IMG/VR virus record: IMGVR_UViG_2909257012_000006
Coordinates: 1-41,364 of that record
Direction: 5' to 3' (one strand)
DNA from: a virus
Taxonomy: Duplodnaviria; Heunggongvirae; Uroviricota; Caudoviricetes
Length of the DNA: 41,364 bases
In this document: piece after piece, positions 1 to 41,364 of the stretch
Layout: every line of letters starts with the position of its first letter
Numbering within the stretch: position 1 is the first letter of the stretch
Position numbers and translations under genes: made by a program
The notes under the pieces: generated by a model
What the model was told of the DNA's origin: nothing
What the model saw: the letters and a program-made list of their open reading frames with translations, nothing else
Databases searched by the model: none

Positions 1-1158
1 ATGCTCACCGTTAAGCAGATTGAAGCAGCAAAGCCGAAAGAAAAACCATACCGCCTTCTCGATGGTAATGGCCTGTACCTTTATGTTCCTGTATCCGGGA
101 AAAAGGTATGGCAGCTTCGCTACAAGATTGACGGTAAGGAAAAAATACTGACCGTCGGAAAATATCCGCTTATGACTTTGCAGGAGGCAAGGGATAAAGC
201 ATGGACCGCGAGGAAAGACATCTCGGTTGGCATCGATCCGGTAAAAGCGAAAAAGGCTTCGTCTAATAACAATTCCTTTAGCGCCATTTACAAGGAATGG
301 TACGAGCACAAGAAGCAAGTATGGTCAGTAGGGTATGCGACTGAACTTGCCAAAATGTTTGATGACGACATTTTACCTATCATCGGCGGCCTTGAAATTC
401 AGGATATTGAGCCGATGCAACTGCTGGAAGTAATCCGCAGATTTGAAGATCGCGGTGCAATGGAGCGAGCAAATAAAGCCCGCAGAAGATGCGGCGAGGT
501 TTTCCGTTACGCTATTGTCACTGGTAGGGCTAAATATAACCCGGCACCTGACCTTGCTGACGCCATGAAGGGATACCGCAAGAAAAACTTCCCGTTTCTT
601 CCTGCAGACCAGATCCCGGCATTTAACAAAGCACTGGCAACATTTTCAGGAAGCATCGTATCGCTCATTGCGACCAAAGTTTTACGCTACACAGCCCTCA
701 GAACAAAAGAGCTTCGTTCCATGCTATGGAAGAACGTCGATTTTGAAAACAGGATTATCACCATCGACGCCAGTGTGATGAAGGGACGCAAAATTCATGT
801 GGTTCCTATGTCAGACCAGGTGGTTGAACTTCTCACTACGCTAAGCTCAATCACCAAACCAGTATCAGAGTTTGTTTTTGCCGGGCGCAACGATAAGAAG
901 AAGCCAATCTGCGAGAACGCGGTACTGCTTGTGATCAAACAAATCGGCTATGAGGGTCTGGAAAGCGGTCACGGATTCAGGCATGAATTCAGCACGATTA
1001 TGAACGAGCACGAATGGCCCGCTGATGCTATTGAAGTGCAACTGGCACATGCCAACGGCGGATCTGTGCGCGGGATTTACAACCATGCTCAGTATCTCGA
1101 TAAGCGCAGAGAAATGATGCAATGGTGGGCGGACTGGCTTGATGAAAAGGTGGAGTGA
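1..1158 (+). CDS. int: Tyrosine integrase, P4/IntS-like (argW-targeting type)
   Basis: 385-aa ORF; C-terminal HGFRHEF...AHANGGSVRGIYNH catalytic region; from recall near-identical to E. coli IntS; directly follows xis at window end. Confidence 0.93.
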   Translation: MLTVKQIEAAKPKEKPYRLLDGNGLYLYVPVSGKKVWQLRYKIDGKEKILTVGKYPLMTLQEARDKAWTARKDISVGIDPVKAKKASSNNNSFSAIYKEWYEHKKQVWSVGYATELAKMFDDDILPIIGGLEIQDIEPMQLLEVIRRFEDRGAMERANKARRRCGEVFRYAIVTGRAKYNPAPDLADAMKGYRKKNFPFLPADQIPAFNKALATFSGSIVSLIATKVLRYTALRTKELRSMLWKNVDFENRIITIDASVMKGRKIHVVPMSDQVVELLTTLSSITKPVSEFVFAGRNDKKKPICENAVLLVIKQIGYEGLESGHGFRHEFSTIMNEHEWPADAIEVQLAHANGGSVRGIYNHAQYLDKRREMMQWWADWLDEKVE

Positions 1159-1186
1159 ACAATCTTAAAAATCAATGAAAACATGC

Positions 1187-1218
1187 AAGGCCTGGCACTC
1201 AAGTTACAGGCCTTGCGC
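1187..1218. terminator. Perfect 10-bp inverted repeat hairpin (GCAAGGCCTG-N12-CAGGCCTTGC) between convergent int and tailspike; probable bidirectional terminator
   Basis: Seen directly; lies between 3' ends of convergent genes; moderately U-rich on - strand side, AT-rich flank. Confidence 0.45.
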
Positions 1219-1266
1219 ATACAATTTATCAACTAATAATTTAATTTTTTAAAATATCAATTAATT

Positions 1267-3450
1267 CTATCTAATCCTGAACATTACAATTGGAGCAGAG
1301 CCAGAAGATAAAGGGCCTGACCAATGGTATCTAATTCTGAAAGAAGACTCACTTGGAGTTCCGATAATTTCTATTGGACTTAAAGTTGCACCTTCTGCAG
1401 AACCAGCAGGTTGTCTAAACCCCAACACAGCAATCTGGTTTGGTGTTGGGGCATACAGAAAATTATGCTCAATATCAACCTCGTTAGATTCGCTACCTGT
1501 TGGGTTTGGCATATTCCACTCAATATAATCGTCAGTTGATTTACCATTTATTGAGTTTCCAACTGTTGCCATAATCGTCCACGTACACGTCCTGTTAAGG
1601 GCTGCCATTCTATCACCTAAAAACCTATTATAACCATTTGCGCCTGAAGTGATTAATCTTATATTCTCTGATGCACATGTGCCAATGCTGTTAAATCCAG
1701 TGCAATCAGAAGAAAGCCCCTTCGCAGTTATATCTACGCTGTTCGCAAAACAAATTGTTGTTGAATTTACTGCATCGCGAATAAGAGCAGAACCCGAAAA
1801 CAAATTATCACACGAACCTCTTATATTATTACCACCGCCGGATAAGTAACATAAATTTCCTTTTATCCTCTTGGATGTAAAAGTAACATTGTTATTGTCA
1901 CCAGTAACAGAAAGAAGCGAGGCTTTAATAGGGGCATTGTCACTCTGTAACTGACCAATTTGGTTTATTGTAACTACATTGTTGTTGCCTGATATAGCTA
2001 TCTGATACCCATCATCATCAATTGAAGGTGAATATCTTTGTGCTTTTATATTGATGTTAAGTGTCCAGATTGTACCGTTATCCAGAAGCATGTCGCGGAG
2101 AGGAGAAATTGAATCGCCAGTGTAGTTATCTGGCATTCTTCCACACGCCCTGGCTTCTGCGATGGCAACAACACCATGTGCCCCGTTGGTAAACCAGTAA
2201 CCACCTAAACTATTATCAACACACACGTGCCTCGCATTGAATCGGTTAACACCCAGCGTCTTAAATCCATAGCCATAATACACAGCATATACATGGATGT
2301 AATTTATATCGACATGTCCTGTATAAGGAGACTGATTATCAAGAACAATTCCATGACATGGTTCTCCGGGATAAAGAAGGCTTTGTTGGCTTGTTGCTGT
2401 TAATCTTGCGCTGTAAGGAGGAAGTCCACACGGGCCAAAAACAATATAATCTAGGTTAATATCACCTGGCCCCCTGAACACAACCCCCTCTCTCCCTGAA
2501 ATTCTTCCCGTTATCCTCACTTCAGAGGCGTGTTCCTGATTATCATGAAATGATCCATACCCCTCTGAATAGAGAGCATGTTCTGCAACATTATTAATCT
2601 CAACGTCAATGTGGTACATGCTGCCGAATATTTTAATGGCAGTTCCATAGTCATTGTTAACAGTGTCGCAAGTTCTCCATGAGTTTGTATCTCTTTGCAA
2701 GTCAAGATAATTACCATCAATGGTCATATCTTTTATGCTAAATCCATATGGCGCATCAGACAGATTTTCCACAACGCCAAAGCCATGTGTTTTAAATACA
2801 TCTGTATTACTACCTTTTTTAACATACAGAAATGTTGCTCTCTTTCCAGAGCCTTTATGATGAACGCCTGTATAAAGAATGATAGGAGAATCTATTAAAT
2901 AAACACCTGGAGGGTAAAATATTTCCCCGCCACCATTATTAAAAGCAGCTAATGCTGCGGCATTAATGGCATCAGAATCTGATGTCAATCCATCTGCTTT
3001 AGCTCCATAGTATTGAGGTGTTTTCCTGATTGCATCGTAAACCGTTGAAGCGCCGAAACCGATATATTTACTACCATCTGTACCGCCAATAAGTAATTTA
3101 AACTGATCCGGGTCATACTTCAGCACATTCGGAAAATAGAACTGCTGTGTACCATACGCATCATAAACAGCCATAGAATGGCCTTGCACGGTTACGAATT
3201 TGGCAATCTGTCCGTTATATACCGGATATCCAGCAGCGTTAATGATTATTGGTTGCGAAACAGGAACGTGAGAACCGTCTTCATTCTCCACATAAACCTG
3301 AATCTGGTTTTCAGGGTTTACCGGGTCAGTGTCAATTTTACCGATATAAATTTTGCCATTGGCATTTGCTTTAAACGAGCGAGCTAAAGTAAATAACTGA
3401 CTTGGTTGTGAAACAACAACGTTGTATAATTGTTCTGGCATAATAAACAT
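1267..3450 (-). CDS. Tailspike protein; P22-like N-terminal head-binding domain with a different receptor-binding domain
   Basis: 727 aa; N-terminus [37 protein letters not shown]...[13 protein letters not shown] matches recalled P22 gp9 head-binding domain; remainder diverges. Confidence 0.85.
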
Positions 3451-3463
3451 TCCGGAGAAAATA

Positions 3464-3964
3464 ATGAGTAAAAGACGTCACGAGGTAGTAACTCGGGAGC
3501 GCCTTATGGAGGTTCTCGATTACAATAAAGAAACAGGAATTTTCACTTGGAAAAAGAAATTAAGCGCCAGAGGTGCTGTTGGGAAAGTTGCTGGCACAAT
3601 TTCTTATGGATATAACGCAATTAATATTGATGGCGTAAGATATTTTGCACATAGACTTGCCTGGCTGTATGTATATGGCGAATGGCCCAAACAAGAGATT
3701 GACCACATTGATAGAAATAGAAGAAATAACGCAATCTCAAACCTTAGGGATGTCAGCAGAGTCGTAAACGCATTAAATGTCGGACCTCGAAATAGCAATG
3801 CTGGAATCAAGGGGGTAACTTTCTGTCAAGCCAGAAATCAATGGCAAGCTCAGATAAATGTCTCAGGTAAAAACATAACCCTTGGGAGATTCAACACCAT
3901 TGATGAAGCGGCTATAGCTTATAAGGCAGCAAACATGGTTGCTGACCATCTGTTGAGTAGGTAA
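3464..3964 (+). CDS. HNH endonuclease with AP2-like DNA-binding domain (homing-endonuclease-like), paralog of 25106..25597
   Basis: Motifs [13 protein letters not shown]...[17 protein letters not shown] and GIKGVTF; GGAG RBS 6 nt upstream of ATG at 3464. Confidence 0.75.
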
Positions 3965-4106
3965 TGTCTGTCATTTAATTTGCTCCAGATACAAGGAATC
4001 ACCGCAGCATGGCTACGGTTGGAATTTGTTACATACCTAAACGGTACGATTGTTGATTTGTACAGTGGGTTTTACGATGCCATTCCACCCATTTGGTGAG
4101 GCATTG

Positions 4107-4364
4107 ATGATGTACAGCAAATACGATGAGGCGCAGTTCCACTTGAGGCTTACACACGAGTTGCACGCTAAGATTAAGCAGCGTGCAAAAATGAATAACA
4201 GGTCTATCAATTCCGAAATTGTGGCTACGATGGAAGAATCACTCTCCAAACCATCACCTGTAAGCGGGTATCGTGATGAAGAAGAGAGGCTGGCCTCATT
4301 AATCTCGGAACGAGTAAAAGAAGTTGCGGCTGATATCCTTAGAAAAGAAAAAACCCGCGATTAA
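4107..4364 (+). CDS. mnt: Mnt-like ribbon-helix-helix repressor (Arc/MetJ family)
   Basis: FHLRLTHELHAKIKQRAKMNNRSINSEIV...SLSKPSPVSGYRDEEERLA resembles recalled P22 Mnt; start chosen at ATG with GGTGAGG RBS. Confidence 0.65.
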   Translation: MMYSKYDEAQFHLRLTHELHAKIKQRAKMNNRSINSEIVATMEESLSKPSPVSGYRDEEERLASLISERVKEVAADILRKEKTRD

Positions 4365-4375
4365 GCGGGTTTAGT
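4353..4375. terminator. Bidirectional rho-independent terminator (ACCCGC-GATTAA-GCGGGT) between convergent genes
   Basis: Hairpin with T-run on - strand side (TTTTTCTTTTCT); mnt-like stop codon lies in the loop. Confidence 0.55.
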
Positions 4376-4378
4376 TGG

Positions 4379-4600
4379 TTAGTTATCAAAAAGTCCGTAC
4401 GTTTCTTCTTCTTCAGGTGTAAGGGGAAGAATCTCTACTCTATCTATAGATACCTTTTCAATGTACCCATGAGGTCTACTTAAAATTAAAGCTCTCTCAT
4501 GCCACAGAACTCCAAGAATGTGATACCTTCCAGCATCGCCTTTTACCCTGGCTCTTCCTTTGATTCTTGGAGGCATAATGCCATATTTTTTCTTTGCCAT
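4379..4600 (-). CDS. Hypothetical protein, last gene of ant operon
   Basis: 73-aa ORF abutting upstream gene; no recognisable motif. Confidence 0.45.
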   Translation of the reverse strand: MAKKKYGIMPPRIKGRARVKGDAGRYHILGVLWHERALILSRPHGYIEKVSIDRVEILPLTPEEEETYGLFDN

Positions 4601-5328
4601 TATGCAACATTACTCCCATGAATCAGGTGTTGTAGTGCTTTAACACCTTCCGCATTGTAGCGGAATGCTTCCACCTGTTTGCTGGAATGCGCAGATTTAT
4701 CCAGGAAGAACTTCCCGTACTGCTCAGTTTTGAGGTTGTTTGCGTTAGCAATGCGACCAATCTTGTTGGCCGTTACTCCAAGCTGCTCTGCAACCTCCCC
4801 TGCTGAGTAGTAATGCTCTTCTATTGCCGGAAGAGGTATTGCATTAAAACCAACGAGCGGGTTGATTATACTTGCTGCCGCTGTCTGCTTTGCCTCAGGC
4901 GCAAGATTTGGCATCAGATCGAACAGATTGGTAACAGCTTCAACCGTCATTTTCAGTGTTCGCGCCTGGCGATACTCAACAAGTCCACTCGACGATTTAC
5001 CGCTTTTAATGTGCGCTTCTTGCATACTTTCAAGTTGGTCTACAAGTGAGCGGCGAACAGCTTTAGATTCACGAGCAGCCACTCGAAGGGCTTGCTTAAT
5101 TGACATAACAACTTTTTCAGAAGTTGTCTTGTTTGATTTTTGAACTACGAAAATTTCGTAGTGCTCACCTTCAAGTTCATCCTTAATGCGTGCAATAAAG
5201 TCGTTATTGCGAACTTCTTTTTCCCCGCACTGTCTACGAGCATGATTGACCATCTCTAACAGGTACTGGCTATCAATGGTTTTATCCGTGACAACGGATC
5301 CGATGTTTGCTACATTCTTAAAAGTCAT
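4600..5328 (-). CDS. Second antirepressor-like protein with C-terminal KilA-C/ANT domain
   Basis: C-terminal YSAGEVAEQLGVTANKIGRIANANNLKTEQYGKFF motif; ATG at 5328 has AGGA RBS (the track ORF starts at a TTG at 5415). Confidence 0.6.
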   Translation of the reverse strand: MTFKNVANIGSVVTDKTIDSQYLLEMVNHARRQCGEKEVRNNDFIARIKDELEGEHYEIFVVQKSNKTTSEKVVMSIKQALRVAARESKAVRRSLVDQLESMQEAHIKSGKSSSGLVEYRQARTLKMTVEAVTNLFDLMPNLAPEAKQTAAASIINPLVGFNAIPLPAIEEHYYSAGEVAEQLGVTANKIGRIANANNLKTEQYGKFFLDKSAHSSKQVEAFRYNAEGVKALQHLIHGSNVA

Positions 5329-5415
5329 TAGGCATTCCTTATGTGGTAGTAAGGGTGTGACATAGGCCGCCAGCAGCACACTGGCGGTTTTCTTTTGCGC
5401 CGTCCTGGGCACCAA

Positions 5416-6054
5416 TCAATGAATCCATTCCTCGCCGCGAAGTTTTGCCAGCATTGGCTGAGCGTTCTTTACGACAAAATTGTTGGGATCAAGATTCTTC
5501 ATTTCACGAAGAAGCGATTTCTTGGTTTCTTCTGACATGTAGCGAGTCTCATATGCAATATCGTAAATCCTTCCTGAAAGCTCAGAACCAATTTGCTTCA
5601 TTCCTGGGTAGATGTGTTTGCACATTTGTTGACTCTTCTCCATCCACAATTGTAAGTAGCAGAGATTAACCAGTTCTTCGTCAGTAAACTGTTTTGCAAT
5701 CGGTGAGCATTCTGCCTGCCGATCCAAAATATCCAGCACCCAGCGGCGGAACTCTTTGGCCTTGGGCGTAGAAGCAAACATCGCCACCAAGTGAGCGCCT
5801 CGGAGCGAGTAAACTCTGACCGATTTGTTACGTAAGCTATTGTTTATTCCGTTGACCTTCATATTGAGGGTCAATGACATTGAGTCGGAAAATTCGTCAG
5901 CATTACGGGCATAAATTTGGCTGATGGCATCAGTTTTTTTATAGCCGAGAGCCTTAGCTAGTTCGGCGGAGGTGAACCAGATAGACCCGCCCTCTGTTAC
6001 AGGGTTAAAAGTGAATCCTTGGAAGTTATAATCTGATTTTGCTACAATATTCAT
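5416..6054 (-). CDS. ant: Antirepressor with Bro-N domain
   Basis: Bro-N-like N-terminus FQGFTFNPVTEGGSIWFTSAELAKALGY; ATG at 6054 with AAGGA RBS; position downstream of arc. Confidence 0.65.
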   Translation of the reverse strand: MNIVAKSDYNFQGFTFNPVTEGGSIWFTSAELAKALGYKKTDAISQIYARNADEFSDSMSLTLNMKVNGINNSLRNKSVRVYSLRGAHLVAMFASTPKAKEFRRWVLDILDRQAECSPIAKQFTDEELVNLCYLQLWMEKSQQMCKHIYPGMKQIGSELSGRIYDIAYETRYMSEETKKSLLREMKNLDPNNFVVKNAQPMLAKLRGEEWIH

Positions 6055-6127
6055 GTTAGTTTCCTTGGGTACGGTTACTGACATAGAGGCCCGGTTTGTG
6101 TTCGCGCACTTCCGGGCTTCACTATTT

Positions 6128-6304
6128 TTACTGGGCATTAGCTCTTTCCTCTCTCAGGCTTTTAGCCAGTCGCTGCACAATCGCAGAGTTGATAGAAATT
6201 CCATCCATTTCAGCTACGCGTCTGATCTCCTCCTTCATTCGCGCTGGCAAACGAAGCTGGAAACTCTGACTTTTACGACCACTGTAAAGAACATCGCTCA
6301 TCAT
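6128..6304 (-). CDS. arc: Arc-like ribbon-helix-helix repressor
   Basis: SQSFQLRLPARMKEEIRRVAEMDGISINSAIVQRL resembles recalled P22 Arc; GGAG RBS before ATG at 6304. Confidence 0.65.
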   Translation of the reverse strand: MMSDVLYSGRKSQSFQLRLPARMKEEIRRVAEMDGISINSAIVQRLAKSLREERANAQ

Positions 6305-6320
6305 CAATATCTCCGTCATA

Positions 6321-6341
6321 ATGACATCACCATGATGTCAT
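6321..6341. promoter_or_regulatory. 21-bp palindrome ATGACATCA-CCA-TGATGTCAT in arc/mnt divergent control region; candidate operator
   Basis: Perfect 9-bp half sites seen directly; located between divergent RHH repressor genes. Confidence 0.4.
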
Positions 6342-6421
6342 GACACCATTATGATGCCATTGCTCATAATGTCAATATGATGCTACTGTGTTTTTTATTG
6401 CTCATATGCCTTGCGAATAAG

Positions 6422-6676
6422 AAAATGTCAGAAAAAGACGAATCAAATTTCATAGAAAGATTTACGGTTAGAATGCCTGACGGCATGCGTAGTGCTATTG
6501 CGGAAAGGGCTAAACGAAACGGTCGATCTATGAACTCAGAGATAGTTCAAATTCTTGAGGATGCGTTATCATCTGACGTCTCATCAGTAGACAAATCATT
6601 AGATCTTAAACAAATAAAATCTTTACTTGATAAAATTTCCAACGAGTTACTGGATAGAATCCCAAAAGACACATAA
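6422..6676 (+). CDS. Second RHH (Arc/Mnt-family) repressor, divergent from arc
   Basis: FTVRMPDGMRSAIAERAKRNGRSMNSEIVQIL RHH signature; start uncertain (weak RBS). Confidence 0.55.
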   Translation, partial: KMSEKDESNFIERFTVRMPDGMRSAIAERAKRNGRSMNSEIVQILEDALSSDVSSVDKSLDLKQIKSLLDKISNELLDRIPKDT

Positions 6677-6722
6677 CAAAACATTATCATCCGGTGTTCT
6701 GCTCAAAACTAAGGAGGTTGGT

Positions 6723-7112
6723 GTGAAGCAATTTCTTACTGCTATGTTCTTATTCATATCTTTTGGGGCTACAGCAGAGTGCTGGGTCGTTGGAGATATG
6801 CGCGGAATAAGCTATTCAGAACGAAATAATTTCCATCCGGAAGAAGATGGTTTTAGTGGAACATTCATCATTAAGACAAACGGTGAAGATGCCAGCATCA
6901 CATATTCTGGGACAGATGCGGGCGGCATGGCTTACAAAGCATTGTCTAAAAACTCCATCATAGGAATCGGCGCGAATGGCGAAACTCAACGCGTTATCGA
7001 CTCATGGGTAATACATCCTACTGGAACAGTTTTAATGTCAAAAACCATTTCTGGTTATGGGAATATGGATTCAACCAAAGCTTTTGTTGGAAAAGTAAAA
7101 AGAAAATGTTAA
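6723..7112 (+). CDS. Small secreted/periplasmic protein with N-terminal signal peptide (moron-like), co-transcribed with RHH gene
   Basis: AAGGAGG RBS 5 nt before GTG; N-terminus KQFLTAMFLFISFGATA then ECW (AxA cleavage motif). Confidence 0.55.
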   Translation: MKQFLTAMFLFISFGATAECWVVGDMRGISYSERNNFHPEEDGFSGTFIIKTNGEDASITYSGTDAGGMAYKALSKNSIIGIGANGETQRVIDSWVIHPTGTVLMSKTISGYGNMDSTKAFVGKVKRKC

Positions 7113-7136
7113 CGATTGAATCCAATTCCCCATACG

Positions 7137-8978
7137 TTACTGCTGTGTTGCCTCAGTAGCAAGCAGCGGCCTGATGGCATTTGCAGCGTTACTCAACGCT
7201 CTTTCATAGGCTGGTGTTCCTGCTTTGGTGTTTGCCAGACGTAAGAGCGCATTCCTTGCTGCTTTGGACTCATACAAGCGCATCATTGCACCGAAACCAG
7301 CCTCAAGCCCCATTGATACGCCAAGAGTCGCAGTTGCGCCAATCGTCCTTATCCTGTTGGCTTGCGATTGCCCCGTCTGAGTTACTACATTTGCGGTGTC
7401 TGACCTTGCTGTTTGCTGCAGAACTTCATGAAGAGCATCAAGTTCTTTCATGTGCTTTCCAGAAAAAATAGTGTTGTAAATTTCACCGCCTGACTGAGAT
7501 TTCAGCTTATTAACTTCAGTGATGAACTTGGCTGGAGAGTCACCGGCCTTTTCCGCTATTTTGCTGACGTAAGCTGCACGCATAGCATCTTTCCCTTTAT
7601 CATCCAGTGCGCTCCAGATTCGTTTCACGTCAGATGGTTTTCTGCTTAATACAACGGTATTTATAAGTTCAGGACTGGCTTCACTGCTTGCCTTGTTGAG
7701 TTTGTTAGCAATGTTTTTATTAAGCACCTTATTATAAACGTTTGCATAATCGGAATTTGCTTTAAGGTATTTTGCTGCGTCTGATGCACCGAGGTTTTTA
7801 GCAACTGCGTTACGAAGGTCTTTTGACATTGCATTCTCTACCATATTGGTAGCTGCTTTTGCCTGGTTGGGGAAGACCATAGCATCTCCCTGAACATTAG
7901 ATCTAAATGCTGTTCTGTGCTGACGCAAGAGATCAAACGTAACATCCAAATCAGTTGCAGGGTTTGCTAATTCTTCACGTAGGTTACGCAAGGATGTAAG
8001 CAGGCTTTGATTGGCAGACGTCCCAAGCCGTTCCTGTCTTGCGATCGCTGTATTCAGAGCATTCATGGTATTTGTGGTATCAACTGCGGCATTACCCATT
8101 TTATTGGTGACGTCATTGATAACAGCGCCAGCGGCATCCTTCCGCCCCCTTAACGTGGTGGTCAGAGATTTCACCACATCATCAGGGTTGTAATCACCAA
8201 AACGGTCAAAATAATTGCTTACCAGCTTACTACGCGTTGCATATTGCTCCGCACGCTTTGAACCTGTCCCTAGCAAAGCCCCCTCAGCATCCTGAGTAAG
8301 GCCACGAGTGAAAGCATTTTTCGGCGGGATAACATCAGATGTCATTGGTGTCACGCCCATCGATTCTGATGTGGCAATTTTCTTCGCCACTTCTGGCGCA
8401 ATATCACCTTTTATGGCCGTTATTCCACGCCCTATTCCCTTTGCTGCGGCGGAAAGAACACCCTGAGCGGCAAGGTTAACTCCGGCATTTTTAGCTGCAT
8501 TTTGTGCGAAATCGCCTTTCTGATTTGCGGCCTCTGCCAGTGATCCAATAGCCATGCTTCCTGCCGTTCCAACTCCTGGAACTAAATACCCACCAATTGT
8601 TTCACCGGCTTGTGCGTAGGGGTCTGTCGGTCGATCGACAGGGCGATAAACATCATCCAAAACCTTGGGGCCACCAAGCCCCTGGCTGATTGCATTAATC
8701 AGACTTGCGCCACCCTGCAATACGTCAAATGGTATGTTTACCAGACCACGACCAGCCTGTTCTGCAATTTGCCCTGCACTTTGACCACCAGTGAGCCAAT
8801 CGCCAGCTTGTTGCATCAATGATGGTTCTTCCCGTGTTGGTGCATTATTGGCCTGATTAACTGTTTGTTGCTGAACAGCCTGACCAGCAAAATACTCATC
8901 AATGGCGGTGCCAATATCTTCGGTGCTCGTACCATCAGGAAAGGTAAATGTCTTACCGTTTGCAGTTACTTTCATCAT
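7137..8978 (-). CDS. Ejection/internal virion protein, P22 gp16-like
   Basis: 613 aa; size and synteny match P22 gp16; Ala/Gly-rich. Confidence 0.7.
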
Positions 8979-10390
8979 TCCACCGTAAATTGAATGCCTG
9001 ATTTTGAGGTATATGATCCAACCTGATTCCGTGGTTCTCCTGAAGGTGTCGAATCTTGTGCTGGCGCTGCGTCAGTATTCATTGACATATACCGCTTAAC
9101 GGCACTCCCCAATGATTCACCTTTTTTAACATCCAACCCCAATATCTGACCGCCATTACGCGATTGTCCTGGATTGCCATTCGCGCTCATCCACTCGGCT
9201 TTAAACTCATTAAACTGCGCGTTTCGTCGCTCAAGGTTTGCCATCGCATCAAGCCATCTTGCGACCGTCTCAGGGTTATCCATGTCAGTTGGTGCACCCT
9301 GCCGAACGATCTCAACGTCTTTATCCGTTGCGGGGCCGGGAGGTAGGAATTTAAGAACCTGACTGTTAACAAGGGCATTTTGGCGGATGCGCAAATCACG
9401 CAATGTTGTATCGCTTCCGGTAAGTTTTGCGAACATGTTCTGTGCGTTACCGAACAAACCTGTCGTTGGTTTTTCTGCTCTGAACTGTTGAGCAAGCGCA
9501 CTCATAGAATTGGCTGAGTTTGATGATGCTGTAGCATTGTTTACAGCCGTCTCGATGCCTTTTTCCATGTTTACTGACAGCTTAGGTGCTTCGCTAATCA
9601 ACTGCTGAGCCTTTTCCTGTGCTTGCTGCATCTTAAACCCGAACTCTTGCTGATCCAGAGCCAAGCGTTGTGCTGCGATATTGTGTCCAGTCATTGCTGA
9701 CTGATAGGAAAGGTTTTGCCCTCTCGCCTGAAGTGCTTCTCCAGCCTGATTGCTGCGGATTGTCTCTGCCAGTTTGCCTCGGTCAATTTCACGACCAGCC
9801 ATCTTGTCCTGAACAGCAAACGCCTTTTCTGGCCCAAGTGCACCGAGAGACATAGTAGTCAGCATGTGTGATAGCTGCTCTGGATTCTGAATACCTGTCT
9901 GAATCATCCAGTCAGCATTAGCACCAACGCGATTTAACCTATCCTTGTTGTCAGTAATGAATTTACTGTAGGCTTCCGGTCCCTGAGAAAGAGCGACGTT
10001 AGCCCTCATGGCTAAATCGCCCATATCGTTGCGTTGCTGCTCATTAAGACCGGAAAACGCCTGTTGTGCCTGTGCAACAAACGCTGGATTTTCCTTGGCA
10101 AACTTAAATAGTCCCGATGGATCACCAGAAGCCCATGCATCAGCGTGAACCTTATTGAACGCACTAATAGCTTTCTGTTGCTGTTCCTGATTGTAAATAT
10201 CAGCAACTCCAGCCAGACCACGTAACGCGGTCAGGCCAACGTTATTTGCACCTGAGCGAGCCAGTTCATTGTTTTCGCGGATCAGACCAAGCGTTGCGTT
10301 AATGTCGCTTGCCTTTGGCGCATTCTCATTTTGCGTACCGATGCCAGCCAGAAAACCACCAGAATTAATACCCTGTTGCCACGTAGCCAT
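8975..10390 (-). CDS. Ejection protein, P22 gp20-like
   Basis: 471 aa; size and synteny. Confidence 0.7.
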
Positions 10391-10399
10391 GATTACCCC

Positions 10400-11092
10400 T
10401 TAAAACAACGAGCCAAGCAGACCAAGACCAGCACCGATACCAGCACCCCACGGAGTTGATAGCTCGAGAGCACTGGCTATGCCACCACCCAAAAGCGCAC
10501 CGGATGCAGCACCACTAACCCCCTGCTGCAATGCTGACGGTCGGTTGGCGTTTGCCGCAGCCAGCGCCGCGCTTTGCTGTGAAATCTGACTCATGTTGTT
10601 GGCATATGTTTGCCCGGCGTTTGCCTGCCCCTGAAGAGCGCCAAGACCGATATTTGCCAGGTTGTTGTAATTGTTCATTTGTCCAGATAGCCATTGCTGA
10701 CCAAGCGTTGGTGCGATTGTTGCTAACTGATTACTGGTTGCGGTGGAACCCAATCCACCTGTTGCTTCCGCTGCCGCCAGACTCTGATAGCGAGCCTGAC
10801 CTGCAAGGCCTTTATACTGCTGAGAGTTGTAATACTGGTTAAGCGCCTGACCTTGCCCCTCCAGAGACGATAAGTTCTCGAGGCTGCCGACATACTTCTC
10901 AGCCAGAGGAGTAAACGGCTTCAGGTTGTTCATGATGGTGTTGAACTGCTGATTTTGCAGGTCTGCGGCATACTTCTGAGCTTCTGCGGCATACTTTGCG
11001 CTTTTATCAGAGCTGCCACCTTTCCCGCCTTTTTCAGGGCAATAAGGTTCCTCGCCGCGCAGTTTTCTGCCCAGCTTAAATGCATATAACAT
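10400..11092 (-). CDS. Ejection protein, P22 gp7-like
   Basis: 230 aa; Gly/Ala/Gln-rich; synteny. Confidence 0.65.
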   Translation of the reverse strand: MLYAFKLGRKLRGEEPYCPEKGGKGGSSDKSAKYAAEAQKYAADLQNQQFNTIMNNLKPFTPLAEKYVGSLENLSSLEGQGQALNQYYNSQQYKGLAGQARYQSLAAAEATGGLGSTATSNQLATIAPTLGQQWLSGQMNNYNNLANIGLGALQGQANAGQTYANNMSQISQQSAALAAANANRPSALQQGVSGAASGALLGGGIASALELSTPWGAGIGAGLGLLGSLF

Positions 11093-11094
11093 GG

Positions 11095-11550
11095 CTATCT
11101 CCCGTGATTCAGGAAGTCGATTAGTTCTTCGCGTGTGGCGCTGTAAAACGTCACGTCATCCACGCCTTTGAAGTATTTCTTGATGGTTCCTACACGCTTA
11201 AGGCCAATCATTGCGCAGTACATCTGACCGTGGCGGAATTTGCGTGCAGCGAACGATGTGACGCACTGAACGGTGGTGTTAGTCAGAATGTATCTCCAGA
11301 ACGCCATCCCGATTTCCTTGCTGAATCCGCGAATCTCTGGCAGGTACATGGCGTGGCAATCAAAGGTCAGCGGCTGAATCTCCTGATAGTAAACAATGCC
11401 GCCGAACTGCCCGTGCACGTTCACCTCAAAGTAACGGCAATCAGGTTTGTAGTCGTATCCATCACCGTTGTTGCTCCCGGCGATAATGTCAGGGTGATTT
11501 CCGACTGCTTCGATCAGGTCAATGTTTCGCGTTGGTTTGAATGTAATCAT
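11095..11550 (-). CDS. Head assembly protein, P22 gp14-like
   Basis: Position between tail needle and gp7-like gene; no motif recognised. Confidence 0.5.
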   Translation of the reverse strand: MITFKPTRNIDLIEAVGNHPDIIAGSNNGDGYDYKPDCRYFEVNVHGQFGGIVYYQEIQPLTFDCHAMYLPEIRGFSKEIGMAFWRYILTNTTVQCVTSFAARKFRHGQMYCAMIGLKRVGTIKKYFKGVDDVTFYSATREELIDFLNHGR

Positions 11551-12251
11551 CAGTCAATCAGCCCATGTAATCTAAGTGCCGTTTCAAGCGCCAGAATACG
11601 CTGCCTCGCCTGCTGCAAACCTGTAGCGAGAGCTGCGACTTCGGATTGTGTGTACGTAGTGCCGACCGTGTATGACTGGTTAGCGTTGAATGAGCCAAGA
11701 AGAGGTGTACCTGTGGCTGCAGTCCATCCGGTATTTCTTGCTCCAACAACCTGAATTCCATCAACTGAATATGATGTTTTTACATCCAGCGGTGACGCAA
11801 GAGACTGCGATTCGGTTACGGTTTTCGATACGTAATCACTCTTAATGTCAGATACATCGCTTTCTACGCCATCCAGTCTTTGGTCAACAGTGACCAGATG
11901 CGCCTGAATATCGATAACCTCATCCAGCAAGTAATCAACATCGCTACGCAGTACGACTATCTTCCCTTCGGCAGTTGTTAACCTGACCTCAAGGAGATTT
12001 ATCGCTTTTGTGTTTGCGGTGATTCTTGCATCGTGATCTTCCAGTTCGACGTCCTGTTCATCGTTTTTCACCTGAGCATCGTAAGCGCCCTGACCAGCCT
12101 GATTTGCCTTCCCGGCAATTGCGCCGACATCAGCCCCCTGATTAATGACATACAGCAGGTAAGACTGGCTGAATATATTGCGTGGAAGGATTGAAGCATC
12201 AAGGCGCGTAGCCTGAACCACAACAGGATCATTCAGTGATGAATCAACCAT
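11550..12251 (-). CDS. Tail needle protein, P22 gp26-like
   Basis: N-terminus [21 protein letters not shown]...YLLYVI and C-terminal [13 protein letters not shown] match recalled P22 gp26; 233 aa. Confidence 0.85.
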
Positions 12252-13669
12252 TACTCAATCCTTATCTGGCAGCCAGACAGAGTTACAGGTGACTTCGTGA
12301 TAACACGCAATTTGAAGCCGACATTTTTCCTGATGCGCCCGACTCGCTTCCACAAAACGCGTTTGTCGTAAACGAACGGTTCATTCTGCTCAATCATCTG
12401 CTCACGCCCGTAATTTATGCCGTCAGTGGTTGCAGAGAGAAAAAGGCGGTCAGCGTACTGCGCAACGCCAGTTGACGATTCAACCTCAAGGTCGAACACT
12501 CTGGCGTTATCTGCTTTGAACAACGGAGTAAACAGCAGATGTTCCTGTTGCTTGTCGTACTGGCTGCTGATATCGAATTGCAATTTCCCGGTCACCGATT
12601 CCAGCTTATCGCCGCACGTTATCTGATTGCCTTCGTAAATGAAGTCGATAGCGCGGTACACATCGTCATACAGGCCTGTTTTCAGCACACACCATTGCGG
12701 ACCACTGGCGCTTGAAGATGCGTCGTAAACAAGAACATGGCGCGGAAGATGGATAATCAGCAGCTCATGCGCATCAAATCGCAGAGACTCCATCACACCA
12801 TCAGCCAGTTCATCAGCAGTGTAGGAGCGTAGTATTTTCTCAATGCTCGCGCTGGCGATTGGTGATACCTGACCAGAGCCGATGATGTACACAGACGGCG
12901 CACCTGTTGCCGGATTGCTGATGAACGCATATGAATCAGAGAATGGCGTTTTGCAGTAAGTCCCGGCAATGCCTTTCTGCACCATCAGCGATGGCTGAGC
13001 GACATACAAAGCAGCACCAACTGTGGTTGCACCAGTCAGGGAGAAATATTCAATCGTCGATGAACCAAAGCAGACGATGAAGTCTCGCCATGTGCCGATA
13101 CCGATGATGCCGTCCGGCTGCGATTCTGCGCGATATTGTGCGCTGTAACGGTCAGGATGCGATTCGTCTTCAAGGTCAGTGATAAACCATGAATCAGTTC
13201 CGTCTTTTGACCACGCATAACGCCCGCGTAAGCGCGTAATGTCACGAACAGAACCTAACTCATACTGCGTGAATCCGCTATCTGTAGGCCAGTTTGAGAC
13301 GGTTTTAACCGTGCCATCATAGCGGTATTCGACCAGTTGCCCGTTAACACCTACCGCCTGTGATGTCCGACCATGAGCCATTGATACACGACCACTTCCG
13401 GCAACGTCACCGACTTCACTTTCGCCTTTGTACAGCTTGCCACCACACACGCGATAAACAGCATTCTGCGCCATGTTGTACTCGACGCCGCGCGATACAC
13501 CGTTTACATCAGAGCGTTTGGCAATGCCAGGGAATGAGCGAAGATATCCGCTGCTGTTGAGGATTTCTTTGGGTGTAGCCAACATATTCACTGGCAGATA
13601 GTCGATATAGTCGGCGTTTCGGAAGTCTTTGCCGACACCTTTCATAAGCGGAAGTTGCTGAATCGGCAT
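12251..13669 (-). CDS. Tail hub protein, P22 gp10-like
   Basis: 472 aa; synteny. Confidence 0.7.
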
Positions 13670-13678
13670 TTATTCACC

Positions 13679-14140
13679 TCACGTACTCGGATCATCTTTC
13701 TCGATGTAAAACCGATTCCACGTAAACGCGCTTTTGTTACCACTACCGCGAGGCATGTCATTTCGCCGCTCAAGTGGTGGTATTTTGGTTAAAGCGATGC
13801 AAATTGTCTGGTATGCACTGTCAGCAGCGGTAAGGAGAGCGTCTGACGGCTGAATGACGTTATCCATGCACACTTGCACAGCGAGTTTCAAGGCGACGCC
13901 ATCATTTGCCCATGCAGGGATACCTGAATCATCGTCAGGTAACGGCATGATGCCGTTTTCTGTATCAGCAAACTGATATCCAAGCTCGATACCTTTAGCC
14001 TGCCATGCTGCCATCATGTCTTCGAGGTCATTAATGGCATCTTCAATTGCCTGAGGGTCAGCATCTGTCAACGTGGCATTGGAATACAGCCCGGCTTTTC
14101 GTAAAGCCTTAAGAACGAGATCACCCTTCGTTTTCGCCAT
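13679..14140 (-). CDS. Tail adaptor protein, P22 gp4-like
   Basis: 153 aa; synteny. Confidence 0.65.
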   Translation of the reverse strand: MAKTKGDLVLKALRKAGLYSNATLTDADPQAIEDAINDLEDMMAAWQAKGIELGYQFADTENGIMPLPDDDSGIPAWANDGVALKLAVQVCMDNVIQPSDALLTAADSAYQTICIALTKIPPLERRNDMPRGSGNKSAFTWNRFYIEKDDPST

Positions 14141-14309
14141 CTTCTTCCGCCTTAGCCACTTTATGCTTCGTTGCGGTTTCTTCAGGAGTTTTTACCCAGC
14201 CTTTTTTCAGGTGAGATTTAACTTCTTCGTCATCAACAATGATGTAATCGACAGCAAACTGACCGCAGGTGATCATGTTGCCAGGCTTATAGAGCATTGT
14301 TCGTGCCAT
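14121..14309 (-). CDS. Small hypothetical protein downstream of coat gene
   Basis: 62-aa ORF from internal ATG; Sf6-like phages have a small gene here; weak support. Confidence 0.4.
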   Translation of the reverse strand: MARTMLYKPGNMITCGQFAVDYIIVDDEEVKSHLKKGWVKTPEETATKHKVAKAEEDGENEG

Positions 14310-14350
14310 TGTCTTCTCCCAATAAAAATGGGGCCGAAGCCCCACCAAAA

Positions 14351-15604
14351 TTACTGCCCGGCAATAACGATGCCCGTATATTCAGGAACCAGTACAGAGC
14401 AACCGTACAGAGTGGTGAAACGCGCAGTGGTTACACCTTTGATGTGGTCGAAGGCGTAAGACATGATCAGCGTAGCGCCCTGCTCGGTGGTTGCTGTCAT
14501 TACCTGTGGACCCTGACCAGTCGGGAACGCCAGTTTGCCGTACATCAGCTCAACAGAACCATCAGCCCAGAACAGGTTAGCAGGTGCTGCGTTCTTGTTG
14601 AGAATGGTGATTGCTGCTGATGCTGCCGGCTTGGCATCGACGTTTGCATATGGACGACTCGCAACATCGGCATTTTCAACAGGGAGAATCTTTGGAGAGA
14701 TTGTTACGGTAGTTCCGCTAACAGCCAGAACACGGAATACCTGCGGTTGCCCGGTGGTATCTTTTGTGATCTGGTGTACGGAATTCACACCGGCAATGGT
14801 GAACGCATCACCAACCTGCAAGCCAGATGCAGATACCGTAATAGTCCCCTGTCGGTTATCAACTGGCATACCATTTGAATCTTTCGCTTCAACCTTGTGT
14901 TCAGGTTGGCCTGATACCGTCAAGGATTCAGCGCTTCCTTTCGGTAATCGACCAGAAATATCGGTCTTGTAGCTATCAAAGGAAGCAACCGGAGGGATCT
15001 GCGCTTTTTCGTATGCTGTCAGGGTTGCGCCCTGAGCATAGGCACGGTGACCAAGCTCGCCAGCAAGATCTTTGTAGTTGAAGGGGTTCCAGAAAGAGCG
15101 ACGGTTGATACCCTGAGGTACACCAATCGCCGTCATGGTGGCATCAATGCCTGCCGCACAGTTCCACAAATCACGGCCCTGTGTACCTGTGGTTGAGTCA
15201 GCCATCGTGATCACGTTAGTAGCACGCTGCGTGACCATGGAAATCAGGTCAGAGTCAATCTGTGCAGCAAGGCGCATACCTGCGGCGCGACCAGCTTCAG
15301 TTTTATGTTCCGGGTCACGCATTTCACGCGCATCCAGAGTGTACAGAATGTTTTTCGGCTCCTTGAACACAGAAGGAACAAGGCGCTGAACCAGTGCTGT
15401 AGGCGTTTTTCCGCTGAGGTCGAGGCCTTCCTCAATGTTCATGTGGTAATGCTGCGGACGATACAGAACATCACCTGCTCGCTGCATTGCTGTATCACCG
15501 GGACGGAATTTTTTAGCGTTACGGGAAACTACGCAGGCGGCCTCAAAGCCTTCAACGTAGTTTTCGAACATGATTTCAAGGTCTTTTGCTGATTGGTTAG
15601 CCAT
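14351..15604 (-). CDS. Major capsid (coat) protein, P22/Sf6-like
   Basis: 417 aa; follows scaffold gene; size and synteny. Confidence 0.8.
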   Translation of the reverse strand: MANQSAKDLEIMFENYVEGFEAACVVSRNAKKFRPGDTAMQRAGDVLYRPQHYHMNIEEGLDLSGKTPTALVQRLVPSVFKEPKNILYTLDAREMRDPEHKTEAGRAAGMRLAAQIDSDLISMVTQRATNVITMADSTTGTQGRDLWNCAAGIDATMTAIGVPQGINRRSFWNPFNYKDLAGELGHRAYAQGATLTAYEKAQIPPVASFDSYKTDISGRLPKGSAESLTVSGQPEHKVEAKDSNGMPVDNRQGTITVSASGLQVGDAFTIAGVNSVHQITKDTTGQPQVFRVLAVSGTTVTISPKILPVENADVASRPYANVDAKPAASAAITILNKNAAPANLFWADGSVELMYGKLAFPTGQGPQVMTATTEQGATLIMSYAFDHIKGVTTARFTTLYGCSVLVPEYTGIVIAGQ

Positions 15605-15622
15605 GCTTAATGCTCCGATAGG

Positions 15623-16516
15623 TTATTTTTTTGCCTTTTTAGCGGCGAAATACGGCGTCCAGTCACCAGTTTCCAGCGCCTTGGCTTTCAGTTTGTCGAG
15701 GTTATTGATTACTGCGCCGTTGCTCCCCTTAACTGTCGGGGTTGTGGCTGCCGTGGTTTTTGCTTTTGGCATGATTCTGGCCTTAGATTCGATACGTTCC
15801 AGCAGACGACCAATTGCTACGGGGTTGGTAGCTTCTGCCAGTTGCTTGCGCAGTTCAGCGTTGCGACCAAGCGCCAGAACAACGATTTCCGGCTTCTCTG
15901 ACTCAAACAGGATCGCGTTTTGTGTCTCGATGGGGATTTCCTCGAGTACGGCCTGTTCTGCTTCCTGATAGCCAGGAACCTTGAGAGCCTTAACACGTTG
16001 CTGATATTTGGATAATCGCTCTTGATAAGCAGCCTGAAGCTCCTGCTCCTTCTGCTTGCGAGCCATCTCCTGTTGCTGGTACTTTCCGTTATCCTCTGCC
16101 CACTTAGCCATGCGTTGCTGATAGATTTCTTCATCGAAACCGATGTCCTCATCATCCAGTTTTGGCATTCGCGGTGGTTGAGTGATTACCGGCTGCTGCT
16201 CGACGGGTTTCTGAGACTGACGCATCAGCTCTTTCAGCTCGCGGTCTTTCTCTTTAATCGTCTTGCGCAGGTGTTTTACCAGTCCATGCTCTGCGCTATC
16301 TTCGCTGGTTGGCGAATCCAGCTTTTCGTCACCAAAGTAGAATTCCTGTTCTGATTCGTCGTCATCAGTTTCAGTAGCTTCCTCTGCATCATTGCCGGAG
16401 GACTCACTGCCATCTTCTGTTTCGACTTCTTCAGCCAGTTCGACATCATCAGGAATCTGCTCTGATGTATCGGTTTCGATTTCAACTTCTGGTGTGTTTT
16501 CTGCCATCTGGTCCAT
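15623..16516 (-). CDS. Scaffolding protein
   Basis: 297 aa; acidic N-terminus, coiled-coil-like charged repeats; between portal and coat. Confidence 0.7.
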   Translation of the reverse strand: MDQMAENTPEVEIETDTSEQIPDDVELAEEVETEDGSESSGNDAEEATETDDDESEQEFYFGDEKLDSPTSEDSAEHGLVKHLRKTIKEKDRELKELMRQSQKPVEQQPVITQPPRMPKLDDEDIGFDEEIYQQRMAKWAEDNGKYQQQEMARKQKEQELQAAYQERLSKYQQRVKALKVPGYQEAEQAVLEEIPIETQNAILFESEKPEIVVLALGRNAELRKQLAEATNPVAIGRLLERIESKARIMPKAKTTAATTPTVKGSNGAVINNLDKLKAKALETGDWTPYFAAKKAKK

Positions 16517-16606
16517 TTGTTACCCCTGTTTACTCGATGTTCAGCCCATCGGAAGGCAATAGGGTGCCAGGCCTCATAAAGACAGCCATTGCACGTTATG
16601 GGTTAA

Positions 16607-18805
16607 TTACTGCTGTGGTTGTTGCTGAGTTGATTTTTGCAGGATGCTGCTGATGTCCATGCGCTGCGCATGGCCCTGTGCCTGACTTTTCAGGACAAGC
16701 TCTGCATCAGCACGGGCATTATCTCCTTGCTGTTGCTGGAACTGTCCGAGCAGTTTCAGCGCCTCACGGATATCAGATTTTTGCTGGCTATCGGCAGATG
16801 CTAGGATTTTCACAACATTTGCCGCAGCAACCTGAGCATCCGTCTGTGCCTGGAATGCTTTAACCTGAATGGCTGCTTGTTCGTTCTGCGCTTTCTGCAA
16901 TTCAGCCTGACCAGCAAGAAGCTGACCTTGCGCTGCAACCATAGCCGGATCTGGCTGACTGGCCTGTTGTTGTTTCGCCTGTTCAACCATCTGCTGTTCT
17001 TCAGGCGTTCTCGGCTTGATAACGCCAGACAGAAGCAACTGATTGCGGTTGTATTCTTTCAGGTCGTCCATCCCTTCGCCGTCCATATTGTCGAGAATCA
17101 TCGACGATACAAGGTCGTGCTTCGGCGTTCCTGGTGGGATAAGTGCCAGCATGGAAAGTAACGACTTAACCGTTGCATCACGGCGAGTAGCGAACGACTG
17201 ACCAACATCGACCGTCACTTCATAGTTGCCCTGCGAAAGGTCATTAAGCGCGATAACCTGCCCTGTCTGACGGTCAACCACTTCACCAGTCATCAGCGCC
17301 ACGTCATCGCTGCCGTCCTCATTAACGATACGCATCGGCGTATCACTGCCATAGACCTCACGCGCCATAGAAAGCCACACAACGCCAGCGCGACGCATGG
17401 ATTTAGCCATGTTGTCCATGTAGATATAGGACTGCGTGTCCATCCGGTTAAAAATGCTATCAACGGTATCGGTGGCGACGTTGCTCGGCATGTTCTCAAG
17501 CTGCGACGCACCTGTAATTTGCTGAATAGCCGTTCCGGTGTACTGCAATAGCCCGGCAAGAGCAGGAGGCATTTGTGTCGGAGGTGTCCAGCCAGCAACC
17601 TGAGCCTCTGAAATGACCGTTCCGTTTTTGTCCTTCTTGCTGGTCATGGGAAGAACTGCAGGTCTTTTCTTATTCCTCTCTGCCCAGTGATTCATTAATG
17701 GACCGGGAATGAAATCAACATCCACGATAGGAATGCCATCACCGCCAGCCTGAGTAGCGTTATCTGCAATCATGGAAACCATCAGGTTCTCAAGACGCTG
17801 CGCATCCATCGCTTTTGCTGCGTGGCCTTCGATTCGCTCCTGATTATCAACAAATGAGCGACGCCCATATACCGGGATGAGAGGAATATGTTCGCCCGGA
17901 ATACGCTTCGGTTCTTCCAGCCATTCAGCGCCAGACAGAAGACCGCAATAAACTCTGCGTTTCTTCACTGTCCGCTCACCGATCAGTTCGAATGCACCAT
18001 CGGTTAGCTCGTCGACAATATCTTTGATTTGCTCTTCATCATAGATTGCCGTTTCTCCGCTAACAGGGTTGCGCCACGCCGTGAGCTTCACCTTCTCTAT
18101 GCGAACTTCGTAGTAGCGACCAACATAGATAGCATCAGGAGTTGACCAGTCATATTGAGTGCCAGTGTCATCACGAGAAAGACTTGCCGCGATGGAATCA
18201 GGGTATTCAGCCTCGAACGCTTTAGGCGTCATGGAGAACATTTCCATAGCCCACATAGCATCAGAGCGGTCATATTGCTTGCTGTCCTGATCGAAGAAGA
18301 CGCATGTCGCTGGGTCGTAAACAGGAAGAAGGCTGATGCGGCGCTGCTCGTTACTCGGATCCATTTCATCTTCGTAATCGGCACACATGCGGAAACAACC
18401 GAATCCGCCCGTTACAGCATCATCAAATGCGTTATCACACGCTTCGCCACCTGATGTTTCCTGATAGTCAGCGCGGAATTTGCCGTTCATTTTTTCGGCT
18501 AACGCTTCCGATGCCTTGTCATCCTTCGGCCTGAATTTAACGCTGATGCGATTCTGTCGATACTCGCCAATGATGCGATCACATTCACGGGCAATCTTAT
18601 TTAGTTCAAAGCGCGGGTAATGCTCAAACCTGCCTTCATCAAATGAGTAACCAGCGTTTGTGCTGCCTTCCCACTGTGCACCGGACACCCTGACGAAACG
18701 TTGAGCCTCAATAATCTGCTCACGCATATCCTGCGTTGCTGACCAGGCATTATCAAAGTTGCACAGCACCTTGCGATGCCAGTCAGTCATCTTTTTTTCT
18801 GCCAT
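16607..18805 (-). CDS. Portal protein, P22 gp1-like
   Basis: 732 aa; Gln-rich C-terminal barrel region; follows terminase large subunit. Confidence 0.85.
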   Translation of the reverse strand: MAEKKMTDWHRKVLCNFDNAWSATQDMREQIIEAQRFVRVSGAQWEGSTNAGYSFDEGRFEHYPRFELNKIARECDRIIGEYRQNRISVKFRPKDDKASEALAEKMNGKFRADYQETSGGEACDNAFDDAVTGGFGCFRMCADYEDEMDPSNEQRRISLLPVYDPATCVFFDQDSKQYDRSDAMWAMEMFSMTPKAFEAEYPDSIAASLSRDDTGTQYDWSTPDAIYVGRYYEVRIEKVKLTAWRNPVSGETAIYDEEQIKDIVDELTDGAFELIGERTVKKRRVYCGLLSGAEWLEEPKRIPGEHIPLIPVYGRRSFVDNQERIEGHAAKAMDAQRLENLMVSMIADNATQAGGDGIPIVDVDFIPGPLMNHWAERNKKRPAVLPMTSKKDKNGTVISEAQVAGWTPPTQMPPALAGLLQYTGTAIQQITGASQLENMPSNVATDTVDSIFNRMDTQSYIYMDNMAKSMRRAGVVWLSMAREVYGSDTPMRIVNEDGSDDVALMTGEVVDRQTGQVIALNDLSQGNYEVTVDVGQSFATRRDATVKSLLSMLALIPPGTPKHDLVSSMILDNMDGEGMDDLKEYNRNQLLLSGVIKPRTPEEQQMVEQAKQQQASQPDPAMVAAQGQLLAGQAELQKAQNEQAAIQVKAFQAQTDAQVAAANVVKILASADSQQKSDIREALKLLGQFQQQQGDNARADAELVLKSQAQGHAQRMDISSILQKSTQQQPQQ

Positions 18806-18806
18806 A

Positions 18807-20222
18807 TCAACCTACACCACAAGGAATTGAGTAACTGGAATAGTCTGGTTGCGCAACCGACTCCGGGCAATGCATACACATCATCAACGCATCAGCCAGG
18901 TTAGGAGATGGAATACCGAGCTTCTGCTTCATTTCGACCTTAGTCATAAGCTCCAGCTTCCCGTTATTATTGAATTTGCGCTGAATCTGCGTCAGTTCTG
19001 CAAACAGCTTCTCCAGCATCTTCTCGCCTATCGCTTCTTTGTCGAAACTCAGCATGTCGTCGGGGTCTGCATACTCACCGTGAACAACCGCCCGATATGT
19101 CAGATACAGCCTGTCAGCCAGCGCGTAATAGAATTGCGCTCGCTTATTGCGGAATACATCGCCAATAGTGCGAACGTTGTCGCCCTGCACGACTTCATCA
19201 GCCCATGCCCCGGCCTGATACGGTGCATCTTCATCGAATGGCGATTCGCTGCCCTTGAACATCGTGGCGGTGATTTTCTTGCCGGAGAACGCTTCCGTTG
19301 TCTGTCTGCGTAGCCCCGCACCAACACCATCACCATCCCACAGGTAATGGTCAGCGCCGTCTTCAATTGCCAGCGAAGTAGCCCAGTCAGCACCCTCGTT
19401 GATATCCATCAGCAGACCTTCGGCAATGCGCTTAACTACCGAACCGTGACGCGATGCATAACCTTTAGCATCCGGCCCTGTATCTGACGGGTCATGCGCA
19501 GAGACAACAGCGCCTTTCGCTTTCCATCCGAGTTTCTTGTGCGCATCGGTTGCGGCTTCAAGCCATTCACGTTTGATGATTGCCATATCACTTGCGCTTA
19601 CTGGCTCACCAAGCCAGATATGACGATACAGTGTCGGATTTCTGCGTTTACACTCTTCCATCTCCAGACGGAGAACTTCAGGAAAGTGCGGGTTGTCGGT
19701 GTAGTTCACCGTCAGCAGGCAAATATCATCTGGAGGATTTACGACGAATCGCTGATAGGTATCGTCAAGGATGTTCTTCGGGTTAAAGCTCACCCATATT
19801 TCGGAAAACGGCTTGCGGATGGTTGGTATCAGGATATCCCATGATTCCTTCGTTACCGCTTCCGCTTCTTCCACCCAGCAGATATCAATGCCTTCGAGCG
19901 ATTTAATCTTCGTCGGGTTGTTTTTGATGCCGTAGAACATGAATTCAGCATTCGTTCCGAGATGACGAATCATTGAACGCTGAATTTCAAACTCAGCCGA
20001 ATACCCTTCACGCTCGATGGTATCTTCAAGCAACCGGATTACCGAATCGCTGATACTGTTTTGCAGTTCACGAGCGCAGAGAATACGCACAGGCTGCCGA
20101 CGCGCCGCTTCAACAAGCAGCCTCGCAATTGCCCATGACTTACCGCTACCTCGACCGCCTTTGGCGACTTTGTAGCGATGCGCCTCAATGAACGGTTGAA
20201 AGATAGGATTAATCGAGGTCAT
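18807..20222 (-). CDS. Terminase large subunit
   Basis: Walker A KGGRGSGKS near N-terminus; 471 aa; overlaps small subunit stop. Confidence 0.9.
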   Translation of the reverse strand: MTSINPIFQPFIEAHRYKVAKGGRGSGKSWAIARLLVEAARRQPVRILCARELQNSISDSVIRLLEDTIEREGYSAEFEIQRSMIRHLGTNAEFMFYGIKNNPTKIKSLEGIDICWVEEAEAVTKESWDILIPTIRKPFSEIWVSFNPKNILDDTYQRFVVNPPDDICLLTVNYTDNPHFPEVLRLEMEECKRRNPTLYRHIWLGEPVSASDMAIIKREWLEAATDAHKKLGWKAKGAVVSAHDPSDTGPDAKGYASRHGSVVKRIAEGLLMDINEGADWATSLAIEDGADHYLWDGDGVGAGLRRQTTEAFSGKKITATMFKGSESPFDEDAPYQAGAWADEVVQGDNVRTIGDVFRNKRAQFYYALADRLYLTYRAVVHGEYADPDDMLSFDKEAIGEKMLEKLFAELTQIQRKFNNNGKLELMTKVEMKQKLGIPSPNLADALMMCMHCPESVAQPDYSSYSIPCGVG

Positions 20223-20644
20223 TTTCCGAATAGAGTACTCATCGGTGATGTTTCAATCTGGATTGCGCCGCCGTCTTTGCCGACAAGCTCGTTAGTTACC
20301 TTGTCGCCATACTTACGGGGATTCATTCGGGCCAGCGCCCATTTGCGGGTATCAACGCGAAGTCTTGCCTTTGCCACCTCGGCGGCATCAGGGATTACGT
20401 CGTCAGCAATTTCGAATATCTCTTCGAAAATAGAGTCGGCCCGAGTCTCTGTTGCCTTCGCGTACTGGTCACGAAACTCCTGATGTTCAGCCAGCCAGCG
20501 AAAAACTGATGTTTTGCTCGGCATTCCTGGGCGTTCGCAAACTTTGCGCAGACTCTCACCGGAGGAAAGCAATGCGCAAATGTCATTAGCCACCTCCGGC
20601 ATATAATCAGAGGGGCGACCACCTTTCTTTTTCTCAGTCGCCAT
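20219..20644 (-). CDS. Terminase small subunit, Sf6 gp1-like
   Basis: 141 aa; from recall close to Sf6 gp1 (GRPSDYMPEVA...RLRVDTRKWALARMNPRKYGDK). Confidence 0.8.
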   Translation of the reverse strand: MATEKKKGGRPSDYMPEVANDICALLSSGESLRKVCERPGMPSKTSVFRWLAEHQEFRDQYAKATETRADSIFEEIFEIADDVIPDAAEVAKARLRVDTRKWALARMNPRKYGDKVTNELVGKDGGAIQIETSPMSTLFGK

Positions 20645-20730
20645 ATTGATTATTTCCCTTCTGCTTGCTTATCCCATTCATCGCGGAATTTGGATGGGTT
20701 TGAAGTGGTCAACAAAAACTGGCCACCGAG

Positions 20731-21878
<1,148 letters not shown>

Positions 21879-21976
21879 TATGGCACCTGTGTTGTTCTGA
21901 GGTGAGCATATCACCTCTGTTCAGGTGGCCAAATTCAGTAAACCACTTCAGTTGTCGAAACCTTGAGTTGCCATGT

Positions 21977-22219
21977 TTATGCTCCGGTGGTGAACAGGTC
22001 TAACGCTTCCTTCGATTTACGCACCGCTTCGATAGTGCGGGTCGTGATATCTGAATTAGCGCCGCCTGACTGGAAGTGAATTTTGAATAGCTCAAGCTTC
22101 AGCTCGTCAGTGCCGATGAATTGAAATGCTTCTTCTGCGGCTGCGTTCTGGTTCATGACCAGCTTGTAAATCTCTAACTGGAATTTCTGTTCTTCAGTCA
22201 TGGGAATAATCTCTGCCAT
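21977..22219 (-). CDS. Small hypothetical protein at P22 orf80 position
   Basis: 80-aa ORF between lysis region and terminase, as in P22. Confidence 0.55.
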   Translation of the reverse strand: MAEIIPMTEEQKFQLEIYKLVMNQNAAAEEAFQFIGTDELKLELFKIHFQSGGANSDITTRTIEAVRKSKEALDLFTTGA

Positions 22220-22576
22220 TGTTGGCTCCGTTTATCCGTTAAAAGGGATATCAGTTAAGTTATCCCGTGTAGGGTATAAGCCATTGTCGAGACCACTCAT
22301 TGAATGGCATCTGCAATAACCGATGTCTTTCCATCAGTCCGCCACCACAAAGAATCTTTTTTGCCATAAGGCAGGAGGTTCATCTTTCAGTGGCTGCCAG
22401 TGTTATTTCCCCACTTACTGGCTTGGGTTGTTTCGCTGTACTGCCGTAACTGGTTACCCAGAATAAATTCCGGTTTCATTATCAAGCCCACCCGTAGATG
22501 GGCTTTGTAATGGATAGCTGTTTCTCAGTTCTCGTAATGCTTTGATTTTTCCGATAACGCAGTTTTGCGTTTGCCA

Positions 22577-23098
22577 TCAGCAAGCGATATCGAGAGTCAA
22601 CTGCAGTTGCTCGCGCCAGTACTCGACATTTGCTTCAATAACCGGCTTATCCCATCGCCAGCGAGCCATCTCTCTTGCCCCATTGCTGGCTTTTGATTTC
22701 CGGTCATCGCGAATGCGACATGCTTGCTCATATTTCTGCTGCTCAGTCAGTTCACCGCGAAGCAGACTATCAATGTGCAGGTCGCACCACACAGCAAAAC
22801 GAGCATCACACCAACGGGCAAATGCAACTGAAAGTTTTGGATGTAGCCACGTACCACCACCCCTGTCCTTTCGTGCCTTGCTGGTTTTTACATACCTCGA
22901 TTGTGAGGGATGTAAAATTTGAGATTCTTTCCCGGTCAACGCTTCGTCTAAAGCACGAACGTATTCAAGCGTTTCTGCCAAACGCATCCAGTTATCAATG
23001 CGTTTCCCAAATCTCTCAGCAACACCTGTGACGTTGATCCAACCATCAGTGTTGAAACTGACAATTTCACCTTTGTAATTAAGTGGCACGATATTCAT
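22577..23098 (-). CDS. KilA-N domain protein
   Basis: 173 aa; N-terminal pattern judged KilA-N-like from the translation; position corresponds to P22 orf201 region. Confidence 0.6.
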   Translation of the reverse strand: MNIVPLNYKGEIVSFNTDGWINVTGVAERFGKRIDNWMRLAETLEYVRALDEALTGKESQILHPSQSRYVKTSKARKDRGGGTWLHPKLSVAFARWCDARFAVWCDLHIDSLLRGELTEQQKYEQACRIRDDRKSKASNGAREMARWRWDKPVIEANVEYWREQLQLTLDIAC

Positions 23099-23212
23099 AA
23101 CGTTTACCTACCATTTGAAATGAACCTTTGCCGCACAGGAAACCAGCCCACCGAGGCTCGCCAGCACTAACTGGTATCCTCAAAGGCCCATTCCAAAGGG
23201 TCAGGCTCGGTG

Positions 23213-23268
23213 TAAAAAACATGCGTTGCGGTACGCATTTATTGCAAAAAAGCCCCGCATCGCGAGGC
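23213..23268 (-). terminator. Two tandem rho-independent terminators downstream of Rz
   Basis: On - strand: ATGCGT-accgca-ACGCAT + GTTTTTT, and GCCTCGC-gat-GCGGGGC + TTTTTT. Confidence 0.5.
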
Positions 23269-23300
23269 TCATTAAATGGACTTTGTGATTTGCAAAAAAA

Positions 23301-23738
23301 TTATTTCAGGCACTGAGTCCTGATGTATTCCTGCAGGTAGTTAACCTGCGCGGTTATCCTATCGATTCCACTTCGGAGACGGTAATAATTGAGTTCAGCA
23401 TCTGCTGTAAGTCTTGGGCTTTCTCCATCGCCCATGCTGCTGGCTCCGGTCGTTGACTTTGCACAGGTGGCGGCGACTTGCAGGCGCTTACGCCCAGCAG
23501 AAACATCAGCACGAAGGCTTTCGATAGTAGCGTTAGCATCAGCAAGCTCCTTTGTGTATCTGGCGTCGAGTTCTGCTACATCACGTTGACGCTTCTGCAT
23601 GTCAGCGATTGTGGATGTGGCCTTATCGCGCTGCTCTTTGTAGGCGATTGCGTTATCACGGTAATGATTAACAGCCCATGACAGGCAGACGATGATACAG
23701 ATAACCAGAGCAGAGATAATCGCGGTGACTCTGCTCAT
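23301..23738 (-). CDS. Rz: Spanin inner-membrane subunit Rz
   Basis: N-terminus [31 protein letters not shown] matches recalled lambda Rz; follows R. Confidence 0.8.
23354..23545 (-). CDS. Rz1: Spanin outer-membrane lipoprotein Rz1, embedded in Rz in +1 frame
   Basis: Embedded ORF with lipobox-like LGVSAC and Pro-rich mature part. Confidence 0.65.
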
Positions 23739-24211
23739 ACCTCAATCTCTCTGACCGCTCCGCCAGCCTCTTTGAATTTTGCAATCAGGCTGTCAGCCTT
23801 ATGCTCGAACTGGCCATAACCAGCCCCCGGCAGTGAAGCCCAGATGTTGCTGCAACGGTCGATAGCCTGACGGATATCACCGCGATCAATCATCGGCAAA
23901 GCGCCACGTTCCTTAATCTGCTGCAATGCCACAGCGTCCTGGCTTTTCGGAGAGAAATCTTTCAGGCCAAGCTGCTTACGATAGGCATCCCACCAACGGG
24001 AAAGAAGCTGATAGCGACCGGCTGCTGTTGATTTGAGTTTTGGGTTTAGCGTGACAAGTTTGCGAGGGTGATCGGAGTAATCAGTGAATAGCTCTCCACC
24101 AACAATGACGTCATAACCATGATTTCTGGTTTTCTGACGTCCGTTATCAGTTCCCTCTGACCACGCCAGCATATCGAGGAACGCCTTACGTTGATTATTG
24201 ATTTCCACCAT
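23735..24211 (-). CDS. R: Endolysin, lambda R-type lytic transglycosylase
   Basis: 158 aa; [39 protein letters not shown] near-identical to recalled lambda R. Confidence 0.93.
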
Positions 24212-24518
24212 CTTCTACTCCGGCTTTTTTAGCAGCGAAGCGTTTGATAAGCGAACCAATCGAGTCAGTACCGATGTAGCCGATGAACACGCTCGTTATA
24301 TAAGCGAGATTGCTACTTAGTCCGGCGAAGTCGAGAAGGTCACGAATGAACCAGGCGATAATGGCGCACATCGTTGCGTCGATTACTGTTTTTGTAAACG
24401 CACCGCCATTATATCTGCCGCGAAGGTACGCCATTGCAAACGCAAGGATTGCCCCGATGCCTTGTTCCTTTGCCGCGAGAATGGCGGCTAACAGGTCATT
24501 TTTTTCTGGCATCTTCAT
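24195..24518 (-). CDS. S: Holin, lambda S-type with dual start (MKM)
   Basis: 107 aa; [39 protein letters not shown] near-identical to recalled lambda S. Confidence 0.93.
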
Positions 24519-24910
24519 GTCTTACCCCCAATAAGGGGATTTGCTCTATTTAATTAGGAATAAGGTCGATTACTGATAGAACAAATCCAGGCTACTGTGT
24601 TTAGTAATCAGATTTGTTCGTGACCGATATGCACGGGCAAAACGGCATGAGGTTGTTAGCGCAACCTCATGCCGCCCGCTTTCACGAAGGTCATGTGTAG
24701 AAGGCCGCAGCATAACTATCACTGATGAATTCAGGATAGCCAGTGGCTACGGCTCAGTTTGGGTTGTGCTGTTGCTGGGCGGCGATGACGCCTGTACGCA
24801 TTTGGTGATCCGGTTCTGCTTCCGGTATTCGCTTAATTCAGCACAACGGAAAGAGCACTCAATGCATTTAAGCCAAGCCCCATAAGGGAGAATGCTCTTA
24901 CCTGTTACAC

Positions 24911-24974
24911 AGATATAAAAAATCCCGAAACCGTTATGCAGGCTCTAACTATTACCTGCGAACTGTTTCGGGAT
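24911..24974 (-). terminator. Lambda-type tR' terminator of the late leader (6S RNA)
   Basis: On - strand AATCCCGAAAC...GTTTCGGGATT followed by TTTTTAT; surrounding leader matches recalled lambda. Confidence 0.8.
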
Positions 24975-25105
24975 TGCATTTTACAGACCTCTCAGCCTGC
25001 GATGGTTGGAGTTCCAGACGATACGTCGAAGTGACCAACTAGGCGGAATCGGTAGTAAGCGCCGCCTCTTTTTATCTCACTACCACAACGAGCGAATTAA
25101 CCCAT

Positions 25106-25597
25106 CTATCCCATACTGGAGAATTCACCATGATATTTTATCCTGGCATTTTCCATTGCCTTTCTAGCCTCCTCGATATCGTCAAAACACCCTACATGAA
25201 TCCTTTTACCATTGACTCTAATTCTTCCAACCCACTTGTTTGCAGCAGAATTAAAAGTCACCCCCTTCACACCAGATGAATTGTTTTTCCTCATCTTGCT
25301 GTTCCATGAGTTTTGAGTGTTAGTAACAACACGAAGATTGGCTATCCGGTTATCAGACCTATCACCATTAATATGGTCAATCACATCGGCTGGCCAATCA
25401 TTGTAAACCATCAGCCATGCAATTCTGTGGACATATAGCCGCATTCCATAAAGTTTTACCTGCAGATATCCATTTGTTTTATAGCCAACAACAGCGCCAT
25501 AGGTAAATCTAGAGGACCGAGGTGGATTCCTCCATGTAAGAATTCCAGTATCTGGATTGTAATTAAAAAGTCTCAATGCATCTTCACGTTTTAACAT
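25106..25597 (-). CDS. HNH endonuclease with AP2-like domain (homing-endonuclease-like), inserted in pR' leader
   Basis: HRIAWLMVYNDWPADVIDHINGDRSDNRIANLR and GVKGVTF...KWVGRIRVNGKRIHVGCFDDIEEARKA motifs; paralog of 3464..3964. Confidence 0.75.
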   Translation of the reverse strand: MLKREDALRLFNYNPDTGILTWRNPPRSSRFTYGAVVGYKTNGYLQVKLYGMRLYVHRIAWLMVYNDWPADVIDHINGDRSDNRIANLRVVTNTQNSWNSKMRKNNSSGVKGVTFNSAANKWVGRIRVNGKRIHVGCFDDIEEARKAMENARIKYHGEFSSMG

Positions 25598-25797
25598 AGG
25601 CGAACCACATAGATATTAGAGCCTGCTGACATAGAAATATCACCACGAGAGAAGTCGCCAAAAGCGATATTTCTCAGGCTCTATTCCTATGTGCTCTCGA
25701 GTTTATGATGCGCATGTCAGTGCGCTTAGAACTTAAAGATGAGGTGGGTAAAAACTGAAAGAATGTGAACGGATATAAATCTGCCATTCTTGAGTCA

Positions 25798-25826
25798 AAT
25801 TTACCCAACTTTATTCAAAAAGTCAA
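25798..25826 (-). promoter_or_regulatory. Late promoter pR' with Q-utilisation region (lambda type)
   Basis: On - strand TTGACT-17 bp-TAAATT then TGACTCAAGAATGG; matches recalled lambda pR' apart from a few bases; directly downstream of Q. Confidence 0.8.
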
Positions 25827-25868
25827 TATCATGCCGTTAATATGTTGCCATCCGTGGCAATCATGCTG

Positions 25869-26492
25869 CTAACGTGTGACTGCATTCAAAATATTGTCTG
25901 CAATTGACTCTTCTTTGTGGCATTGCACCACCAGAGCGTCATACAGCGGCTTAACAGTGCGTGACCAGGTGGGTTGAGTAAGGTTTGGGATTAGCATCGT
26001 TACAGCGCGATATGCGGCGCTTGCTGGCATCCTTGAATAACCGACACCTTTGCATCTTCCGCACTCTTTCTCAACAACTCTCCCCCACTGCTCCGTTTTG
26101 GCTATATCAACCGCACGGCCTGTACCGTGGCAATCTCTGCATCTTGCGCCCGGCGTCGCGGCACTACGGCAATAATCCGCATAAGCGAATGTTGCGAGCA
26201 CTTGCAGTACCTTTGCCTTAGTATTTCCTTCAAGCTTTGCCACGCCACGGTATTTCCCCGATACCTTGTGTGCAAATTGCATCAGATAGTTGATAGCCTT
26301 TTGTTTGTCATTCTGGCTGAGTTCGTGCTTACCACAGAATGCAGCCATTCCGAATCCGGCCTGTGATTGCGCCATCCCCATAGCAGCCATCACATCGGTA
26401 CCGGAAAGAGAGTCAGAAGCCGTGGCCCGTGGTGAGTCGCTCATCATCGGGCTTTTTGGCGAATGAAATTTAGCTACGCTTTCGAGTCTCAT
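25869..26492 (-). CDS. Q: Late antiterminator Q (lambda type)
   Basis: 207 aa; MRLESVAKFHSPKSPMMSDSPRATASDSLSGTDVMAAMGMAQSQAGFGMAAFCGKHE near-identical to recalled lambda Q. Confidence 0.93.
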   Translation of the reverse strand: MRLESVAKFHSPKSPMMSDSPRATASDSLSGTDVMAAMGMAQSQAGFGMAAFCGKHELSQNDKQKAINYLMQFAHKVSGKYRGVAKLEGNTKAKVLQVLATFAYADYCRSAATPGARCRDCHGTGRAVDIAKTEQWGRVVEKECGRCKGVGYSRMPASAAYRAVTMLIPNLTQPTWSRTVKPLYDALVVQCHKEESIADNILNAVTR

Positions 26493-26677
26493 CGTCTTCC
26501 TCTCTTGCCCTGTTTGACCATCAGGACGCCGTTAACTATTACGTGGCGTTCGCCTTTGCTGTCTCGGTTGTACTTGAGCACCGTTCCTCTTGCGCAGGAA
26601 AGCATCCTCGCCACTTCGGTCTGATTGCCTCGTGTCTGGATAAGAAGCTCTGGTATCGTTTGAATTGTGGCGTTCAT
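26489..26677 (-). CDS. ninH: NinH-like protein
   Basis: 62 aa; position between rusA and Q; overlapping stop/start. Confidence 0.65.
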   Translation of the reverse strand: MNATIQTIPELLIQTRGNQTEVARMLSCARGTVLKYNRDSKGERHVIVNGVLMVKQGKRGRR

Positions 26678-27036
26678 ACGTTCTCCAGTTCGGTGATTTT
26701 TATTCCAAGCCTTCCGCCTGGTACTTTCACGCCACGAATTACGCGAATGTCATCGAATTGCTCGTCGTCTTCCGCAAATCCGGCGTGGATAAGGGAGTCG
26801 AGTAAACCCTTCAGGATGTTATCGAGGTCGCGGCGGCGGGAGTCTGGAACATCTGCGATGACTTTGATGCGGAGTCGTGATTTGGTGAAAATGTCTAACT
26901 TGAGTTGGCGGATGATTTGCTGAACGTCTTTTCGGTATTTCTGGCCTTTATCGCTGATGTAGTATTGACTCCCCCGTCTTCGCCAGTAGGTATTCACCGA
27001 CGGCGGGTATGGAAGCACAAACTGATATTCGTTCAT
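26674..27036 (-). CDS. rusA: Holliday junction resolvase RusA
   Basis: 120 aa; VNTYWRRRG...RRRDLDNILKGLLDSL motifs typical of RusA. Confidence 0.9.
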   Translation of the reverse strand: MNEYQFVLPYPPSVNTYWRRRGSQYYISDKGQKYRKDVQQIIRQLKLDIFTKSRLRIKVIADVPDSRRRDLDNILKGLLDSLIHAGFAEDDEQFDDIRVIRGVKVPGGRLGIKITELENV

Positions 27037-27323
27037 GACTTAATCTTCCCCTCCTTCAGCAGTATCGCCTGCGTCCTGATTACGCCTTCGAGGTGGTAAA
27101 GTCTGGCGTCTTTGTTGTCGAGGTTATGGGTACGTCGATCGATTTCATCGTGACACGCGCTACAAGCCCATGCGCCGATCAGGTCGTCAGGCTTCATTCC
27201 CGTTCCGCAAATTCCAGCCATCCGGTAATGTGCCAGAACTGTAGTTTCAGGATTGCCATTGCATACGCCGTAAATACGTACCTGGCATTCTCTGCCGCGT
27301 GCTTCTTTGCGTAGGTTAGCCAT
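27033..27323 (-). CDS. Cys-rich nin-region protein (YbcO/DUF1364-like)
   Basis: 96 aa with CxVRIYGVC...CGTG...CSACHDEIDRR cysteine pattern; position upstream of rusA as in DLP12. Confidence 0.55.
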   Translation of the reverse strand: MANLRKEARGRECQVRIYGVCNGNPETTVLAHYRMAGICGTGMKPDDLIGAWACSACHDEIDRRTHNLDNKDARLYHLEGVIRTQAILLKEGKIKS

Positions 27324-27528
27324 TTACCTTTCCTCGCAACTGAAGAATTGACTGAAGGTCTTTTTTAATAAATATGCGAGTGCGAATTGAGCAGTAGTTT
27401 TCCTTCATTCTGGCGTAGTAATAGTCCTTTCGTTGTTTAAGCTTGTTGGCATCCGCTGTCATCCAGTCTTTTACAGCAAACTTAATTAACCAGCGGTGGC
27501 AGAGATACCATTTCAGGTAATCACTCAT
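27316..27528 (-). CDS. Hypothetical nin-region protein
   Basis: 70-aa ORF in operon context; no motif recognised. Confidence 0.4.
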   Translation of the reverse strand: MSDYLKWYLCHRWLIKFAVKDWMTADANKLKQRKDYYYARMKENYCSIRTRIFIKKDLQSILQLRGKVNG

Positions 27529-27691
27529 CGTCTTCTTCCTCGTACATTGAGCTATTCGGATCGCTCATCAGTTCTGCGCAGCAATCGGAGCAAACGTGAA
27601 CTTCCAGCACATGCAGCTTCTGACCGCAGTTAGCGCACGTTAATGCCCGCTCGACGCTTTCTTGTTCGTAACTTCGATTTTGGTCAATCAC
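27521..27691 (-). CDS. ninF: NinF-like protein
   Basis: [33 protein letters not shown] resembles recalled lambda NinF; GTG start assumed, overlapping ninE stop. Confidence 0.55.
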
Positions 27692-27903
27692 CTTGTTTTC
27701 CTCGCACGATGTCTTAGCCACCGGATATCCCACAGGTGAGCCGTGTAATTGAAGGTTTTTACATCAGATTCTTTTGGGATTGGCTTGCGTTTATTTCTGG
27801 AGCGTTTCGTTGGAAGGTATTTGCAGTTTTCGCAGATTATGTCGGTGATACTTCGTCGCTGTCTCGCCACACGTCCTCCTTTTCCTGCGGTAGTGGTAAC
27901 CAC
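27688..27903 (-). CDS. ninE: NinE-like protein
   Basis: [50 protein letters not shown] resembles recalled lambda NinE; true start may be internal. Confidence 0.7.
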
Positions 27904-28010
27904 CCTGTTGGTGTTCTTTCACACCGGAGACACCATCGATTCCAGTAAGGTTGCCCGGGTCGAAAGCGATCGCCTTCCTTTCGCTCTCCACATCGATAAC
28001 AGTGCTTCAT
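27837..28010 (-). CDS. NinD-like Cys-rich protein
   Basis: [16 protein letters not shown]...WCLRCE; start overlaps methyltransferase stop (ATGA). Confidence 0.45.
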
Positions 28011-28597
28011 GCGATCACCATTTTGCATGGTTTAATCGCCATGCCGGTAGCCAGTTCAAAATCGGAGTCGCACTGATTGCCCCACATATCCCACCCGGTC
28101 ACTTTGTCGCGGCTAAATAACTCACAGCGCGGCACGTCGCCAAGCAACTTAGCTAACATGTCTCTTACGATCGGTGGTTTTGCACTGTGCTCCATTCTCG
28201 GTGCGGTAAAGTGCTGGCATATGGAAGCGTCCATTCTCTCAGGCAACCGCCCTCGAACAGCAAACAAGCAATCCTCGCTATTTGCCCTGGTCATATGCCC
28301 CATTCCGATCGCACTGTTGCCTTTGTGCTTATTGGTTTTGTGCCAGGTAAAGCCTTTCATAGTCATCAACCTGAATCCCCATGCCTCAACTACCTTTAGC
28401 GCTTCGGCTGGCTGTGTCGGCACCCACCACATCGCTAACAAGCAAGATTCTGGATCCGCTAAATCCCATACTGGCAGTCGGCAAATGTCCTGAACATTCA
28501 TAACATCGTATTTATGTCCAGCACCGCGATTGCCATCGTTGGCTTTGTCGCGATATTGCCAAGGCGGATCTGCGTAAATAAGTCGGTATTTGTTCAT
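28007..28597 (-). CDS. MT-A70 family N6-adenine DNA methyltransferase
   Basis: DPPW motif near N-terminus ([10 protein letters not shown]); 196 aa. Confidence 0.8.
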
Positions 28598-29034
28598 GCA
28601 GCTTTATCTCCCCATCGCGCTTTCCATTCCAGAGCCAGTCTCGCTTCGTCTGACCACTTAACGCCACGCTCTGCACCGAATGCCTGTATAAGCTCTAATA
28701 GCTCCGCAAATTCGCCTACACGCATCCTGCTGGTTGACTGGCCTATTACCACAAAGCCATTCCCGGCAAGGTTAGGAACAACGTCCTGCTGCTTTAATGC
28801 TGCGGTAAACACACACTTCCAGCTTTCTGCATCCAGCCAGCGACCATGCCATTCAACCTGACGCGAAACGTCACCAAGGCAAGCCCAAAGCTTCCGGTTT
28901 TGGTCTAAGCTGCGGTTGCGCTCCTGAATGGTTACTACGATTGGTTTGGTTGGGTCTGGAAGGATTTGCTGGATGGCTTGAATGGCGTTCTGCTGATGGA
29001 TGGGGCTTCTTAGTTCAAACGTTAGTTTCCTCAT
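28594..29034 (-). CDS. ninB: NinB/Orf recombination protein
   Basis: 146 aa; size, position and sequence character match lambda NinB. Confidence 0.8.
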   Translation of the reverse strand: MRKLTFELRSPIHQQNAIQAIQQILPDPTKPIVVTIQERNRSLDQNRKLWACLGDVSRQVEWHGRWLDAESWKCVFTAALKQQDVVPNLAGNGFVVIGQSTSRMRVGEFAELLELIQAFGAERGVKWSDEARLALEWKARWGDKAA

Positions 29035-29251
29035 GGGATGAACTCCAGTGTGCGATGTTAAATTCCCATTTAATTACCTTTGCATACCCAATTTTGAACC
29101 CATCAATACCTATCCACCGCTTGCCACTCCAATAAGCTGTACCACTATGCTTGAAATGATGTGGATGCTTAGATTGAGTGGTCACTGTTACAGGTAAATA
29201 TGGCTTCGGGTATTCCCCATTCCCTGGATAACCAGATTTAATTCTGCTCAT
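29015..29251 (-). CDS. Hypothetical protein (ren position)
   Basis: 78-aa ORF, His/Trp-rich; no motif recognised. Confidence 0.45.
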   Translation of the reverse strand: MSRIKSGYPGNGEYPKPYLPVTVTTQSKHPHHFKHSGTAYWSGKRWIGIDGFKIGYAKVIKWEFNIAHWSSSHEETNV

Positions 29252-29574
29252 TGATACCCTCTCTCACTTAATCGCCTCCACGCTTCGTTAAACTCTTCAC
29301 GAGTTGCGCCGGATTTTCTTTCTTCAAACATCATGCATTCGCTGATGTCTCCCCATGACTTTGGTCGCTTTTCAGCGAACAGATCATCCCATTCGAATAC
29401 CCAGCGGCCTGATTTTCGGTAGTGGTAAATGGTCAGCCATGTTGTGCTGTTCGCTGGATACCCATAGAGAACTTCGACTTTTTGATCACGGTCTTTATGC
29501 TTTTTCAGCAGGATAAAGCCAGCAACCAGCGAAGCTCCGGCAAGAATGACGATTGGAATTTGCCAGTCAGCCAC
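29248..29574 (-). CDS. Hypothetical membrane-anchored protein (ren position)
   Basis: N-terminal hydrophobic helix IPIVILAGASLVAGFILL then soluble domain; 108 aa. Confidence 0.5.
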   Translation of the reverse strand: MADWQIPIVILAGASLVAGFILLKKHKDRDQKVEVLYGYPANSTTWLTIYHYRKSGRWVFEWDDLFAEKRPKSWGDISECMMFEERKSGATREEFNEAWRRLSERGYQ

Positions 29575-29587
29575 ACTTCCCTCTCCC

Positions 29588-29621
29588 CCAAATAAAAAGG
29601 CCTGCGATTACCAGCAGGCCT
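29588..29621 (-). terminator. Rho-independent terminator downstream of the helicase gene (tR2-like)
   Basis: On - strand AGGCCTGC-tggtaatc-GCAGGCCT followed by TTTTTATTT. Confidence 0.7.
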
Positions 29622-29649
29622 GTTATTAGCTCAGTAATGTAGATGGTCA

Positions 29650-31101
29650 TCAGAATCCTCCTTTCTTCTTGGATTGCGGTTCCTCGCGTTCACGGCGGCG
29701 CATTTCAGCAGACTGTTGGTCTGTGTCATAAATAGCGCCATTTGCCTGAATGCAATACACCGTACCGGTATTGCCATGACGATTGAGGCGAAGGATTAGT
29801 TCGGTTTCACCAGGAGGAACGCTGTCATCAAAAGCGCCTTCACGATGGATCCCGACCCAATAATCGCAATCCTGTTCAATCTGCCCTGTATCGCGCGAGT
29901 CACTTGGTAATGGGCGTTTATTGGTTCGGCTTTCCAATGCGCGGTTAAGCTGTGTCAGAAGCACAACAACGCAATCAAGCTCTTTGGCAAGGTTCTTCAG
30001 TCCTTTGGTGATCATGCCGTAAGCAAGGTCGTTGCGATCGGCCTTCTCAGCGGTCATTAGTGTCAGGTAATCGACCAGAATCATGCCAACACATCCTTTT
30101 TCTCGTTTGATTCGACGGCTTTCGCTGACGATTTGAGCCAGAGATAATCCCGGCGTGTCGTCGATGTAAAGCAGGTCGATTTCACTCAAGCGATTGGCTG
30201 TTTCGATCGCCCTGTTGAAGTCACCATCGTAATCACCCTGATAGCCGTCATCAGCGTCATTTGTCGCCGGAAGGTAAAAAATATTCGGGTTAACACCTGA
30301 CTTCTGTCCCACCAGTTTTTCCAGTATCTGGTCACCTGGCATTTCAAGGCTGAACATCAGAGCGGGCTTTTTCTCATGCACTGCGCAGTTGATTGCCATC
30401 TGGCTGTATAGCGTCGTTTTCCCCATCTTAGGGCGAGCGCCAATGACAAACAGAGAGCCTTTCACCAGACCTTTCGGTGACAGCATCCTGTCCAGCGATG
30501 GGATCCCTGTGCTCATTCCTCGTTGTTCTCCTGACGGGTCAAATCGCTTCTCAAGGTCGCTAACCCAGTCTTCCATGACCTCACCAAATGAGCGAAGGCC
30601 GCGACGCGATCCGGTTTTTGCATGGTCTGTCAGTTGCGTGAAAATCGCCTGAATAGCTTCGTACTTCTGCGTTGCAGTCATTCCGTTGCGGGAATAGAGC
30701 AATTCCGTCGCTTCAGTCATGCGGTTGATGGCGTAGCGTTCCATTGCGGTTTCACGAACCTGCATTGCATAGGCAACGATGTTTGCTGCGCTTGGCGTGT
30801 TCTTTGCGATCTCAGCGATATAAGCAAAACCGCCAACAGACGCCGTTAACGATTTACGCTCCAGTTCATCGAAAAGCGTCAGGCCATCTACTGGCTTTTG
30901 CTCCCGGTGCATTCTGGTTATTTCTTCGAAAAGGATTTTGTGTGGTCGGCCGTAAAATGAATCAGGCTTCAGCATCGCCAGAACTTTCTGGACGCGCTCA
31001 CTGCTGTCATCATCCAGAAGCAATCCACCAATCACCGCCTGCTCTGCCTCGATGCTATGGGGCGGCGCATAAAAATTATCGGTCATCGTGTTCACCCTCA
31101 C
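29650..31101 (-). CDS. Replicative DNA helicase, DnaB-like (P22 gene 12 analogue)
   Basis: Walker A GARPKMGKTT and DnaB C-terminal motifs; start may be the internal ATG at 31086. Confidence 0.9.
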   Translation of the reverse strand: MRVNTMTDNFYAPPHSIEAEQAVIGGLLLDDDSSERVQKVLAMLKPDSFYGRPHKILFEEITRMHREQKPVDGLTLFDELERKSLTASVGGFAYIAEIAKNTPSAANIVAYAMQVRETAMERYAINRMTEATELLYSRNGMTATQKYEAIQAIFTQLTDHAKTGSRRGLRSFGEVMEDWVSDLEKRFDPSGEQRGMSTGIPSLDRMLSPKGLVKGSLFVIGARPKMGKTTLYSQMAINCAVHEKKPALMFSLEMPGDQILEKLVGQKSGVNPNIFYLPATNDADDGYQGDYDGDFNRAIETANRLSEIDLLYIDDTPGLSLAQIVSESRRIKREKGCVGMILVDYLTLMTAEKADRNDLAYGMITKGLKNLAKELDCVVVLLTQLNRALESRTNKRPLPSDSRDTGQIEQDCDYWVGIHREGAFDDSVPPGETELILRLNRHGNTGTVYCIQANGAIYDTDQQSAEMRRREREEPQSKKKGGF

Positions 31102-31975
31102 GAACTTTCAGGTAGGTATTATCGTTAAGCAGGAAATCAAATCCCTTTTTGTGCCAGACGGTTCCGCGTTGATGGTTTGGGCGCTCTTCGAACATCCATC
31201 GGCAATTTTCGCCAACGTAGCTCAAATAATTTCTCCAGTCCTGCATCGTGAACCCATGCCCGTCAAGCTGGCGGGTTATCACTCCGGCTTTGCGCCAGAA
31301 CGTTCGGATCTGGTTTTTACGCTTGTCATTCAGTGCGCGGATTCTTGGCGCTTCAGGAAGGATTTCGTGGTAAGCATCGACAACATCCTGACAGCTGACG
31401 GAAGGTTTTTTCTTGTCATACTTTTTGTCTGCTGTGGCACTCTCTAATACGTCAGTATTAGAGATATTATTATTATATTCTTTATCTGTGGTAATTTGCT
31501 GGTAATCTGCTGGTACAGTATTGCTTACAGGCATTGGTATTGCTGGCTTTGAGGTGGTAATTTGCTGGTAATCTGCTGGTACAAAATTTGACTGATAATC
31601 GTCATATTTCTCTACCGAGAAAACTGAGAATTTACCGTGTGAAACCCAGTCAATCATGCCGAGTTTTTTGAACTTTCTAAGCAGGTACTGAACGCGATCT
31701 GGTTTGAGTCCTGTTTCAAACGCCAGAGAGTTTCTACCGCCAAGTAGCTTACCTCTGCCTACCAGAATTTCTCCTGCGTCAGTCATTACATACTCAGGCG
31801 TATGCTTTGCTTTGAGGATTAAGTGAACCCACAGATGTGCTGCTTCTGCGTCCTTGTAAAACGGCACATCCATAATTTTACGGTGCAGCAAGGCATACCC
31901 CTTACCGCTGCTTTGATGCGGTTGTTGTAGCCTTCTGGCCTCTCTGGCTTCGGCTAGATTAGATATGTTACTCAT
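31076..31975 (-). CDS. Replication initiator (lambda O / P22 gene 18 analogue) containing the origin
   Basis: Position between cII and helicase; contains iteron repeats; N-terminal winged-helix-like region. Confidence 0.75.
31488..31584. repeat. Origin iterons: two copies of a 30-bp unit GTGGTAATTTGCTGGTAATCTGCTGGTACA, flanked by AT-rich tract
   Basis: Direct repeats at 31488..31517 and 31555..31584 with related TTGCTGG between; AT-rich run 31458..31486; inside initiator gene as in lambda ori. Confidence 0.65.
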
Positions 31976-32114
31976 GACCTTTCTCCTTCTGCATCAGCTT
32001 CACCTTTTCCAACTCAGCCCGGAATCGACCAGGCTGCTTGAAGCTGGACAGGTAGCGATCACGTAGTATGTGTTTGTGAATTTTGTCCTGGTAAGGACTG
32101 AGTTGTTTTGTCAT
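31968..32114 (-). CDS. Small hypothetical ORF between cII and initiator
   Basis: 48 codons with AGGAG RBS; stop overlaps initiator start; not in supplied track (below length cutoff). Confidence 0.35.
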
Positions 32115-32146
32115 AATGACTCCTGTGGATTGATCCAGTAATTCCC

Positions 32147-32446
32147 TCAGAATTCCATCTGGATTTGTTCAGAACGCTCGGTCTTGCACACCGGGCGTTT
32201 TTTATTGGTGAGTCCATCAAGCGCATACTTAAAAGCCCTGCTAATCGGACTGATGTCTGATGCCATTCCGAAAGCACACAAGACCGAAGCAATAAACCTC
32301 CAGTCCGTTCTGCTTATCTTCGATTCATGACAGCCAATCATCTTTGCCAGACCGCGCTGTGTAAGCGTTGACAGGTTGATGAGTAAATCTGTTTCTGCGC
32401 GATCAACGTCGCGCTGTGATAGTTTGCTGTAACTTGTTTGTTCCAT
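32147..32446 (-). CDS. cII: CII-like transcriptional activator
   Basis: C-terminus [20 protein letters not shown] matches recalled lambda CII tail; 99 aa. Confidence 0.8.
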
Positions 32447-32510
32447 TTCTTACTATTTCCATAGGTAAATAATCACTAATACCCATCTTTCGATGAGTGC
32501 TTAATTAGTT

Positions 32511-32545
32511 ACCGCGTTGTCGGCGGTGCAGATTGATAAAGAGCG
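32511..32545 (-). promoter_or_regulatory. nutR (boxA CGCTCTTTA and P22-type boxB hairpin ACCGCCGACAACGCGGT)
   Basis: Read on - strand between cro and cII; boxB matches recalled P22 nutR. Confidence 0.65.
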
Positions 32546-32555
32546 GATCCGCTTA

Positions 32556-32771
32556 TTAAGCGGCTTTGTGTTCCGGCGGGAACACGTCATCAAGACTGAC
32601 TTTTGCGCCTAACTTGTTTAGGCACGCAACAAGAGCACGGCATGTTTTAAGGTCTGGGAAGCGACGACCAGATTCCCAATGTCCGATAGCTCCCTGTGTG
32701 CATCCAACTGCCTTAGCAAGTGTTGTTTGAGAGATATTCAGTGACTCTCGATATTTTCGTAGGTTGCTCAT
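32556..32771 (-). CDS. cro: Cro-like HTH repressor
   Basis: MSNLRKYRESLNISQTTLAKAVGCTQGAIGHWESGRRFP HTH; GGAGG RBS; divergent from cI. Confidence 0.75.
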   Translation of the reverse strand: MSNLRKYRESLNISQTTLAKAVGCTQGAIGHWESGRRFPDLKTCRALVACLNKLGAKVSLDDVFPPEHKAA

Positions 32772-32888
32772 ATGCCCTCCATAGTAACCATGAAACAATA
32801 ATACGATATGTACTTTTGGAATGCAAACAAAAAATACATCTTGTGCATGGATGGTTTTAGTACAGAGCGTAATAATAAGGATATGAAA
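32772..32888. promoter_or_regulatory. Divergent OR/pR/pRM control region between cro and cI
   Basis: 117-bp intergenic region between divergent repressor genes with partial inverted repeats; operators not resolved. Confidence 0.4.
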
Positions 32889-33542
32889 ATGAAATGGTAT
32901 GAACTGGCTAGATCCAGAATGAAAGAGCTCGGCATAACTCAAGAGAAGTTAGCTGAAGAGCTTGGTATGACGCAGGGTGGAATTGGTCACTGGTTGCGCG
33001 GATCTCGTCATCCATCTCTTGACGAGATTGGTGTGGTATTTAAATACCTTGGTATTGATAACGTCTCATTCAACCACGACGGTACATTTTCACCTGTTGG
33101 CGAATACTCATCTGCCCCCGTTAAAAAACAATATGAGTACCCTGTTTTTTCTCATGTTCAGGCCGGGATGTTCTCGCCTGAGCTTAGAACCTTTACCAAA
33201 GGTGATGCGGAGAGATGGGTTAGCACAACCAAAAAAGCCAGTGATTGTGCGTTTTGGCTTGAAGTTGAAGGTAATTCCATGACCGCGCCAACAGGATCCA
33301 AGCCAAGCTTTCCTGACGGGATGTTAATTCTCGTTGACCCTGAGCAGGCTGTTGAGCCAGGTGATTTCTGCATAGCCAGACTTGGTGGTGACGAGTTTAC
33401 CTTCAAGAAACTGATCAGGGATAGCGGTCAGGTGTTCCTACAACCACTAAACCCGCAATATCCAATGATCCCATGCAATGATAGCTGTTCCGTAGTAGGG
33501 AAAGTTATCGCCAGCCAGTGGCCTGAAGAGACATTTAGTTAA
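32889..33542 (+). CDS. cI: CI prophage repressor: novel N-terminal HTH domain fused to lambda-CI-type C-terminal S24 domain
   Basis: C-terminal ~130 aa ([39 protein letters not shown]...) near-identical to recalled lambda CI; N-terminal HTH differs. Confidence 0.9.
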
Positions 33543-33574
33543 CCGCCTCACCGCCATAAAACACACAACAATAA

Positions 33575-33604
33575 CCCGACCTTAGCGTCGGGTTTTCTTT
33601 TTCC
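33575..33604 (+). terminator. Rho-independent terminator downstream of cI
   Basis: CCCGAC-cttagc-GTCGGG followed by TTTTCTTTTTCC. Confidence 0.7.
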
Positions 33605-33667
33605 AAAATATAAATCAATAAAATACAAAGTGTTATAAAAAACCAACCATATTTAGAACATTTTGTA

Positions 33668-33696
33668 TTGACTCAATAAAGTACACATCGTACTAT
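33668..33696 (+). promoter_or_regulatory. pL-like sigma70 promoter (TTGACT-17 bp-TACTAT)
   Basis: Near-consensus hexamers with 17-bp spacer, immediately upstream of nutL. Confidence 0.7.
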
Positions 33697-33741
33697 TTAG
33701 CCATCAGCAGGAAGCTGGAAGCCAAACGGAACAGATTGGCA

Positions 33742-33776
33742 GGCTCTTTAACTTCGATGGGGCGCTGACAAAGCGC
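33742..33776 (+). promoter_or_regulatory. nutL (boxA GGCTCTTTA and P22-type boxB GCGCTGACAAAGCGC)
   Basis: boxB identical to recalled P22 nutL boxB; located downstream of pL. Confidence 0.7.
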
Positions 33777-33804
33777 AAACAGATACCAAACGAGATGGGT
33801 TTGG

Positions 33805-33887
33805 CGGTGTGTAGCTCAGCAGGTAGAGCGGATTCGTTGGCTAAGCCGTGGAATCGCGTCACCAGTTCAAGTCTGGTCACACCACCA
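33805..33887 (+). ncRNA. tRNA-like element with canonical acceptor, D and T arms but a 15-nt loop in place of the anticodon loop
   Basis: Hand fold: acceptor CGGTGTG/CACACCA (6/7 bp), D-arm GCTC-AGCAGGTA-GAGC, 5-bp stem GATTC/GAATC enclosing GTTGGCTAAGCCGTG, variable GCGTC, T-arm ACCAG-TTCAAGT-CTGGT; no encoded CCA in register. Confidence 0.45.
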
Positions 33888-33913
33888 AAGCCATTTCACA
33901 TGGAGAAAAGAAA

Positions 33914-34033
33914 ATGCTGGAAATTATCACCAACCCAATTCTCGGTGGGGCAATCATCACTTTCGCAATCGGCATCGGATTCACTATCTGGTCTGAAGTA
34001 GATGACTGGATGTGGGAGCGCAAAAACAAATAA
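33914..34033 (+). CDS. 39-aa single-pass membrane peptide
   Basis: GGAG RBS 8 nt upstream; MLEIITNPILGGAIITFAIGIGFTIWSEVDDWMWERKNK has one hydrophobic helix and charged tail. Confidence 0.4.
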   Translation: MLEIITNPILGGAIITFAIGIGFTIWSEVDDWMWERKNK

Positions 34034-34073
34034 TCATCGACACACATTCATGTGTGTCTTCACGGAGGTCATC

Positions 34074-34388
34074 ATGACGGTAATCGTATACGGAAAATCA
34101 ACATTTGCAGGAAATGCCAAAACTCGCCGTCATGAGCGGCGCAGAAAGCTGGCTATCGAGCGTGATTCCATCTGCAACATCATCGATTCGATCTTCGGCA
34201 CAGACAGTGAGGAAGCTGTTCAGGAAGAACCGAGAAAGCGTTTAAGCCTTTCTGAAAAAGCAATATCACTCGGCATCATTAGTAAATCAAATACAGATGC
34301 GAATGGCGGAAGCGTTTGCCTGCCCGAAGTTGCACTGTATGCTGCTGGTTACAGGTCAATGAAATCAATTACTGCGAGATATAAATGA
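34074..34388 (+). CDS. N-type antiterminator (P22 gene 24-like)
   Basis: MTVIVYGKSTFAGNAKTRRHERRRKLAIERD arginine-rich motif matches recalled P22 gp24; GGAGG RBS. Confidence 0.85.
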   Translation: MTVIVYGKSTFAGNAKTRRHERRRKLAIERDSICNIIDSIFGTDSEEAVQEEPRKRLSLSEKAISLGIISKSNTDANGGSVCLPEVALYAAGYRSMKSITARYK

Positions 34389-34651
34389 CTAGTAAACAAG
34401 TATCATATAAATGCTATTGCCCTTTATGTGGAAGAAAATTCAGCGCCAAGGCAGCATGGAAGCATATCAATGATTATCATCCAAAAGCATCAGAACGTGA
34501 GTTGATGATGATAAGAGATGTAAAACGAGAAAAAATTTCTTTCGCAACAAAGCCACTAAACGCCAACAAAAACGCAATATTGTATCAAATGCATCGTTCA
34601 AGTGGTCCAGATTATTCTGGAGGTCTTCCATCTCTTGGAAAGAAAAAATAA
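34385..34651 (+). CDS. Small protein with C2H2-type zinc-finger motif
   Basis: YKCYCPLCGRKFSAKAAWKHINDYH (C-x2-C-x12-H-x4-H); start overlaps N stop (ATGA). Confidence 0.6.
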   Translation: MTSKQVSYKCYCPLCGRKFSAKAAWKHINDYHPKASERELMMIRDVKREKISFATKPLNANKNAILYQMHRSSGPDYSGGLPSLGKKK

Positions 34652-34784
34652 CCACGCTCACGCTGGTTTTTAATGACATAAATAACCGTATTTACTACCG
34701 CAAGCCACGCAGTGAAATGGGTGTGACTTGTGTTGGTCGCCAGAAAATGAAATTAGGCAGCAAACCACTTATTTGAGGTGAGAT

Positions 34785-35108
34785 ATGGAAGCATTAGTAG
34801 TAGAGCGAAGCGAGGATGGCTACTGGACGCACCCAGAATACGCCAACCTGTTTGGGGATAGAGAGGTAATTTCAGCTGATGAGTTCAGATCTTTCTGCAA
34901 GCAGCATGGCATTGAATCATCAATTGTTGAAATGGAAAACGACAACAATCAAACGGTAATTGACGCGTATTTTGAAGATGGGAATCCAAACATCAGTGGA
35001 TGGGAGCCAAGCATGCCAGATGGAGAAGGATGGTTTGTCGGTTCGATTCACGATACAGAAGACGGTCCGATCTGCGTTTGGTTCAGGAATGTAGATAAGG
35101 CCGCATAG
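34785..35108 (+). CDS. Hypothetical acidic protein
   Basis: 107-aa ORF with GAGGTGAG RBS; stop lies in terminator loop. Confidence 0.55.
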   Translation: MEALVVERSEDGYWTHPEYANLFGDREVISADEFRSFCKQHGIESSIVEMENDNNQTVIDAYFEDGNPNISGWEPSMPDGEGWFVGSIHDTEDGPICVWFRNVDKAA

Positions 35109-35122
35109 TCGGCCTTTATTTT
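35098..35122 (+). terminator. Rho-independent terminator
   Basis: AGGCCG-catagt-CGGCCT followed by TTATTTTT. Confidence 0.65.
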
Positions 35123-35207
35123 TGGCACTAACAACTGAAGTGGTTTACTGAATTTGGCCACCTGAACAGAGGTGATATGCTCACCTCAGAACAACACAGG
35201 TGCCATA

Positions 35208-36355
<1,148 letters not shown>

Positions 36356-36405
36356 CTCGGTGGCCAGTTTTTGTTGACCACTTCAAACAGAATAAACACT
36401 GCACT

Positions 36406-36433
36406 GTGTATTCATTCCAACGAGTGAATACAC
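36406..36433. repeat. 9-bp-stem inverted repeat GTGTATTCA-N10-TGAATACAC
   Basis: Seen directly just right of IS911 copy 2; no T-run; function unknown. Confidence 0.35.
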
Positions 36434-36495
36434 GGAGCAATGTCGCTCGTAACTAAACAGGAGCCGACTTGTTCTGATTATTGGAAATCTTCTTT

Positions 36496-36519
36496 GCCCT
36501 CCAGTGTGAGGGCTTTTTT
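36496..36519 (+). terminator. Rho-independent terminator
   Basis: GCCCTC-cagtgt-GAGGGC followed by TTTTTT. Confidence 0.65.
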
Positions 36520-36585
36520 ATATGCATACCAATAACGCTTCACTCGAGGCGTTTTCGTTATGCAATCAAACAGAAGGAGCATCCT

Positions 36586-36756
36586 ATGCAACAGTTCGCT
36601 ATTGCAGGGGCGGCATCGGTTCGCCCTTTCAACCCGATTTTATCGGTACAGCATTCACGAAAAAATATTTTAACCGGAGCAGACTTTAAACAACCAAGAA
36701 TGAAAAGCTTGCTCGAAAAGCTTTGGGATATTTTGAAACAACAAGGCCGTCCATGA
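36586..36756 (+). CDS. Small hypothetical protein
   Basis: 56 aa from ATG with AAGGAG RBS. Confidence 0.5.
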   Translation: MQQFAIAGAASVRPFNPILSVQHSRKNILTGADFKQPRMKSLLEKLWDILKQQGRP

Positions 36757-36860
36757 GTTTTACAGATAACTGGTCAGACGAAGAATTCATTCGTCTGATG
36801 AACAAAATGCTCAATCAGCACAAAGAACAGGAGAAAGATGATGATTCTGACTCTGAATGA
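36753..36860 (+). CDS. Small acidic hypothetical protein (35 aa)
   Basis: ATGA overlap with upstream stop; below track length cutoff; weak support. Confidence 0.35.
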   Translation: MSFTDNWSDEEFIRLMNKMLNQHKEQEKDDDSDSE

Positions 36861-37149
36861 TAAGCGTGAAATATCGCAAATAATCGCAAGTTTTACTGAT
36901 GAAGATTACGAACGAATCAACAGTGAAGTTAATCGCCTCTGCAAACGTTGCGACCCAATAAGCGAAATGCTTCGCTCATATAAACCAGATGAACACACTA
37001 AGGACGCTATCGACTGGCTGGAAGATTATGACTGTAACTATCAGGAAAAAGCCGCTGAATGGTTCTGGGATGCAATAACCGAAAGAGTTAAGGCTGAATA
37101 TGCCTTCGCAATATTCAAACGCAGACATATTTATGGAGAAGCTGCATGA
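36838..37149 (+). CDS. Hypothetical protein upstream of recT
   Basis: 103-aa ORF; stop overlaps recT start. Confidence 0.5.
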   Translation: MMILTLNDKREISQIIASFTDEDYERINSEVNRLCKRCDPISEMLRSYKPDEHTKDAIDWLEDYDCNYQEKAAEWFWDAITERVKAEYAFAIFKRRHIYGEAA

Positions 37150-38048
37150 GCAATATCGTTGAATTCGTTAAACAGCAAGAGCAGTTATTCTGCGGAGCAT
37201 TGACTGAACAGACGGTGACATGGGCTAAGGAAAGCCAGTTTGCAATTCAGTATTTCCAGAAAAATGATTACCTGGCTAAAACGGCACTGGCAAATCCAAC
37301 CAGCGCACAGAACGCCATCATCAATGTTGCGGCGATCGGCATCACCTTAAACCCGGCCAGCAAACTTGCTTATCTAGTTCCGCGCGACGGCATGGTTTGC
37401 CTTGATATCAGCTATATGGGATTACTTCACCTTGCACAGTCGACAGGATCAATTAAGTGGGGGCAATGCAAACTGGTGTACTCAAACGACACCTATGAAT
37501 CAAACGGCCTTGATTCAGCACCAACCCACAAATACAACGCATTTGGTGAGCGAGGCTCTATTGTTGGTGGTTATTGTACGGTTAAAACAGCAGATGGTGA
37601 CTACCTCACTGAAGAAATGAGTCTGGCAGAAATTAAAGCAGTGGAAGCAACGAGCAAGGCAAAGAATGGACCGTGGAAAACATTCTGGGAAGAGATGGCA
37701 CGTAAAACAATAGTTAAACGCGCCAGCAAATACTGGCCTAAAGCCCAGCGACTGGATAATGCCATTCACCTGCTTAACGAAGATGAAGGTATGCATCAGG
37801 AACCAGTTATGCCGCACAAATCAGAGGAAGATATCCGCGAAGATGAACGGAAACGCCAGCAGGAAATAATGGGAAAAGCACAACTTCTTTGTGATGAAAT
37901 GGCTCAGGCAGAAAACATGGATGATTTGAAGCGATATTTTGCAGAAGCATATCGCCTGACATCTGGAATGAAATTGCAGCAGAACGTACAAGCCATTTAC
38001 ATAGAATGCAAAGCGAAACTGGAGGTTGCCAGTGAGCAAACTATATGA
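37146..38048 (+). CDS. recT: RecT-family single-strand annealing recombinase
   Basis: 300 aa; RecT-type core (GSIVGGYCTVKTADGDY...WKTFWEEMARKTIVKR). Confidence 0.85.
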   Translation: MSNIVEFVKQQEQLFCGALTEQTVTWAKESQFAIQYFQKNDYLAKTALANPTSAQNAIINVAAIGITLNPASKLAYLVPRDGMVCLDISYMGLLHLAQSTGSIKWGQCKLVYSNDTYESNGLDSAPTHKYNAFGERGSIVGGYCTVKTADGDYLTEEMSLAEIKAVEATSKAKNGPWKTFWEEMARKTIVKRASKYWPKAQRLDNAIHLLNEDEGMHQEPVMPHKSEEDIREDERKRQQEIMGKAQLLCDEMAQAENMDDLKRYFAEAYRLTSGMKLQQNVQAIYIECKAKLEVASEQTI

Positions 38049-38514
38049 AATAGCCAATGAATACGCAAAATTGATGGATTCAGATTTAGAGCCAGAGATG
38101 ATTGCTGACACAATAGAAGGCATGGAAGGAGAATTTACCGATAAAATAGAGCAACTTCTTGCCATTATTAAAAATGAATCTGGTTATGCTGAACGCCTCA
38201 AGGACGAGGCAAAATCACTGAATGAACGAGCCGCAGTAATTCAAAATAAGATTGACAGCATTATGGCGTATATAGCGTCATCGCTTGAAATGGTTGGCAA
38301 GAAAAAGATTCGAGCGGGTATTCACCAGGTAACAATCCGCAAACCGTCAGAAACTGTAGAAATCATCGACTCAAGCGCCCTTCCTCCTGAATACGTTGAG
38401 TTTGAAACGACAATTAAAGCCGACAAACTGGCAATCAAACACCAACTAAAAGCAGGAATAAATATCCCCGGCGCTCAACTCAAAGTTGGGAAACCTTCAC
38501 TTCTTATCAAATAA
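38032..38514 (+). CDS. Gp157-like protein (Sipho_Gp157 family)
   Basis: GTG start with GGAGG RBS; coiled-coil-like N-terminus; family assignment from recall, moderate. Confidence 0.5.
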   Translation: MSKLYEIANEYAKLMDSDLEPEMIADTIEGMEGEFTDKIEQLLAIIKNESGYAERLKDEAKSLNERAAVIQNKIDSIMAYIASSLEMVGKKKIRAGIHQVTIRKPSETVEIIDSSALPPEYVEFETTIKADKLAIKHQLKAGINIPGAQLKVGKPSLLIK

Positions 38515-38525
38515 CGGTATCGCCT

Positions 38526-38840
38526 ATGAAAAAGACTCCATGGGAGAAATGGGAAGTCGATTTCTTACGCGAAGTAGCGGCGACAATGCCAGTTGAAGTT
38601 ATCGCAGAAAAACTGGAAAGGACTGAAAAAGCAGTAATGGCGAAAGCAACAAGGATTGGCGCTGACATTGTTAGCCGACTTCGTGGAAGACGCTGGACAA
38701 GAGCCGAAGTATCACTTTTCGGTAAGTTCTCCGCAGAAGAAATAGCAATTGCAACCTGCCGCTCAATTTATTCAGTAAGAGCTATGCGATACAAGCTAAA
38801 AAAACTCGATGAAGAAAGAGCAGGCATACGAATAAATTAA
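38526..38840 (+). CDS. Hypothetical protein
   Basis: 104-aa ORF in operon context. Confidence 0.5.
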
Positions 38841-38856
38841 CAAAGAGGAATTTACC

Positions 38857-39021
38857 ATGAGAGGACTTGCATACAATCCCGGCATTCTTCCGGCAGAAAT
38901 GATTATTCGCCAACGCGTAAAGCCAATGCCATCGAGAGAGGAATTGCTTAAGAGAAATTCTTTTCCATCAGTGAATCAAAACAAATATCTGAATGCGATG
39001 TGGAGGAGTGGGAAGAAATGA
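38857..39021 (+). CDS. Small hypothetical protein (54 aa)
   Basis: AGAGGA RBS; stop overlaps next start (ATGA); below track cutoff. Confidence 0.35.
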
Positions 39022-39527
39022 AACAAATGTCACTAATTGAGATGGATGGATTTCTGAAAGGTAAATGCATCCCACGAGATTTAAAGGTTAACGAAACAAA
39101 CGCTGAATATCTTGTCCGTAAGTTCGGTGAACTTGAATCAAAACTGGAAACGGCGTTGCGGGAGTGTCGTTCTGCTGGAATCACGATTGATAACCTTGAG
39201 GCCAAGTGCGCGGCGCTGGCAGCGGAGAGTGTGGGGATGAAGAAGTTCTGCAAAGACGCTGCATTCGATGCCGATTACGAAGCAGAGCTAGGTATGGAGC
39301 GTGGTGGATTCAGTGATGCGCTTAACGAAATCAAAACCCCAGCCACCGATGCTTTCCTGTCTGAAGTGCGGGCGCAGGGCGTGGAGATGCTGGCAAAAAA
39401 TCATCAGAGTATCGTCAATGCACTTAAGGGAGATTCTTTATTTTCTGATGGTGAATACCTGCATGCAGCTATTGTTTCCGCAGCTGTATATTTCGCTGCA
39501 GAGCTTCGCAAAGGAGGCAACCAGTGA
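39018..39527 (+). CDS. Hypothetical protein
   Basis: 170-aa ORF, translationally coupled to neighbours. Confidence 0.5.
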
Positions 39528-39778
39528 GTAATTCAGCACGACTACAGCTTGGTTTTTCACCGCTATCAAAAACTATCATGCTGGCAAAAATGCGCTATGT
39601 TGAAGGTGGACGTATGCGCGTTGGCAATGATCCAGGTCGTGATGTTACCAATGAGGCTGCTCAATTGGTGTGGCGACTGGTCATGGCTGAAGGTGGTGAG
39701 ATCGCGTGGGAGCTGGATGATGGTTCTCGCATGGTGTTGAAGGCAGAAAAGCAGGAGGCAACCAGTGAGCAAGATTGA
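39524..39778 (+). CDS. Hypothetical protein
   Basis: 84-aa ORF, overlapping stops/starts. Confidence 0.45.
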   Translation: MSNSARLQLGFSPLSKTIMLAKMRYVEGGRMRVGNDPGRDVTNEAAQLVWRLVMAEGGEIAWELDDGSRMVLKAEKQEATSEQD

Positions 39779-40454
39779 TTATCAGGCACTGCGTGCTAAG
39801 GCAGAAAAAGCAACGTGTGGCGAGTGGTCGCTCGAATATGGAGAGAGCCGATTTGATGGTGATGATGCGCTAATTCATCGTGAAGTTGCTGGATATATTC
39901 CCATTTGCAGAATTGAAGGAGCGCATCCAGAAAGCGGTTTCGATGAAGATTTCCAAATGGAACAGCAGGCCAATGCTGAATTCATCGCCGCAGCCAATCC
40001 GGCTACCGTCTTGGCACTGCTGGATGAACGGGAAAGAAACCAGCAATACATAAAACACCGCGACCAGGAGAACGAGGAGATTGCGCTTACGGTTGGGAAG
40101 CTGCGCGTTGAGCTGGAAGCGGCAAAAAAACGCATAGCAGAACCGGAAGCCGAACCTGTAAGCCAAACTTACAAGTTGCACGAGCTATCGGGCAACTCTC
40201 CGGTAACTCCGGATGGTTGGATAAGCTGTAGTGAGCGAATGCCAGAAATGGGAGAGCGACAATGCTATGTGTTAGCAGCTGACTTTAAAAACAACTACCC
40301 ACCAAACATCCCCAACACTCAGGTCGGCGTATATGTCGACTGGTTTAATGATGGCAATCCAACTTGGGATGACGGTGATGGCGAAGACCTGTATCTCAAA
40401 GAGGTAACCCACTGGATGCCTCTACCAGAACCGCCTCGATTAAAGGAGCTATAA
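39765..40454 (+). CDS. Ead/Ea22-like protein with C-terminal DUF551-type motif
   Basis: C-terminal THWMPLPEPP motif; 229 aa; common lambdoid early-region family. Confidence 0.6.
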   Translation: MSKIDYQALRAKAEKATCGEWSLEYGESRFDGDDALIHREVAGYIPICRIEGAHPESGFDEDFQMEQQANAEFIAAANPATVLALLDERERNQQYIKHRDQENEEIALTVGKLRVELEAAKKRIAEPEAEPVSQTYKLHELSGNSPVTPDGWISCSERMPEMGERQCYVLAADFKNNYPPNIPNTQVGVYVDWFNDGNPTWDDGDGEDLYLKEVTHWMPLPEPPRLKEL

Positions 40455-40568
40455 TAGTGAACTATTATATCTATTTGTATTAAAAGAGTTTTTATAAAAT
40501 AAATCTTCCAAAGCATGTAAAAACACTGTTAATCTTAACGTGTGTGAAACGTGAAGAGAGGTGTTGAA

Positions 40569-40850
40569 ATGAGCATTCATGATTTGTGTGAAGATCAAGA
40601 GCAATGGGCTATGCAGACCCTTATGGGATCAGGAGTTCTTGCAAGGTGCAGAATCCATAACGATGTAATTTTAGACAGCGGAAATGATGCTTCTTCTGCT
40701 TATAAATTAGGAACTTACCTATATCAAAAAGATAATAGCTGCAACTTATTCAATACTCTTACTGAAGCCCGCGACGCAATAAAGGATGCATATGAATCGT
40801 ATTGTGGGATTGATGATTGCCCACAATGCTCAAAATACATTGACGATTAA
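40569..40850 (+). CDS. Hypothetical Cys-containing protein
   Basis: 93 aa from internal ATG; CPQC motif. Confidence 0.45.
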   Translation: MSIHDLCEDQEQWAMQTLMGSGVLARCRIHNDVILDSGNDASSAYKLGTYLYQKDNSCNLFNTLTEARDAIKDAYESYCGIDDCPQCSKYIDD

Positions 40851-40938
40851 TAATATGAACAAGTAACTATCCTCGCACTCGCGGGGATTTCTTTTATCTG
40901 AACTCGCTACGGCGGGTTTTGTTTTATGGAGATGATAA

Positions 40939-41106
40939 ATGCACTTTCGAGTCACAGGTGAATGGAATGGAGAGCCATTCAACAGAGTTATCGAAGCAGA
41001 GAACATCAATGACTGCTATGACCACTGGATGCTATGGGCGCAGATAGCGCATGCAGACATAACCAATATTCGAATTGAAGAACTGAAAGAACACCAAGCC
41101 GCCTGA
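40939..41106 (+). CDS. Small hypothetical protein (55 aa)
   Basis: GGAG RBS 7 nt upstream; stop lies in terminator loop; below track cutoff. Confidence 0.4.
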   Translation: MHFRVTGEWNGEPFNRVIEAENINDCYDHWMLWAQIAHADITNIRIEELKEHQAA

Positions 41107-41121
41107 TGGCGGTTTTTTATT
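41096..41121 (+). terminator. Rho-independent terminator upstream of xis-int
   Basis: CCGCC-tgat-GGCGG followed by TTTTTTATT. Confidence 0.65.
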
Positions 41122-41125
41122 ACCT

Positions 41126-41145
41126 GATTTGCAGGTTCGATTCCC
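41126..41145. other. tRNA T-arm-like segment (TTGCAGGTTCGATTCC), candidate att core or relic
   Basis: 16-mer matches recalled E. coli argW T-stem/loop; located upstream of xis next to IntS-type integrase; downstream bases do not complete a tRNA 3' end. Confidence 0.35.
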
Positions 41146-41163
41146 TATTCGGAGATAGCACTC

Positions 41164-41364
41164 ATGCAACACGAACTACAGCCTGATTCACTGGTTGATT
41201 TGAAATTCATCATGGCCGATACTGGCTTCGGTAAAACCTTCATCTATGACCGGATTAAGTCCGGCGACCTGCCAAAAGCCAAAGTTATCCACGGGCGAGC
41301 AAGATGGTTATATCGTGACCATTGTGAATTCAAAAATAAGCTCTTAAGCCGCGCCAATGGGTAA
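41164..41364 (+). CDS. xis: AlpA/Xis-type excisionase or transcriptional regulator
   Basis: 66 aa; DLKFIMADTGFGKTFIYDRIKSGDLP HTH typical of AlpA family; stop abuts int start across the window boundary. Confidence 0.75.
   Translation: MQHELQPDSLVDLKFIMADTGFGKTFIYDRIKSGDLPKAKVIHGRARWLYRDHCEFKNKLLSRANG

Follow-up and report, generated by a model that had tools for sequence, protein, structure and literature searches.

The stretch of DNA analysed here, a window of 41,364 nucleotides (all of IMG/VR record IMGVR_UViG_2909257012_000006), opens with an integrase gene and closes with an excisionase gene, and the locus thus raises the question of whether it is a complete circular phage genome, as the first-pass annotation claimed, or a genome from which something is missing. 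In all likelihood it is the full coding span of a single P22-like temperate podovirus of E. coli/Shigella, a member of the genus Lederbergvirus related to HK620, Sf6 and CUS-3, whose 41,613-bp genome has been cut open at attP and shortened to the start codon of int and the stop codon of xis, such that a 249 bp attP segment is absent; in its gene content it is a typical lambdoid mosaic.

The ends of the window and the length of the genome

1..1158, plus strand: int, an IntS-type tyrosine integrase (Pfam Arm-DNA-bind_3, Phage_int_M and Phage_integrase), first gene in the prophage-order map
41129..41144, plus strand: 16-nt exact copy of a T-arm segment of the host tRNA-Arg gene argW, just upstream of xis
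41164..41364, plus strand: xis, encoding the recombination directionality factor (RDF) TorI, last gene in the prophage-order map

The open reading frame map places the ATG of int (385 aa) at base 1 and the last base of the xis TAA (66 aa) at base 41364, so that the end coordinates are as first described, but the claim that the two genes abut does not hold. Logan contig SRR10977282_4871 (L038), from a public read assembly, matches window positions 13441..1 and 41364..36359 with 0 mismatches, and between the two ends, from the xis stop to the int ATG, it carries 249 bp that include the attP core CTGCAGGGGACACCA. No match to this core, with up to two mismatches allowed, is present anywhere in the window. 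The 249 bp segment is made up of about 73 nt, the 16-nt core, which is identical to the 3' end of argW, and about 160 nt containing the int promoter. The contig is 25,982 bp long (30+4976+249+20697+30) and stops 30 nt into the second of two insertion sequence (IS) copies described below; it runs from IS copy to IS copy through attP, its first 7,286 bases being inferred from the total of 25,982 bp, and it is broken only at these copies, with no branch to host flanks seen.

Since an identical contig has 249 bp between the window ends, the phage genome is 41,613 bp in full, 249 bp longer than the window, and the location of both ends at exact start and stop codons argues for trimming at coding-sequence boundaries and disfavours a natural junction. 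The window is therefore the genome opened at attP and cut back to its first (int) and last (xis) coding sequences; it is not a complete circle, and it offers no evidence for a free circular form. The contig shows that the same genome does occur with xis joined to int via attP, and to this extent the proposed attP form stands, although the window itself is not evidence for it. The absence of flanking host DNA is borne out, with no host genes seen and the full gene set of one temperate phage present.

An IntS/TorI integration module

The Int protein is 100% identical to those of CUS-3 and the GN04171 prophage (IntS) and 99% identical to those of HK620 and Sf6, and Xis is identical at 66 of 66 residues to E. 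coli TorI (PDB 1Z4H) and 100% identical to HK620 hkaC and Sf6 gene 18, whereas neither window gene has a match to lambda or P22 int and xis at E<1e-5. As judged from these comparisons, int and xis constitute the IntS/TorI module of KplE1, HK620 and Sf6, and the lambda/P22 type, with attP downstream of int and xis overlapping int, is ruled out; that arrangement is not found in the window. In modules of the IntS/TorI type attP is situated between xis and int (PMC2951348), and in KplE1, HK620, Sf6 and CUS-3 attL overlaps the int promoter and transcription of int and of the RDF gene is uncoupled (PMC2951348). In the virion records of HK620 and Sf6 the xis homologue and int are 249 bp apart, and the attP core lies in this interval. 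Both proteins of the module are thus encoded in the window, and the attP with its argW 3'-end core between the RDF gene and int, absent from the window and present in the identical contig, is a feature of the phage.

Published work on this family suggests that IntS would catalyse recombination between the attP core and the 3' end of argW, and because attP lies between xis and int, int would come to one prophage end, adjoining argW and yfdC, and torI/xis to the opposite end, adjoining dsdC; TorI would be required for excision. This position of attP means that integrated prophages run argW-int-tailspike...xis-dsdC, which is the order of the window. The integrated GN04171 prophage has yfdC, tRNA-Arg, 161 bp, intS and the tailspike gene at one end and torI, about 70 bp plus the core, and dsdC at the other, a layout that recurs in L016, L019-L023 and L035; integration at argW between yfdC and dsdC is seen in relatives only. 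The linear order of the window is prophage order, and gives no information on the state, free or integrated, of the molecule that was sequenced. We note that the 16-nt T-arm copy upstream of xis is a single exact match (0 expected in shuffles), equals positions 3810-3825 of L001, and is labelled as the att core in the CUS-3 record.

1185..1216: hairpin in the 108-bp convergent int/tailspike spacer, an inverted repeat GCAAGGCCTG...CAGGCCTTGC
1267..3450, minus strand: tailspike gene (Pfam Head_binding and pectate-lyase-like domains), converging on int

The adjacency of int and the tailspike gene is confirmed, but it had been offered as proof of the attP form, and here the argument fails because it applies the logic of lambda and P22 to an IntS/TorI phage: integrated relatives have the same adjacency next to argW/yfdC, and it is without value as a sign of circularity. 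Across the spacer region the window and the integrated GN04171 prophage are 100% identical, so that the spacer contains no recombination junction; as an att site it was rejected. A consensus terminator scan of the spacer found nothing because the hairpin lacks a T run. The tailspike protein is 100% identical to that of GN04171, whose record annotates the start at the equivalent of window position 3441.

From what molecule was the window derived?

There is perhaps an even chance that the window came from an assembly of free phage, virion or circular, which was either made linear at attP or rotated so as to begin at int, and was afterwards cut back to the limits of the coding sequences. The contig described above is an identical genome, attP-joined and interrupted only at the IS copies, and records of phages in this group are sometimes drawn from attL to attR, as for CUS-3; however, among phage records the best coverage of the two window segments searched was 58% and 46%, below 80% in either case, and free phage gives no reason for the absent 249 bp.

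Somewhat short of an even prospect is derivation of the window from a prophage integrated at argW in a bacterial chromosome, cut out, for example, by prophage-calling software that keeps only the span between the outermost viral genes, with argW/yfdC and dsdC just outside. Integrated relatives, read from the start of intS to the stop of torI, have exactly this linear order and these end points, the nearest relative, in GCA_025593435.1, is integrated at argW, and both 1.25-kb IS copies are resolved, as in a finished assembly. Yet the sole dataset found with the exact IS-bearing genome is attP-joined with no host-flank branch, and none of 5,426 complete E. coli genomes contains the whole window: three of them cover 83% of positions 1-25000, and none covers 80% of 22000-41364. 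A scan of viral_contigs and genome_contigs for an IS junction gave 0 matches. An integrated source is compatible with the opened and trimmed genome that we favour; the one point of difference is the state of the source molecule.

The least tenable reading, that the genome is a complete circle in which the xis stop truly abuts the int start and attP lies elsewhere, such as in the int-tailspike gap, accords with the window ends, the lack of host DNA and the location of attP downstream of int in lambda and P22, but is exceedingly improbable given the absent core, the unaltered spacer in an integrated prophage, the 249 bp in the identical contig, the IntS/TorI type of int and xis, and the implausibility of a natural deletion spanning exactly stop codon to start codon.

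Module origins

The opened and trimmed genome has its early-left, immunity, replication, nin, Q, lysis and late genes in lambdoid order, colinear with HK620 and the GN04171 prophage.

3422..3964, plus strand: HNH endonuclease moron (Pfam HNH_3 and AP2)
4379..6676: immI-like region, with two minus-strand ORFs (4379..4600 and 4600..5415), antirepressor, Arc and a divergent Mnt-like repressor
5416..6138, minus strand: antirepressor (Pfam Bro-N and P22_AR_C, Bro-N replacing P22_AR_N)
6128..6319, minus strand: Arc (Pfam Arc; 42% identical to P22 Arc)
6377..6676, plus strand: Mnt-like repressor (Pfam Arc/FitA-like RHH; 57% partial identity to P22 Mnt)
7137..13669, minus strand: ejection proteins gp16, gp20 and gp7, then gp14, needle gp26 and gp10 (tblastn against P22, Sf6, HK620 and CUS-3)
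13679..18805, minus strand: head genes for gp4, a small ORF, coat, scaffold and portal, CUS-3-type (Pfam P22_portal and P22_CoatProtein)
18807..20222, minus strand: TerL, 99% identical to Sf6 and CUS-3
20219..20644, minus strand: TerS, Sf6-type, 88% identical to Sf6 and HK620, 100% to GN04171 and 30% to CUS-3

Pfam and tblastn comparisons identify a P22-type virion gene set of portal, coat, gp4, gp10, gp26, gp7/gp20/gp16 and a tailspike whose N-terminal domain is of the head-binding type; identical genes in L021 carry the Pfam families P22_Tail-4, Phage_stabilise, P22_gp7, Inj_translocase and Phage_P22_gp16. Of the headful (pac) packaging typical of P22-like phages, which yields circularly permuted, terminally redundant virion DNA, the window shows the terminase family. 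Compared with CUS-3, the proteins of the head region are 96-100% identical (97-100% if gp4, coat, scaffold and portal alone are counted); compared with Sf6, HK620 and P22 the figure is 29-56%. The terminase pair, which fits Terminase_3 and Sf6_terminase, is of the Sf6 type that had been assigned to it. A P22-type immI had also been proposed, and the region resembles that of P22 in layout only.

23301..26492, minus strand: Rz, R, S, an HNH moron (25106..25597) and Q, for lysis and late control
26489..29574, minus strand: nin region, with RusA, NinB and an MT-A70 methyltransferase (28007..28597)
29650..31975, minus strand: replication genes P (DnaB-like helicase; 99% identical to HK620 and Sf6) and O (98% to HK620)
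31488-31588: origin iterons, direct repeats D1
32147..33542: immunity region, with cII, nutR and cro on the minus strand and cI on the plus strand
32511-32544, minus strand: nutR, differing from P22 nutR at 2 of 34 positions
32847..33542, plus strand: cI
33743..33776, plus strand: nutL, P22 type, with the boxA and boxB of P22 nutL and 2 of 34 positions different, both in the spacer
33805..33886, plus strand: tRNA-like gene with an abnormal anticodon arm (ARAGORN; Rfam tRNA model, 38.2 bits in a local search; fold)
33914..34033, plus strand: 39-codon membrane-like ORF, 3' of the tRNA-like gene
34074..34388, plus strand: N antiterminator, P22 gp24 type (Pfam N_peptide)
37146..38514, plus strand: RecT recombinase (Pfam RecT, PF03837) and a Gp157-family protein (Sipho_Gp157), in place of Erf/Abc

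Alignment to lambda, P22, Sf6 and HK620 upholds most of the module origins assigned earlier. By tblastn the Q protein is 100% and S and R are 98% identical to lambda. In CI, residues 94-230, the last ~137, are near-identical to the C-terminal domain of lambda CI, and the divergence lies in the N-terminal helix-turn-helix domain. The N-terminal arginine-rich motif of N (GNAKTRRHERRRKLAIERD) is the same as in P22, which together with nutL and nutR supports a P22-type N/nut system. Erf was not found in the window by tblastn or Pfam, in keeping with its replacement by RecT, and at E<1e-5 neither RecT nor the Gp157-family protein has a homologue in lambda, P22, Sf6 or HK620. The tRNA-like gene is labelled 'tRNA-OTHER' by PGAP in strain EC20. 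The description of a lambda/P22/Sf6 mosaic missed the CUS-3-type head, an Rz of Sf6/P22 type (98% identical to Sf6, 95% to P22 and 59% to lambda), the Sf6/HK620-type int and xis, the HK620-type O and P, and two IS911-like copies; the observation behind it is partly confirmed and its interpretation partly supported.

Two IS911-like elements

20701..21950, minus strand: copy A, intergenic between a DUF2560 gene and terS, with a 3-bp target duplication GTT (20698-20700 and 21951-21953)
35136..36385, plus strand: copy B, intergenic in the pL operon, with a 3-bp target duplication AAC (35133-35135 and 36386-36388)

The two copies are identical and inverted, forming a 1258-nt perfect inverted repeat in the window, and both are oriented with phage transcription. 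Each is 1250 bp long with terminal inverted repeats TGAAGTGG... that match at 25 of 36 positions, and has an A6G motif for -1 frameshifting at IS position 324, within the overlap of orfA and orfB, whose products fit IS3-family transposase models. Length, inverted repeats, frameshift site and duplications are those of IS911 (IS3 family), and against the IS911 annotated in Sf6 the element is 94.9% identical in nucleotides and 96% in protein. With empty sites present in relatives (L001 for copy A, L016 for copy B), both copies are simple insertions.

Comparison with known phages and prophages

HK620 (AF335538 / NC_002730, Lederbergvirus) shares with the window its gene order, the integration proteins and the arrangement of xis, 249 bp with the core, and int, as well as Q, S and R (99-100%), O and P (98-99%) and gp10, gp14 and gp26 (93-99%). 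It differs in portal, scaffold, coat and gp4, which have just 33-56% identity or no match, in its immunity region and N, in having a Sak4-type recombinase rather than RecT and, in the interval from the tailspike gene to int, a gene for O-antigen modification, and in lacking IS elements. Shigella phage Sf6 (AF547987) is similar in Int, TorI, TerL, TerS, Rz and P, and has attP between xis and int, but has a phage 21-type Q, Erf, a different head module, an oac gene, and a single IS911, located within ninG, whereas both copies in the window are intergenic. CUS-3 (CP000711), a K1-specific P22-like prophage, resembles the window in Int, the head proteins and TerL, and its record likewise follows prophage order (attL, int, tailspike ... 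attR), stopping at a 16-mer upstream of the position of torI in the window; its endosialidase tailspike, TerS, Erf, immunity region and replication genes are different, and its 172-aa Q has no match to the 207-aa Q of the window. The cryptic E. coli K-12 prophage KplE1 (CPS-53) encodes an identical TorI and an IntS-type integrase, and is integrated at argW with attL overlapping the int promoter (PMC2951348), but is a defective remnant without immunity or virion genes, in contrast to the full phage gene set here.

The closest relative is the argW prophage of E. coli GCA_025593435.1 (JAOSCE010000001.1; L016, L021, L046), which, IS elements excepted, has 99.98-100% nucleotide identity to window positions 3967-16138 and 30093-41364, and 97.6% in the int-tailspike segment. 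This prophage is integrated, flanked by yfdC and dsdC; unlike the window, it has neither IS911-like copy, and it carries an IS1 near the equivalent of window position 39080. The phage described here is an ordinary new mosaic in the well-known P22-like group.

Position of attP and gene order in the integrated state

The recombination genes occupy the two extremes of the window, with the tailspike gene next to one of them:

1 to 1158, plus strand: int, a 385-aa ORF with its ATG at base 1; matches to Arm-DNA-bind_3, Phage_int_M and Phage_integrase identify a tyrosine integrase
1267 to 3450, minus strand: tailspike gene, encoding a Head_binding domain and converging on int
41164 to 41364, plus strand: xis, a 66-aa ORF whose TAA closes on the last base of the window

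The ORF map and domain matches thus bear out the facts listed in the first-pass annotation, namely int at the first base, the xis stop at the last, and int beside the tailspike gene. The 108 bp between int and the tailspike gene contain one hairpin only, and there are no host genes in the window. Xis matches E. coli TorI (PDB 1Z4H), the recombination directionality factor (RDF) of prophage KplE1, at 66 of 66 residues; a TorI model is absent from NCBIfam. Both int and xis are 99–100% identical to their HK620, Sf6 and CUS-3 counterparts, and neither matches the int and xis of lambda and P22 at E<1e-5.

The lambda and P22 records show xis overlapping int and attP on the downstream side of int, so that in these phages int comes to stand beside the late or tail genes in no form but the circle. 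The adjacency of int and tailspike had been read by this rule as a sign of the circular attP form, but the rule is misapplied here. The virion-derived records of two close relatives place the attP core between the xis homologue and int, with 249 bp from the xis stop to the int ATG in both:

HK620: int, 50 to 1207; attP core, 1368 to 1383; hkaC, 1457 to 1657
Sf6: int, 16781 to 17938; attP core, 18099 to 18114; gene 18, 18188 to 18388

Panis et al. describe this layout as an unusual organization of the KplE1/HK620/Sf6/CUS-3 recombination module, in which the int promoter is overlapped by attL, and int and the RDF gene are separately transcribed (PMC2951348). The integrated prophage of E. coli GN04171, which is 99.85% identical to the window over positions 1–4027, runs yfdC, tRNA-Arg (argW), 161 bp, intS and tailspike, and ends with torI, some 70 bp together with the core CTGCAGGGGACACCA, and dsdC. 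This arrangement is present at all five of the five places shown with the window's antirepressor, among the matches listed, and also at L016, L018 and L035. P22-like prophages with another type of integrase (L036, L037 and L039) have the tailspike gene directly against the host bio genes, and this is the situation that the first-pass annotation had in mind. Given the position of attP in HK620 and Sf6 and the layout of the integrated relatives, int first, xis last and int beside the tailspike gene is the prophage order of the IntS/TorI family. Because attP lies between xis and int in these phages, which are common as prophages at argW in E. coli, Shigella and Salmonella, the equation of int beside tail genes with circularity fails for them, and a sequence whose ends are precisely the int ATG and the xis stop is a genome in prophage order that has been trimmed and lacks its att site.

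The missing 249 bp

The attP core CTGCAGGGGACACCA does not occur in the window at up to 2 mismatches. Both window ends coincide to the base with a codon boundary, a start codon at one and a stop codon at the other, and so look like the product of trimming at coding-sequence boundaries. An exact look-up of the tailspike protein (724-aa start as query) returned a Logan contig of 25,982 bp, SRR10977282_4871, part of which (L038) matches window positions 13441..1 over 13,441 bp and 41364..36359 over 5,006 bp, with 0 mismatches in each. The two matches are joined by 249 bp: the xis stop is followed by about 73 nt, then by TCTGCAGGGGACACCA, and then by about 160 nt up to the int ATG, as in the HK620 and Sf6 genomes. 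The xis stop therefore does not abut the int start, as had been proposed: attP and its surroundings separate them in a contig that agrees perfectly with both window ends. SRR10977282_4871 ends 30 nt within one of two insertion sequences (copy B, below) and has no branch to host flanks. Its total length is the sum 30+4976+249+20697+30, so that the contig spans xis, attP and int with an IS copy at either end, the first 7,286 bases being placed by this length.

These matches and the spacer between them indicate that the genome with two IS copies exists with xis joined to int via attP, and put its full length at 41,613 bp. The window corresponds to this genome cut open at attP and stripped of the site, and is short of precisely the 249 bp most relevant to circularity. 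The proposal of a circular phage genome is right in substance, if only in part, although the reasoning offered for it is invalid. The source of the sequenced molecule may have been in either the free or the integrated state, which the window alone cannot show.

Searches for further occurrences found 0 exact matches to the IS-junction 33-mer in viral_contigs and genome_contigs, and phage records stay below 80% coverage of each of the two window segments used as queries. Among complete E. coli genomes, 83% of window 1–25000 is covered by three, and 80% of 22000–41364 by none. A look-up of the MT-A70 methyltransferase gave further integrated mosaics only, the middle contig of SRR10977282 not being among the matches, and 'SRR10977282' was found in no paper.

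Two IS911-like insertions

A perfect 1,258-nt inverted repeat in the window resolves to two 100% identical 1,250-bp IS911-like elements:

20701 to 21950, minus strand: copy A, target duplication GTT, between a DUF2560 gene and terS
35136 to 36385, plus strand: copy B, target duplication AAC, 27 bp past an ORF of the pL operon

Both copies match IS3-family transposase models and have terminal inverted repeats beginning TGAAGTGG, with orfA and orfB and an A6G site in their overlap; the IS911 of Sf6 is 94.9% identical to them in nucleotide sequence. Each copy is intergenic and points in the same direction as the phage transcript running through it, and empty sites for both insertions are present in relatives (L001 and L016). 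The two copies add 2.5 kb, yet the genome occurs in an attP-joined form, which is mildly notable and suggests that a phage carrying both can still excise or replicate.

Inversion of the 13-kb segment between the copies is rejected, since the genes follow the same order as in HK620 and GN04171; the target duplications do not decide this question because both read AAC in IS orientation. Nothing speaks for a composite transposon made of the pair; a separate target duplication flanks each insertion, and relatives show each of the two sites empty. We note that in IS orientation the AAC is preceded by the same two bases at both sites (ACAAC), a coincidence with a random chance of about 1 in 1,000, and this may reflect a target preference.

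An argW fragment upstream of xis

A second segment of argW is present immediately before the xis/torI gene:

41129 to 41144, plus strand: 16-mer TTGCAGGTTCGATTCC, an exact copy of an argW T-arm segment

Joined to the attP core downstream of torI, this 16-mer gives an uninterrupted 3' half of argW; the torI gene separates the two pieces, which suggests that torI lies within an older, longer tRNA-derived attP. The GenBank record of CUS-3 annotates TTGCAGGTTCGATTCC itself as the attL/attR core; this annotation would leave torI outside the prophage and conflicts with the records of both HK620 and Sf6 as well as with work on KplE1. At a separate locus (L011; GCA_002244095.1, KZ269147.1, 10596-20282), a second integrase gene directly follows the torI gene of a related prophage, and satellite genes of P4-like type (Phage_P4_cII, Ogr_Delta, primase, Phage_cap_P2) come next, which suggests that a phage and a satellite occupy the same att region in tandem.

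A tRNA-like gene between nutL and N

A gene resembling a tRNA is located between nutL and N and is followed directly by a short ORF:

33743 to 33776: nutL, with 2 of 34 positions differing from P22 nutL, outside boxA and boxB
33805 to 33886, plus strand: tRNA-like gene of 82 nt, called tRNA-Pro(tgg) by ARAGORN
33914 to 34033, plus strand: 39-codon ORF encoding a hydrophobic peptide (MLEIITNPILGGAIITFAIGIGFTIWSEVDDWMWERKNK)

A gathering-threshold Rfam search of the whole window gave no match, the tRNA-like gene included, but a local search of a 301-nt sub-region matched the tRNA model at 38.2 bits, above its gathering score; the speed filters of the whole-window search hid a real match. The acceptor stem, D arm and T arm are retained, with a C·A mismatch at position 1-72. 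An ordinary tRNA-Pro is rejected, because 15 nt, folding into an extra helix in the predicted structure, stand where the 7-nt anticodon loop belongs.

Among 5,426 complete E. coli genomes, EC20 alone has the gene, labelled tRNA-OTHER there by PGAP; it is also found in one phage record, unannotated, and in nine IMG/VR contigs, always right after a P22-type nutL. The nine viral contigs contain a single variable position, too conserved for covariation to be obtained. From its location between nutL and N, the gene would belong to the earliest phage RNAs made from pL. We consider it quite unlikely that it is a functional tRNA mimic or decoy and not a decayed tRNA; such a mimic might counter a host defence that targets tRNAs, or an enzyme that binds them. 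The block from 33813 to 34069 is missing from the GN04171 prophage and present in L016, the argW prophage locus of E. coli GCA_025593435.1, and thus behaves as an inserted moron.

Mosaic relationships to known phages

The first-pass annotation assigned modules to lambda, P22 and Sf6, and alignment confirms most of these assignments. Q is 100% and S and R are 98% identical to the lambda proteins, with 95–97% DNA identity to lambda at 23626–25106 and 25790–26499. CI residues 94–230 differ very little from the C-terminal domain of lambda CI, and the N-terminal helix-turn-helix domain has diverged. The N protein and P22 gp24 have the same first 43 residues except at two positions and an identical arginine-rich motif, and nutR is as close to its P22 counterpart as nutL:

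32511 to 32544: nutR, with 2 of 34 positions differing from P22 nutR, outside boxA and boxB

RecT (PF03837) and a Gp157-family protein occupy the position of Erf in P22 and Sf6. TerL and TerS are 99% and 88% identical to those of Sf6, and TerS matches Pfam Sf6_terminase. Three further genes are placed as follows:

3422 to 3964, plus strand: HNH_3+AP2 endonuclease gene, at the boundary of the tailspike gene and immI
25106 to 25597, minus strand: HNH_3+AP2 endonuclease gene, at the Q/S boundary
28007 to 28597, minus strand: MT-A70 family methyltransferase gene, in the nin region

The early region of the window extends from the lysis genes up to the 55-aa ORF that precedes xis and has 99.4% identity to a locus of EC20 (L025; NZ_CM169481.1, 149769-188236); attached to it there are siphovirus head and tail genes of lambda type, along with a lambda-type xis-int beside torS. 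This is a recent exchange between podovirus and siphovirus backbones, and a textbook case of lambdoid module exchange.

Other assignments need amendment. The lambda-type lysis set does not extend to Rz, which is of Sf6/P22 type by identity (98% to Sf6, 95% to P22 and 59% to lambda). The immI region resembles that of P22 in its layout alone, mnt being divergent from arc-ant: Arc and Mnt are 42% and 57% identical to those of P22, and a Bro-N domain replaces P22_AR_N in the antirepressor. The O and P proteins are of HK620 type, and P is also of Sf6 type. The head genes, which the proposed mosaic had left out, are of CUS-3 type, with portal, scaffold, coat and gp4 being 97–100% identical to those of CUS-3 and only 29–56% identical to those of Sf6, HK620 and P22. 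The phage is thus an ordinary mosaic member of the well-studied HK620/Sf6/CUS-3 group, and its mosaicism is as expected.

Follow-up and report, generated by a model that had tools for sequence, protein, structure and literature searches.

A modular Lederbergvirus tailspike whose receptor-binding body is associated with Escherichia coli ST131

Introduction

How is the tailspike of a P22-like prophage put together, and which host glycan does it recognise, when its N-terminal region is familiar and the remainder is not? This question is raised by a gene lying towards one end of the window analysed here, the 41,364 nucleotide stretch of DNA that makes up positions 1 to 41,364 of IMG/VR virus record IMGVR_UViG_2909257012_000006. 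An earlier, sequence-only reading of this DNA described the gene product as a chimeric tailspike in which a conserved P22-type head-binding domain is joined to a divergent body, and proposed both a different O-antigen specificity for the protein and a recombination hotspot at the junction. Conserved anchors carrying exchangeable enzymatic receptor-binding domains (RBDs) are well documented in the Lederberg- and Uetakeviruses (PMC12243541; 10.1101/2024.09.12.612763; PMC10408124), and the modularity of P22-like tailspikes is textbook material, making the architecture of this protein an ordinary one. The description 'chimeric' is therefore apt in that a conserved anchor is joined to a non-homologous body, but not as a mark of oddity, since proteins built in this way are normal for the family. 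Here, we describe the gene and its modules, the bacteria in which the body of the spike is found and the glycan that it most likely recognises.

The prophage and its tailspike gene

The window is a complete Lederbergvirus-type (P22-like) prophage at argW of E. coli GN04171, with its far end located inside the host gene dsdC. In the RefSeq annotation, intS lies next to argW and is followed by the genes for the tailspike, HNH, ant, arc and mnt, then by those for the ejection proteins, gp10, gp4, capsid, scaffold, portal and terminase, with the lysis genes, Q, the nin region, the replication genes, cII/cro/cI, the recombination genes and torI completing the order. As expected for a P22-like genome, the tailspike gene occupies the gene 9 position, where it comes after the genes for the ejection proteins and after immI, and in this it resembles the gene encoding P22 gp9. 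Features at this end of the window are listed in Table 1.

Table 1. Features of the tailspike gene and its surroundings (positions are those of the window; residues are numbered from the first ATG)
Feature	Position	Strand	Basis and remarks
Tailspike gene	1267..3450	-	727-aa ORF from first ATG; stop codon 1267..1269; ORF list
Head-binding (virion-docking) domain, residues 4-117, ends KYDPDQF	3100..3441	-	Pfam PF09008, PDB matches, DNA similarity
Linker/neck and beginning of beta-helix cap, residues 118-156	2983..3099	-	
Right-handed parallel beta-helix cassette, residues 157-600	1651..2982	-	Presumed glycan-binding/catalytic module
C-terminal beta-rich domain, residues 601-727	1270..1650	-	Modelled strands; homologous across family
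HNH endonuclease gene	3464..3964	+	PHROG 99, E 7e-63; RefSeq annotation
Integrase IntS gene	1..1158	+	Convergent with tailspike; adjoins tRNA-Arg (argW); ORF list, RefSeq, argW-yfdC context
Inverted repeat, perfect 10-bp, GCAAGGCCTG / 12-nt loop / CAGGCCTTGC, then T-rich run	1185..1216		Read from sequence

The corresponding RefSeq CDS in E. coli GN04171 (WP_050008022.1, 'phage tailspike protein') is found at the same locus and is 100% identical at the DNA level. Translation probably begins at the second ATG of the open reading frame (window position 3441, Met4), giving a protein of 724 amino acids: this is the start used by RefSeq, and the homologue in phage Kapi1 likewise begins MPEQLYN. P22 gp9 is 667 amino acids long (PDB 8tvr), making the window protein 57-60 amino acids longer, much as the sequence-only reading had estimated (about 60).

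The HNH endonuclease gene is divergent from the tailspike gene, with start codons 13-22 bp apart; together with the opening ~350 nt of the spike gene, it makes up a single block that is common to phage Kapi1. In EC32, OZ039045, OZ040950 and Ecol_276, the same spike has no HNH gene upstream of it. At the other end of the gene, the inverted repeat separates the stop codons of the convergent tailspike and int genes and is probably a bidirectional terminator, to judge from its sequence; the automatic terminator scan, with its loop limit of 8 nt, missed it. The promoter/terminator scan showed no enrichment of promoter-like sites.

A number of phages of this type carry genes that modify the O-antigen of their host. 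P22 carries gtrABC, Sf6 carries oac next to its spike gene and HK620 also carries an O-antigen-modification gene. Unlike Sf6, the GN04171 prophage has no O-antigen-modification gene annotated between spike and int.

A conserved head-binding domain with a sharp edge

The Pfam Head_binding profile (PF09008) is matched over its full length by residues 4-116 of the protein, with an E-value of 2.8e-64 and a score of 214.8 bits against a cut-off of 24. In phmmer searches, the solved chains of P22 gp9 (an endorhamnosidase; PDB 2xc1, 8tvr) match residues 9-119 with E about 1e-47, the two proteins being identical at 80 of 109 positions (73.4%), which bears out the proposal that the first ~110 residues correspond to the particle-binding domain of gp9. 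Matches of this strength go far beyond what chance would produce. The label 'P22-type' requires some adjustment, however, as Sf6 and Kapi1 are closer than P22: the N-terminal domain of Sf6 gp14 scores better than gp9 and is identical at 100 of 114 positions (88%), and the Sf6 gp14 and Kapi1 spikes have the closest head-binding domains of all, in phages that share the argW/int mode of integration seen here. The O16-targeting spikes of BASEL phages (Lederbergvirus CurroJimenez/Bas106, Huey, Dewey and Louie) likewise offer a similar Lederbergvirus head-binding domain, at about 90% nucleotide identity.

The edge of the conserved region is sharply defined. When the gene and its flanks were compared by BLASTN with the closest Lederbergvirus records, every alignment broke at gene nt 348-350, corresponding to residue ~117, directly after the KYDPDQF motif. 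Relative to the spike gene, the Kapi1 alignment extends from -399 to +348, at 97.3% nucleotide identity, whilst those to 720R6, Sf6 and HK620 span gene nt 58-350. Past residue ~117-130, no similarity was found to P22, Sf6, HK620, Kapi1 or Bas106 other than a short generic beta-helix cap motif, so that the Sf6 gp14 and Kapi1 spikes differ from the window protein in having bodies that are unrelated to it. The phmmer alignment to P22 gp9 stops at residue 119 and no Pfam P22-tail domain is reported beyond it; the rest of the protein thus diverges from P22 as had been claimed. The head-binding segment is found in 1,136 of 5,426 complete E. coli genomes and the full gene in nine. Because the breaks all fall at nt 348-350, and because the head-binding segment is so much more widely distributed than the full gene, the junction between the head-binding domain and the body behaves as an exchange point, in keeping with the recombination hotspot suggested earlier.

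It is not the only junction. A second, minor junction lies at gene nt 57-75: the first ~20 codons, together with the upstream HNH gene, are common to the window and Kapi1, whereas in the other carriers of the body the spike opens with MTDITANVVVSM... and no HNH gene is present. Beyond the head-binding edge and this minor junction at about nt 57-75, further junctions are found at residue ~157 and residue ~600.

Fold and family of the body

An AlphaFold2 monomer model, built on an alignment of 21 family sequences, has pLDDT values mostly >90 from about residue 140 to residue 727 and reveals a long beta-solenoid and, after it, a C-terminal domain rich in beta structure. The low pLDDT of the head-binding part reflects an alignment depth there of a single sequence. 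The plan of the protein (anchor, neck, parallel beta-helix and C-terminal domain) is that of P22 gp9 and of P22-type tailspikes in general, although the body itself is non-homologous to that of gp9. The domain-wise BLASTP and structure prediction that the sequence-only reading had recommended accordingly return a conserved head-binding domain, an unrelated body and a confidently modelled beta-helix. By analogy, the C-terminal domain may contribute to trimer assembly or stability.

Sequence searches place the body in a small protein family, PHROG 8280. The PHROG profile matches body residues 4-608 (E 9.4e-110) and the pectate-lyase-like Pfam domain PF12708 matches the cap (residues 148-259; 41.9 bits against a cut-off of 27). 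An indexed search of 5.8 billion sequences yielded 22 homologues with 32-87% identity, aligning from residue ~145 to the C-terminus, and an exhaustive search of 1.84 billion representatives yielded 35 clusters at E <= 1e-30. Two clusters, P0001 (148 member sequences) and P0002 (23), account for the ~170 database genomes in which this body is encoded. The anchors in this family vary, and include PF09008, PF18668 and the T7 fibre domain PF03906, with no recognised anchor in some members. Six acidic residues (E296, E321, D330, D371, E432 and E595) are found unchanged throughout the family, even in relatives with as little as about 32% identity, and lie in conserved blocks, a pattern typical of a conserved active site; the best-conserved block, NQEHAS..TGRISG.EG.VFRGPGD, spans residues 304-330.

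The searches found no characterised relative of the body. In a megablast search of the gene against phages, only the 5' 350 nt were matched and the body DNA was found in no deposited phage genome. By tblastn, the best phage match to the body is a hypothetical protein of vB_EcoP_R4596 with 29.8% identity, and so the possibility that the body would align throughout to a characterised tailspike of known specificity, which would have overturned the original proposal, was not borne out. Sequence and profile searches of the PDB with the body matched the cap motif only, and fold searches identified generic beta-helix neighbours at 9-16% identity. Nearest among the solved folds are the A-module of the mannuronan C5-epimerase AlgE4, phi29 gp12 and CBA120 TSP2, at 13-16% identity, but these share no identified catalytic motif with the body and have different substrates.

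The PHROG 8280 family carries the description 'tail spike protein with colonic acid degradation activity', and the strength of the profile match might be taken to indicate that the body is a colanic-acid depolymerase. This label is a family name, however, and Pharokka assigns the same one to the unrelated, experimentally O16-dependent spike of Bas106. Moreover, wcaJ to wcaM are present in all carriers of the body and in E. coli generally, and so cannot explain why it is found in just 10 of the 5,426 complete E. coli genomes. We consider a colanic-acid substrate to be highly improbable.

A beta-helix cassette shared with an epsilon15-type spike

One of the ten carriers, E. coli NR379, encodes the body in a different setting. 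The NR379 spike (WP_074158656, a 781 amino acid 'GH28-related protein') is encoded by a prophage near yfgI, with holin and GH19 lysis genes coming next after its gene. Over the first 154 residues of this protein, identity is 75% to the epsilon15 gp20 tailspike and 97-99% to those of E. coli epsilon15-like phages. This Uetakevirus-like spike and the window protein have in common the cassette formed by residues 157-600 and an O25b-type host background, but differ in N-terminal anchor, C-terminal domain, prophage and integration site. Across the cassette, the two are 99.1% identical at the amino acid level and 98.9% at the nucleotide level, with differences at 15 of 1,332 nt; of the codon differences, 11 are synonymous and four are non-synonymous. 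By comparison, residues 601-727 are only 53-73% identical to NR379, and over the cassette and this divergent C-terminal part together nucleotide identity is 94.5%.

The intervening residues 118-156 are carried only by Lederbergvirus-borne copies of this spike. They are 100% identical across the argW prophage alleles and 35% identical to NR379, and at the DNA level they match neither the NR379 spike nor any other Lederbergvirus spike. Because the cassette is ~99% identical whilst the anchor and C-terminus differ, we conclude that the beta-helix moved recently between P22-type and epsilon15-type spikes as a cassette, sharply delimited at either end.

The hosts of the spike

Which bacteria carry the body? 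Nine of the ten carriers were typed, EC20, in which the spike lies on a 176-kb contig, being left out. Eight of the nine have an O25b-type O-antigen cluster and one, EC32, has O16. In seven of the eight (GN04171, MNCRE44, OZ039045, CAVp367, OZ040950, Ecol_276 and 875), rfbBDAC, an 'O25 family' wzx and wbbJ-type 3' genes are present, with identical protein accessions. The eighth, NR379, retains these 3' genes but has lost rfbBDAC and wzx by deletion, and strain 875 has a glycosyltransferase that is broken into two ORFs; these lesions imply that lysogens need not display the receptor now. The cluster of GN04171, the source strain whose O-antigen type the sequence-only reading had wished to see determined, is an intact O25b cluster. 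A 'frameshifted hypothetical protein' at the wzy position was considered as a possible polymerase defect in GN04171 and rejected, as the same annotation is seen in every O25b-type genome examined; it is best regarded as an annotation convention or a lineage-wide feature rather than a strain-specific lesion. Across the 5,426 genomes, the O25-type wzy-wzx region is found in 461 (424 of them at >=99% identity); O25b is far commoner among the typed carriers (eight of nine) than this would lead one to expect.

The carriers also appear to be related to one another. MNCRE44 belongs to ST131 H30R (PMC4392156). The chromosomal flanks of the prophages in GN04171, NR379 and EC32 are identical or near-identical. 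In the case of EC32, the flank is 99.98% identical to that of GN04171 whilst gnd is 95.4% identical, a contrast of the kind to be expected for an O16 strain of ST131 clade A. Carriers whose flanks were compared thus appear to belong to one clonal lineage, and within E. coli the body seems essentially confined to ST131, on the basis of documentation for MNCRE44 and of flanks or O-cluster accessions for the others. As hosts, the carriers are thus not independent of one another, which confounds serotype with lineage, and the factor that they have in common could be something other than the O-antigen.

The prophages themselves are more diverse than the chromosomes in which they reside. Their ends differ by 1-2% and show four upstream gene arrangements, whereas the chromosomal flank differs by 0.02%. 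Divergent prophages on near-identical flanks point to independent lysogenisations, suggesting that spike-bearing phages have lysogenised this lineage repeatedly and on two virion platforms.

If lineage is the common factor, the target might be some other glycan on the surface of ST131, a group 2 capsule for instance. All the typed carriers, the O16 strain included, appear to form one clonal lineage; the K1-capsule endosialidase spike of the Lederbergvirus CUS-3 shows that a head-binding domain of this kind can bear a capsule depolymerase; and beta-helix folds are found in capsule depolymerases too. The kps genes nevertheless offer little encouragement. MNCRE44 has a full kps locus just before its IS1B-glcB junction, but in GN04171 sat, IS30, IS600 and IS1B are followed directly by glcB, with the loss of ~62 kb that includes kps, whilst the O25b cluster is intact (although this deletion could postdate lysogeny). 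The EC32 region examined contains no kps genes, but its pheV island has been rearranged by IS elements and it says nothing either way. In addition, one cassette is found on both P22-type and epsilon15-type platforms, which classically use O-antigen, and a trisaccharide common to O25b and O16 (see below) can explain the two-serotype distribution. A capsular target is, in our view, unlikely, and we return to the O-antigen as the preferred receptor.

Receptor and chemistry

The O25B repeat has the structure ->4)-[beta-Glc-(1->6)]-[alpha-L-Rha-(1->3)]-alpha-D-Glc-(1->3)-alpha-L-Rha2Ac-(1->3)-beta-D-GlcNAc-(1->, in which acetylation is predicted by homology to O16 (PMC8260533), and the O25b cluster contains homologues of wbbL and wbbJ (PMC3789825). 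Neither the O25b nor the O16 repeat contains a uronic acid. The O16 structure, which Stevenson et al. are said to have described in 1994, reportedly includes alpha-Glc-(1->3)-alpha-L-Rha2Ac-(1->3)-GlcNAc, an element also found in the O25b repeat. Epimerase and lyase chemistry needs uronic acids, and their absence from both repeats makes hydrolysis likelier than either, despite the fold match to AlgE4.

Conceivably, the glycan is bound by the spike but not cleaved, or is modified (by deacetylation of Rha2Ac, for example) without depolymerisation. The best structural neighbours, the AlgE4-type epimerases, are not hydrolases, sequence similarity extends to the N-terminal cap only and catalytic residues could not be assigned. 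Set against this are the six acidic residues that remain invariant to about 32% identity, as they would in a conserved active site, the poor suitability of O25b and O16 for lyase or epimerase chemistry and the precedent of the characterised P22-type and epsilon15-type spikes, which are endoglycosidases; the Sf6 spike, too, is annotated as 'endorhamnosidase'. A non-cleaving spike seems to us improbable.

Is O16 also a receptor? The allele from the O16 host EC32 differs from the window body at two residues only, D254Y and P340L (99.7% identity), the latter being a peculiarity of the window allele, as L340 is common to all the others. Over the 5.1 kb compared, the end of the EC32 prophage has 98.05% identity to that of OZ039045, an O25b host, and the genes upstream are arranged in the same way in both. 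Known O16 spikes are of a different kind. Those of the BASEL collection have a pectin-lyase-like RBD on exchangeable anchors (10.1101/2024.09.12.612763) and form a homologous group of their own (10.1101/2024.09.12.612763; PMC12243541). The window body falls outside this group: BLASTP similarity to the Bas106-type RBD ends at about residue 190, other pieces are non-significant, and the BASEL O16-targeting phages are absent among the tblastn matches of the body. With known O16-specific spikes (the Bas106 group) in another family, recognition of O16 by this body is best treated as a hypothesis.

One version of that hypothesis is that the beta-helix recognises, and perhaps cleaves within, the shared Glc-Rha2Ac-GlcNAc element, thereby opening both ST131 serotypes (O25b in clades B/C and O16 in clade A) to what would be a 'pan-ST131' module circulating in at least two podovirus genera. 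We put this forward tentatively. Equally tentative is the opposing idea that the spike is strictly O25b-specific and that the O16 lysogen EC32 acquired its prophage other than by spike-mediated infection of an O16 cell, whether through homologous recombination in the argW region or transduction from an O25b ST131 donor, or through infection of a transient rough variant. The preponderance of O25b among the typed carriers and the separate family of the known O16 spikes would both fit, and the near-identical flanks between clades make recombinational transfer feasible. The similarity of the EC32 and OZ039045 prophage ends, on the other hand, implies that phages with this spike lysogenised both serotypes, and the near-identity of the body in the O16 host is equally compatible with dual specificity, albeit on the strength of a single O16 case.

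Taken together, these considerations lead us to regard the protein as probably a modular Lederbergvirus tailspike with an O-antigen-hydrolysing beta-helix, the receptor for which is most likely O25b and possibly O16 as well. The specificity would thus differ from that of P22, as had been predicted; the body is unrelated to those of P22, Sf6, HK620, Kapi1 and the O16-specific Bas106. On this model, residues 4-117 would dock a presumably trimeric spike to the tail hub and would be followed by a short neck. The right-handed parallel beta-helix formed by residues ~145-600 is predicted to bind, and most probably to hydrolyse, the host O-antigen, with residues 601-727 making up the C-terminal beta domain. 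The receptor would most likely be the O25b O-polysaccharide of ST131, with O16 perhaps accepted too because both glycans contain alpha-Glc-(1,3)-alpha-L-Rha2Ac-(1,3)-GlcNAc, in or beside which the bond cleaved may lie. The protein itself appears to have arisen by modular recombination, with head-binding module, beta-helix cassette and C-terminal domain each having different closest relatives and with the same cassette also being found on an epsilon15-type anchor.

Perspective

A published survey assigned 14 receptor-binding protein subtypes to E. coli serogroups, among which O16 is included and O25 is not (PMC10408124). Our literature search found no O25b-specific tailspike, nor any paper naming the RefSeq accessions of the spikes described here. 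What is new, then, is an RBD subtype with no characterised relative and a strong association with ST131 (O25b and, once, O16). The near-identical cassette on P22-type and epsilon15-type anchors provides a clean natural case of very recent exchange with defined breakpoints. ST131 is a multidrug-resistant pandemic lineage, and what is probably a new specificity is thus medically relevant. If the O25b or dual O25b/O16 assignment is true, the spike could be put to use in three ways, namely as a diagnostic probe for ST131, a depolymerase and an exchangeable module for engineered phages; should the pan-ST131 reading be the true one, the cassette would be a ready-made reagent for ST131 detection, O-antigen removal and host-range engineering.

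Prophage ends and HNH endonuclease genes

Whereas P22, Sf6 and HK620 all carry an O-antigen-modification gene between the tailspike gene and int, the window prophage is without one: no gtr- or oac-type gene is found in this interval (window 1159..1266). The xis-like torI gene is located at the opposite end of the prophage from int (window 40585..41364 region), from which it follows that attP is situated between int and the early-left genes. The same placement is seen in Sf6 and Kapi1, whilst the arrangement in P22 differs. The final ~390 nt of the window, beyond the prophage, belong to the host dsdC gene.

The prophage also encodes two free-standing HNH endonucleases (see table). The start codons of the first of these genes and of the tailspike gene are divergent and are separated by just 13-22 bp. 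This HNH gene and the 5'-most ~350 nt of the tailspike gene make up a single block, which shares 97% identity with phage Kapi1. Other prophages bearing the same spike body lack this HNH gene.

Positions of int, the HNH endonuclease genes and the O25b-cluster lesions
Feature	Record	Position	Strand	Description
int	window	1..1158		adjoins argW; convergent with tailspike
HNH endonuclease gene 1	window	3464..3964	+	between ant and tailspike
HNH endonuclease gene 2	window	~23411..23902	-	between Q antiterminator and holin
NR379 lesion	L006 (stretch of carrier genome record)	786935-788003		rfbBDAC and wzx lost
Strain 875 lesion	L013 (stretch of carrier genome record)	796645-797746		wbbK-like glycosyltransferase in two separate ORFs

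The pheV island and capsule locus

Comparison of the pheV island of the source strain GN04171 (genome stretch L035, record ~3,690,000-3,694,200) with that of MNCRE44 (L037/L038, record 3,313,000-3,378,300) revealed an IS-bounded deletion of ~62 kb in GN04171, through which iha, the sialic-acid catabolism cluster, agn43 and the entire kps capsule locus are missing. The right-hand IS1B-glcB junction is identical in the two strains. The pheV island of EC32 is also rearranged (L036, record 815001-865000): here a truncated sat gene adjoins IS1, followed by speA. Compared with the other ST131-type genomes, this order suggests that IS elements have mediated an inversion or a deletion.

The O-antigen cluster in carrier strains

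In all O25b-type clusters examined (including the carrier-genome stretches L004, L007 and L008), the ORF at the wzy position is labelled 'hypothetical protein, frameshifted'. This seems to be either a matter of annotation practice or a feature of the whole lineage; that the label is identical throughout disfavours a strain-specific defect. Two of the nine typed carriers, NR379 and strain 875, have a damaged O25b cluster (see table). Although IS1 insertions in the cluster are also seen in non-carrier genomes, among the best matches in a search with the O25-type wzy-wzx region, selection against the phage receptor could be the cause of these lesions.

Follow-up and report, generated by a model that had tools for sequence, protein, structure and literature searches.

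A free-standing HNH-AP2 gene at the tailspike translation start of a P22-like phage, probably a homing endonuclease

HNH-1, the HNH-AP2 gene that lies between the tailspike gene and the immI-type region of the phage genome analysed here, is probably a free-standing homing-endonuclease gene with the tailspike translation start of P22-like phages as its fixed home. The comparative sequence evidence points in this direction, as the conserved and fixed site, its splitting in the occupied state, the tract inherited together with the gene and the signs of recent spread all fit homing. The HNH-AP2 family is known already, having been described as phage homing endonucleases by Magnani et al. 2004, according to the citation of that work in PMC10448857, and relatives named 'IPA-HNH' occur in ICP1 (PMC10448857); HNH-1 is a new, well-delimited addition to it. 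As such, it would illustrate cleanly, and in a natural setting, how a nuclease gene of homing type can become tied to the beginning of an essential gene for host range, here in temperate phages of enterobacteria. The window, by which we mean the whole stretch of 41,364 nucleotides, represents the complete genome of a P22-like (Lederbergvirus-type) phage in a linear form that begins with the integrase gene (1-1158, + strand), and the features discussed below are collected in Table 1. In agreement with the initial annotation, HNH-1 is encoded on the strand opposite to both of its larger neighbours, the tailspike gene and the antirepressor operon.

Table 1. Coordinates of the features discussed in the text (positions in the window)
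Feature	Position	Strand	Details
Tailspike gene	1267-3441	-	From the list of open reading frames
Rare tailspike allele, codons 7-27	3364-3421	-	Inside the near-clonal segment 3344-3963
Candidate sigma-70 promoter for HNH-1	3402-3430	+	TTGGTT 3402-3407, 17-nt spacer, TATAAT 3425-3430
Spacer between the two divergent start codons	3442-3463		22 nt; from the sequence
HNH-1, 166-aa HNH_3 + AP2 protein	3464-3964	+	ATG 3464-3466, TAA 3962-3964; Pfam, phrog_99
Dead second tailspike translation start	3961-3989	-	SD GGAG 3986-3983, ATG 3974-3972
Boundary sequence 'bsq1' (CUS-3 annotation)	3961-4027		67 bp; megablast, annotation, alignment
RHH-1, Mnt-family repressor homologue	4107-4364	+	Arc/RHH domain, E 4e-15, 55.8 bits
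Hairpin between convergent RHH-1 and 73-aa gene	4351-4372		Candidate bidirectional terminator; T-runs on both sides
Antirepressor operon	6319-4379	-	Strand opposite to HNH-1
73-aa gene (phrog_4977)	4379-4600	-	immI-type region
KilA-like antirepressor (phrog_1726)	4600-5331	-	immI-type region
Antirepressor with Bro-N and P22_AR_C domains	5416-6138	-	immI-type region
Arc	6128-6319	-	immI-type region; one of three Arc/Mnt-type RHH genes
Second + strand RHH gene	6425-6676	+	Classical mnt position beside arc-ant; divergent from arc-ant
HNH-2 cassette	25102-25783	-	682-bp insertion in the lambda-type pR' leader; ORF 25106-25597

When the tailspike-immI junctions of related phages are compared, as the initial annotation had suggested, the HNH gene proves to be present in Kapi1 and missing from N7, 720R6, CUS-3, epsilon34 and JEP4. 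Positions 3300-4027, which comprise the tailspike 5′ end, the HNH gene and the boundary sequence, are 98.8% identical to Kapi1 (megablast), where an antirepressor gene follows the HNH segment directly and there is no RHH gene. Positions 3962-4700, covering the boundary sequence and the RHH, 73-aa and KilA-like genes, are 98.1% identical to the HNH-less JEP4. In the HNH-free N7, 720R6, CUS-3 and epsilon34, the counterpart of 3961-4027 abuts the canonical tailspike start codon directly, and the empty junction (in N7, CUS-3 or P22) reads ...CTGGAGCAAATTAAATGACAGACATTACAGCCAATGTG...; in JEP4, the boundary sequence is present without the HNH gene, but does not abut the canonical tailspike start. 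The split matches to Kapi1 and JEP4, combined with the direct abutment in HNH-free phages, indicate that the HNH gene is an optional cassette of ~540 bp.

Among 5,426 complete Escherichia coli genomes, 1,093 contain the junction region, and the HNH gene is found there in 14 of them (~1.3% of sites). What lies to its right varies among these genomes: it may be an ant-arc-mnt set, ejection genes behind a Mnt-type gene, or an ejection gene directly, and in one arrangement the final 48 nt of the HNH ORF have given way to an unrelated element. Searching IMG/VR, together with one genome per species, yielded 30 further orthologue loci (29 from IMG/VR and one from Escherichia sp. ESNIH1; 76-100% identity), and in every one of these the HNH gene is separated by 13-24 nt from a tailspike head-binding-domain start and points away from it.

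The cassette appears to have spread recently. Across 25 loci with near-identical HNH genes, pairwise diversity is 5-16% at 3104-3343, at most ~1% at 3344-3943 and higher again past the stop codon, the near-clonal tract thus consisting of the cassette and ~100 bp of its left flank. The 25-26 loci of this kind combine 20 different tailspike bodies with 10 different right flanks, and the occurrence of a near-clonal segment in such diverse backgrounds argues for recent horizontal spread. The ongoing endonuclease mobility that had been proposed from the sequence alone is therefore supported by comparative evidence, namely an optional insertion at a fixed site and a near-clonal cassette in diverse phages. 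Association with the site is also old: between HNH-1 and its ESNIH1 orthologue, pN is 0.12 and pS is 0.77, the latter being saturated, which means that selection has maintained the protein while the gene diverged over a long time at this single site. Over the 62 nt at 3401-3462, identity to ESNIH1 is 93.5%, with both flanks reaching only 66-74%.

The anatomy of the insertion shows how tightly the gene is fitted into the tailspike start. In alignments with the HNH-less N7, 720R6, CUS-3 and epsilon34, the HNH-1 stop codon falls inside a second, dead copy of that start, which retains the SD site, the ATG and 14 nt of the open reading frame (ATGACAGACATTAC, MTDIT). The live tailspike start, in its MPEQLY version, lies 22 nt from the HNH-1 ATG and is divergent from it, and the Shine-Dalgarno (SD) sites of the two genes both overlap the palindrome TCCGGA (3451-3456; the HNH GGAG is at 3454-3457). 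An alternative tailspike ATG at 3450 would yield MFIMPEQLY; the tailspike coding sequences annotated in GN04171 and Kapi1 begin at the counterpart of position 3441. On the other side of the gene, bsq1 includes a hairpin (4001-4019) that the scanner classed as terminator-like on the - strand.

Live and dead starts were compared in three lineages. The diverged lineages L035, L038, L042 and L043 of the element have, besides the dead copy, a live start that is still ancestral in type (MTDSIIANVV, MTDNITANVVV); the tailspike start region, from the SD site to codon 5-6, is therefore duplicated around a bare HNH ORF. In the light of these four lineages, the idea that the tailspike N-terminus had been replaced was revised. 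The MPEQLY start differs from MTDSIIA by a compensated frameshift, in which the nucleotides CAATTATA are kept. Since Kapi1 is an isolated infectious phage with the same HNH/tailspike arrangement, the rebuilt tailspike start evidently works; for annotation, it matters that the tailspike start codon in HNH-1-type phages differs from the canonical MTDIT start. The rare tailspike allele at codons 7-27 always accompanies HNH-1 in HNH-positive E. coli genomes, and the segment 3360-3466 is complete only in the 14 HNH-positive genomes and partial in the HNH-less strain GF43. Without the HNH gene, the allele occurs in GF43 and in two MLI104 strains, where an IS1 insertion cuts it short. It had been considered that the cassette brought with it the diverged first 27 codons of the tailspike gene; this was partly rejected, codons 7-27 being a natural allele that GF43 also carries.

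The protein itself has the make-up expected of this family. Its HNH_3 domain exceeds the Pfam cut-off (E 2.1e-16, 59.7 bits), and its AP2 match (E 3.6e-6, 27.6 bits) remains under the cut-off of 33.3 bits but is backed by the precomputed PF00847 (AP2) match of orthologues and by the structural model, so that the HNH_3-AP2 assignment made initially is upheld. In an AlphaFold2 model built on 45 homologues (mean pLDDT 88.8), the C-terminal part superimposes on the plant AP2 domains 7et4/7et5 and 1gcc at 1.2-1.4 Å rmsd (Foldseek). The N-terminal part, over ~96 residues, has as its top Foldseek match I-HmuI, the intron-encoded HNH nicking endonuclease of SPO1 (1u3e), with which it also shares an aligned D-H...N...N motif. 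The two proteins are only 25% identical, with a marginal sequence E-value of 0.07, and they differ in that I-HmuI is intron-encoded and carries a helix-turn-helix C-terminal DNA-binding part where HNH-1 has AP2. Across the 45 homologues, D80, N89, N93 and N105 are invariant and H81 and N102 nearly so. HNH-1 is, as far as the model and the conserved residues allow its activities to be predicted, an I-HmuI-like HNH nuclease part joined to a C-terminal AP2 DNA-binding domain. The sole PADLOC model that matches it is 'HEase' (homing endonuclease), and NCBIfam gave no match for the HNH proteins. HNH-AP2 homologues are found in 2,577 phage records, many of them annotated as homing endonucleases, and the relatives of HNH-1 in the phage collection are all less than 60% identical to it, except that of Kapi1.

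We propose that HNH-1 would act when an HNH-positive phage meets an HNH-free relative, either by co-infection or by infection of a lysogen. The nuclease would nick or cut the intact tailspike-start sequence of the empty allele, and the break would be repaired by recombination through the conserved head-binding coding sequence on one side and bsq1 on the other, the repair copying the HNH gene and, with it, a short co-conversion tract. An allele already occupied would be spared, because there the insertion splits the site.

HNH-1 itself would be read from a weak promoter of its own inside tailspike codons. The candidate sequence lies within codons 4-13 of the tailspike gene, and the nucleotides CAATTATA provide its TATAAT on the HNH strand. 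A -10-like hexamer occurs 31-35 nt upstream of the HNH ATG in the compared lineages, reading TATAAT mostly, TATGAT in two and TATTAT/TGTGAT in L038, and its position is constant even though the overlapping tailspike codons read QLY, SIIA, TIIP or NIT. The -35 hexamer is weak (3/6), failing the scanner rule of at least 4/6 in this hexamer, and HNH-free alleles already show TGTAAT (5/6) at the -10 position. The stretch 3402-3430 may act as the HNH-1 promoter. The late transcript must traverse HNH-1 in antisense before it reaches the tailspike gene, and HNH-1, being opposed to this transcript, is probably expressed at a low level. The Kapi1 literature makes no mention of the HNH gene, and a search for expression data on it found none.

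HNH-1 resembles the HNH-AP2 homing endonucleases in its two-domain architecture, size and catalytic motif, and also in being optional, in occupying a fixed site and in lying at a boundary of genetic exchange. It differs from them in that its phage is temperate and P22-like, in that it runs antisense to the late transcript, and in its position inside the duplicated translation start of an essential structural gene. A further comparison is offered by the free-standing homing endonucleases of T4 (Seg, Mob), which co-convert flanking markers. These belong to lytic phages and mostly to other nuclease families (GIY-YIG for Seg, HNH with a zinc finger for Mob). As with Seg and Mob, HNH-1 is an intron-less cassette between or inside genes and is accompanied by a short near-clonal flanking tract, whereas its homing is only inferred and that of the T4 genes has been demonstrated experimentally.

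At ~1.3%, the occupancy of the site is below what would be expected of a strongly driving element. The cassette also sits at a known module boundary of highly mosaic phages, where ordinary homologous recombination could suffice to transfer it, with no need for the nuclease. Since JEP4 keeps the dead start beside a different tailspike, modules recurrently join at this site in the absence of HNH as well. Phage nuclease genes tend to lie at exchange boundaries (PMC10448857), and the recurrence of a junction at the tailspike start agrees with this tendency.

Given the low occupancy (14 of ~1,093 genomes) and the mosaicism of P22-like phages, the cassette might instead have spread passively, by ordinary recombination at conserved flanks, or have taken on a domesticated role. 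HNH-1 would then no longer home, but be carried along by homologous recombination at the head-binding domain and bsq1, its nuclease being kept for some other benefit, such as an attack on rival P22-like phages or prophages or a boost to recombination at the boundary of the tailspike module. Strong purifying selection through long divergence at a single site could be read in this way, as could the recurrence of the module junction without HNH and the described placement of nuclease genes at exchange boundaries (PMC10448857). We nevertheless consider this account unlikely, given that the sharp step in diversity at both ends of the ~620-bp segment is what would be expected of short co-conversion tracts around a break, that those family relatives which have a name are all annotated as homing endonucleases, and that no defence-system model beyond 'HEase' matches. 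Moreover, this account overlaps with homing and does not exclude it.

A wider consequence of the nuclease, and one that we regard as doubtful, is conceivable: by cutting at bsq1/tailspike start, HNH-1 might drive the exchange of receptor-binding tailspike bodies and immI genes among P22-like phages. If so, a selfish nuclease would be one engine of host-range shuffling, with boundary sequences as its landing and repair sites. With empty and occupied alleles, a candidate target site and the infectious Kapi1 in hand, both homing and tailspike-module exchange are directly testable.

It seems very improbable that HNH-1 is mainly a DNA-binding regulator, acting through AP2 on, for example, tailspike or immI expression, with its nuclease inactive. 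AP2 domains have been co-opted as phage repressors (bioRxiv 10.64898/2026.02.23.707548), and HNH-1 does overlap the tailspike translation signals; still, the 45 homologues show little or no variation at its catalytic D-H and Asn residues, and a regulator that is needed could not be missing from ~99% of otherwise similar phages.

The initial annotation had also raised the possibility that HNH-1 and RHH-1 form a toxin/antitoxin-like or exclusion pair, in which the RHH protein neutralizes or represses the nuclease, and this we find scarcely credible in view of how the two genes are distributed. They are adjacent and on the same strand in the window, yet each occurs without the other: an RHH gene 99% identical to RHH-1 is found in the HNH-less JEP4, and an identical HNH gene without an RHH gene beside it in Kapi1 and at many other loci. 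A directly adjacent RHH gene is lacking at the HNH genes of Kapi1, GN04171, GF66.2 and 30COLEC, and at 10 of the 20 near-identical IMG/VR loci; what the HNH gene always has beside it is the tailspike start. Conversely, HNH-free relatives (720R6, JEP4 and many E. coli prophages) have a Mnt-type gene at the same place, directly beside the boundary sequence. RHH-1 would stand next to HNH-1 only as a result of the HNH gene's insertion between the tailspike gene and the usual neighbour of the latter. The arrangement of the two genes is likewise at odds with a pair, as RHH-1 is downstream of HNH-1 across a 142-nt spacer that holds the conserved bsq1, and the tight bicistronic layout typical of type II toxin-antitoxin systems (an overlap or a few nucleotides, with the antitoxin usually first) is absent. 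RHH folds do occur in antitoxins, and RHH-1 gives a HicB match of 25.8 bits, above the 21-bit cut-off but over 28 residues only, and a FitA-like match of 22.5 bits, under the 27-bit cut-off. Both are far below the 55.8 bits of Arc and, since HicB, FitA-like and Arc are related RHH families, such weak matches do not separate an antitoxin from a repressor; PADLOC gave no match for RHH-1.

RHH-1 is instead a full-length Mnt homologue, and its sequence and setting identify it as a Mnt-family repressor homologue of the immI region without partnership with HNH-1, so the gene should not be annotated as an antitoxin. The resemblance of its C-terminus to P22 Mnt, which had been noticed at the outset, is confirmed by an alignment to P22 Mnt (1mnt) over residues 7-79 that includes SKPSPVSGYRD (E 3e-16), and the protein shares 41-48% identity with Mnt of epsilon34, CUS-3 and 720R6 and 99% with JEP4 'mnt'. 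With P22 Mnt, it shares the RHH fold and the Mnt-type C-terminal part, and its place is in immI next to the tailspike boundary, where 720R6, VE-T9 and JEP4 also have their Mnt genes. It differs from P22 Mnt in the recognition residues of the beta-strand (QFHLRL in RHH-1, HFNFRM in Mnt), so that its operator probably differs as well, and we found no operator-like repeat common to the region upstream of RHH-1 and the arc-ant control region (6320-6424). A second difference is its orientation, which is convergent with the antirepressor operon and not divergent from it. The classical mnt position is held here by another RHH gene, the window containing three Arc/Mnt-type ribbon-helix-helix genes in total (Table 1). 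The module formed by RHH-1, the 73-aa gene and the KilA-like gene is common to the window and JEP4 (98%). The hairpin that separates RHH-1 from the 73-aa gene was called by the scanner on the - strand only; the candidate T-run for the other direction comes from reading the sequence, where the A-run before the hairpin on the + strand would make a T-run on the opposite strand. Rfam yielded no matches in the whole window.

A role of the kind played by terminase-associated HNH proteins of HK97 type is presumably also unlikely for HNH-1, which is not beside packaging genes and belongs to the HNH_3-AP2 family.

The second HNH-AP2 gene of the genome, HNH-2, bears out the view that the two are paralogues. 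Over 151 aa, the two proteins share 42% identity (BLASTP E 5e-39) and both are assigned to phrog_99, and the motif layout quoted for them is found in both copies, except that HNH-1 reads GIKGVTF where HNH-2 has GVKGVTF. The significant similarity is confined to the proteins, no similarity being detected between the flanks of the two cassettes. According to an alignment with lambda, the insertion point of HNH-2 is ~8 nt past the pR' start and precedes the 6S/tR' sequence. At this site lambda reads GACTCAACGATGG followed directly by GTTAATTCGC, and the window reads GACTCAAGAATGG, the insert, then GATAGATGG followed by GTTAATTCGC, with an ATGG repeat flanking the insert.

Judged from these sequences, HNH-2 is an insertion independent of HNH-1. 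A recent duplication of one copy into the other was rejected on account of the 42% identity, the unrelated flanks and the independent sites and host genomes. The suggestion that each copy marks an operon boundary needs to be narrowed, as HNH-1 lies within the duplicated tailspike translation start and HNH-2 within the pR' leader. That the phage carries two diverged copies holds, both being optional fixed-site insertions, each present in ~1% of the E. coli genomes that have the corresponding site; for HNH-2, these are 15 of the 1,239 genomes with a Q-pR' junction. Among the 5,426 complete E. coli genomes, the two copies occur together only in GN04171.

Among the comparison loci, the IMG/VR contig IMGVR_UViG_2541047955_000001 encodes proteins that are 100% identical to those of the window for HNH-1 (the HNH_3 and AP2 gene at the start of the tailspike gene), RHH-1 (the adjoining Mnt-family gene), the 73-aa gene and the KilA-like antirepressor gene, and its tailspike body differs from that of the window. 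This contig is a direct example of a swapped tailspike body beside an unchanged HNH cassette. The dead copy of the canonical tailspike start (ATGACAGATATTAT plus SD) is retained in phage JEP4 (about 3822-4010 of the locus), where the tailspike gene some 170 bp downstream is a different one with its own start. The canonical tailspike ORF thus has its first 14 nt within the conserved boundary sequence, and these 14 nt mark a recurrent recombination point. The hairpin within the boundary sequence is kept in every aligned relative but 720R6, with one or two base differences each in CUS-3 and epsilon34, and received a terminator-like score on the - strand in a terminator scan.

The window and JEP4 also have the module 3962-~5400 in common, at 98%. 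Besides the 73-aa gene, the immI region (4107-6676) contains three RHH genes of the Arc/Mnt type and a tandem of two unlike antirepressor genes, one Bro-N/P22_AR_C and the other KilA-like. It looks like two joined immI modules. The control region that separates arc from the divergent RHH gene (6316-6375) has three copies of TCATAATG/CATTATGA; both these copies and the palindrome overlap the promoter-like site on the - strand and are likely Arc/Mnt-type operators.

Sequence features of the window
Feature	Coordinates	Strand	Location
Hairpin ACCGCAGCATGGCTACGGT, 8-bp stem, conserved	4001-4019		Inside boundary sequence, just upstream of canonical tailspike start
21-bp palindrome ATGACATCACCATGATGTCAT	6321-6341		Between arc and divergent RHH gene
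Strong promoter-like site, TTGACA-16-CATAAT	6375-6348	-	
pR' -35	25826-25821		Upstream of HNH-2
pR' -10	25803-25798		Upstream of HNH-2

The paralogous gene, HNH-2, is contained in the short pR' leader transcript; in the region 25102-25826, the -35 and -10 elements are followed by ~8 transcribed nt, HNH-2 and then the 6S/tR' sequence. Because HNH-2 lies inside the leader, ahead of 6S/tR', it could be transcribed at every pR' firing, with no need for the antiterminator Q. In the sigma-dependent pause element, the window has AAGAAT where lambda has AACGAT, and the +16/17 pause position now falls within the inserted DNA. Both HNH segments (3464-3964 and 25102-25783) have a G+C content of ~41%, compared to 47% for the whole window, and that of the tailspike gene is likewise low (40%).

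In E. coli 30COLEC (4167-6116 of the locus), other sequence has taken the place of the final ~48 nt of the HNH ORF, so that the HNH gene continues into an ASCH-domain gene; a tyrosine recombinase and further genes come next. It appears that another mobile element landed within or next to the 3′ end of the HNH gene. In E. coli MLI104K2 (2475-3467 of the locus), where the prophage is decayed, an IS1 element interrupts the 5′ end of a tailspike gene with the rare HNH-associated allele.

Follow-up and report, generated by a model that had tools for sequence, protein, structure and literature searches.

Genes of the locus and their genomic setting

The region described here lies within a window of 41,364 nucleotides (the whole stretch of DNA that was analysed) and holds six ORFs, all intact, which are given below together with their terminator.

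mntB, 4107/4110-4364, + strand: full-length P22 Mnt homologue (Pfam Arc, 4e-15)
Terminator hairpin, 4351-4372: intrinsic, strong for the ant operon on the - strand; shared with mntB on the + strand, where the U tract is weak
orf73, 4379-4600, - strand: small conserved 73-aa protein, start overlapping the ant2 stop (TAATG)
ant2, 4600-5328, - strand: predicted two-domain antirepressor-class protein of 242 aa, with homology to the P1 Ant core
ant1, 5416-6054, - strand: Bro-N + P22_AR_C antirepressor-type protein of 212 aa (Pfam)
arc, 6128-6304/6301, - strand: Arc-family RHH repressor of 57-58 aa, first gene of the ant operon (Pfam Arc, 1e-11)
mntA, 6425-6676, + strand: divergent RHH repressor of 83 aa in the Mnt position (Pfam Arc, 1.4e-17)

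These genes occupy the immI slot, i.e., the interval between the homologue of gene 16 (DNA transfer protein; 7137-8978, 75% identical to P22 gp16) and the tailspike gene, whose head-binding domain lies at 1267-3450. The closest phages are Lederbergvirus. Villafane et al. 2008 (PMC2629481) call the slot between gene 16 and tailspike the hypervariable "ant moron". The layout found here represents one version of a phage region that is well known and evolves quickly; it is common in public genomes, and the ant module is 94-100% conserved among the prophages listed. A relic of an ancestral tailspike start was seen at 3974-3960.

The sequence-only reading of this DNA had proposed an expanded immI-type region with a - strand operon in the order arc-ant1-ant2-orf73-terminator. 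Both proposals were borne out, and every ORF matched the coordinates given there or differed by at most one codon. The Arc family of Pfam was found in all three RHH proteins (arc, mntA and mntB), in agreement with the proposed RHH nature of arc and of the divergent gene beside the control region. The arc product is 42% identical to P22 Arc, and its likeliest start is the ATG at 6304/6301, which is preceded by GGAG, rather than 6319; RefSeq annotates the 57-aa form. The mntA product resembles P22 Mnt in the RHH domain only (57% over 37 aa) and has a C-terminal tail unrelated to that of P22 Mnt. The starts of arc and mntA are about 120 bp apart. HTH- or LexA-type repressors take the place of mntA in JEP4, EC0026B and A41, and mntA is truncated in KSC207.

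Predicted promoters, operators and antisense RNAs

The regulatory elements of the ant operon are as follows.

sar2, 5288-5399, + strand: candidate second sar-type antisense RNA; promoter GTGACA 5288-5293, 17-bp spacer, TGC-TACATT 5311-5316
sar1, 6019-6127, + strand: antisense RNA candidate, P22 sar homologue; promoter TTGGAA 6019-6024, 18-bp spacer, TGC-TACAAT 6043-6048
O1 and O2, 6321-6360: candidate operators, adjacent 21-bp copies, from the palindrome scan and a window-wide count
Pant, 6347-6375, - strand: predicted promoter, -35 TTGACA 6375-6370, 16-bp spacer, -10 CATAAT 6353-6348
PmntA, 6354-6381, + strand: weak divergent candidate promoter, ATGCCA 6354-6359, 16-bp spacer, TATGAT 6376-6381

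The promoter scan matched Pant at 11 of 12 consensus positions. The site at 6321-6341, O1, had been described as a perfect 21-bp palindrome; its two arms of 9 bp, ATGACATCA and TGATGTCAT, are indeed perfect, but the 3-bp centre CCA is non-symmetric, so that the site is a 9+3+9 structure. O2 (6340-6360) is a second copy with two mismatches. Because O1 and O2 are the sole matches in 41 kb against 0.02 expected, their occurrence is not due to chance. Together they give four TGAYRYCA subsites (starts at 6322, 6333, 6341 and 6352) with centre-to-centre steps of 11, 8 and 11 bp, and they look like predicted sites for one protein. O1 overlies the start-site region of Pant and O2 overlies its -10, and O1 ends 17 nt before the arc ATG, which is the Omnt-to-arc distance in P22; as in P22, the operator follows immediately on the -10. 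An extra dyad, CATTATG-N11-CATAATG (6347-6371), lies within Pant at the position of P22 Oarc and is by itself barely above chance. The control regions of JEP4 and SPN3UB, compared for operator transfer, have operators unrelated to O1 and O2, as would be expected of different specificities.

The predicted sar1 RNA begins at G6055, one base before the ant1 ATG, and extends to about 6127; its terminator hairpin (about 6086-6120) and U run lie in the arc-ant1 spacer. The element can be aligned to sar, Psar and the terminator as annotated in P22, its predicted fold has the same two hairpins (z=-4.8 vs -5.3 in P22), and by sequence sar1 is homologous to P22 sar. It was present in all of the 11 aligned ant leaders, which come from several genera. 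RNAalifold of these 11 sequences gave a weak consensus with part of the terminator stem only, because MAFFT misaligned the variable interior of the hairpin. Rfam searches, at gathering thresholds and at E<=10, returned no sar or other credible family; a SymR-like match at 6052-6123 was at chance level and was rejected.

The second candidate, sar2, came from the promoter and terminator scan. Its promoter sits within the first codons of ant2, the predicted RNA (about 5322-5399) faces the ant2 start codon and SD, and a terminator hairpin at 5364-5390 is followed by UUUUCUUUU. The GTGACA-17-TGnTAnnnT promoter, the anti-SD loop and the hairpin with U run also occur in homologues from Dryocola, Intestinirhabdus and Proteus faecis, so these elements are kept in four genera with a partly different stem sequence in the hairpin. 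Their conservation makes sar2 a candidate antisense RNA. The two-hairpin fold is less distinctive than that of sar1 (z=-2.0), and part of the promoter conservation could be driven by the protein because the promoter lies in conserved codons (VVT, NVAN).

The terminator has an 8-bp G+C stem and lies where P22 has its terminator between ant and gene 9. It had been called strong and bidirectional. For the ant operon it is strong, the stem being followed on the - strand by UUUUUUCUUUU (z=-4.6); it is only weakly bidirectional because the U tract of the + strand, UUUAGUU, is poor (z=-3.3). The mntB stop codon falls in the loop.

The two ant genes, orf73 and the distal mnt gene

The domain search confirmed ant1 as a Bro-N antirepressor-type gene. 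Bro-N (PF02498) was found at residues 20-110 with 1.4e-10 and 42 bits against a gathering cut-off of 25.6, followed by P22_AR_C (Pfam, 2e-13), and the protein matches phrog_245, "anti-repressor Ant", at 7e-52. Homology to P22 ant is only partial, since Bro-N stands where P22 Ant has P22_AR_N. The start is ATG 6054, not the ATG of the long ORF at 6138. The Ant of the siphovirus SPN3UB is 98.6% identical to ant1 in amino acids and about 95% in nucleotides, with 3 amino acid changes for about 35 nucleotide changes.

The N-domain of ant2 (about residues 14-106) aligns at 64% identity with residues 112-206 of a P1-type Ant1 (E=2e-37), which itself is 93% identical to P1 Ant1. These residues alone align with P1 Ant1/Ant2, and the ANT part is absent. 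A KilA-C/ANT domain had been assigned to this protein and has to be withdrawn, as ANT/KilAC (PF03374) gave no Pfam match at E<=10 and hhalign of an 80-sequence ant2C profile against the ANT profile gave a probability of 1.1%. The idea of two different antirepressor architectures survives with Bro-N/P22_AR_C in ant1 and a P1-Ant-like core in ant2; it is the named ANT domain that was wrong. The C-domain of ant2 (about residues 110-240) belongs to an unnamed family that is predicted to end in a MerR-like winged HTH. In its homologues this domain is fused behind Bro-N (26), Rha (22), KilA-N (12), ORF6N (11), AntA (7) or P22_AR_N (4), and ant2N is followed by ANT or ant2C, never by both. The AF2 model is of moderate confidence (pLDDT 71); Foldseek matched the C-terminal winged helix alone and gave no significant full-length match, and Pfam, NCBIfam and PDB sequence searches returned nothing usable. 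The family comprises 924 representative clusters in the protein library and has no Pfam model. We infer from these sequence relationships that ant2 encodes an antirepressor-class protein, though likeness to the P1 Ant1 core is no proof of a shared activity.

Both ant1 and ant2 are conserved, and purifying selection acts on them. In ant2 the C-part has pN/pS of 0.03-0.09, the first 20 codons, which hold the sar2 promoter, are almost invariant in DNA, and the next 58 codons are saturated. Diversifying selection by point mutation was considered for the N-domain and ruled out: synonymous sites are saturated in the core (pS 0.7-0.9) and not in the flanks, which therefore indicates cassette replacement. 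The swapped core (residues 21-78) is likely the specificity determinant.

The 73-aa ORF is real, as proposed, and matches phrog_4977 over its full length (5.5e-54), with just 8 clusters in 5.8 billion proteins. Its predicted fold is an SH3/Tudor-like beta-barrel with a C-terminal helix (AF2 pLDDT 69). The core (residues 20-73) is invariant, compensated frameshifts make the first 19 aa variable and leave the ORF open, and pN/pS is about 0.09 from few changes. The gene directly follows ant2 in 39 of the 80 viral contigs with an ant2 homologue that made up our modularity survey, and also in an unrelated myovirus-type prophage of E. coli A41.

The tandem of two ant genes is not unusual, being the usual setting of the ant2 family: in 73 of those 80 contigs the gene immediately upstream of ant2 is another ant gene (62 of the ant1 type, 11 of the P22-Ant type), and 44 have a convergent Mnt-like gene downstream. 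Two contigs (L089 and L023) have the order ant1>ant2>orf73> <mnt arc> P22-ant> tailspike, and a third (L052) has mnt<>arc>P22-ant>ant2> <mntB. The phage phiKp_30 has ant2 without ant1, P22 retains ant2 merely as a 30-codon relic, and the design of the ant module recurs in other genera. No relevant paper on P22-like phages with tandem or second antirepressors came up in full-text literature searches.

Three features lie upstream of mntB.

Conserved region, 4028-4106, + strand: aligns among the window, JEP4, VSe13 and Sf101
Candidate promoter, 4050-4078, + strand: TTGTTG 4050-4055, 17-bp spacer, TACGAT 4073-4078; read by eye, absent from the promoter-scan output
SD, 4096-4102, + strand: GGTGAGG

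A second Mnt-like gene had been noted beyond the terminator; it is present, but it is not an added regulator of this operon. The mntB product is a closer homologue of P22 Mnt than that of mntA, matching it at 47% identity across 73 of the 83 positions of P22 Mnt, a stretch that takes in SKPSPVxGYR and the C-terminal helix, and it has the RHH N-domain and the C-terminal oligomerisation region of the P22 Mnt type. Its upstream side holds boundary sequence, an HNH gene and the tailspike gene only, with no cognate arc-ant operon. In L089 and L023 a P22-type mnt at this position has its own arc-ant operon, and in VSe13 and Sf101 an mntB-type gene stands alone beside the tailspike gene, without any ant gene. 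Thus mntB is what is left of a second mnt<>arc>ant module, distal to this one and adjoining the tailspike gene: an orphan repressor that lost its arc-ant genes by deletion. The upstream region is conserved even though the Sf101 Mnt is only 63% identical; the palindrome scan and upstream alignment, searched for an MntB operator, gave only a weak, conserved dyad with 4-bp arms, TACC-N5-GGTA (4034-4046). Since mntB is under strong purifying selection (pN/pS 0.04 at pS 0.60, vs VSe13), it is evidently being kept, most likely for repression in trans of the matching ant operon in incoming related phages, for self-regulation, or for both.

Interpretation and comparison with known immunity systems

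In our interpretation an E. coli prophage of the P22-like (Lederbergvirus) kind carries its immI-type ant moron here, a mosaic of exchangeable cassettes that would work like P22 immI with one extra layer, and we give this reading, including the mechanism below, a probability of roughly 0.6. Pant, as one strong sigma-70 promoter, would drive arc-ant1-ant2-orf73 on the - strand to the hairpin at 4351-4372, and mntA would be transcribed divergently. By analogy with P22, MntA would be the maintenance repressor that holds Pant shut in the lysogen, Arc would shut Pant down again after infection, and both would act through O1, O2 and the in-promoter dyad over the -10 and start site. A cis-antisense RNA for each ant gene, started from a promoter within that gene's first codons and terminated in the upstream spacer, would dampen the translation of that gene. 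Firing of Pant would then yield two different antirepressor-class proteins, which are predicted to bind and inactivate prophage repressors of the CI/C2 type, with different or broader specificity between them. The product of orf73 would be a translationally coupled small beta-barrel protein that travels with ant2, and mntB, as a survivor of the distal module, would stand outside this operon.

The assignment of ant2 is the point most easily read otherwise. It might be a sequence-specific DNA-binding regulator of the KilA/Rha/Bro class that is co-expressed with ant1 and, for example, switches on lytic or host-takeover functions upon derepression of Pant; weak HTH_31 and excisionase hints at residues 172-207 would fit, as would the lack of ANT, P22_AR or any other curated antirepressor domain. 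We consider this improbable, at about one chance in five, as the N-domain is 64% identical to the core common to an experimentally established P1 antirepressor, known antirepressors draw on the same pool of DNA-binding-like modules, and ant2 is almost always found within an mnt/arc-controlled ant operon. Partnership is less probable still: ant1, or a P22-type Ant, and ant2 would be subunits of one antirepressor activity, with orf73 as a possible third partner or modulator. The upstream ant gene in 73 of 80 contigs speaks for it, as do the P22_AR_C shared by the ant1-type and P22-Ant-type neighbours and the translational coupling of ant2 and orf73, and P1 Ant1 and Ant2 were reportedly seen by Riedel et al. 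in 1993 to co-purify as a complex. Yet P22 Ant works alone beside its ant2 relic, phiKp_30 has ant2 and no ant1, and SPN3UB pairs an almost identical ant1 with a different second gene; moreover, because each ant gene has its own antisense RNA candidate, separately tuned products are suggested.

A role for mntB in the control of this operon, e.g., as a second maintenance repressor of Pant or of an internal promoter ahead of ant2, is very improbable. The gene does lie directly past the operon terminator and is co-inherited with ant2 and orf73 in JEP4, phiKp_30 and 43 of the 80 viral contigs. Against this, the ant1-ant2 spacer, scanned for promoters and palindromes as a test of ant2 as a separate MntB-controlled unit, has no sigma-70-like promoter or operator, O1-type sites are confined to 6321-6360, mntB is unchanged in JEP4 and EC0026B where the arc/mnt control cassette and operators were replaced, its type occurs ant-free in Sf101 and VSe13, and the gene at its position in L089 appears from its sequence to control its own arc-ant operon. 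Least credible of all is that the region is decaying mosaic debris, recombination leftovers without function. The ant moron is known for degraded genes (Villafane 2008, PMC2629481), and relics do exist (an ant2 fragment in P22, a truncated mntA in KSC207 and the tailspike start at 3974-3960), but the six ORFs are intact, mntB, ant2 and orf73 have pN/pS well below 1, the orf73 frame is kept through compensated frameshifts, and the module is both highly conserved among the prophages listed and recurrent in other genera.

A wider extension of the two-antirepressor reading is speculative and in our view probably too bold. In many enterobacterial prophages immI might be a two-antirepressor device with one sar-type RNA per ant gene, in which the swappable ant2 core (residues 21-78, at least three alleles) sets the heterologous repressors attacked, and orphan Mnt genes such as mntB might provide a trans "anti-antirepressor" immunity that silences the ant operons of superinfecting relatives and so prevents induction from outside. 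Antirepressors shape the cross-talk of prophages in E. coli and Salmonella because one phage can induce or override another. If ant1 and ant2 attack different repressors, this would explain how a single prophage wakes several neighbours. If the orphan Mnt acts in trans, it would explain the persistence of lone mnt genes in many P22-like phages, a question that papers on phage L and epsilon34 leave unanswered. The ant2 family would merit a curated family, and with sar2 the classic sar antisense control would have its second example; the basic immI picture is left unchanged by any of these findings or readings.

The closest model is P22 immI (mnt, arc, ant, sar), reportedly described in Sauer et al. 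1983 and Susskind 1980, which was compared as annotated in NC_002371. Both have the same slot, divergent mnt and arc, a terminator before the tailspike gene, a strong Pant with (here candidate) operators over the -10 and start site at equal spacing from arc, a sar homologue that faces the ribosome-binding site of ant, and P22_AR_C in the ant product. In contrast to P22, ant1 here has Bro-N replacing P22_AR_N and is followed by ant2, with its sar-like RNA candidate, and orf73; the C-terminal tail of MntA is another one, the operators are unrelated in sequence with the main one duplicated, and a second, orphan Mnt gene lies past the terminator. The available text on ant moron types describes the same hypervariable cassette slot (Villafane et al. 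2008, PMC2629481), in which mnt can stand alone, ant can be degraded and unrelated inserts occur (PMC2629481; orphan mnt of phage L/ST64T, PMC8022706), and those parts of both papers describe no ant1-ant2-orf73 layout, L089-type double immI or second antisense RNA.

The immI of P1/P7 shares with our locus the homology of the ant2 N-domain to the P1 Ant1 core. In P1 the antirepressor Ant1/Ant2 is restrained by the c4 antisense RNA, so an antisense RNA, a candidate one here, would restrain an antirepressor in both. P1 Ant, however, ends in KilAC/ANT and ant2 in an unrelated domain, the first 110 residues of P1 Ant1 have no counterpart in ant2, and homologues of icd and c4 are absent here, where control would be by RHH repressors. 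SPN3UB and prophages of Proteus, Dryocola, Intestinirhabdus, Providencia and Xenorhabdus have the same arrangement of mnt <> arc > Bro-N/P22_AR_C ant > second two-domain ant-class gene. These modules differ from ours in that orf73 and mntB occur in E. coli/Salmonella elements only, and in that the N-domain of the second gene varies, being ant2N, Rha-like, Bro-N-like, KilA-N-like or ORF6N-like.

Position and gene content of the ant region

A P22-like (Lederbergvirus) prophage of E. coli makes up the window; its ant region sits between a gene-16-type gene and the tailspike gene, and immI of P22 occupies the equivalent gene 16-tailspike interval. Villafane et al. 2008 (PMC2629481) introduced the name 'ant moron' for this hypervariable region and described ten types in sixteen genomes, lone mnt genes and degraded ant genes among them. 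The closest sequenced phage is JEP4, and 100% identical DNA was found in E. coli Ecol_276, MNCRE44 and 875.

Features of the ant region and its borders (positions in the window)
7137-8978, - strand: gene-16-type DNA transfer gene, 75% identical to P22 gp16
6425-6676, divergent from arc: mntA, Pfam Arc 1.4e-17
6128-6304, - strand: arc, Pfam Arc 1e-11
5416-6054, - strand: ant1, Bro-N + P22_AR_C
4600-5328, - strand: ant2, 242 aa
4379-4600, - strand: orf73, a 73-aa ORF, end-to-end match to phrog_4977
4107-4364, beyond the terminator: mntB, Pfam Arc 4e-15
1267-3450, - strand: tailspike gene

The observations of the sequence-only reading were largely correct, and its interpretation was correct in part. 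The Pfam Arc domain was recovered in the arc RHH gene, the divergent RHH gene (mntA) and the second Mnt-like gene (mntB), the proposed Bro-N antirepressor is ant1 with Bro-N and P22_AR_C by Pfam, and the 73-aa ORF matched phrog_4977 over its whole length. The hairpin at 4351-4372, which had been taken for a strong bidirectional terminator, is a good intrinsic terminator on the - strand but weaker on the + strand. The interest of the region lies in an uncurated ant2 family, a probable second antisense RNA and a conserved orphan Mnt.

Two further genes were observed at the borders. Downstream of mntA, orf129 (6723-7112, +) encodes a signal-peptide protein that matches phrog_2651 and no Pfam family, and it has its own SD (AAGGAGG) and a GTG start codon. 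It fills the slot of orf59a and sieA in P22, a SieA-like or orf59a-like gene replaces it in relatives, and it is a candidate moron or exclusion gene expressed by the prophage. The ancestral tailspike gene holds, within its 5' end, an HNH-AP2 endonuclease gene (3464-3964, +; HNH_3 2e-16, phrog_99 7e-63), and the old tailspike RBS and first five codons persist at 3974-3960 on the - strand (ATGACAGACATTACC, MTDIT, as in P22 gp9). The tailspike ORF now begins at 3450 with the new N-terminus MFIMPEQLY, followed by NVVVS. In prophages without the HNH gene the match to the window begins at 3961-3967, and phage Kapi1 shares the insertion (98.9% identity).

The ant2 family and orf73

The KilAC/ANT domain that had been assigned to the second ant-like protein is absent from ant2, because no Pfam family matched it even when the threshold was relaxed to E<=10. 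The protein matches phrog_1726 'anti-repressor' (1e-100), and a full HMMER scan showed 924 representative clusters in its family and two separable domains. The N-domain (ant2N, residues 14-106) shares 64% identity with residues 112-206 of a 347-aa P1 Ant1-type protein, which is itself 93% identical to P1 Ant1, and the C-domain (ant2C) is preceded in its relatives by Bro-N, Rha, KilA-N, ORF6N, AntA or P22_AR_N. Among 150 representatives, ant2N is followed by ANT (8) or ant2C (10), ant2C and ANT never occur in one protein, and a relationship between ant2C and the ANT profile was undetectable (hhalign probability 1%). Thus ant2 is a member of the antirepressor/Bro/KilA domain-shuffling pool, and its N-domain core is common to P1 Ant1, a proven antirepressor; the antirepressor activity of ant2 itself is putative. 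Residues 21-78 occur as at least three cassettes swapped by recombination (alleles of the window, JEP4 and KSC207) on a constant C-terminal part, and this stretch fits a putative specificity-determining core.

Traces of ant2 were also observed elsewhere. In P22, an ant2 N-domain relic of ~30 codons (NELEGETYKKIVGRKANKITSEKVVLSQK; L002 5060-5155), 59% identical to ant2 residues 47-78, sits in the interval from the ant terminator to gene 9 with a copy of the boundary repeat AAAATTCACCGTAGCC on either side, which suggests that an ancestor of P22 had ant > ant2, as does locus L052. Inside ant2 there is a 19-bp palindrome, ACTACGAAAtTTTCGTAGT (window 5134-5174, codons EGEHYEIFVVQK), and the 38-41 bp around it are 95-100% identical to an unannotated spot in many of the chromosomes listed in the search of 5426 complete E. 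coli genomes, for example within another prophage-like element of PA45B (L018 2501-2538). The same codons of the P22 relic keep a palindrome with different letters (GACCTACAAaaaaaTTGTAGGTC), and the site is possibly a recombination hot spot.

Among 5.8 billion proteins orf73 forms 8 clusters, and the gene is confined to elements of E. coli and Salmonella. The core (residues 20-73) does not vary; codons 1-19 differ by compensated frameshifts, which leave the ORF open from the ant2 stop. The structural model shows a small barrel of SH3/Tudor type and a helix at the C-terminus, and neither this model nor the fold matches gave a functional lead.

Predicted operators and antisense RNAs

The sole strong promoter in the control region is Pant, the operon promoter (- strand), which is composed of TTGACA at 6375-6370, a 16-bp spacer and CATAAT at 6353-6348. 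The palindrome at 6321-6341 (O1), claimed as a perfect one of 21 bp, is real, but it is built as 9+3+9 bp and the symmetry is incomplete. A second copy (O2, 6340-6360) has two mismatches, and apart from these two no match occurs in 41 kb, with 0.02 expected. O2 covers the Pant -10 and O1 the start region, four TGAYRYCA subsites within them are stepped by 11, 8 and 11 bp from centre to centre, and the 17 nt from the end of O1 to the arc ATG equal the Omnt-arc spacing of P22. A dyad within Pant, CATTATG-N11-CATAATG, is only weakly above chance and has the position of Oarc in P22. The DNA-reading strand residues differ (S-F-Q-L-R in Arc, R-F-T-V-R in MntA, Q-F-H-L-R in MntB), therefore the three proteins should, as judged from these residues, read different sites. 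Replacement of the arc/mnt cassette upstream of ant1 or P22-ant was observed in JEP4 (L001 5164-6078) and in two other loci (L020 3526-4440; L019 5038-6121), which have a different small RHH-like gene and an HTH (C2-like) or LexA-family repressor. Despite the replacement, sar1 and the ant genes are unchanged.

The antisense RNA sar of P22, its promoter and its terminator have aligned counterparts in the arc-ant1 spacer and the first codons of ant1. The predicted sar1 runs from 6055 to ~6127 on the + strand, with its first base just before the ant1 ATG, and P22 sar begins at the equivalent base and has the two-hairpin fold predicted for sar1 (z-scores -4.8 for sar1 and -5.3 for P22 sar). Each of the 11 aligned ant leaders, which come from several genera, has the element, and the predicted sar1 RNA is regarded as established by homology. 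SymR is another cis-antisense RNA, and an Rfam SymR match at 6052-6123 (+; 18.4 bits, E=3.4) coincides with the predicted sar1; this weak, chance-level match is no evidence that sar1 belongs to that family.

A parallel arrangement was found at ant2. The promoter of the candidate sar2, GTGACA-17-TGC-TACATT (5288-5316, +), lies within the first ant2 codons and is followed by an anti-SD loop and, in the ant1-ant2 spacer, by a hairpin with UUUUCUUUU (5364-5399); the predicted RNA begins near 5322. The spacing of the promoter, its extended -10 and the terminator are kept before the ant2 homologues of Dryocola, Intestinirhabdus and Proteus faecis, the terminator stem of P. faecis being partly changed in sequence. 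In DNA sequence, codons 1-20 of ant2 are nearly invariant, and the next 58 are change-saturated. We consider sar2 a good candidate for an antisense RNA.

mntB and the spread of the layout

Compared with P22 Mnt, mntB is 47% identical over the full length and mntA is similar over the RHH domain only, so that mntB is, at the sequence level, the closer relative. In VSe13 (96% identical) and Sf101 (63%) a mntB-type gene is found on its own next to the tailspike gene; Sf101 lacks ant genes altogether, and the 80 bp upstream of mntB are conserved in both. In two IMG/VR contigs, L089 and L023 (~2786-6500), the order ant1 > ant2 > orf73 > < mnt is followed by arc > P22-ant > tailspike, i.e., two complete immI modules and three ant genes in one ant moron. 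Given this order, the window is best read as an L089-type double module from which the distal arc-ant genes would have been deleted. Strong purifying selection acts on mntB (pN/pS 0.04 at pS 0.60). It is a working gene and not debris; it may regulate itself, repress the cognate ant operons of incoming phages in trans, or do both. The Sf101 Mnt (L017 2998-3261) was observed to be a chimera of an RHH half near-identical to MntB and a P22-Mnt-like C-terminal half (AERMAEQQSDMVKKIVFDTLKELYKK), therefore even the repressor gene itself is mosaic between its DNA-binding and oligomerisation parts.

The layout is common and represents a mosaic variant of P22 immI that is recognisable and widespread. 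Of the 5426 complete E. coli genomes, 24 contain at least 80% of 4100-6680, and JEP4 and EC0026B, among others, retain mntB-orf73-ant2-ant1 with a different arc/repressor cassette. Among the best 80 ant2 loci of IMG/VR, another ant gene lies directly upstream of ant2 in 73 (62 of ant1 type and 11 of P22-Ant type), a convergent Mnt-like gene downstream in 44, and orf73 is found in 39. The order mnt <> arc > Bro-N ant > second ant-class gene was further observed in Proteus, Dryocola, Intestinirhabdus, Providencia and Xenorhabdus, and the siphovirus SPN3UB has the same design. In E. coli A41, ant2-orf73 likewise comes after a P22-type Ant, within a myovirus-type prophage and under a LexA-family repressor.

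Follow-up and report, generated by a model that had tools for sequence, protein, structure and literature searches.

Hex (for "heterologous exclusion") is the imm434 function that Salmonella lysogens need for the exclusion of P22, an attribution to Susskind and Botstein (1980) as summarised in PMC3564112. In phage 434, hex is co-transcribed with cI from P_RM, and replacing it (hex::cat) makes spontaneous induction about 30-fold higher, an effect that depends on RecA (PMC3564112). A 6-kDa fragment named sHex, which starts at Glu43 and ends at Asn103 in the authors' 158-aa numbering and whose purification used GuHCl, inhibits in vitro the cleavage of the 434 and P22 repressors that RecA stimulates, and overproduced full-length Hex is toxic (PMC3564112). 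In the hex- allele, a cat cassette bringing a promoter and a terminator of its own stood directly after cI, and neither a signal peptide nor the periplasm is mentioned anywhere in the paper (PMC3564112). Hex was named in 1980, and the one modern paper treats it as cytoplasmic; our literature search for other work on Hex returned PMC3564112 only. Hex is also found annotated as a "repressor protection protein".

P22 itself encodes SieA, an inner-membrane protein with three predicted transmembrane segments and no signal sequence, which is thought to act on the conduit formed by the ejection proteins (PMC10883804); this 2024 paper mentions neither Hex nor 434 (PMC10883804). Small exported proteins of another kind, the Rap1a/Tai4 proteins (PF18602), are periplasmic immunity proteins with signal peptides that counter type VI secretion system (T6SS) amidases. 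Two further small phage proteins stop the delivery of an incoming genome outside the cytoplasm, namely T4 Spackle (Sp), which carries a signal sequence and inhibits the gp5 tail lysozyme, and Ltp of the Streptococcus phage TP-J34, a lipoprotein with a signal sequence that targets the tape measure protein. Both are helical proteins from other phage types, with folds and sequences unrelated to the protein described here, and they are analogues of the mechanism proposed below only; homology of Sp or Ltp to it was not detected in any search of this analysis.

This protein is encoded in the window, a stretch of 41,364 nt representing a P22-like prophage of E. coli (Table 1). Its open reading frame (ORF), at 6723-7112 on the plus strand, runs in frame from a GTG to a TAA at 7110-7112 and specifies 129 residues (MKQFLTAMFLFISFGATA/ECWVVGDMRGISYSERNNFHPEEDGFSGTFIIKTNGEDASITYSGTDAGGMAYKALSKNSIIGIGANGETQRVIDSWVIHPTGTVLMSKTISGYGNMDSTKAFVGKVKRKC, the slash marking the predicted cleavage site). 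An AAGGAGG at 6711-6717 precedes the GTG by 5 nt; since this motif occurs seven times in the window against 3.5 expected from shuffled sequences, it is weak evidence when taken alone. The GTG at 6723 is nevertheless identified as the start because three comparisons agree: a 62%-identical homologue (L020) has an identical AAAACTAAGGAG context with ATG at the equivalent codon, homologues of 88-91% identity begin with MKLII... at the aligned position, and a completely different ORF follows this ribosome-binding site and GTG AAG in E. coli strain 730V1. The ribosome-binding site and GTG start proposed in the earlier note are thereby borne out, whereas the length of about 105 aa that it gave for the mature domain has to be corrected to 111 aa. 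PGAP/RefSeq places the start at ATG 6744 (WP_001334102.1), so that the signal peptide loses its charged N-region along with half of its hydrophobic core, and homologues of the ORF are always annotated as hypothetical, with a called start that cuts into the signal peptide. A longer ORF from TTG 6627 (161 aa) was rejected: it overlaps mnt, and the extension is unconserved in relatives with other upstream contexts. The dN/dS values of the mature part against close relatives (0.13-0.18) show purifying selection, and the ORF is a real gene.

Table 1. Features of the P22-like E. coli prophage window around the Hex-like ORF (positions are those of the window)
Feature	Position	Strand	Basis or remark
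Inverted repeat, perfect 9 bp, ATGACATCA-CCA-TGATGTCAT	6321..6341	.	Repeat search; in the gap separating arc-ant from the divergent mnt-like gene
P_ant-like promoter, TTGACA-16 nt-CATAAT	6348..6375	-	Consensus match only, 11/12; towards arc, ant (leftward)
P_mnt-like promoter, ATGCCA-16 nt-TATGAT	6354..6381	+	Weak consensus match, 9/12
Mnt-like ribbon-helix-helix (RHH) repressor gene, 83 aa	6425..6676	+	Pfam Arc, 1.4e-17
Spacer, 46 nt, containing the Shine-Dalgarno AAGGAGG	6677..6722	+	Junction where sister prophages join alternative cargo
Signal-peptide codons 1-18 (MKQFLTAMFLFISFGATA)	6723..6776	+	Sequence inspection, family statistics
Mature 111-aa domain, Glu19-Cys129, with stop codon	6777..7112	+	Hex-family soluble beta-barrel (predicted); conserved Cys20, Cys129
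Gene 16 homologue (ejection/DNA transfer protein)	7137..8978	-	phrog_770, 1e-279; slot boundary

Profile and pairwise searches place the ORF product in the Hex/Sf6 gp38 family as a divergent member. It matches phrog_2651 at 2.9e-61, the family that 434 Hex matches at 1.4e-58 and that PHROGs lists as of unknown function, and BLASTP aligns it with 434 Hex from end to end at 27% identity (133 columns, E 3e-12). Translated searches (tblastn) of phage genomes revealed full-length relatives of 27-28% identity in 434, HK446, HK633, Sf6 (where the family member is gene 38), Sf101 and others, and the Salmonella phages Emek and ST-35 carry 97% homologues at the equivalent position. A profile search of 1.84 billion representatives (E <= 0.001) yielded 188 clusters at 50% identity, with lengths mostly of about 125-135 aa among the 150 family clusters listed, and 217 IMG/VR stretches encode a relative. 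In an alignment of 36 sequences, C20, W21, G28, D42, Y71, G81, W95, K107 and G123 are invariant and C129 is nearly so. Among 197 full-length proteins, 139 have CW after the pre-Cys segment, CY, CF or CL being present there in the others inspected, and 131 have a Cys within the last 12 residues. The window protein shows this architecture throughout, that is, a signal-like segment, X-Cys-aromatic, then a single domain (about 110-116 aa) with a Cys at the C-terminus. By comparison, Pfam (E <= 0.1) and NCBIfam (E <= 0.01) returned no family for the ORF, PADLOC does not include the Hex family, scans with Pfam, NCBIfam and PADLOC gave no family for 434 Hex either, and a profile search of PDB sequences gave chance-level matches only (E 0.22 and 1.2). 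A second Hex copy was looked for in the window and not found. Membership of the Hex family had been missed in the earlier note, as had the published cytoplasmic function of Hex.

The window protein resembles 434 Hex in having a signal peptide with X-Cys-Trp behind it and a C-terminal Cys, in being about 130 aa long, and in its gene lying immediately downstream of a prophage-expressed repressor. The two differ in that hex overlaps the stop codon of a cI-type repressor gene in immC, whereas the window ORF follows an RHH gene of the Mnt type in immI, beside gene 16; furthermore, Hex is acidic (pI of about 4.9), whereas the mature window protein has a pI of 7.0 and a basic KVKRKC tail. The overlap of hex or its homologue with the stop codon of a cI-type repressor recurs in 434, HK446, HK633, Sf6, Sf101 and others, and the same layout is present in Enterobacter and Yersinia prophages. 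In the window, the S24-type repressor gene (32808-33542) is followed by an N-like gene and not by a Hex homologue. The ORF thus does not lie downstream of a cI-type repressor (P_RM) and has the Mnt-like gene upstream instead, so that the siting downstream of a prophage repressor is kept despite the immI location. What was known is the founder, Hex; what is new is a divergent member of its family in a new genomic position.

The N-terminus of the ORF product consists of Lys2, a 12-residue uncharged core (FLTAMFLFISFG) and A-T-A, followed by Glu19, and it therefore displays the sequence features of Sec/signal peptidase I substrates (a charged N-region, a core of 7-15 residues and small residues at -3 and -1). 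On this basis, signal peptidase I would cut after Ala18 (MKQFLTAMFLFISFGATA/ECW). The signal-peptide call relies on inspection together with family statistics, for which the 139 full-length family members with CW were used. In these, the pre-Cys segment is mostly of 19-20 residues, position -1 of the predicted cleavage site (two before the conserved Cys) is Ala in 112 proteins, and 121 have A, S, V or T at position -3. In this set the conserved Cys mostly follows directly on E, D, N or Q, so that most members have no lipobox, with G, A or S there in about a fifth of the family; for the window protein, a lipoprotein reading was ruled out, as Glu precedes the Cys. The 18 N-terminal alignment columns are weakly conserved (majority-residue frequency of 0.39 vs 0.64), yet uniformly hydrophobic. 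Between the ORF and its relatives of 88-91% identity, changes have reached saturation in the first 54 nt and the mature part is about 97% identical, which implies that two unrelated signal-peptide sequences stand on one mature domain, as would be expected if export itself is selected. Judged by sequence, a signal peptide is present in nearly all Hex-family clusters. Inspection and family statistics thus uphold the cleavable signal peptide ending in ATA that had been proposed for this ORF.

Upstream of the ORF, the window resembles the immI region of P22. An arc-like gene and ant are divergent from the Mnt-like gene, whose product shares 55% identity over 38 aa with the N-terminal domain of P22 Mnt (E 2e-13); PGAP calls this gene a partial pseudogene despite its intact frame. 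The palindrome between the two divergent units is a candidate operator for Mnt or Arc, the P22 mnt operator occupying the equivalent place relative to arc, and the overlapping divergent promoter-like sites also resemble the P22 immI arrangement. The P_mnt-like promoter is the probable source of a transcript covering the RHH gene and the ORF. No convincing intrinsic terminator was detected on either side of the ORF, behind mnt or further downstream (z of +0.86 and -1.59), and inspection of the spacer for a promoter of its own found TATCAT only, with no usable -35; the only other plus-strand promoter candidate in the scan (6607-6636, 9/12) lies inside mnt. Given the 46-nt gap with no terminator, expression is most simply explained by read-through from the mnt-like promoter, and the ORF is likely co-transcribed with the RHH gene in the window prophage, as the earlier note had suggested. 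In other prophages, opposite-strand genes separate the ORF homologue from mnt, which indicates that the ORF may have a promoter of its own.

Downstream, the gp16 homologue is convergent with the ORF at a distance of 24 nt, with gene 20 and gene 7 homologues next in line; the P22 sieA gene has the same orientation and is separated by 22 nt from gene 16. The ORF hence holds the sieA-equivalent position claimed for it, between the mnt-like gene and a convergent gene 16. It has in common with sieA this slot downstream of mnt and, if the predicted export is correct, the coding of a prophage-borne envelope protein. The resemblance does not extend to the protein itself, as a cleaved, soluble beta-barrel is predicted for the window protein, which has one hydrophobic segment, at the N-terminus, and a mature part that is hydrophilic, in place of the membrane segments of the SieA family. 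No sieA homologue was detected in the window by tblastn of P22 SieA and of the SieA-like protein of E. coli strain EN-1077.

Comparison with sister prophages shows that the content of this slot varies behind a constant immI module. Positions 5400-7200 of the window are 100% identical in Ecol_276, MNCRE44 and 875, and the ant-arc-mnt module is present in about 250 complete E. coli genomes or prophages; among the best-ranked matches to the module, homology ends at about 6716-6731, that is, at the start of the ORF. Strain EN-1077 combines an ant-arc-mnt module of 99.8% identity and the same ribosome-binding site with a gene for a 212-aa SieA-like protein (phrog_7745, 2e-20), and strain 730V1 has, in the slot behind the same mnt, an unannotated 62-aa ORF with two hydrophobic (TM) segments. 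Salmonella prophages and E. coli C have mnt, Rap1a/Tai (PF18602, 9.7e-15), the Hex-like gene and gene 16 in this order, and in FORC_031-type prophages a gene for a 139-aa lipoprotein lies between mnt and the Hex-like gene. Among 80 IMG/VR loci with the ORF, gene 16 is convergent directly downstream in at least 70, and the upstream neighbour is mnt in about 27, Rap1a in 13, the lipoprotein gene in about 20 and Emek-type genes in about nine. Compared across these prophages, the immI slot beside gene 16 is a cassette site for proteins that, by their sequences, belong to the envelope. The ORF itself is found at >=95% nucleotide identity in 146 of 5,426 complete E. coli genomes (about 2.7%) and also in Salmonella prophages. 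Its GC content (40.5%, against 47.2% for the window) and the cassette-like swapping of slot cargo among sister prophages agree with its earlier description as a moron. Since prophages without the gene exist, we infer that it would be dispensable for lytic growth.

Our best explanation, in which belief and doubt weigh about equally, is that the ORF encodes an exported Hex-family barrel acting as a periplasmic superinfection-exclusion moron. The protein would be made in the lysogen via read-through from the mnt-like repressor promoter, in parallel with the co-transcription of hex and cI in 434, then exported through Sec and cut by signal peptidase I, and its 111-aa mature part would fold in the periplasm as a small soluble up-and-down beta-barrel. 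In P22-like phages the gp7/gp20/gp16 conduit is assembled in the periplasm, and there the protein would block DNA delivery and shield the lysogen at the envelope, replacing the inner-membrane SieA by function and not by homology. The idea of a periplasmic blocker is strengthened by the homology to Hex, since 434 Hex excludes P22, and by the near-identical mnt module of EN-1077, which carries a SieA-like gene in the slot. Caution is needed, as the identity to Hex is only 27% and Hex exclusion could be either an injection block or abortive infection. Considering the parts of this explanation separately, the product is very probably an exported Hex-family moron; that it serves as a superinfection-exclusion factor is close to an even call, leaning if anything to the negative; and any specific target can be proposed with low confidence only.

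A more ambitious proposal, possible in our view but rather doubtful, is that the Hex family constitutes a widespread unrecognised class of soluble periplasmic superinfection-exclusion proteins, small beta-barrels closed by a disulfide, that bind a component of the incoming DNA-delivery machinery and thereby prevent injection. According to this proposal, the target in P22-like phages would be the gp7/gp20/gp16 conduit or a virion-borne cell-wall enzyme, the RecA/repressor activity of sHex, a refolded half-barrel, would not be physiological, and the immI slot would be a hotspot at which SieA, Hex-like, Rap1a, lipoprotein and two-TM proteins are swapped. Our literature search found no report of the exported nature of the Hex family, of the coincidence between the sHex N-terminus and the predicted cleavage site, or of an exchange with SieA in one slot. 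Together, the build typical of exported proteins, the sieA position and the swapping of envelope cargo open a direct and cheap experimental route, by which another block to podovirus DNA delivery, with a different mechanism, could come to light and the RecA model of Hex could be re-examined, with relevance to the prediction of phage host range and to phage therapy.

The neighbourhood in sister prophages can also be read in another way. The product could be a periplasmic immunity protein or inhibitor directed against a non-phage envelope toxin, such as a type VI secretion peptidoglycan hydrolase, a lysozyme or a bacteriocin, and would then be lysogenic-conversion cargo for bacterial competition. 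The Rap1a gene directly upstream of the ORF homologue points equally to such toxins; this gene is a neighbour and not a homologue, the ORF having no sequence match to PF18602. More generally, no profile match to PliC/MliC lysozyme inhibitors or to Rap1a/Tai was obtained for the ORF (Pfam, NCBIfam, PDB sequences with E < 0.2). We consider this role unlikely, and if the function is only one of routine lysogenic conversion, the finding is an ordinary one.

The published view of Hex leads to an alternative that we regard as quite improbable for the window protein, namely a cytoplasmic factor that prevents RecA-stimulated autocleavage of the prophage LexA-like repressor. In its favour are the RecA-dependent, roughly 30-fold higher induction upon hex deletion and the block of repressor cleavage by sHex (PMC3564112), and the window prophage does possess an S24-type repressor. 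Against it, the signal peptides and the conserved Cys pair found family-wide are features of exported proteins, sHex (residues 19-79 of the 134-aa form) covers only about half of the predicted barrel and was purified with GuHCl, and the cat cassette placed after cI may, in our reading, alter cI expression and thereby explain the phenotype. Moreover, the ORF follows Mnt, and Mnt is not known to be a RecA substrate. The N-terminus of sHex, Glu43, is the residue right after the predicted cleavage site of Hex, MIRIAALLSILLTTSANS/ECW (ANS/ECW), which lends indirect support to export and cleavage, and the toxicity of overproduced full-length Hex likewise speaks for export. The predicted export conflicts with the published cytoplasmic role; if the family is exported as its sequences suggest, a direct cytoplasmic action on the repressor or on RecA becomes doubtful.

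Returning to the exported Hex-family barrel, AlphaFold2 with the 36-sequence alignment gave a model with a pLDDT of 88.1 and a pTM of 0.77, in which the signal helix is followed by nine strands (14, 5, 6, 6, 5, 8, 9, 11 and 14 residues) forming an up-and-down barrel. The two strand faces have mean hydropathies of -0.73, with 12 charged residues, and 0.90, with six, and the GRAVY of the mature domain is -0.33. The hydrophilic mature domain, the short strands and the charged faces argue for a soluble barrel rather than an outer-membrane one. The structure prediction and fold search suggested in the earlier note thus gave a soluble barrel and failed to provide a specific structural relative, all E-values being >= 5.6e-3 and TM-scores <= 0.5.

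A barrel of this kind might be a calycin-like periplasmic binder of small molecules or lipids, with a role in host physiology or virulence outside defence. The fold-search scores just given do not favour this, a 111-aa barrel with several strands of 5-6 residues leaves little room for a cavity, and both the genomic slot and the family phenotype favour exclusion; we rank such a binder marginally below even the cytoplasmic factor in probability. An integral outer-membrane barrel of eight strands, like the phage-borne Lom/Ail/PagC-type proteins, is very improbable and was rejected on strand length and charge, as several strands have 5-6 residues where about 10 or more are needed and charges occupy both faces of a hydrophilic domain, which in addition ends in KVKRKC with no C-terminal aromatic residue and has a conserved terminal Cys pair. 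In the soluble barrel, Cys20 lies in the first and Cys129 in the last predicted strand, and this placement of the conserved pair makes it plausible, and in our best explanation probable, that a Cys20-Cys129 disulfide closes the barrel.

The Hex protein of phage 434, the founder of the family, has been studied as a fragment, sHex, that starts at Glu43 in the 158-aa numbering (PMC3564112), and export of Hex is nowhere considered in that study. In 434 Hex, Glu43 is the first residue past the predicted signal-peptidase site, which falls between ANS and ECW, and sHex covers only about half of the barrel in the predicted structure.

With regard to the signal peptide, the mature domain is approximately 97% identical among close relatives, yet it is preceded by two unrelated sequences, MKQFLTAMFLFISFGATA and MKLIIAMAF(L/F)VFSFSVSA, as seen when positions 6723-6776 of the window are compared with the relatives' loci L093 and L008 (3001/4001-4054). 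This places a recombination breakpoint at or near the cleavage site. Furthermore, G, A or S directly precedes the conserved Cys in about one fifth of the family (27 of 139 members), as in SSIAS-C and SFAG-C (P0019, P0042 and other members); given its resemblance to a lipobox, some Hex-family proteins may be lipoproteins instead of soluble periplasmic proteins. The opposite end of the protein also varies. The family member P0012, which stands for an E. coli cluster of 642 sequences, is a common variant that diverges past residue 112 (...TISGYRRVKSPNAGTNQ...) and has neither the final strand nor the C-terminal Cys; many E. coli genomes may therefore hold a disrupted or fused copy.

Several other genes accompany the Hex-like gene, or take its slot, in relatives (see table). 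The Rap1a/Tai gene, which separates mnt from the Hex-like gene in Salmonella prophages and in E. coli strain C, encodes a second periplasmic protein of the same repressor operon in a P22-like prophage. The gene for the predicted lipoprotein lies in this same interval at roughly one in four IMG/VR loci, and its product has a weak match to the PEGA domain (E 0.0037, below the Pfam cutoff). In strain 730V1, the small ORF found in the slot is preceded by a ribosome-binding site that, together with the GTG AAG start, is identical to that of the window ORF. Among Aeromonas relatives (L012-L015) and in L019, the distant Hex-family genes adjoin integrase, resolvase or transposase genes, with no identifiable repressor alongside; the tie between the Hex family and the repressor operon is therefore not universal.

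Features of the window and of relatives' loci (L numbers)
Feature	Locus and position	Strand	Remarks
Phage 434 hex	L002 2501-2905		
Rap1a/Tai-family T6SS amidase immunity gene	L008 3650-3985; L025 2101-2436		PF18602, 9.7e-15
Small ORF without annotation, about 62 aa (VKKKFVNVAKCAIFIFFMTFYGFSAGEGFDRDANAFSFFCLSIVVIIVWVELKQTLFHVLGK)	L005 about 4330-4520 (E. coli O19:H7 730V1)		Two hydrophobic segments
Predicted lipoprotein, 139 aa (MKRIIGVVAGAILLSGC...)	L024 1964-2383 (E. coli FORC_031)	-	
Second Arc/Mnt-family gene	Window 4050-4364	+	Between tailspike gene and end of ant operon
Second antirepressor-like gene	Window 4600-5415		phrog_1726
Two overlapping ORFs, 112 aa then 272 aa	Window 35172-36355	+	Early-left region of prophage

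In the PGAP annotation (relative's locus L004), the window ORF starts at the ATG at 6744, which truncates the signal peptide, and the Mnt-like gene is labelled (at window 6425-6577) a partial pseudogene 'missing C-terminus', while its 83-aa frame is intact. Both calls look like annotation artefacts. The second Arc/Mnt-family gene matches P22 Mnt (47% over 73 aa, E 9e-20) better and over a greater length than does the RHH gene that precedes the ORF (54% over 37 aa). Elsewhere in the prophage, the shorter of the two overlapping ORFs looks, as judged by eye, like the orfA of an IS3-family transposase, and the prophage may be defective if this pair represents an IS insertion.

Follow-up and report, generated by a model that had tools for sequence, protein, structure and literature searches.

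An HNH-AP2 nuclease gene cassette in the lambda-type late-operon leader of a P22-like prophage

The late leader and the boundaries of the insert

The window, i.e. the whole 41,364-nucleotide stretch analysed here, carries a P22-like prophage in which P22-type headful packaging genes are combined with a lambda-type Q gene, late promoter pR', terminator tR' and lysis module. All features described below lie on the minus strand. The Q antiterminator gene (25869..26492, 207 aa) matched Pfam PF03589 (Antiterm) with an E value of 1.3e-57 and is colinear with lambda Q. It is followed at 25798..25826 by pR', with the −35 hexamer TTGACT, a 17-nt spacer and the −10 hexamer TAAATT that the original prediction had named. 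Both hexamers are identical to those of lambda, as are 15 of the 17 spacer bases, and the spacer houses the Q-binding element TTTTGAATAAAGTTGGG. Since a sigma-70 promoter scan yielded two promoters against 3.3 expected, which is not above chance, pR' was assigned by its homology to lambda, and +1 was placed as in lambda, at 25791.

Alignment with lambda and with phage mEp506 confirmed that an HNH-AP2 gene is inserted into a lambda-type leader between pR' and tR', both flanks being colinear with such a leader. The inserted cassette comprises 683 nt (25107..25789) and stands in place of lambda base C+3. The promoter-proximal junction is AAGAATGG/CAGATTT in the window and AACGATGG/GTTAATT in lambda, and the "about 10 transcribed bases" thought to precede the insert proved to be two identical and six similar ones. 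At the distal side the lambda sequence picks up again at GATGGGTTAATTCGCTCG, from 25106 downward, and the expected resumption at the HNH stop codon is exact in that the G of this TAG codon is lambda +4. The resumed leader (24917..25106) covers the remainder of the 6S RNA from lambda +4 onward, and the resumed sequence is about 97% identical to lambda through tR' and into S. Empty sites were found in lambda, in mEp506 and in 400 E. coli genomes with an uninterrupted 51-nt junction, so that occupied and intact empty alleles exist at one defined site, as in the homing class.

The tetranucleotide ATGG occurs at both junctions, as had been noted before, and the insertion may have been mediated by ATGG microhomology or by homing. 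The same repeats could be read in the opposite direction, with the occupied leader as the original state and the lambda leader derived from it by deletion between them, and deletions between short repeats do happen at this locus. The product expected from that event, AAGAATGGGTT, was not found in 5426 E. coli genomes. Leaders without the cassette also greatly outnumber the occupied ones, exceed them in diversity and occur with another Q type (SI8) as well, and the flanks of the cassette vary more than the cassette itself. We regard this reversed polarity as very improbable.

The cassette starts at transcript position +3. The first six transcribed bases, AAGAAT (25786..25791), occupy the position of the −10-like element AACGAT that induces the sigma70-dependent pause in lambda, from which they differ at +3 and +4. 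Compared to TATAAT, A2 and T6 are kept and A4 and A5 gained, which brings the hexamer closer to the consensus than that of lambda. AAGAAT was found in every occupied locus. Among the uninterrupted junctions of the 5426 E. coli genomes none had it, and the best match over the full length reached 96.1%, with two mismatches; the hexamer is strictly linked to the cassette. G/C at +7 to +9 is retained, AAGAAT being followed by GGC. [quoted passage not shown] At the latter two positions the window has A and T where lambda has C and G, a departure from the elemental pause sequence, so that Q loading may be altered. The predicted replacement of the native pause-site context therefore applies to +16/+17, whereas the hexamer is kept in altered form. 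Judged by sequence, AAGAAT and GGC should remain able to hold back sigma70 RNA polymerase so that Q can load. Few regulatory sites in biology have been studied as thoroughly as the lambda Q/pR'/tR' leader, and a natural variant replaced from +3 onward offers a ready test of the bases needed for sigma-dependent pausing and Q loading.

The intrinsic terminator tR' (24917..24974) folds into a hairpin of −23.5 kcal/mol before UUUUUU and is identical to lambda tR'. Because of its large loop it was missed by the terminator scan, and a separate scan for U-runs and hairpins was used. It lies about 875 nt from +1 in the window as against 194 nt in lambda; it has been moved some 680 nt further and the late switch apparently still works. 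No strong terminator was detected by the U-run and hairpin scan between pR' and the HNH reading frame. A weak hairpin before U5 at 25754 (−7.4 kcal/mol) might attenuate some transcripts. The promoter scan revealed no sigma-70-like promoter ahead of the HNH reading frame or in the leader, the only other match being inside the reading frame itself. Having no promoter of its own and lying upstream of an intact tR', the gene should belong to the transcript of pR', which is constitutive in lysogeny (PMC7547250). It would then be transcribed, in lysogens as well, within a "short" RNA of about 875 nt that ends at tR'.

The nuclease gene and its structured RNA leader

The gene at 25106..25597 encodes 163 amino acids and, as predicted, contains both domains, the profile scores being above the cut-offs for HNH_3 (PF13392, 62.5 bits against 24.8, E = 2.8e-17) and for AP2 (33.8 bits against 33.3). 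The protein matched phrog_99 with an E value of 3.5e-75. Residues H57, D74, H75, N77, N83, N87 and N99 are invariant in 60 homologues, N96 is conserved in at least 90% of them, and all are present in the window protein. The HNH domain is predicted to adopt an I-HmuI-like fold, resembling a solved HNH homing endonuclease, and the AP2 assignment agreed in both profile match and fold. These features point to a two-domain nuclease. A repressor of the CasPR type was considered and put aside, as that family combines CapR and AP2 domains without HNH.

HNH genes near late genes are known in cos phages, and the protein could act together with the terminase in the manner of HK97 gp74. In the window, such a packaging role conflicts with the P22-type headful genes of the host phage, with the position of the gene upstream of the lysis genes and away from the terminase, with the HNH_3 plus AP2 domain family, and with the presence of broken copies in otherwise similar prophages; we consider it extremely improbable and reject the HK97-type role.

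Following the initial AAGAAT/GGC region, the order of elements in the cassette is a 58-nt spacer, a 128-nt RNA leader and the HNH-AP2 gene, with whose stop codon the cassette ends before lambda +4 to tR' follows. The 5' spacer (25726..25783) is variable; by eye, it looks like the first part of late leaders that go with other Q types, among them those of loci L007 and L069. The roughly 190 bp ahead of the reading frame had been counted as foreign sequence; in fact, 128 nt of it (25598..25725) form a strongly conserved RNA hairpin region with covariation, which was matched by our covariance model R1 with 157 bits. Among 21 loci, this motif contained 2 segregating sites in 129 bp. Rfam 15 covariance models gave no match at E ≤ 1 to either type of leader copy; hammerhead-like and other ribozyme cores, compared by eye, were dismissed because of core mismatches and the negative Rfam search.

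Three elements can be described in the motif. Hairpin H1 (GCGCA-CUGACA-UGCGC, 25710..25725) is conserved without compensatory change and is therefore uninformative. The second is a long imperfect hairpin (25606..25693) made up of a basal, a middle and an inner helix, obtained with RNAalifold and backed by covariation. In this fold, the inner helix pairs an SD-like GGUGAU, the AUG of a short leader reading frame lies in a 7-nt bulge, and the 3' strand of the basal helix abuts the HNH AUG on its 5' side. In an initial set of 7 sequences 97.9% of the alignment cells were paired. With 19 distinct sequences, in an alignment (A6) that was fitted to the model structure, the value was 93.7%, with changes on both sides in 20 of 34 pairs, and none of 500 shuffles scored as high. 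The third element, H2, is an alternative helix between CGAGAG (25694..25699) and the complementary CUCUCG (25646..25651), which is part of the long hairpin's apical loop. A per-sequence search of the 19 variants found six different complementary pairs at this position, single cases not being significant. The fixed-column test gave no support for H2, as the sequence of L068 needs a 1-nt slip. By geometry, H2 should be incompatible with the 12-bp inner helix. An earlier model, in which H2 and a crossing helix formed a pseudoknot, was abandoned since RNAalifold returned the continuous long hairpin instead.

The leader reading frame, MSAGSNIYVVRLC, has 13 codons (25591..25632), and its UAA stop overlaps the HNH start in AUGUUAA. 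The same arrangement was seen in L005, L006 and L069. In L007, L013, L023, L024 and L038 it forms an in-frame 12-codon extension of the HNH gene, and in L068 a start codon is absent at this position. Sequestration of the ribosome site by a hairpin is an established feature of I-TevI, mobE and segB, which are homing endonuclease genes of phages (PMC3014915). The window shares with these T4-type locks a predicted stable helix over the SD or AUG, here with covariation support; the sigma-70 scan detected no promoter within the leader from which an unlocked transcript could start. According to the structural model, the conserved RNA probably locks translation: the long hairpin would pair the ribosome site of the 13-codon frame, and the HNH start, overlapping the stop of that frame, is proposed to be reached only by coupling. 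The mutually exclusive H2 could release the lock. The claim that HNH is made from the constitutive short pR' transcript thus holds for the RNA, given the missing promoter and the intact tR', and not necessarily for the protein.

Occurrence, decay and movement of the cassette

Searches for the window cassette were positive in 16 of the 5426 E. coli genomes but in none of 50,697 phage records. It was also seen on 16 IMG/VR contigs and 4 metagenome contigs; the latter are the real ones among 11 matches of a pattern scan, all of window type, the other 7 being due to chance. This rarity and the decay of some copies (see below) show that the gene is not a core gene. Nucleotide diversity among occupied loci amounted to 3.2% for Q, 2.1% for the 5' spacer, 1.1% for HNH and 0.15% for the leader motif. 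The same cassette occurs with different pR' and Q alleles, with the lambda spacer itself in L013, L023 and L076. That the cassette varies less could be due to selection or to a limited number of occupied alleles, and need not mean that it spread recently.

Four of 19 copies were broken, two by in-frame 327-bp deletions and two by frameshifts, and remnants without the HNH gene were also found. The 8-bp sequence AGAGCCTG is present twice, as a direct repeat, in the leader motif (25675..25682) and in the loop of tR' (24939..24946), and it forms the junction of the deletion derivatives L002 and L003. The HNH gene is dispensable, with degenerate copies in the population.

The endonuclease in the late switch, called unusual before, is not a one-off, as relatives fill the interval between Q and holin in several other Q contexts. 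Relatives with 85, 74, 66, 61 and 56% identity all lie about 250 to 270 bp past the Q gene, next to Q proteins of 207, 254, 273 and 276 aa, and a relative with 47% identity is flanked by a Q82-type Q gene and a P21-type holin. In an ES18-type context, identity to cassette-free relatives stops directly after the −10 hexamer. A protein scan of species-representative genomes returned only relatives of at most 48% identity, L038 included, and no member of the close family. The position of the relatives beside differing Q types fits a selfish cassette of either the homing type or the moron type.

The leader motif is not confined to the nuclease. It was found in at least 155 phage records, 73 Stx2a phages among them, where it stands past the lysis genes before Rha, KilA-N, GIY-YIG-like and membrane-protein genes. 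The window itself contains a second, diverged copy (23099..23238), which model R1 detected with filters off at 23.6 bits (E = 1.9e-5 in 501 nt). It follows a terminator at 23269..23245 and directly precedes a KilA-N gene (23098..22577), and a homologous copy is present in L011. Because the same motif precedes genes other than nucleases, homing is not the only possible route by which the cassette may have moved. Leader and gene, with or without a terminator, could be a unit that recombination shuffles passively among lambdoid phages, acting on conserved leader or terminator stretches or on short homologies; this has been proposed for the PeSL cassettes of T4-type phages. HNH would then be mere cargo and its nuclease activity uninvolved. 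Consistent with this, the motif heads at least five unrelated post-lysis cargo genes, each after a homologous terminator of the type GCCTCGC...GCGGGGCTTTTTT, the HNH units of L068 and L069 are bracketed by such terminators, the L002 and L003 deletions used the repeat common to motif and tR', and PeSL cassettes are a precedent (PMC2839356). The insert in the window, however, is bounded by pR' +3 and the stop codon and not by a motif or terminator, the catalytic residues are conserved, and the HNH-AP2 lineage prefers the Q-to-holin interval even beside a Q of a different Pfam family, which cargo shuffling alone does not predict. Passive transfer seems to us a rather unlikely account.

We consider it probable that the insert is an accessory homing-type nuclease cassette of 683 bp with an RNA-gated gene, lying within the leader of the late operon in a P22-like prophage. 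The nuclease would nick or cut cassette-free lambda-type leaders near AACGATGGGTTAAT, and repair from a cassette-bearing genome would then copy the cassette together with its AAGAAT flank. The change at +3/+4 in the occupied allele would fit an allele immune to cutting, and the constant link of AAGAAT with the cassette and its lower diversity compared with Q would fit over-transmission with co-conversion of flanks, all of this indirectly. The nuclease might instead have been domesticated for exclusion, a constant low output in lysogens cutting the late leader of superinfecting cassette-free lambda-type phages to the benefit of prophage and host. The location upstream of tR' under a promoter that is active in lysogens would suit such a function, about 400 E. 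coli prophages have the presumed target in conserved form, and the arrangement has been maintained across relatives at 56 to 85% protein identity. Against it, about one fifth of the copies are broken and the conserved hairpin argues for translation being kept off; this reading also overlaps with homing and does not exclude it. We judge such a domesticated role to be improbable.

A broader version of the homing reading, which we put forward as a tentative and on balance unlikely extension, takes the 128-nt leader for an undescribed, widespread two-state RNA switch that gates accessory genes of lambdoid late operons, with a nuclease that combines homing with exclusion. If true, an SD-sequestering hairpin in competition with a second helix would gate the translation of HNH-AP2, Rha, KilA-N and GIY-YIG-like genes, the switch would let the nuclease gene reside in the constitutive pR' transcript, and lysogens could release a little enzyme that cuts the late leaders of incoming cassette-free lambda-type phages.

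Relation to known systems

The closest known kin of the protein are the free-standing and intron-borne phage HNH homing endonucleases I-HmuI of SPO1, mobE of Aeh1 and the T4 mob genes, together with the HNH-AP2 family phrog_99. While I-HmuI, mobE and the mob genes lie within or between ordinary genes, the window site is in the promoter-proximal leader in which Q is loaded, three bases past the transcription start. The positions of the relatives point to a selfish nuclease lineage specialised on the late-leader site across several Q types. A literature search, of incomplete coverage, retrieved neither an HNH gene in a pR' leader nor a description of the leader motif.

In I-TevI, mobE and segB a nuclease gene likewise sits in a strongly transcribed unit with a stable helix over its SD or AUG (PMC3014915). 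The predicted structure in the window differs from these in its size of about 90 nt, its three helices, the bulged start codon, the coupled leader reading frame and the conserved competing helix; unlike there, no internal promoter was found in the leader, and the RNA also serves genes other than nucleases. Stx phages likewise use the late leader, constitutive and under Q control, as a niche that harbours accessory functions: the stx genes lie downstream of tR' and the sRNA StxS derives from the pR'-tR' transcript (PMC7547250). In the window, by contrast, a protein-coding gene is placed ahead of tR' and within the short transcript, lengthening the latter from 194 to about 875 nt.

The PeSL elements of T4-type phages are also conserved regulatory elements of about 100 to 130 nt that precede different non-essential genes and are associated with indels (PMC2839356). 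They consist of a promoter and a terminator stem-loop, whereas the window element stands after a terminator and has no promoter, and its covariation at the RNA level points to translational control. The RNA leader may reach wider than the nuclease, being supported by covariation, outside Rfam and placed before genes with poorly understood regulation. The search, with the same incomplete coverage, found no shared structured 5' leader described for genes of the Bro network, whose families Rha, KilA-N, ANT and T5orf172 occur in lambdoid phages and satellites and in which HNH_3-AP2 fused to Bro segments has been noted (PMC10111431). Families of this same network share the leader motif of the window.

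Position of the insert in the pR' leader

Downstream of a lambda-family Q gene (26492..25869, − strand; PF03589, E 1.3e-57), the window carries the hexamers TTGACT-17-TAAATT at 25826..25798 on the same strand. A promoter scan alone was not above chance (2 found vs 3.3 expected). Both hexamers are nevertheless identical to those of lambda pR' (J02459) and 15 of the 17 spacer bases, carrying the Q-binding element, also match. We therefore attribute this signal to pR'. After TGACTC, lambda goes on as AACGATGG GTTAATTCGCTCG and the window as AAGAATGG CAGATTTATATCC... Lambda sequence returns (GATGGGTTAATTCGCTCG) from 25106 downward and not earlier, with about 97% identity from there through tR' (24974..24917, −), which lies inside this resumed stretch, into the S, R and Rz genes. 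In the alignment, the 683 nt at 25789..25107 (−) are therefore non-lambda and take the place of lambda base C+3, and lambda +4 aligns with the G that closes the HNH stop codon (TAG). ATGG is present at each of the two junctions, as had been claimed, and the originally predicted coordinates and description of the insert hold in the lambda alignment, both flanks being lambda-like. Among carriers of the same cassette the pR' spacer is lambda's own in some and mEp506-type in others, so that the left edge of the cassette falls between the −10 hexamer and +3.

The pause at which Q is loaded lies at +16/+17 (PMC5001585). The cassette retains a −10-like hexamer at +1..+6, AAGAAT, which is nearer to TATAAT than AACGAT is, and G/C at +7..+9 (GGC vs GGG in lambda), whereas +16/+17 are A and T instead of C and G. 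The corresponding hexamer is AATGCT or AATGAT in related cassettes from other Q contexts. The original prediction that the native pause-site context is replaced thus applies to +16/+17 but not to the hexamer or the G/C following it, and its interpretation as a whole is partly supported. As far as our searches show, the placement of a nuclease inside the pR' leader together with a replacement pause element is new.

No strong terminator was found between pR' and the ORF in a scan for hairpins and U-runs, the sole candidate, at 25754, being an A/U-rich hairpin followed by U5 (−7.4 kcal/mol, compared with −23.5 kcal/mol for tR'), and the promoter scan revealed no sigma-70-like promoter ahead of the ORF. 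In lysogens, transcription from pR' is constitutive and stops at tR' (PMC7547250), so that in place of the 194-nt 6S RNA the prophage should make a transcript of about 875 nt that includes the HNH gene. A role of the cassette in exclusion by lysogens is possible and would be compatible with homing.

The nuclease and its structured leader

The ORF (25597..25106, −; 163 aa) matches HNH_3 with 62.5 bits and, marginally, AP2 with 33.8 bits (cut-off 33.3 bits), as well as phrog_99 'HNH endonuclease' (E 3.5e-75). An AlphaFold2 model built on 60 homologues was confident (mean pLDDT 95.3), with Foldseek support limited to the AP2 part, and the expected HNH active-site residues are invariant across homologues. 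As a nuclease it belongs to a known family and is unremarkable within it. Because the prophage is P22-like and has genes for headful packaging, a part in packaging like that of HK97 gp74 is unlikely.

Ahead of the HNH start lie 128 nt (25725..25598, −) that form a conserved structured RNA, the leader motif, which is more conserved than the HNH protein. For seven variants, RNAalifold gave a structure composed of a small hairpin, H1, and a long one in three parts. On this whole structure 97.9% of cells pair, with compensatory changes in four pairs; slid controls reached 26-52%. The fold of the window's leader has a z of −3.5 vs shuffles. In an alignment of 19 distinct sequences fitted to the model structure, 93.7% of cells pair and 20 of the 34 pairs are changed on both sides (80 cells), with slid controls pairing at 32-47% and none of 500 shuffles reaching any of five measures. 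Many of the pairs are G-U on the − strand, which fits an RNA made from that strand. Neither a match in Rfam 15 nor a description in the literature search was found for the motif.

In the predicted fold, an SD-like GGUGAU would be paired in the inner helix of the long hairpin, the AUG of a 13-codon leader ORF would lie in a 7-nt bulge, and the basal 3' strand would lie just 5' of the HNH AUG. The stop codon of the leader ORF overlaps this AUG (AUGUUAA); in some relatives the upstream start codon is in frame with the gene instead and extends it by 12 codons. An alternative helix, H2, in which the 6-7 nt immediately preceding the hairpin pair with the 3' end of its apical loop, is found in all full-length variants through six different complementary sequences; single cases are not significant and H2 failed a fixed-column test. 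On geometric grounds H2 and the 12-bp inner helix exclude each other, and a two-state switch is therefore a reasonable, unproven hypothesis.

The cassette is most likely a selfish or accessory element of known kind, a free-standing HNH homing-type gene with a leader that sequesters its ribosome site, as in the leaders of I-TevI, mobE and segB (PMC3014915); it occupies an unusual niche, the Q-loading leader of a late operon. The HNH gene would be transcribed from pR', the hairpin would hold its translation off so that the start is reached only via the leader ORF, and the nuclease would stimulate copying of the cassette into empty lambda-type leaders.

The motif before other genes and the position after Q

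A covariance model built from seven leaders detected more full-length copies of the motif after Rz/lysis genes, each with a terminator (GCCTCGC...GCGGGGCTTTTTT) close upstream and, immediately downstream, a Rha-family, pRha/ANT-like, T5orf172/GIY-YIG-like, KilA-N or membrane-protein gene. In the window itself a diverged copy (23238..23099, −; 23.6 bits, with filters off only) lies between a terminator (23269..23245, −) and a KilA-N gene (23098..22577, −). BLAST with one post-lysis copy matched 155 phage records, 73 of them Stx2a phages, and also phages of Salmonella, Klebsiella, Enterobacter, Hafnia and Pantoea. In these records the match falls at the start of Rha-like, KilA-N and GIY-YIG genes. 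The motif is thus not specific to the nuclease gene, and such a widely shared structured leader is, within the searches made, also new. This sharing makes passive shuffling of 'leader + gene' units, like the T4 PeSL cassettes (PMC2839356), the main, plausible rival to homing. As the whole story, however, shuffling is opposed by the recurrent Q-proximal position and by junctions that fall at +3 and the stop codon.

Each of the closest protein relatives is encoded some 250-270 bp after a Q gene. The upstream Q is a diverged lambda type for the 85% relative, of ES18 type (254 aa) for the 74% relative, and of 273 aa and 276 aa for those at 66% and 61% (Xenorhabdus bovienii); for the 56% relative the upstream ORF runs off the contig (172 aa called) and has no Pfam call. 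A more distant relative in Citrobacter (47%) has a Q of the unrelated Q82 family (PF06323) and two tRNA genes upstream and a P21-type holin downstream. Holin and lysis genes come next in the three contigs long enough to show them (85%, 74% and the Citrobacter sp. FP75 locus). Compared with cassette-free ES18 and SI8, identity of the ES18-type locus stops directly after the −10 hexamer and returns past a tRNA gene. A 34% relative sits elsewhere, in an early region. These positions are the pattern expected of a nuclease lineage preferring the late-leader region, homing not being proven thereby.

Salmonella phage SI8 (L083, 1065..1790) has an ES18-type Q (254 aa) and promoter followed by a lambda-like leader (AACGATGGGTTAC...GGCGGCGCTCACC...), with a tRNA gene after the terminator; Q and leader can therefore change type independently of each other. 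In the Citrobacter sp. FP75 prophage (L038, 1684..3702) the Q82-family Q, promoter, terminator, two tRNA genes and a second terminator precede a diverged leader motif, the HNH-AP2 gene (180 aa, 47% identity) and the holin, and a second motif copy lies past Rz before a 143-aa membrane protein. Xenorhabdus-type loci (L068, 1900..2248; L069, 1230..1345) have an intrinsic terminator between pR' and the motif and a near-copy of it (…GGGGCTTTTTCGTATCTG) after the HNH stop, so that the cassette is bracketed by duplicated terminators; in L068 a tRNA-like sequence follows.

Empty sites, decay and remnants

The insert occurs in none of 50,697 phage genome records, and its flanks in 188, including lambda, HK630, DE3 and mEp506. 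The site is occupied in 16 of 5426 complete E. coli genomes, and the junction is uninterrupted in 400 (at least 80% coverage of a 51-nt probe). Empty sites, anticipated by the original prediction, are thus present in both sets. None of the uninterrupted E. coli junctions has AAGAAT, the best full-length match having two mismatches; the AACGAT-to-AAGAAT change therefore travels with the cassette. The same cassette was found in 16 more IMG/VR contigs and four metagenome contigs. Nucleotide diversity over 21 occupied loci was 3.2% for the Q gene, 2.8% for the pR' region, 2.1% for the first 57 nt of the cassette, 1.1% for the HNH ORF and 0.15% for the 129-nt leader motif.

Four of the 19 copies covering the ORF are broken: L009 and L016 have lost the HNH domain through the same in-frame 327-bp deletion, with 54 aa remaining, and L013 and L023 share one frameshift that reduces the product to 46 aa. 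All four retain an unaltered leader motif. The cassette is an insertion, rare and dispensable; its scarcity in both collections and its decayed copies speak against a widespread core gene, and an origin as the ancestral state is unlikely.

In three E. coli genomes the cassette is reduced to its first 116 nt, joined to the 3' half of tR'. The fusion point is an 8-bp repeat, AGAGCCTG, present in the cassette at 25682..25675 (−) and in the tR' loop at 24946..24939. The remnants (L002, 4000..4150; L003, 3000..3200) have tRNA-Asn and tRNA-Thr after the fused tR' half. In L002 the 5' strand of H2 is predicted to pair with the leftover tR' arm before the U-run and may form a makeshift terminator. L003 contains a 47-bp G+C-rich, hairpin-forming insertion (3063..3109; GTGACTGCTCCCCGCCCTGTCGGGCGAGGG...) that resembles a small REP-type or miniature element. 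The lambda tR' loop, AATAGTTAGAGCCTG (window 24939..24955; lambda 946..962), resembles the leader motif sequence AATAGAGCCTG, which may be chance or a trace of common ancestry.

A comparison of 1101 bases showed no difference between the E. coli AR_0058 prophage (L081) and the window, and an MT-A70-family DNA methyltransferase gene in the nin region (window 28007..28597, −) is annotated in that prophage. The prophage carries two frameshifted copies of ISEc52 (IS3 family; 9624..10793 and 24123..25292), situated in the early region and between the genes for lysis and terminase, and may be defective.

Follow-up and report, generated by a model that had tools for sequence, protein, structure and literature searches.

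The closest described relative of the first of the two genes considered here, ORF-A, is gene 46 of phage Sf6 (AAQ12235; phrog_5903). The two are the same gene, as displayed by the 97% amino-acid identity of their products over the full length, their common length of 108 aa and the location of gene 46 directly after a block that the Sf6 record labels 'bsq6 boundary sequence' and 'terminator, homology to lambda tR2'. Sf6 differs in carrying genes 47, 48 and 49 before ninB, where the DNA analysed here carries the second gene, ORF-B. Sf6 mutants in which genes 46-58 are deleted wholly or in part remain viable, and lytic passage even favours them (PMC5630979). ORF-B is 54% identical to S13c_00065, a hypothetical protein of Klebsiella phage VLCpiS13c, and is matched end to end by the family phrog_29435; its 14-residue C-terminal tail is absent from most relatives.

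Two sets of lambdoid genes are relevant to the position of the pair. Lambda Ren (NP_040633), which protects the phage from Rex, is likewise the product of a small non-essential gene at the replication/nin junction of the lambdoid early-right operon. It differs in location: the lambda gene order is P, ren, ninA/tR2 block and ninB, which places ren upstream of tR2, while ORF-A and ORF-B lie downstream. The ninA-ninH genes of lambda and P22 are located between tR2 and Q, joined by ATGA-type overlaps, organized as mosaic cassettes with conserved junctions and dispensable in Sf6. ORF-A and ORF-B showed the placement and packing of nin-region accessory genes (order from tR2, overlaps) but were homologous to none of the named nin proteins.

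A more distant point of comparison is p16.7 of phage phi29, a membrane-anchored organiser of phage DNA replication. Its likeness to ORF-A is one of functional analogy only: p16.7, like ORF-A as predicted here, is small, made early and composed of an N-terminal membrane anchor and a cytoplasmic domain, and its gene lies close to replication genes. ORF-A differs by an alpha/beta domain without conserved positive charge and with an invariant acidic motif, and by its dispensability in Sf6.

We read the locus as two nin accessory cassettes that would be expressed in an N-dependent manner during lytic growth, with ORF-A as a putative binder of a host factor and ORF-B as a putative binder of nucleic acid. 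Taken as a whole, this explanation was given slightly less than an even chance of being correct.

The post-tR2 slot in a P22-like genome

The window (the whole stretch of DNA that was analysed, 41,364 bp) is a complete P22-like (Lederbergvirus-type) genome, about half of whose first 25 kb shares 94-97% nucleotide identity with the E. coli phages phiv205-1, CUS-3 and Kapi1. Its minus strand carries the late genes and the early-right operon, and its plus strand a cI-type repressor gene together with the gene for an N-type antiterminator (PF25694, E = 1.4e-36). No RNA families were found when the entire window was compared with Rfam. The genes that locate the slot are as follows.

1..1158: integrase gene
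31975..31076, minus strand: O-like gene
29650..31101, minus strand: DnaB-type replicative helicase gene, the last replication gene (Pfam DnaB_C, E = 3e-60; DnaB N-terminal domain, E = 1.2e-30)
28594..29034, minus strand: ninB (Orf recombination mediator), right-hand edge of the slot (Pfam NinB, E = 3.8e-54; phrog_72)
28007..28597, minus strand: MT-A70 DNA methyltransferase gene, the next nin cassette (Pfam MT-A70, E = 6.7e-25)
26492..25869, minus strand: late-antiterminator-like gene, whose counterpart in a homologous E. coli prophage is annotated 'antitermination protein'

Along the minus strand the order was tR2, ORF-A, ORF-B, ninB, MT-A70, NinE, NinF, YbcO, RusA-like and the late-antiterminator-like gene. 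The first-pass annotation had placed genes for 108-aa and 78-aa proteins between a post-helicase terminator and ninB, and both the coordinates and the NinB match agreed with this. Three overlapping features made up the helicase-proximal edge of the slot.

29575..29650, minus strand: 76-bp mosaic boundary block comprising the ninA start, tR2 and the Shine-Dalgarno sequence GGGGGAGAGGGAAGT, 100% identical to lambda 40567-40642
29567..29650, minus strand: ninA mini-ORF, 27 aa (MTIYITELITGLLVIAGLFIWGRGKCG), spanning the terminator, identified by translation and homologous to Sf6 gene 45
29589..29621, minus strand: tR2 intrinsic terminator, AGGCCTGC-loop-GCAGGCCT followed by TTTTTATTT, from the terminator scan and RNA fold

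The boundary block began with the ATG adjoining the helicase stop codon and ended with the last base before the ORF-A GTG, the ninA ATG overlapping the helicase TGA as TGATG. Sf6 gene 45, the homologue of this ninA, is annotated 'similar to phage 21 NinA'. The tR2 hairpin itself (29621..29598) consisted of an 8-bp stem with 6 G-C pairs and an 8-nt loop, followed by a T-run. The terminator, initially described as strong and tR2-like, is a true tR2, as displayed by the complete identity of the block with lambda. It also proved a frequent companion of ORF-A: among 80 related loci, the hairpin was found at most 120 nt upstream of the gene in 72, and in 68 of these it was located 15 nt before the start codon.

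The ORF-A GTG occupied the site of the lambda ninB start codon, both genes lying downstream of the identical block, and the Shine-Dalgarno sequence serving ORF-A is that of ninB in lambda. The sub-slot after tR2 that holds ORF-A and ORF-B is empty in lambda. It is thus well supported that the two genes fill the post-tR2 nin slot, one mosaic boundary away from the ren slot. The label 'ren position' attached to them earlier is wrong, because ren precedes tR2 while ORF-A and ORF-B follow it.

ORF-A, a predicted membrane-anchored protein

29248..29574, minus strand: ORF-A, 108 aa, predicted membrane anchor (about residues 5-26) and alpha/beta domain (residues 31-105), phrog_5903, Sf6 gene 46 family

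ORF-A starts with a GTG located 23 nt past the terminator stem and preceded by the Shine-Dalgarno sequence GGAGAGGG (upstream sequence GGGGGAGAGGG). The phrog_5903 profile matched it over its full length (residues 1-108 of 108, E = 1.3e-75), and its dN/dS against diverged homologues was 0.19. By these sequence measures, ORF-A is a true gene under purifying selection.

The single transmembrane helix reported at the N-terminus was recovered both as a hydrophobic segment (Kyte-Doolittle 2.52 over residues 6-22) and as a helix in the AlphaFold model (residues 5-26). The model reached a pLDDT of 83 and, like that of ORF-B, rests on a shallow alignment (34 sequences for ORF-A and 12 for ORF-B). Conservation within the family was much lower in the anchor (0.30) than in the domain (0.71). 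All 25 of the 25 family members with a transmembrane helix followed the positive-inside rule, with a mean of 3.5 lysine and arginine residues after the helix versus 0.1 before it; an N-out/C-in topology with a cytoplasmic domain is predicted from the sequences. Relatives without the helix displayed short amphipathic N-termini and were devoid of a signal peptide.

In the family alignment, the domain was characterized by the motif VLYGYP...TWLTIYH.R...W.FEWDDLF..GRPKSWG, in which FEWDDLF forms an invariant aromatic and acidic surface motif. The net charge of the domain was not conserved (-5 to +5), and neither a catalytic signature nor domain fusions were seen in the family. Nothing significant was obtained for ORF-A in Pfam (E <= 1) or NCBIfam (E <= 10), and zero families in PADLOC-DB (E <= 10). 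Profile searches of the PDB with the ORF-A and ORF-B alignments returned chance matches only (E ~1), with no solved structural relative of the ORF-A fold among them, and Foldseek of ORF-A against BFVD returned only members of its own family (Goslar, IME207). A search for literature on either gene's family by identifiers or motifs, including 'Goslar gp199', found none, and the supplements of two accessory-gene screening papers held no motif matches. The HMM and structure searches suggested at first pass thus placed both proteins in PHROG families, while Pfam, NCBIfam, PADLOC and the PDB gave no match that would assign a function.

Spread of ORF-A across phages and its possible role

The ORF-A family is common to temperate and strictly virulent phages of Enterobacterales. 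In T1-like phages (IME207/seszw and HC8A/C1 lineages), a relative was flanked by the genes for primase and helicase, and its stop codon overlapped the start of the following gene (translational coupling to the helicase gene). The relative followed DNA_pol_A directly, or one HNH gene later, in polA phages (about 72-78 kb), was found inside a block of small early genes in a T5-like phage, and in Goslar-type jumbo phages adjoined a tubulin-like gene, 4 kb from a divergent DNA polymerase. No replication genes were found near the relative in the T5-like and Duffyella contexts. ORF-A DNA was present in 107 of 5,426 complete E. coli genomes. A small membrane-tethered domain, as predicted for ORF-A, would thus be common to very different enterobacterial phages, both temperate and virulent. 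Both proteins of the pair are already catalogued as PHROG families, and this spread of ORF-A and the annotation gap at ORF-B (see below) are the only mildly notable points.

Functional conclusions for ORF-A and ORF-B are weak, and the mechanisms proposed for them rest on general reasoning because neither is homologous to proteins of known function. The generic and poorly conserved N-terminal anchor, replaced in some relatives by a short amphipathic helix, would tether ORF-A to the cytoplasmic face of the inner membrane. It would present there the small conserved alpha/beta domain with its FEWDDLF surface motif, and this domain may bind a conserved host factor at or near the membrane, in the course of host takeover or counter-defence. 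The domain is kept in phages without other common parts and has no conserved charge or catalytic signature, which suggests a binder of a host factor; its dispensability in Sf6, the membrane tether, the invariant motif and the shared Enterobacterales hosts point to the same reading. Such binding of a host factor, for takeover or counter-defence, is the leading candidate role of ORF-A, but it is proposed tentatively and remains somewhat unlikely. It is doubtful, in turn, that the family as a whole represents membrane-tethered effectors by which lambdoid, T1-like, T5-like, polA and nucleus-forming jumbo phages all hit one such factor, such as an abortive-infection effector bound to the membrane or a part of the machinery for division or replication. 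If ORF-A does target one host factor, it would constitute a widely shared and so far unnoticed counter-defence or takeover device, and its partner, if found, could uncover a weak point or a defence of the host that many phages target alike.

The repeated finding of ORF-A next to genes for helicase, primase or polymerase is explained by a role linked to replication no less well than by host binding. Its relatives adjoin replication genes in four unrelated phage types (lambdoid, polA, T1-like and Goslar-like jumbo phages), and ORF-A could be a replication accessory by which the phage replisome is anchored to, or regulated at, the inner membrane, in the manner of phi29 p16.7 or p1. We consider this unlikely. 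In lambdoid phages, a ~90%-efficient terminator lies between the replication genes and ORF-A. The replication modules upstream of ORF-A are of three non-homologous kinds, and what it is linked to (in 72 of 80 loci) is the tR2 block, a known recombination junction, and not one replication protein. A domain with no conserved charge and an acidic invariant motif would also make a poor DNA tether. Moreover, Sf6 phages without part or all of genes 46-58 replicate well (PMC5630979), and replication genes are missing around the relative in the T5-like and Duffyella contexts.

Two independent cassettes

The neighbourhood of ORF-A was compared among 80 IMG/VR loci. The preceding gene was DnaB, a primase-helicase or a lambda P-like gene in nearly all of them (an HNH gene intervened in 2), while the next gene varied: about 24 loci had ORF-B, about 40 had Sf6 genes 47/48 and about 10 went straight to ninB. 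The first-pass view was right in so far as these are two uncharacterised accessory genes. ORF-A was found without ORF-B in Sf6, where genes 47, 48 and 49 come next, and in Salmonella phage Oslo, where ninB follows directly. Conversely, ORF-B occurred without ORF-A in an Enterobacter ludwigii prophage, directly upstream of ninB and with the same 20-nt overlap, as well as in other phages. A possible adjacency of the two genes in T1-like Klebsiella phages was rejected, the gene upstream of the ORF-B homologue being unrelated to ORF-A. The whole stretch from ninB to the helicase end was present at a coverage of at least 80% in 23 of the 5,426 complete E. coli genomes.

ORF-A and ORF-B are independent cassettes and not an obligate pair, a conclusion that is well supported; their gene structure, their mosaic surroundings and their separate occurrence were all observed directly. 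The locus is an ordinary case of lambdoid nin-region mosaicism, and the slot, which has the replication genes on one side and ninB on the other, is hypervariable. The two genes would have been inserted separately into the first nin slot, between the ninA/tR2 block and ninB. As nin genes typically are, the two are tightly packed, with an ATGA overlap between them and a 20-nt overlap with ninB (PMC8022706).

Expression of the pair and comparison with ren

A scan of the minus strand from 28400 to 30000 with a simple sigma-70 consensus, which weak or non-canonical promoters could escape, gave no promoter-like sites. The only convincing terminator near the pair was tR2, located upstream; the other site of the minus-strand scan was a weak 5-pair match within ORF-A. 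Morons are recognized by their own promoter upstream and their own terminator downstream, and ORF-A and ORF-B displayed neither. The proposal that they are morons was abandoned on the basis of the promoter scan and of the 23-nt spacing between the terminator stem and ORF-A. Termination at tR2 has an efficiency of ~0.9 when the terminator lies >27 nt from the preceding stop codon (PMC4824070); the distance from the helicase stop codon was 28 nt in the window.

With no promoter of their own and a position after tR2, ORF-A and ORF-B would be read from the PR transcript only with N-type antitermination. The N-type antiterminator would carry RNA polymerase through tR2, so that both proteins would be made in lytic growth. 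We infer that they are delayed-early, N-dependent lytic genes, silent in the lysogen, where the failure to find a promoter of their own makes expression unlikely. Ribosomes translating ninA through the tR2 hairpin could make termination less efficient and reduce this dependence on N. The positional analogy is thereby corrected: genes located after tR2 would be N-dependent lytic cassettes and not lysogen-expressed morons.

ORF-A and ORF-B were also proposed to form a ren-like exclusion or anti-exclusion module, serving lysogen protection or escape from Rex-type abortive infection. Rex-type effectors and several superinfection-exclusion proteins are membrane-associated, as ORF-A is predicted to be. 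Both are accessory genes without an assigned function and are presumably dispensable, and they occupy a hypervariable slot only one boundary away from ren. This slot is nevertheless the post-tR2 one and not that of ren, and the module is in our view distinctly unlikely. In hhalign comparisons with lambda Ren, the ORF-A family obtained a probability of 0.7% and the ORF-B family one of 0.05%, and no Ren-family model was matched in the Pfam scan (E <= 1) or in the PHROG scan (E <= 0.1). Neither protein had significant matches in PADLOC, Pfam or NCBIfam. The pair had no promoter of its own by which a lysogen could be expected to express it, and the two genes assort independently. The presence of ORF-A homologues in strictly virulent phages, which never form lysogens, argues against a lysogen-protecting job. 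No rexAB-like genes were found between cI and N in the window, where the gap measures only ~460 bp. A counter-defence ('anti-exclusion') role in lytic growth may exist, though none of the checks run gave a supporting result.

ORF-B, a small basic protein left unannotated

29015..29251, minus strand: ORF-B, 78 aa, predicted basic and aromatic-rich small beta-barrel (core residues 1-64), phrog_29435

The ORF-B ATG overlaps the ORF-A TGA as ATGA and is preceded by GAGAGAGGG, a strong Shine-Dalgarno sequence, while the 3' end of the gene overlaps ninB by 20 nt. The phrog_29435 profile matched all 78 residues (1-78 of 78, E = 1.8e-57). As noted at first pass, the protein is rich in histidine and tryptophan (6 His, 4 Trp); the family keeps three of the tryptophans and not the histidines. 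The family motif was GYPGNGEYP..Y..V.V...AYWSG.RW...F.IGY.KVIKW. AlphaFold predicted an all-beta structure (pLDDT 83), for which fold matches were below significance. Searches of Pfam (E <= 1), NCBIfam (E <= 10) and PADLOC-DB (E <= 10) returned nothing significant for ORF-B, and all 13 family members were without matches in Pfam at E <= 10.

Compared with the Enterobacter ludwigii copy, ORF-B displayed a dN/dS of 0.16; of the 51 differences between the two, 29 fell at third codon positions. Each of the five remaining frames across ORF-B contained 2-8 stop codons. Its family comprised twelve diverged protein clusters with eight invariant residues, found in unrelated phages. By these sequence patterns, ORF-B is a true gene under purifying selection. 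PGAP left the 213-bp ORF-B stretch unannotated in every E. coli record inspected, so that a conserved gene goes missing from every such RefSeq record; ORF-B is rare, its DNA being present in 24 of 5,426 complete E. coli genomes. That ORF-B is a chance ORF in the spacer before ninB, as this omission, its short length and the 20 nt shared with ninB would have it, is very improbable given the dN/dS, the third-position bias, the stops in all other frames, the strong Shine-Dalgarno sequence and ATGA link to ORF-A, the eight residues invariant across twelve diverged clusters in unrelated phages, the confident AlphaFold model and the existing PHROG family.

The preferred reading of ORF-B, as a real accessory gene, leaves its role to be proposed from its composition and surroundings. 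A strongly basic barrel of about 63 residues, encoded among nin-type DNA-metabolism genes, may bind nucleic acid and act as a dispensable helper of DNA transactions, which we regard as the best guess for ORF-B though still rather improbable. Two candidate relationships were rejected: ORF-B as a DUF551/NinX-like domain, since hhalign against a NinX protein showed no similarity, and ORF-B as a diverged allele of Sf6 gp47 or gp49, since the only match was a 7-residue junction tail of gp49. A 428-aa protein with 7 repeats (P0070) was discarded as a relative, being a translated tandem repeat.

The tail of gp49 bears on the anatomy of the slot. The 14-residue C-terminal tail of ORF-B, missing in most relatives, is encoded by the ninB-side junction and ends in the same seven residues, SHEETNV, as Sf6 gp49, an unrelated protein. 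This common end indicates that the ninB-proximal junction lies inside the 3' end of whichever cassette occupies the slot.

One phage lineage had the ORF-B relative between an exonuclease gene and ERF, and two further lineages had it upstream of NinB. A specific tie to recombination was rejected after eleven further loci displayed mixed neighbours (NinX, Dam, SF2 helicase, PAPS reductase, terminase). The neighbours of ORF-B were too varied to indicate a single partner.

Junction with ninB and the ORF-B reading frame

The product of ORF-B (the 78-aa basic beta-barrel gene) and the unrelated gp49 of Sf6 ended in the same seven residues, SHEETNV, and both genes overlapped the start of ninB by 20 nt:

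window 29015-29034, minus strand: SHEETNV tail and ninB-start overlap
Sf6 locus (L001) 1719-1738: SHEETNV tail and ninB-start overlap

An identical tail and overlap in unrelated genes place the mosaic junction inside the coding 3' end of any cassette that precedes ninB.

DNA matching ORF-B (window 29035-29247) was found in 24 of the 5,426 complete E. coli genomes (e.g., NZ_CM166349.1, 1463869-1464081), with no annotated feature over it in any E. coli record listed. The reading frame was under purifying selection despite being unannotated in these records, and ORF-B appears to be a gene overlooked by the NCBI annotation pipeline PGAP. A relative in the phage lineage of a skin-metagenome myovirus contig (L008 4027-5872) was located between the genes for a DUF3799 (RecE-like) exonuclease and an ERF annealing protein, the stop and start codons overlapping, a position reminiscent of small accessory recombination genes.

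ninA, the tR2 terminator and ORF-A

The start codon of the ninA mini-ORF (window 29567-29650) overlapped the helicase stop codon as TGATG, and the mini-ORF traversed the tR2 hairpin (both within window 29567-29652). Ribosomes near tR2 suppress this terminator (PMC4824070), so translation of ninA could modulate, irrespective of the antiterminator N, how much transcription continues into the nin genes. In several database proteins (P0001, P0002, P0004, P0006 and P0012), the 27 codons of ninA were joined in frame to ORF-A, the 108-aa membrane-anchored protein gene, through small indels within the G-run following tR2, yielding products of 133-137 aa with two hydrophobic segments. These fusions may be sequencing or gene-calling artefacts, since each fusion cluster comprised only one or two members.

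An ORF-A relative devoid of a transmembrane helix was encoded in a Goslar-like jumbo phage contig (L105 2728-4321). A tubulin-like (PhuZ-type) gene was situated two genes upstream of it, and a gene for a divergent DNA polymerase followed some 4 kb downstream.

Mobile elements

Relatives carried scattered HNH homing-endonuclease genes in this region, and the window harbored an HNH-AP2 gene as well as two IS3-family insertion sequences:

L004 (E. coli W284) 2623-3234: HNH homing-endonuclease gene, between the helicase gene and ORF-A
window 25106-25597: HNH-AP2 gene, adjoining the late antiterminator gene
window 20698-21955: IS3-family copy 1 (1,258 bp), inverted relative to copy 2
window 35131-36388: IS3-family copy 2 (1,258 bp), inverted relative to copy 1

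Both IS3-family copies encoded an rve-type transposase of 272 aa and were 100% identical over their 1,258 bp, one being inserted amid late and lysis genes and the other inside the early-left operon. The 13.2 kb between them encompassed the lysis, Q, nin, replication and immunity genes, and recombination of the two copies would flip this entire segment.
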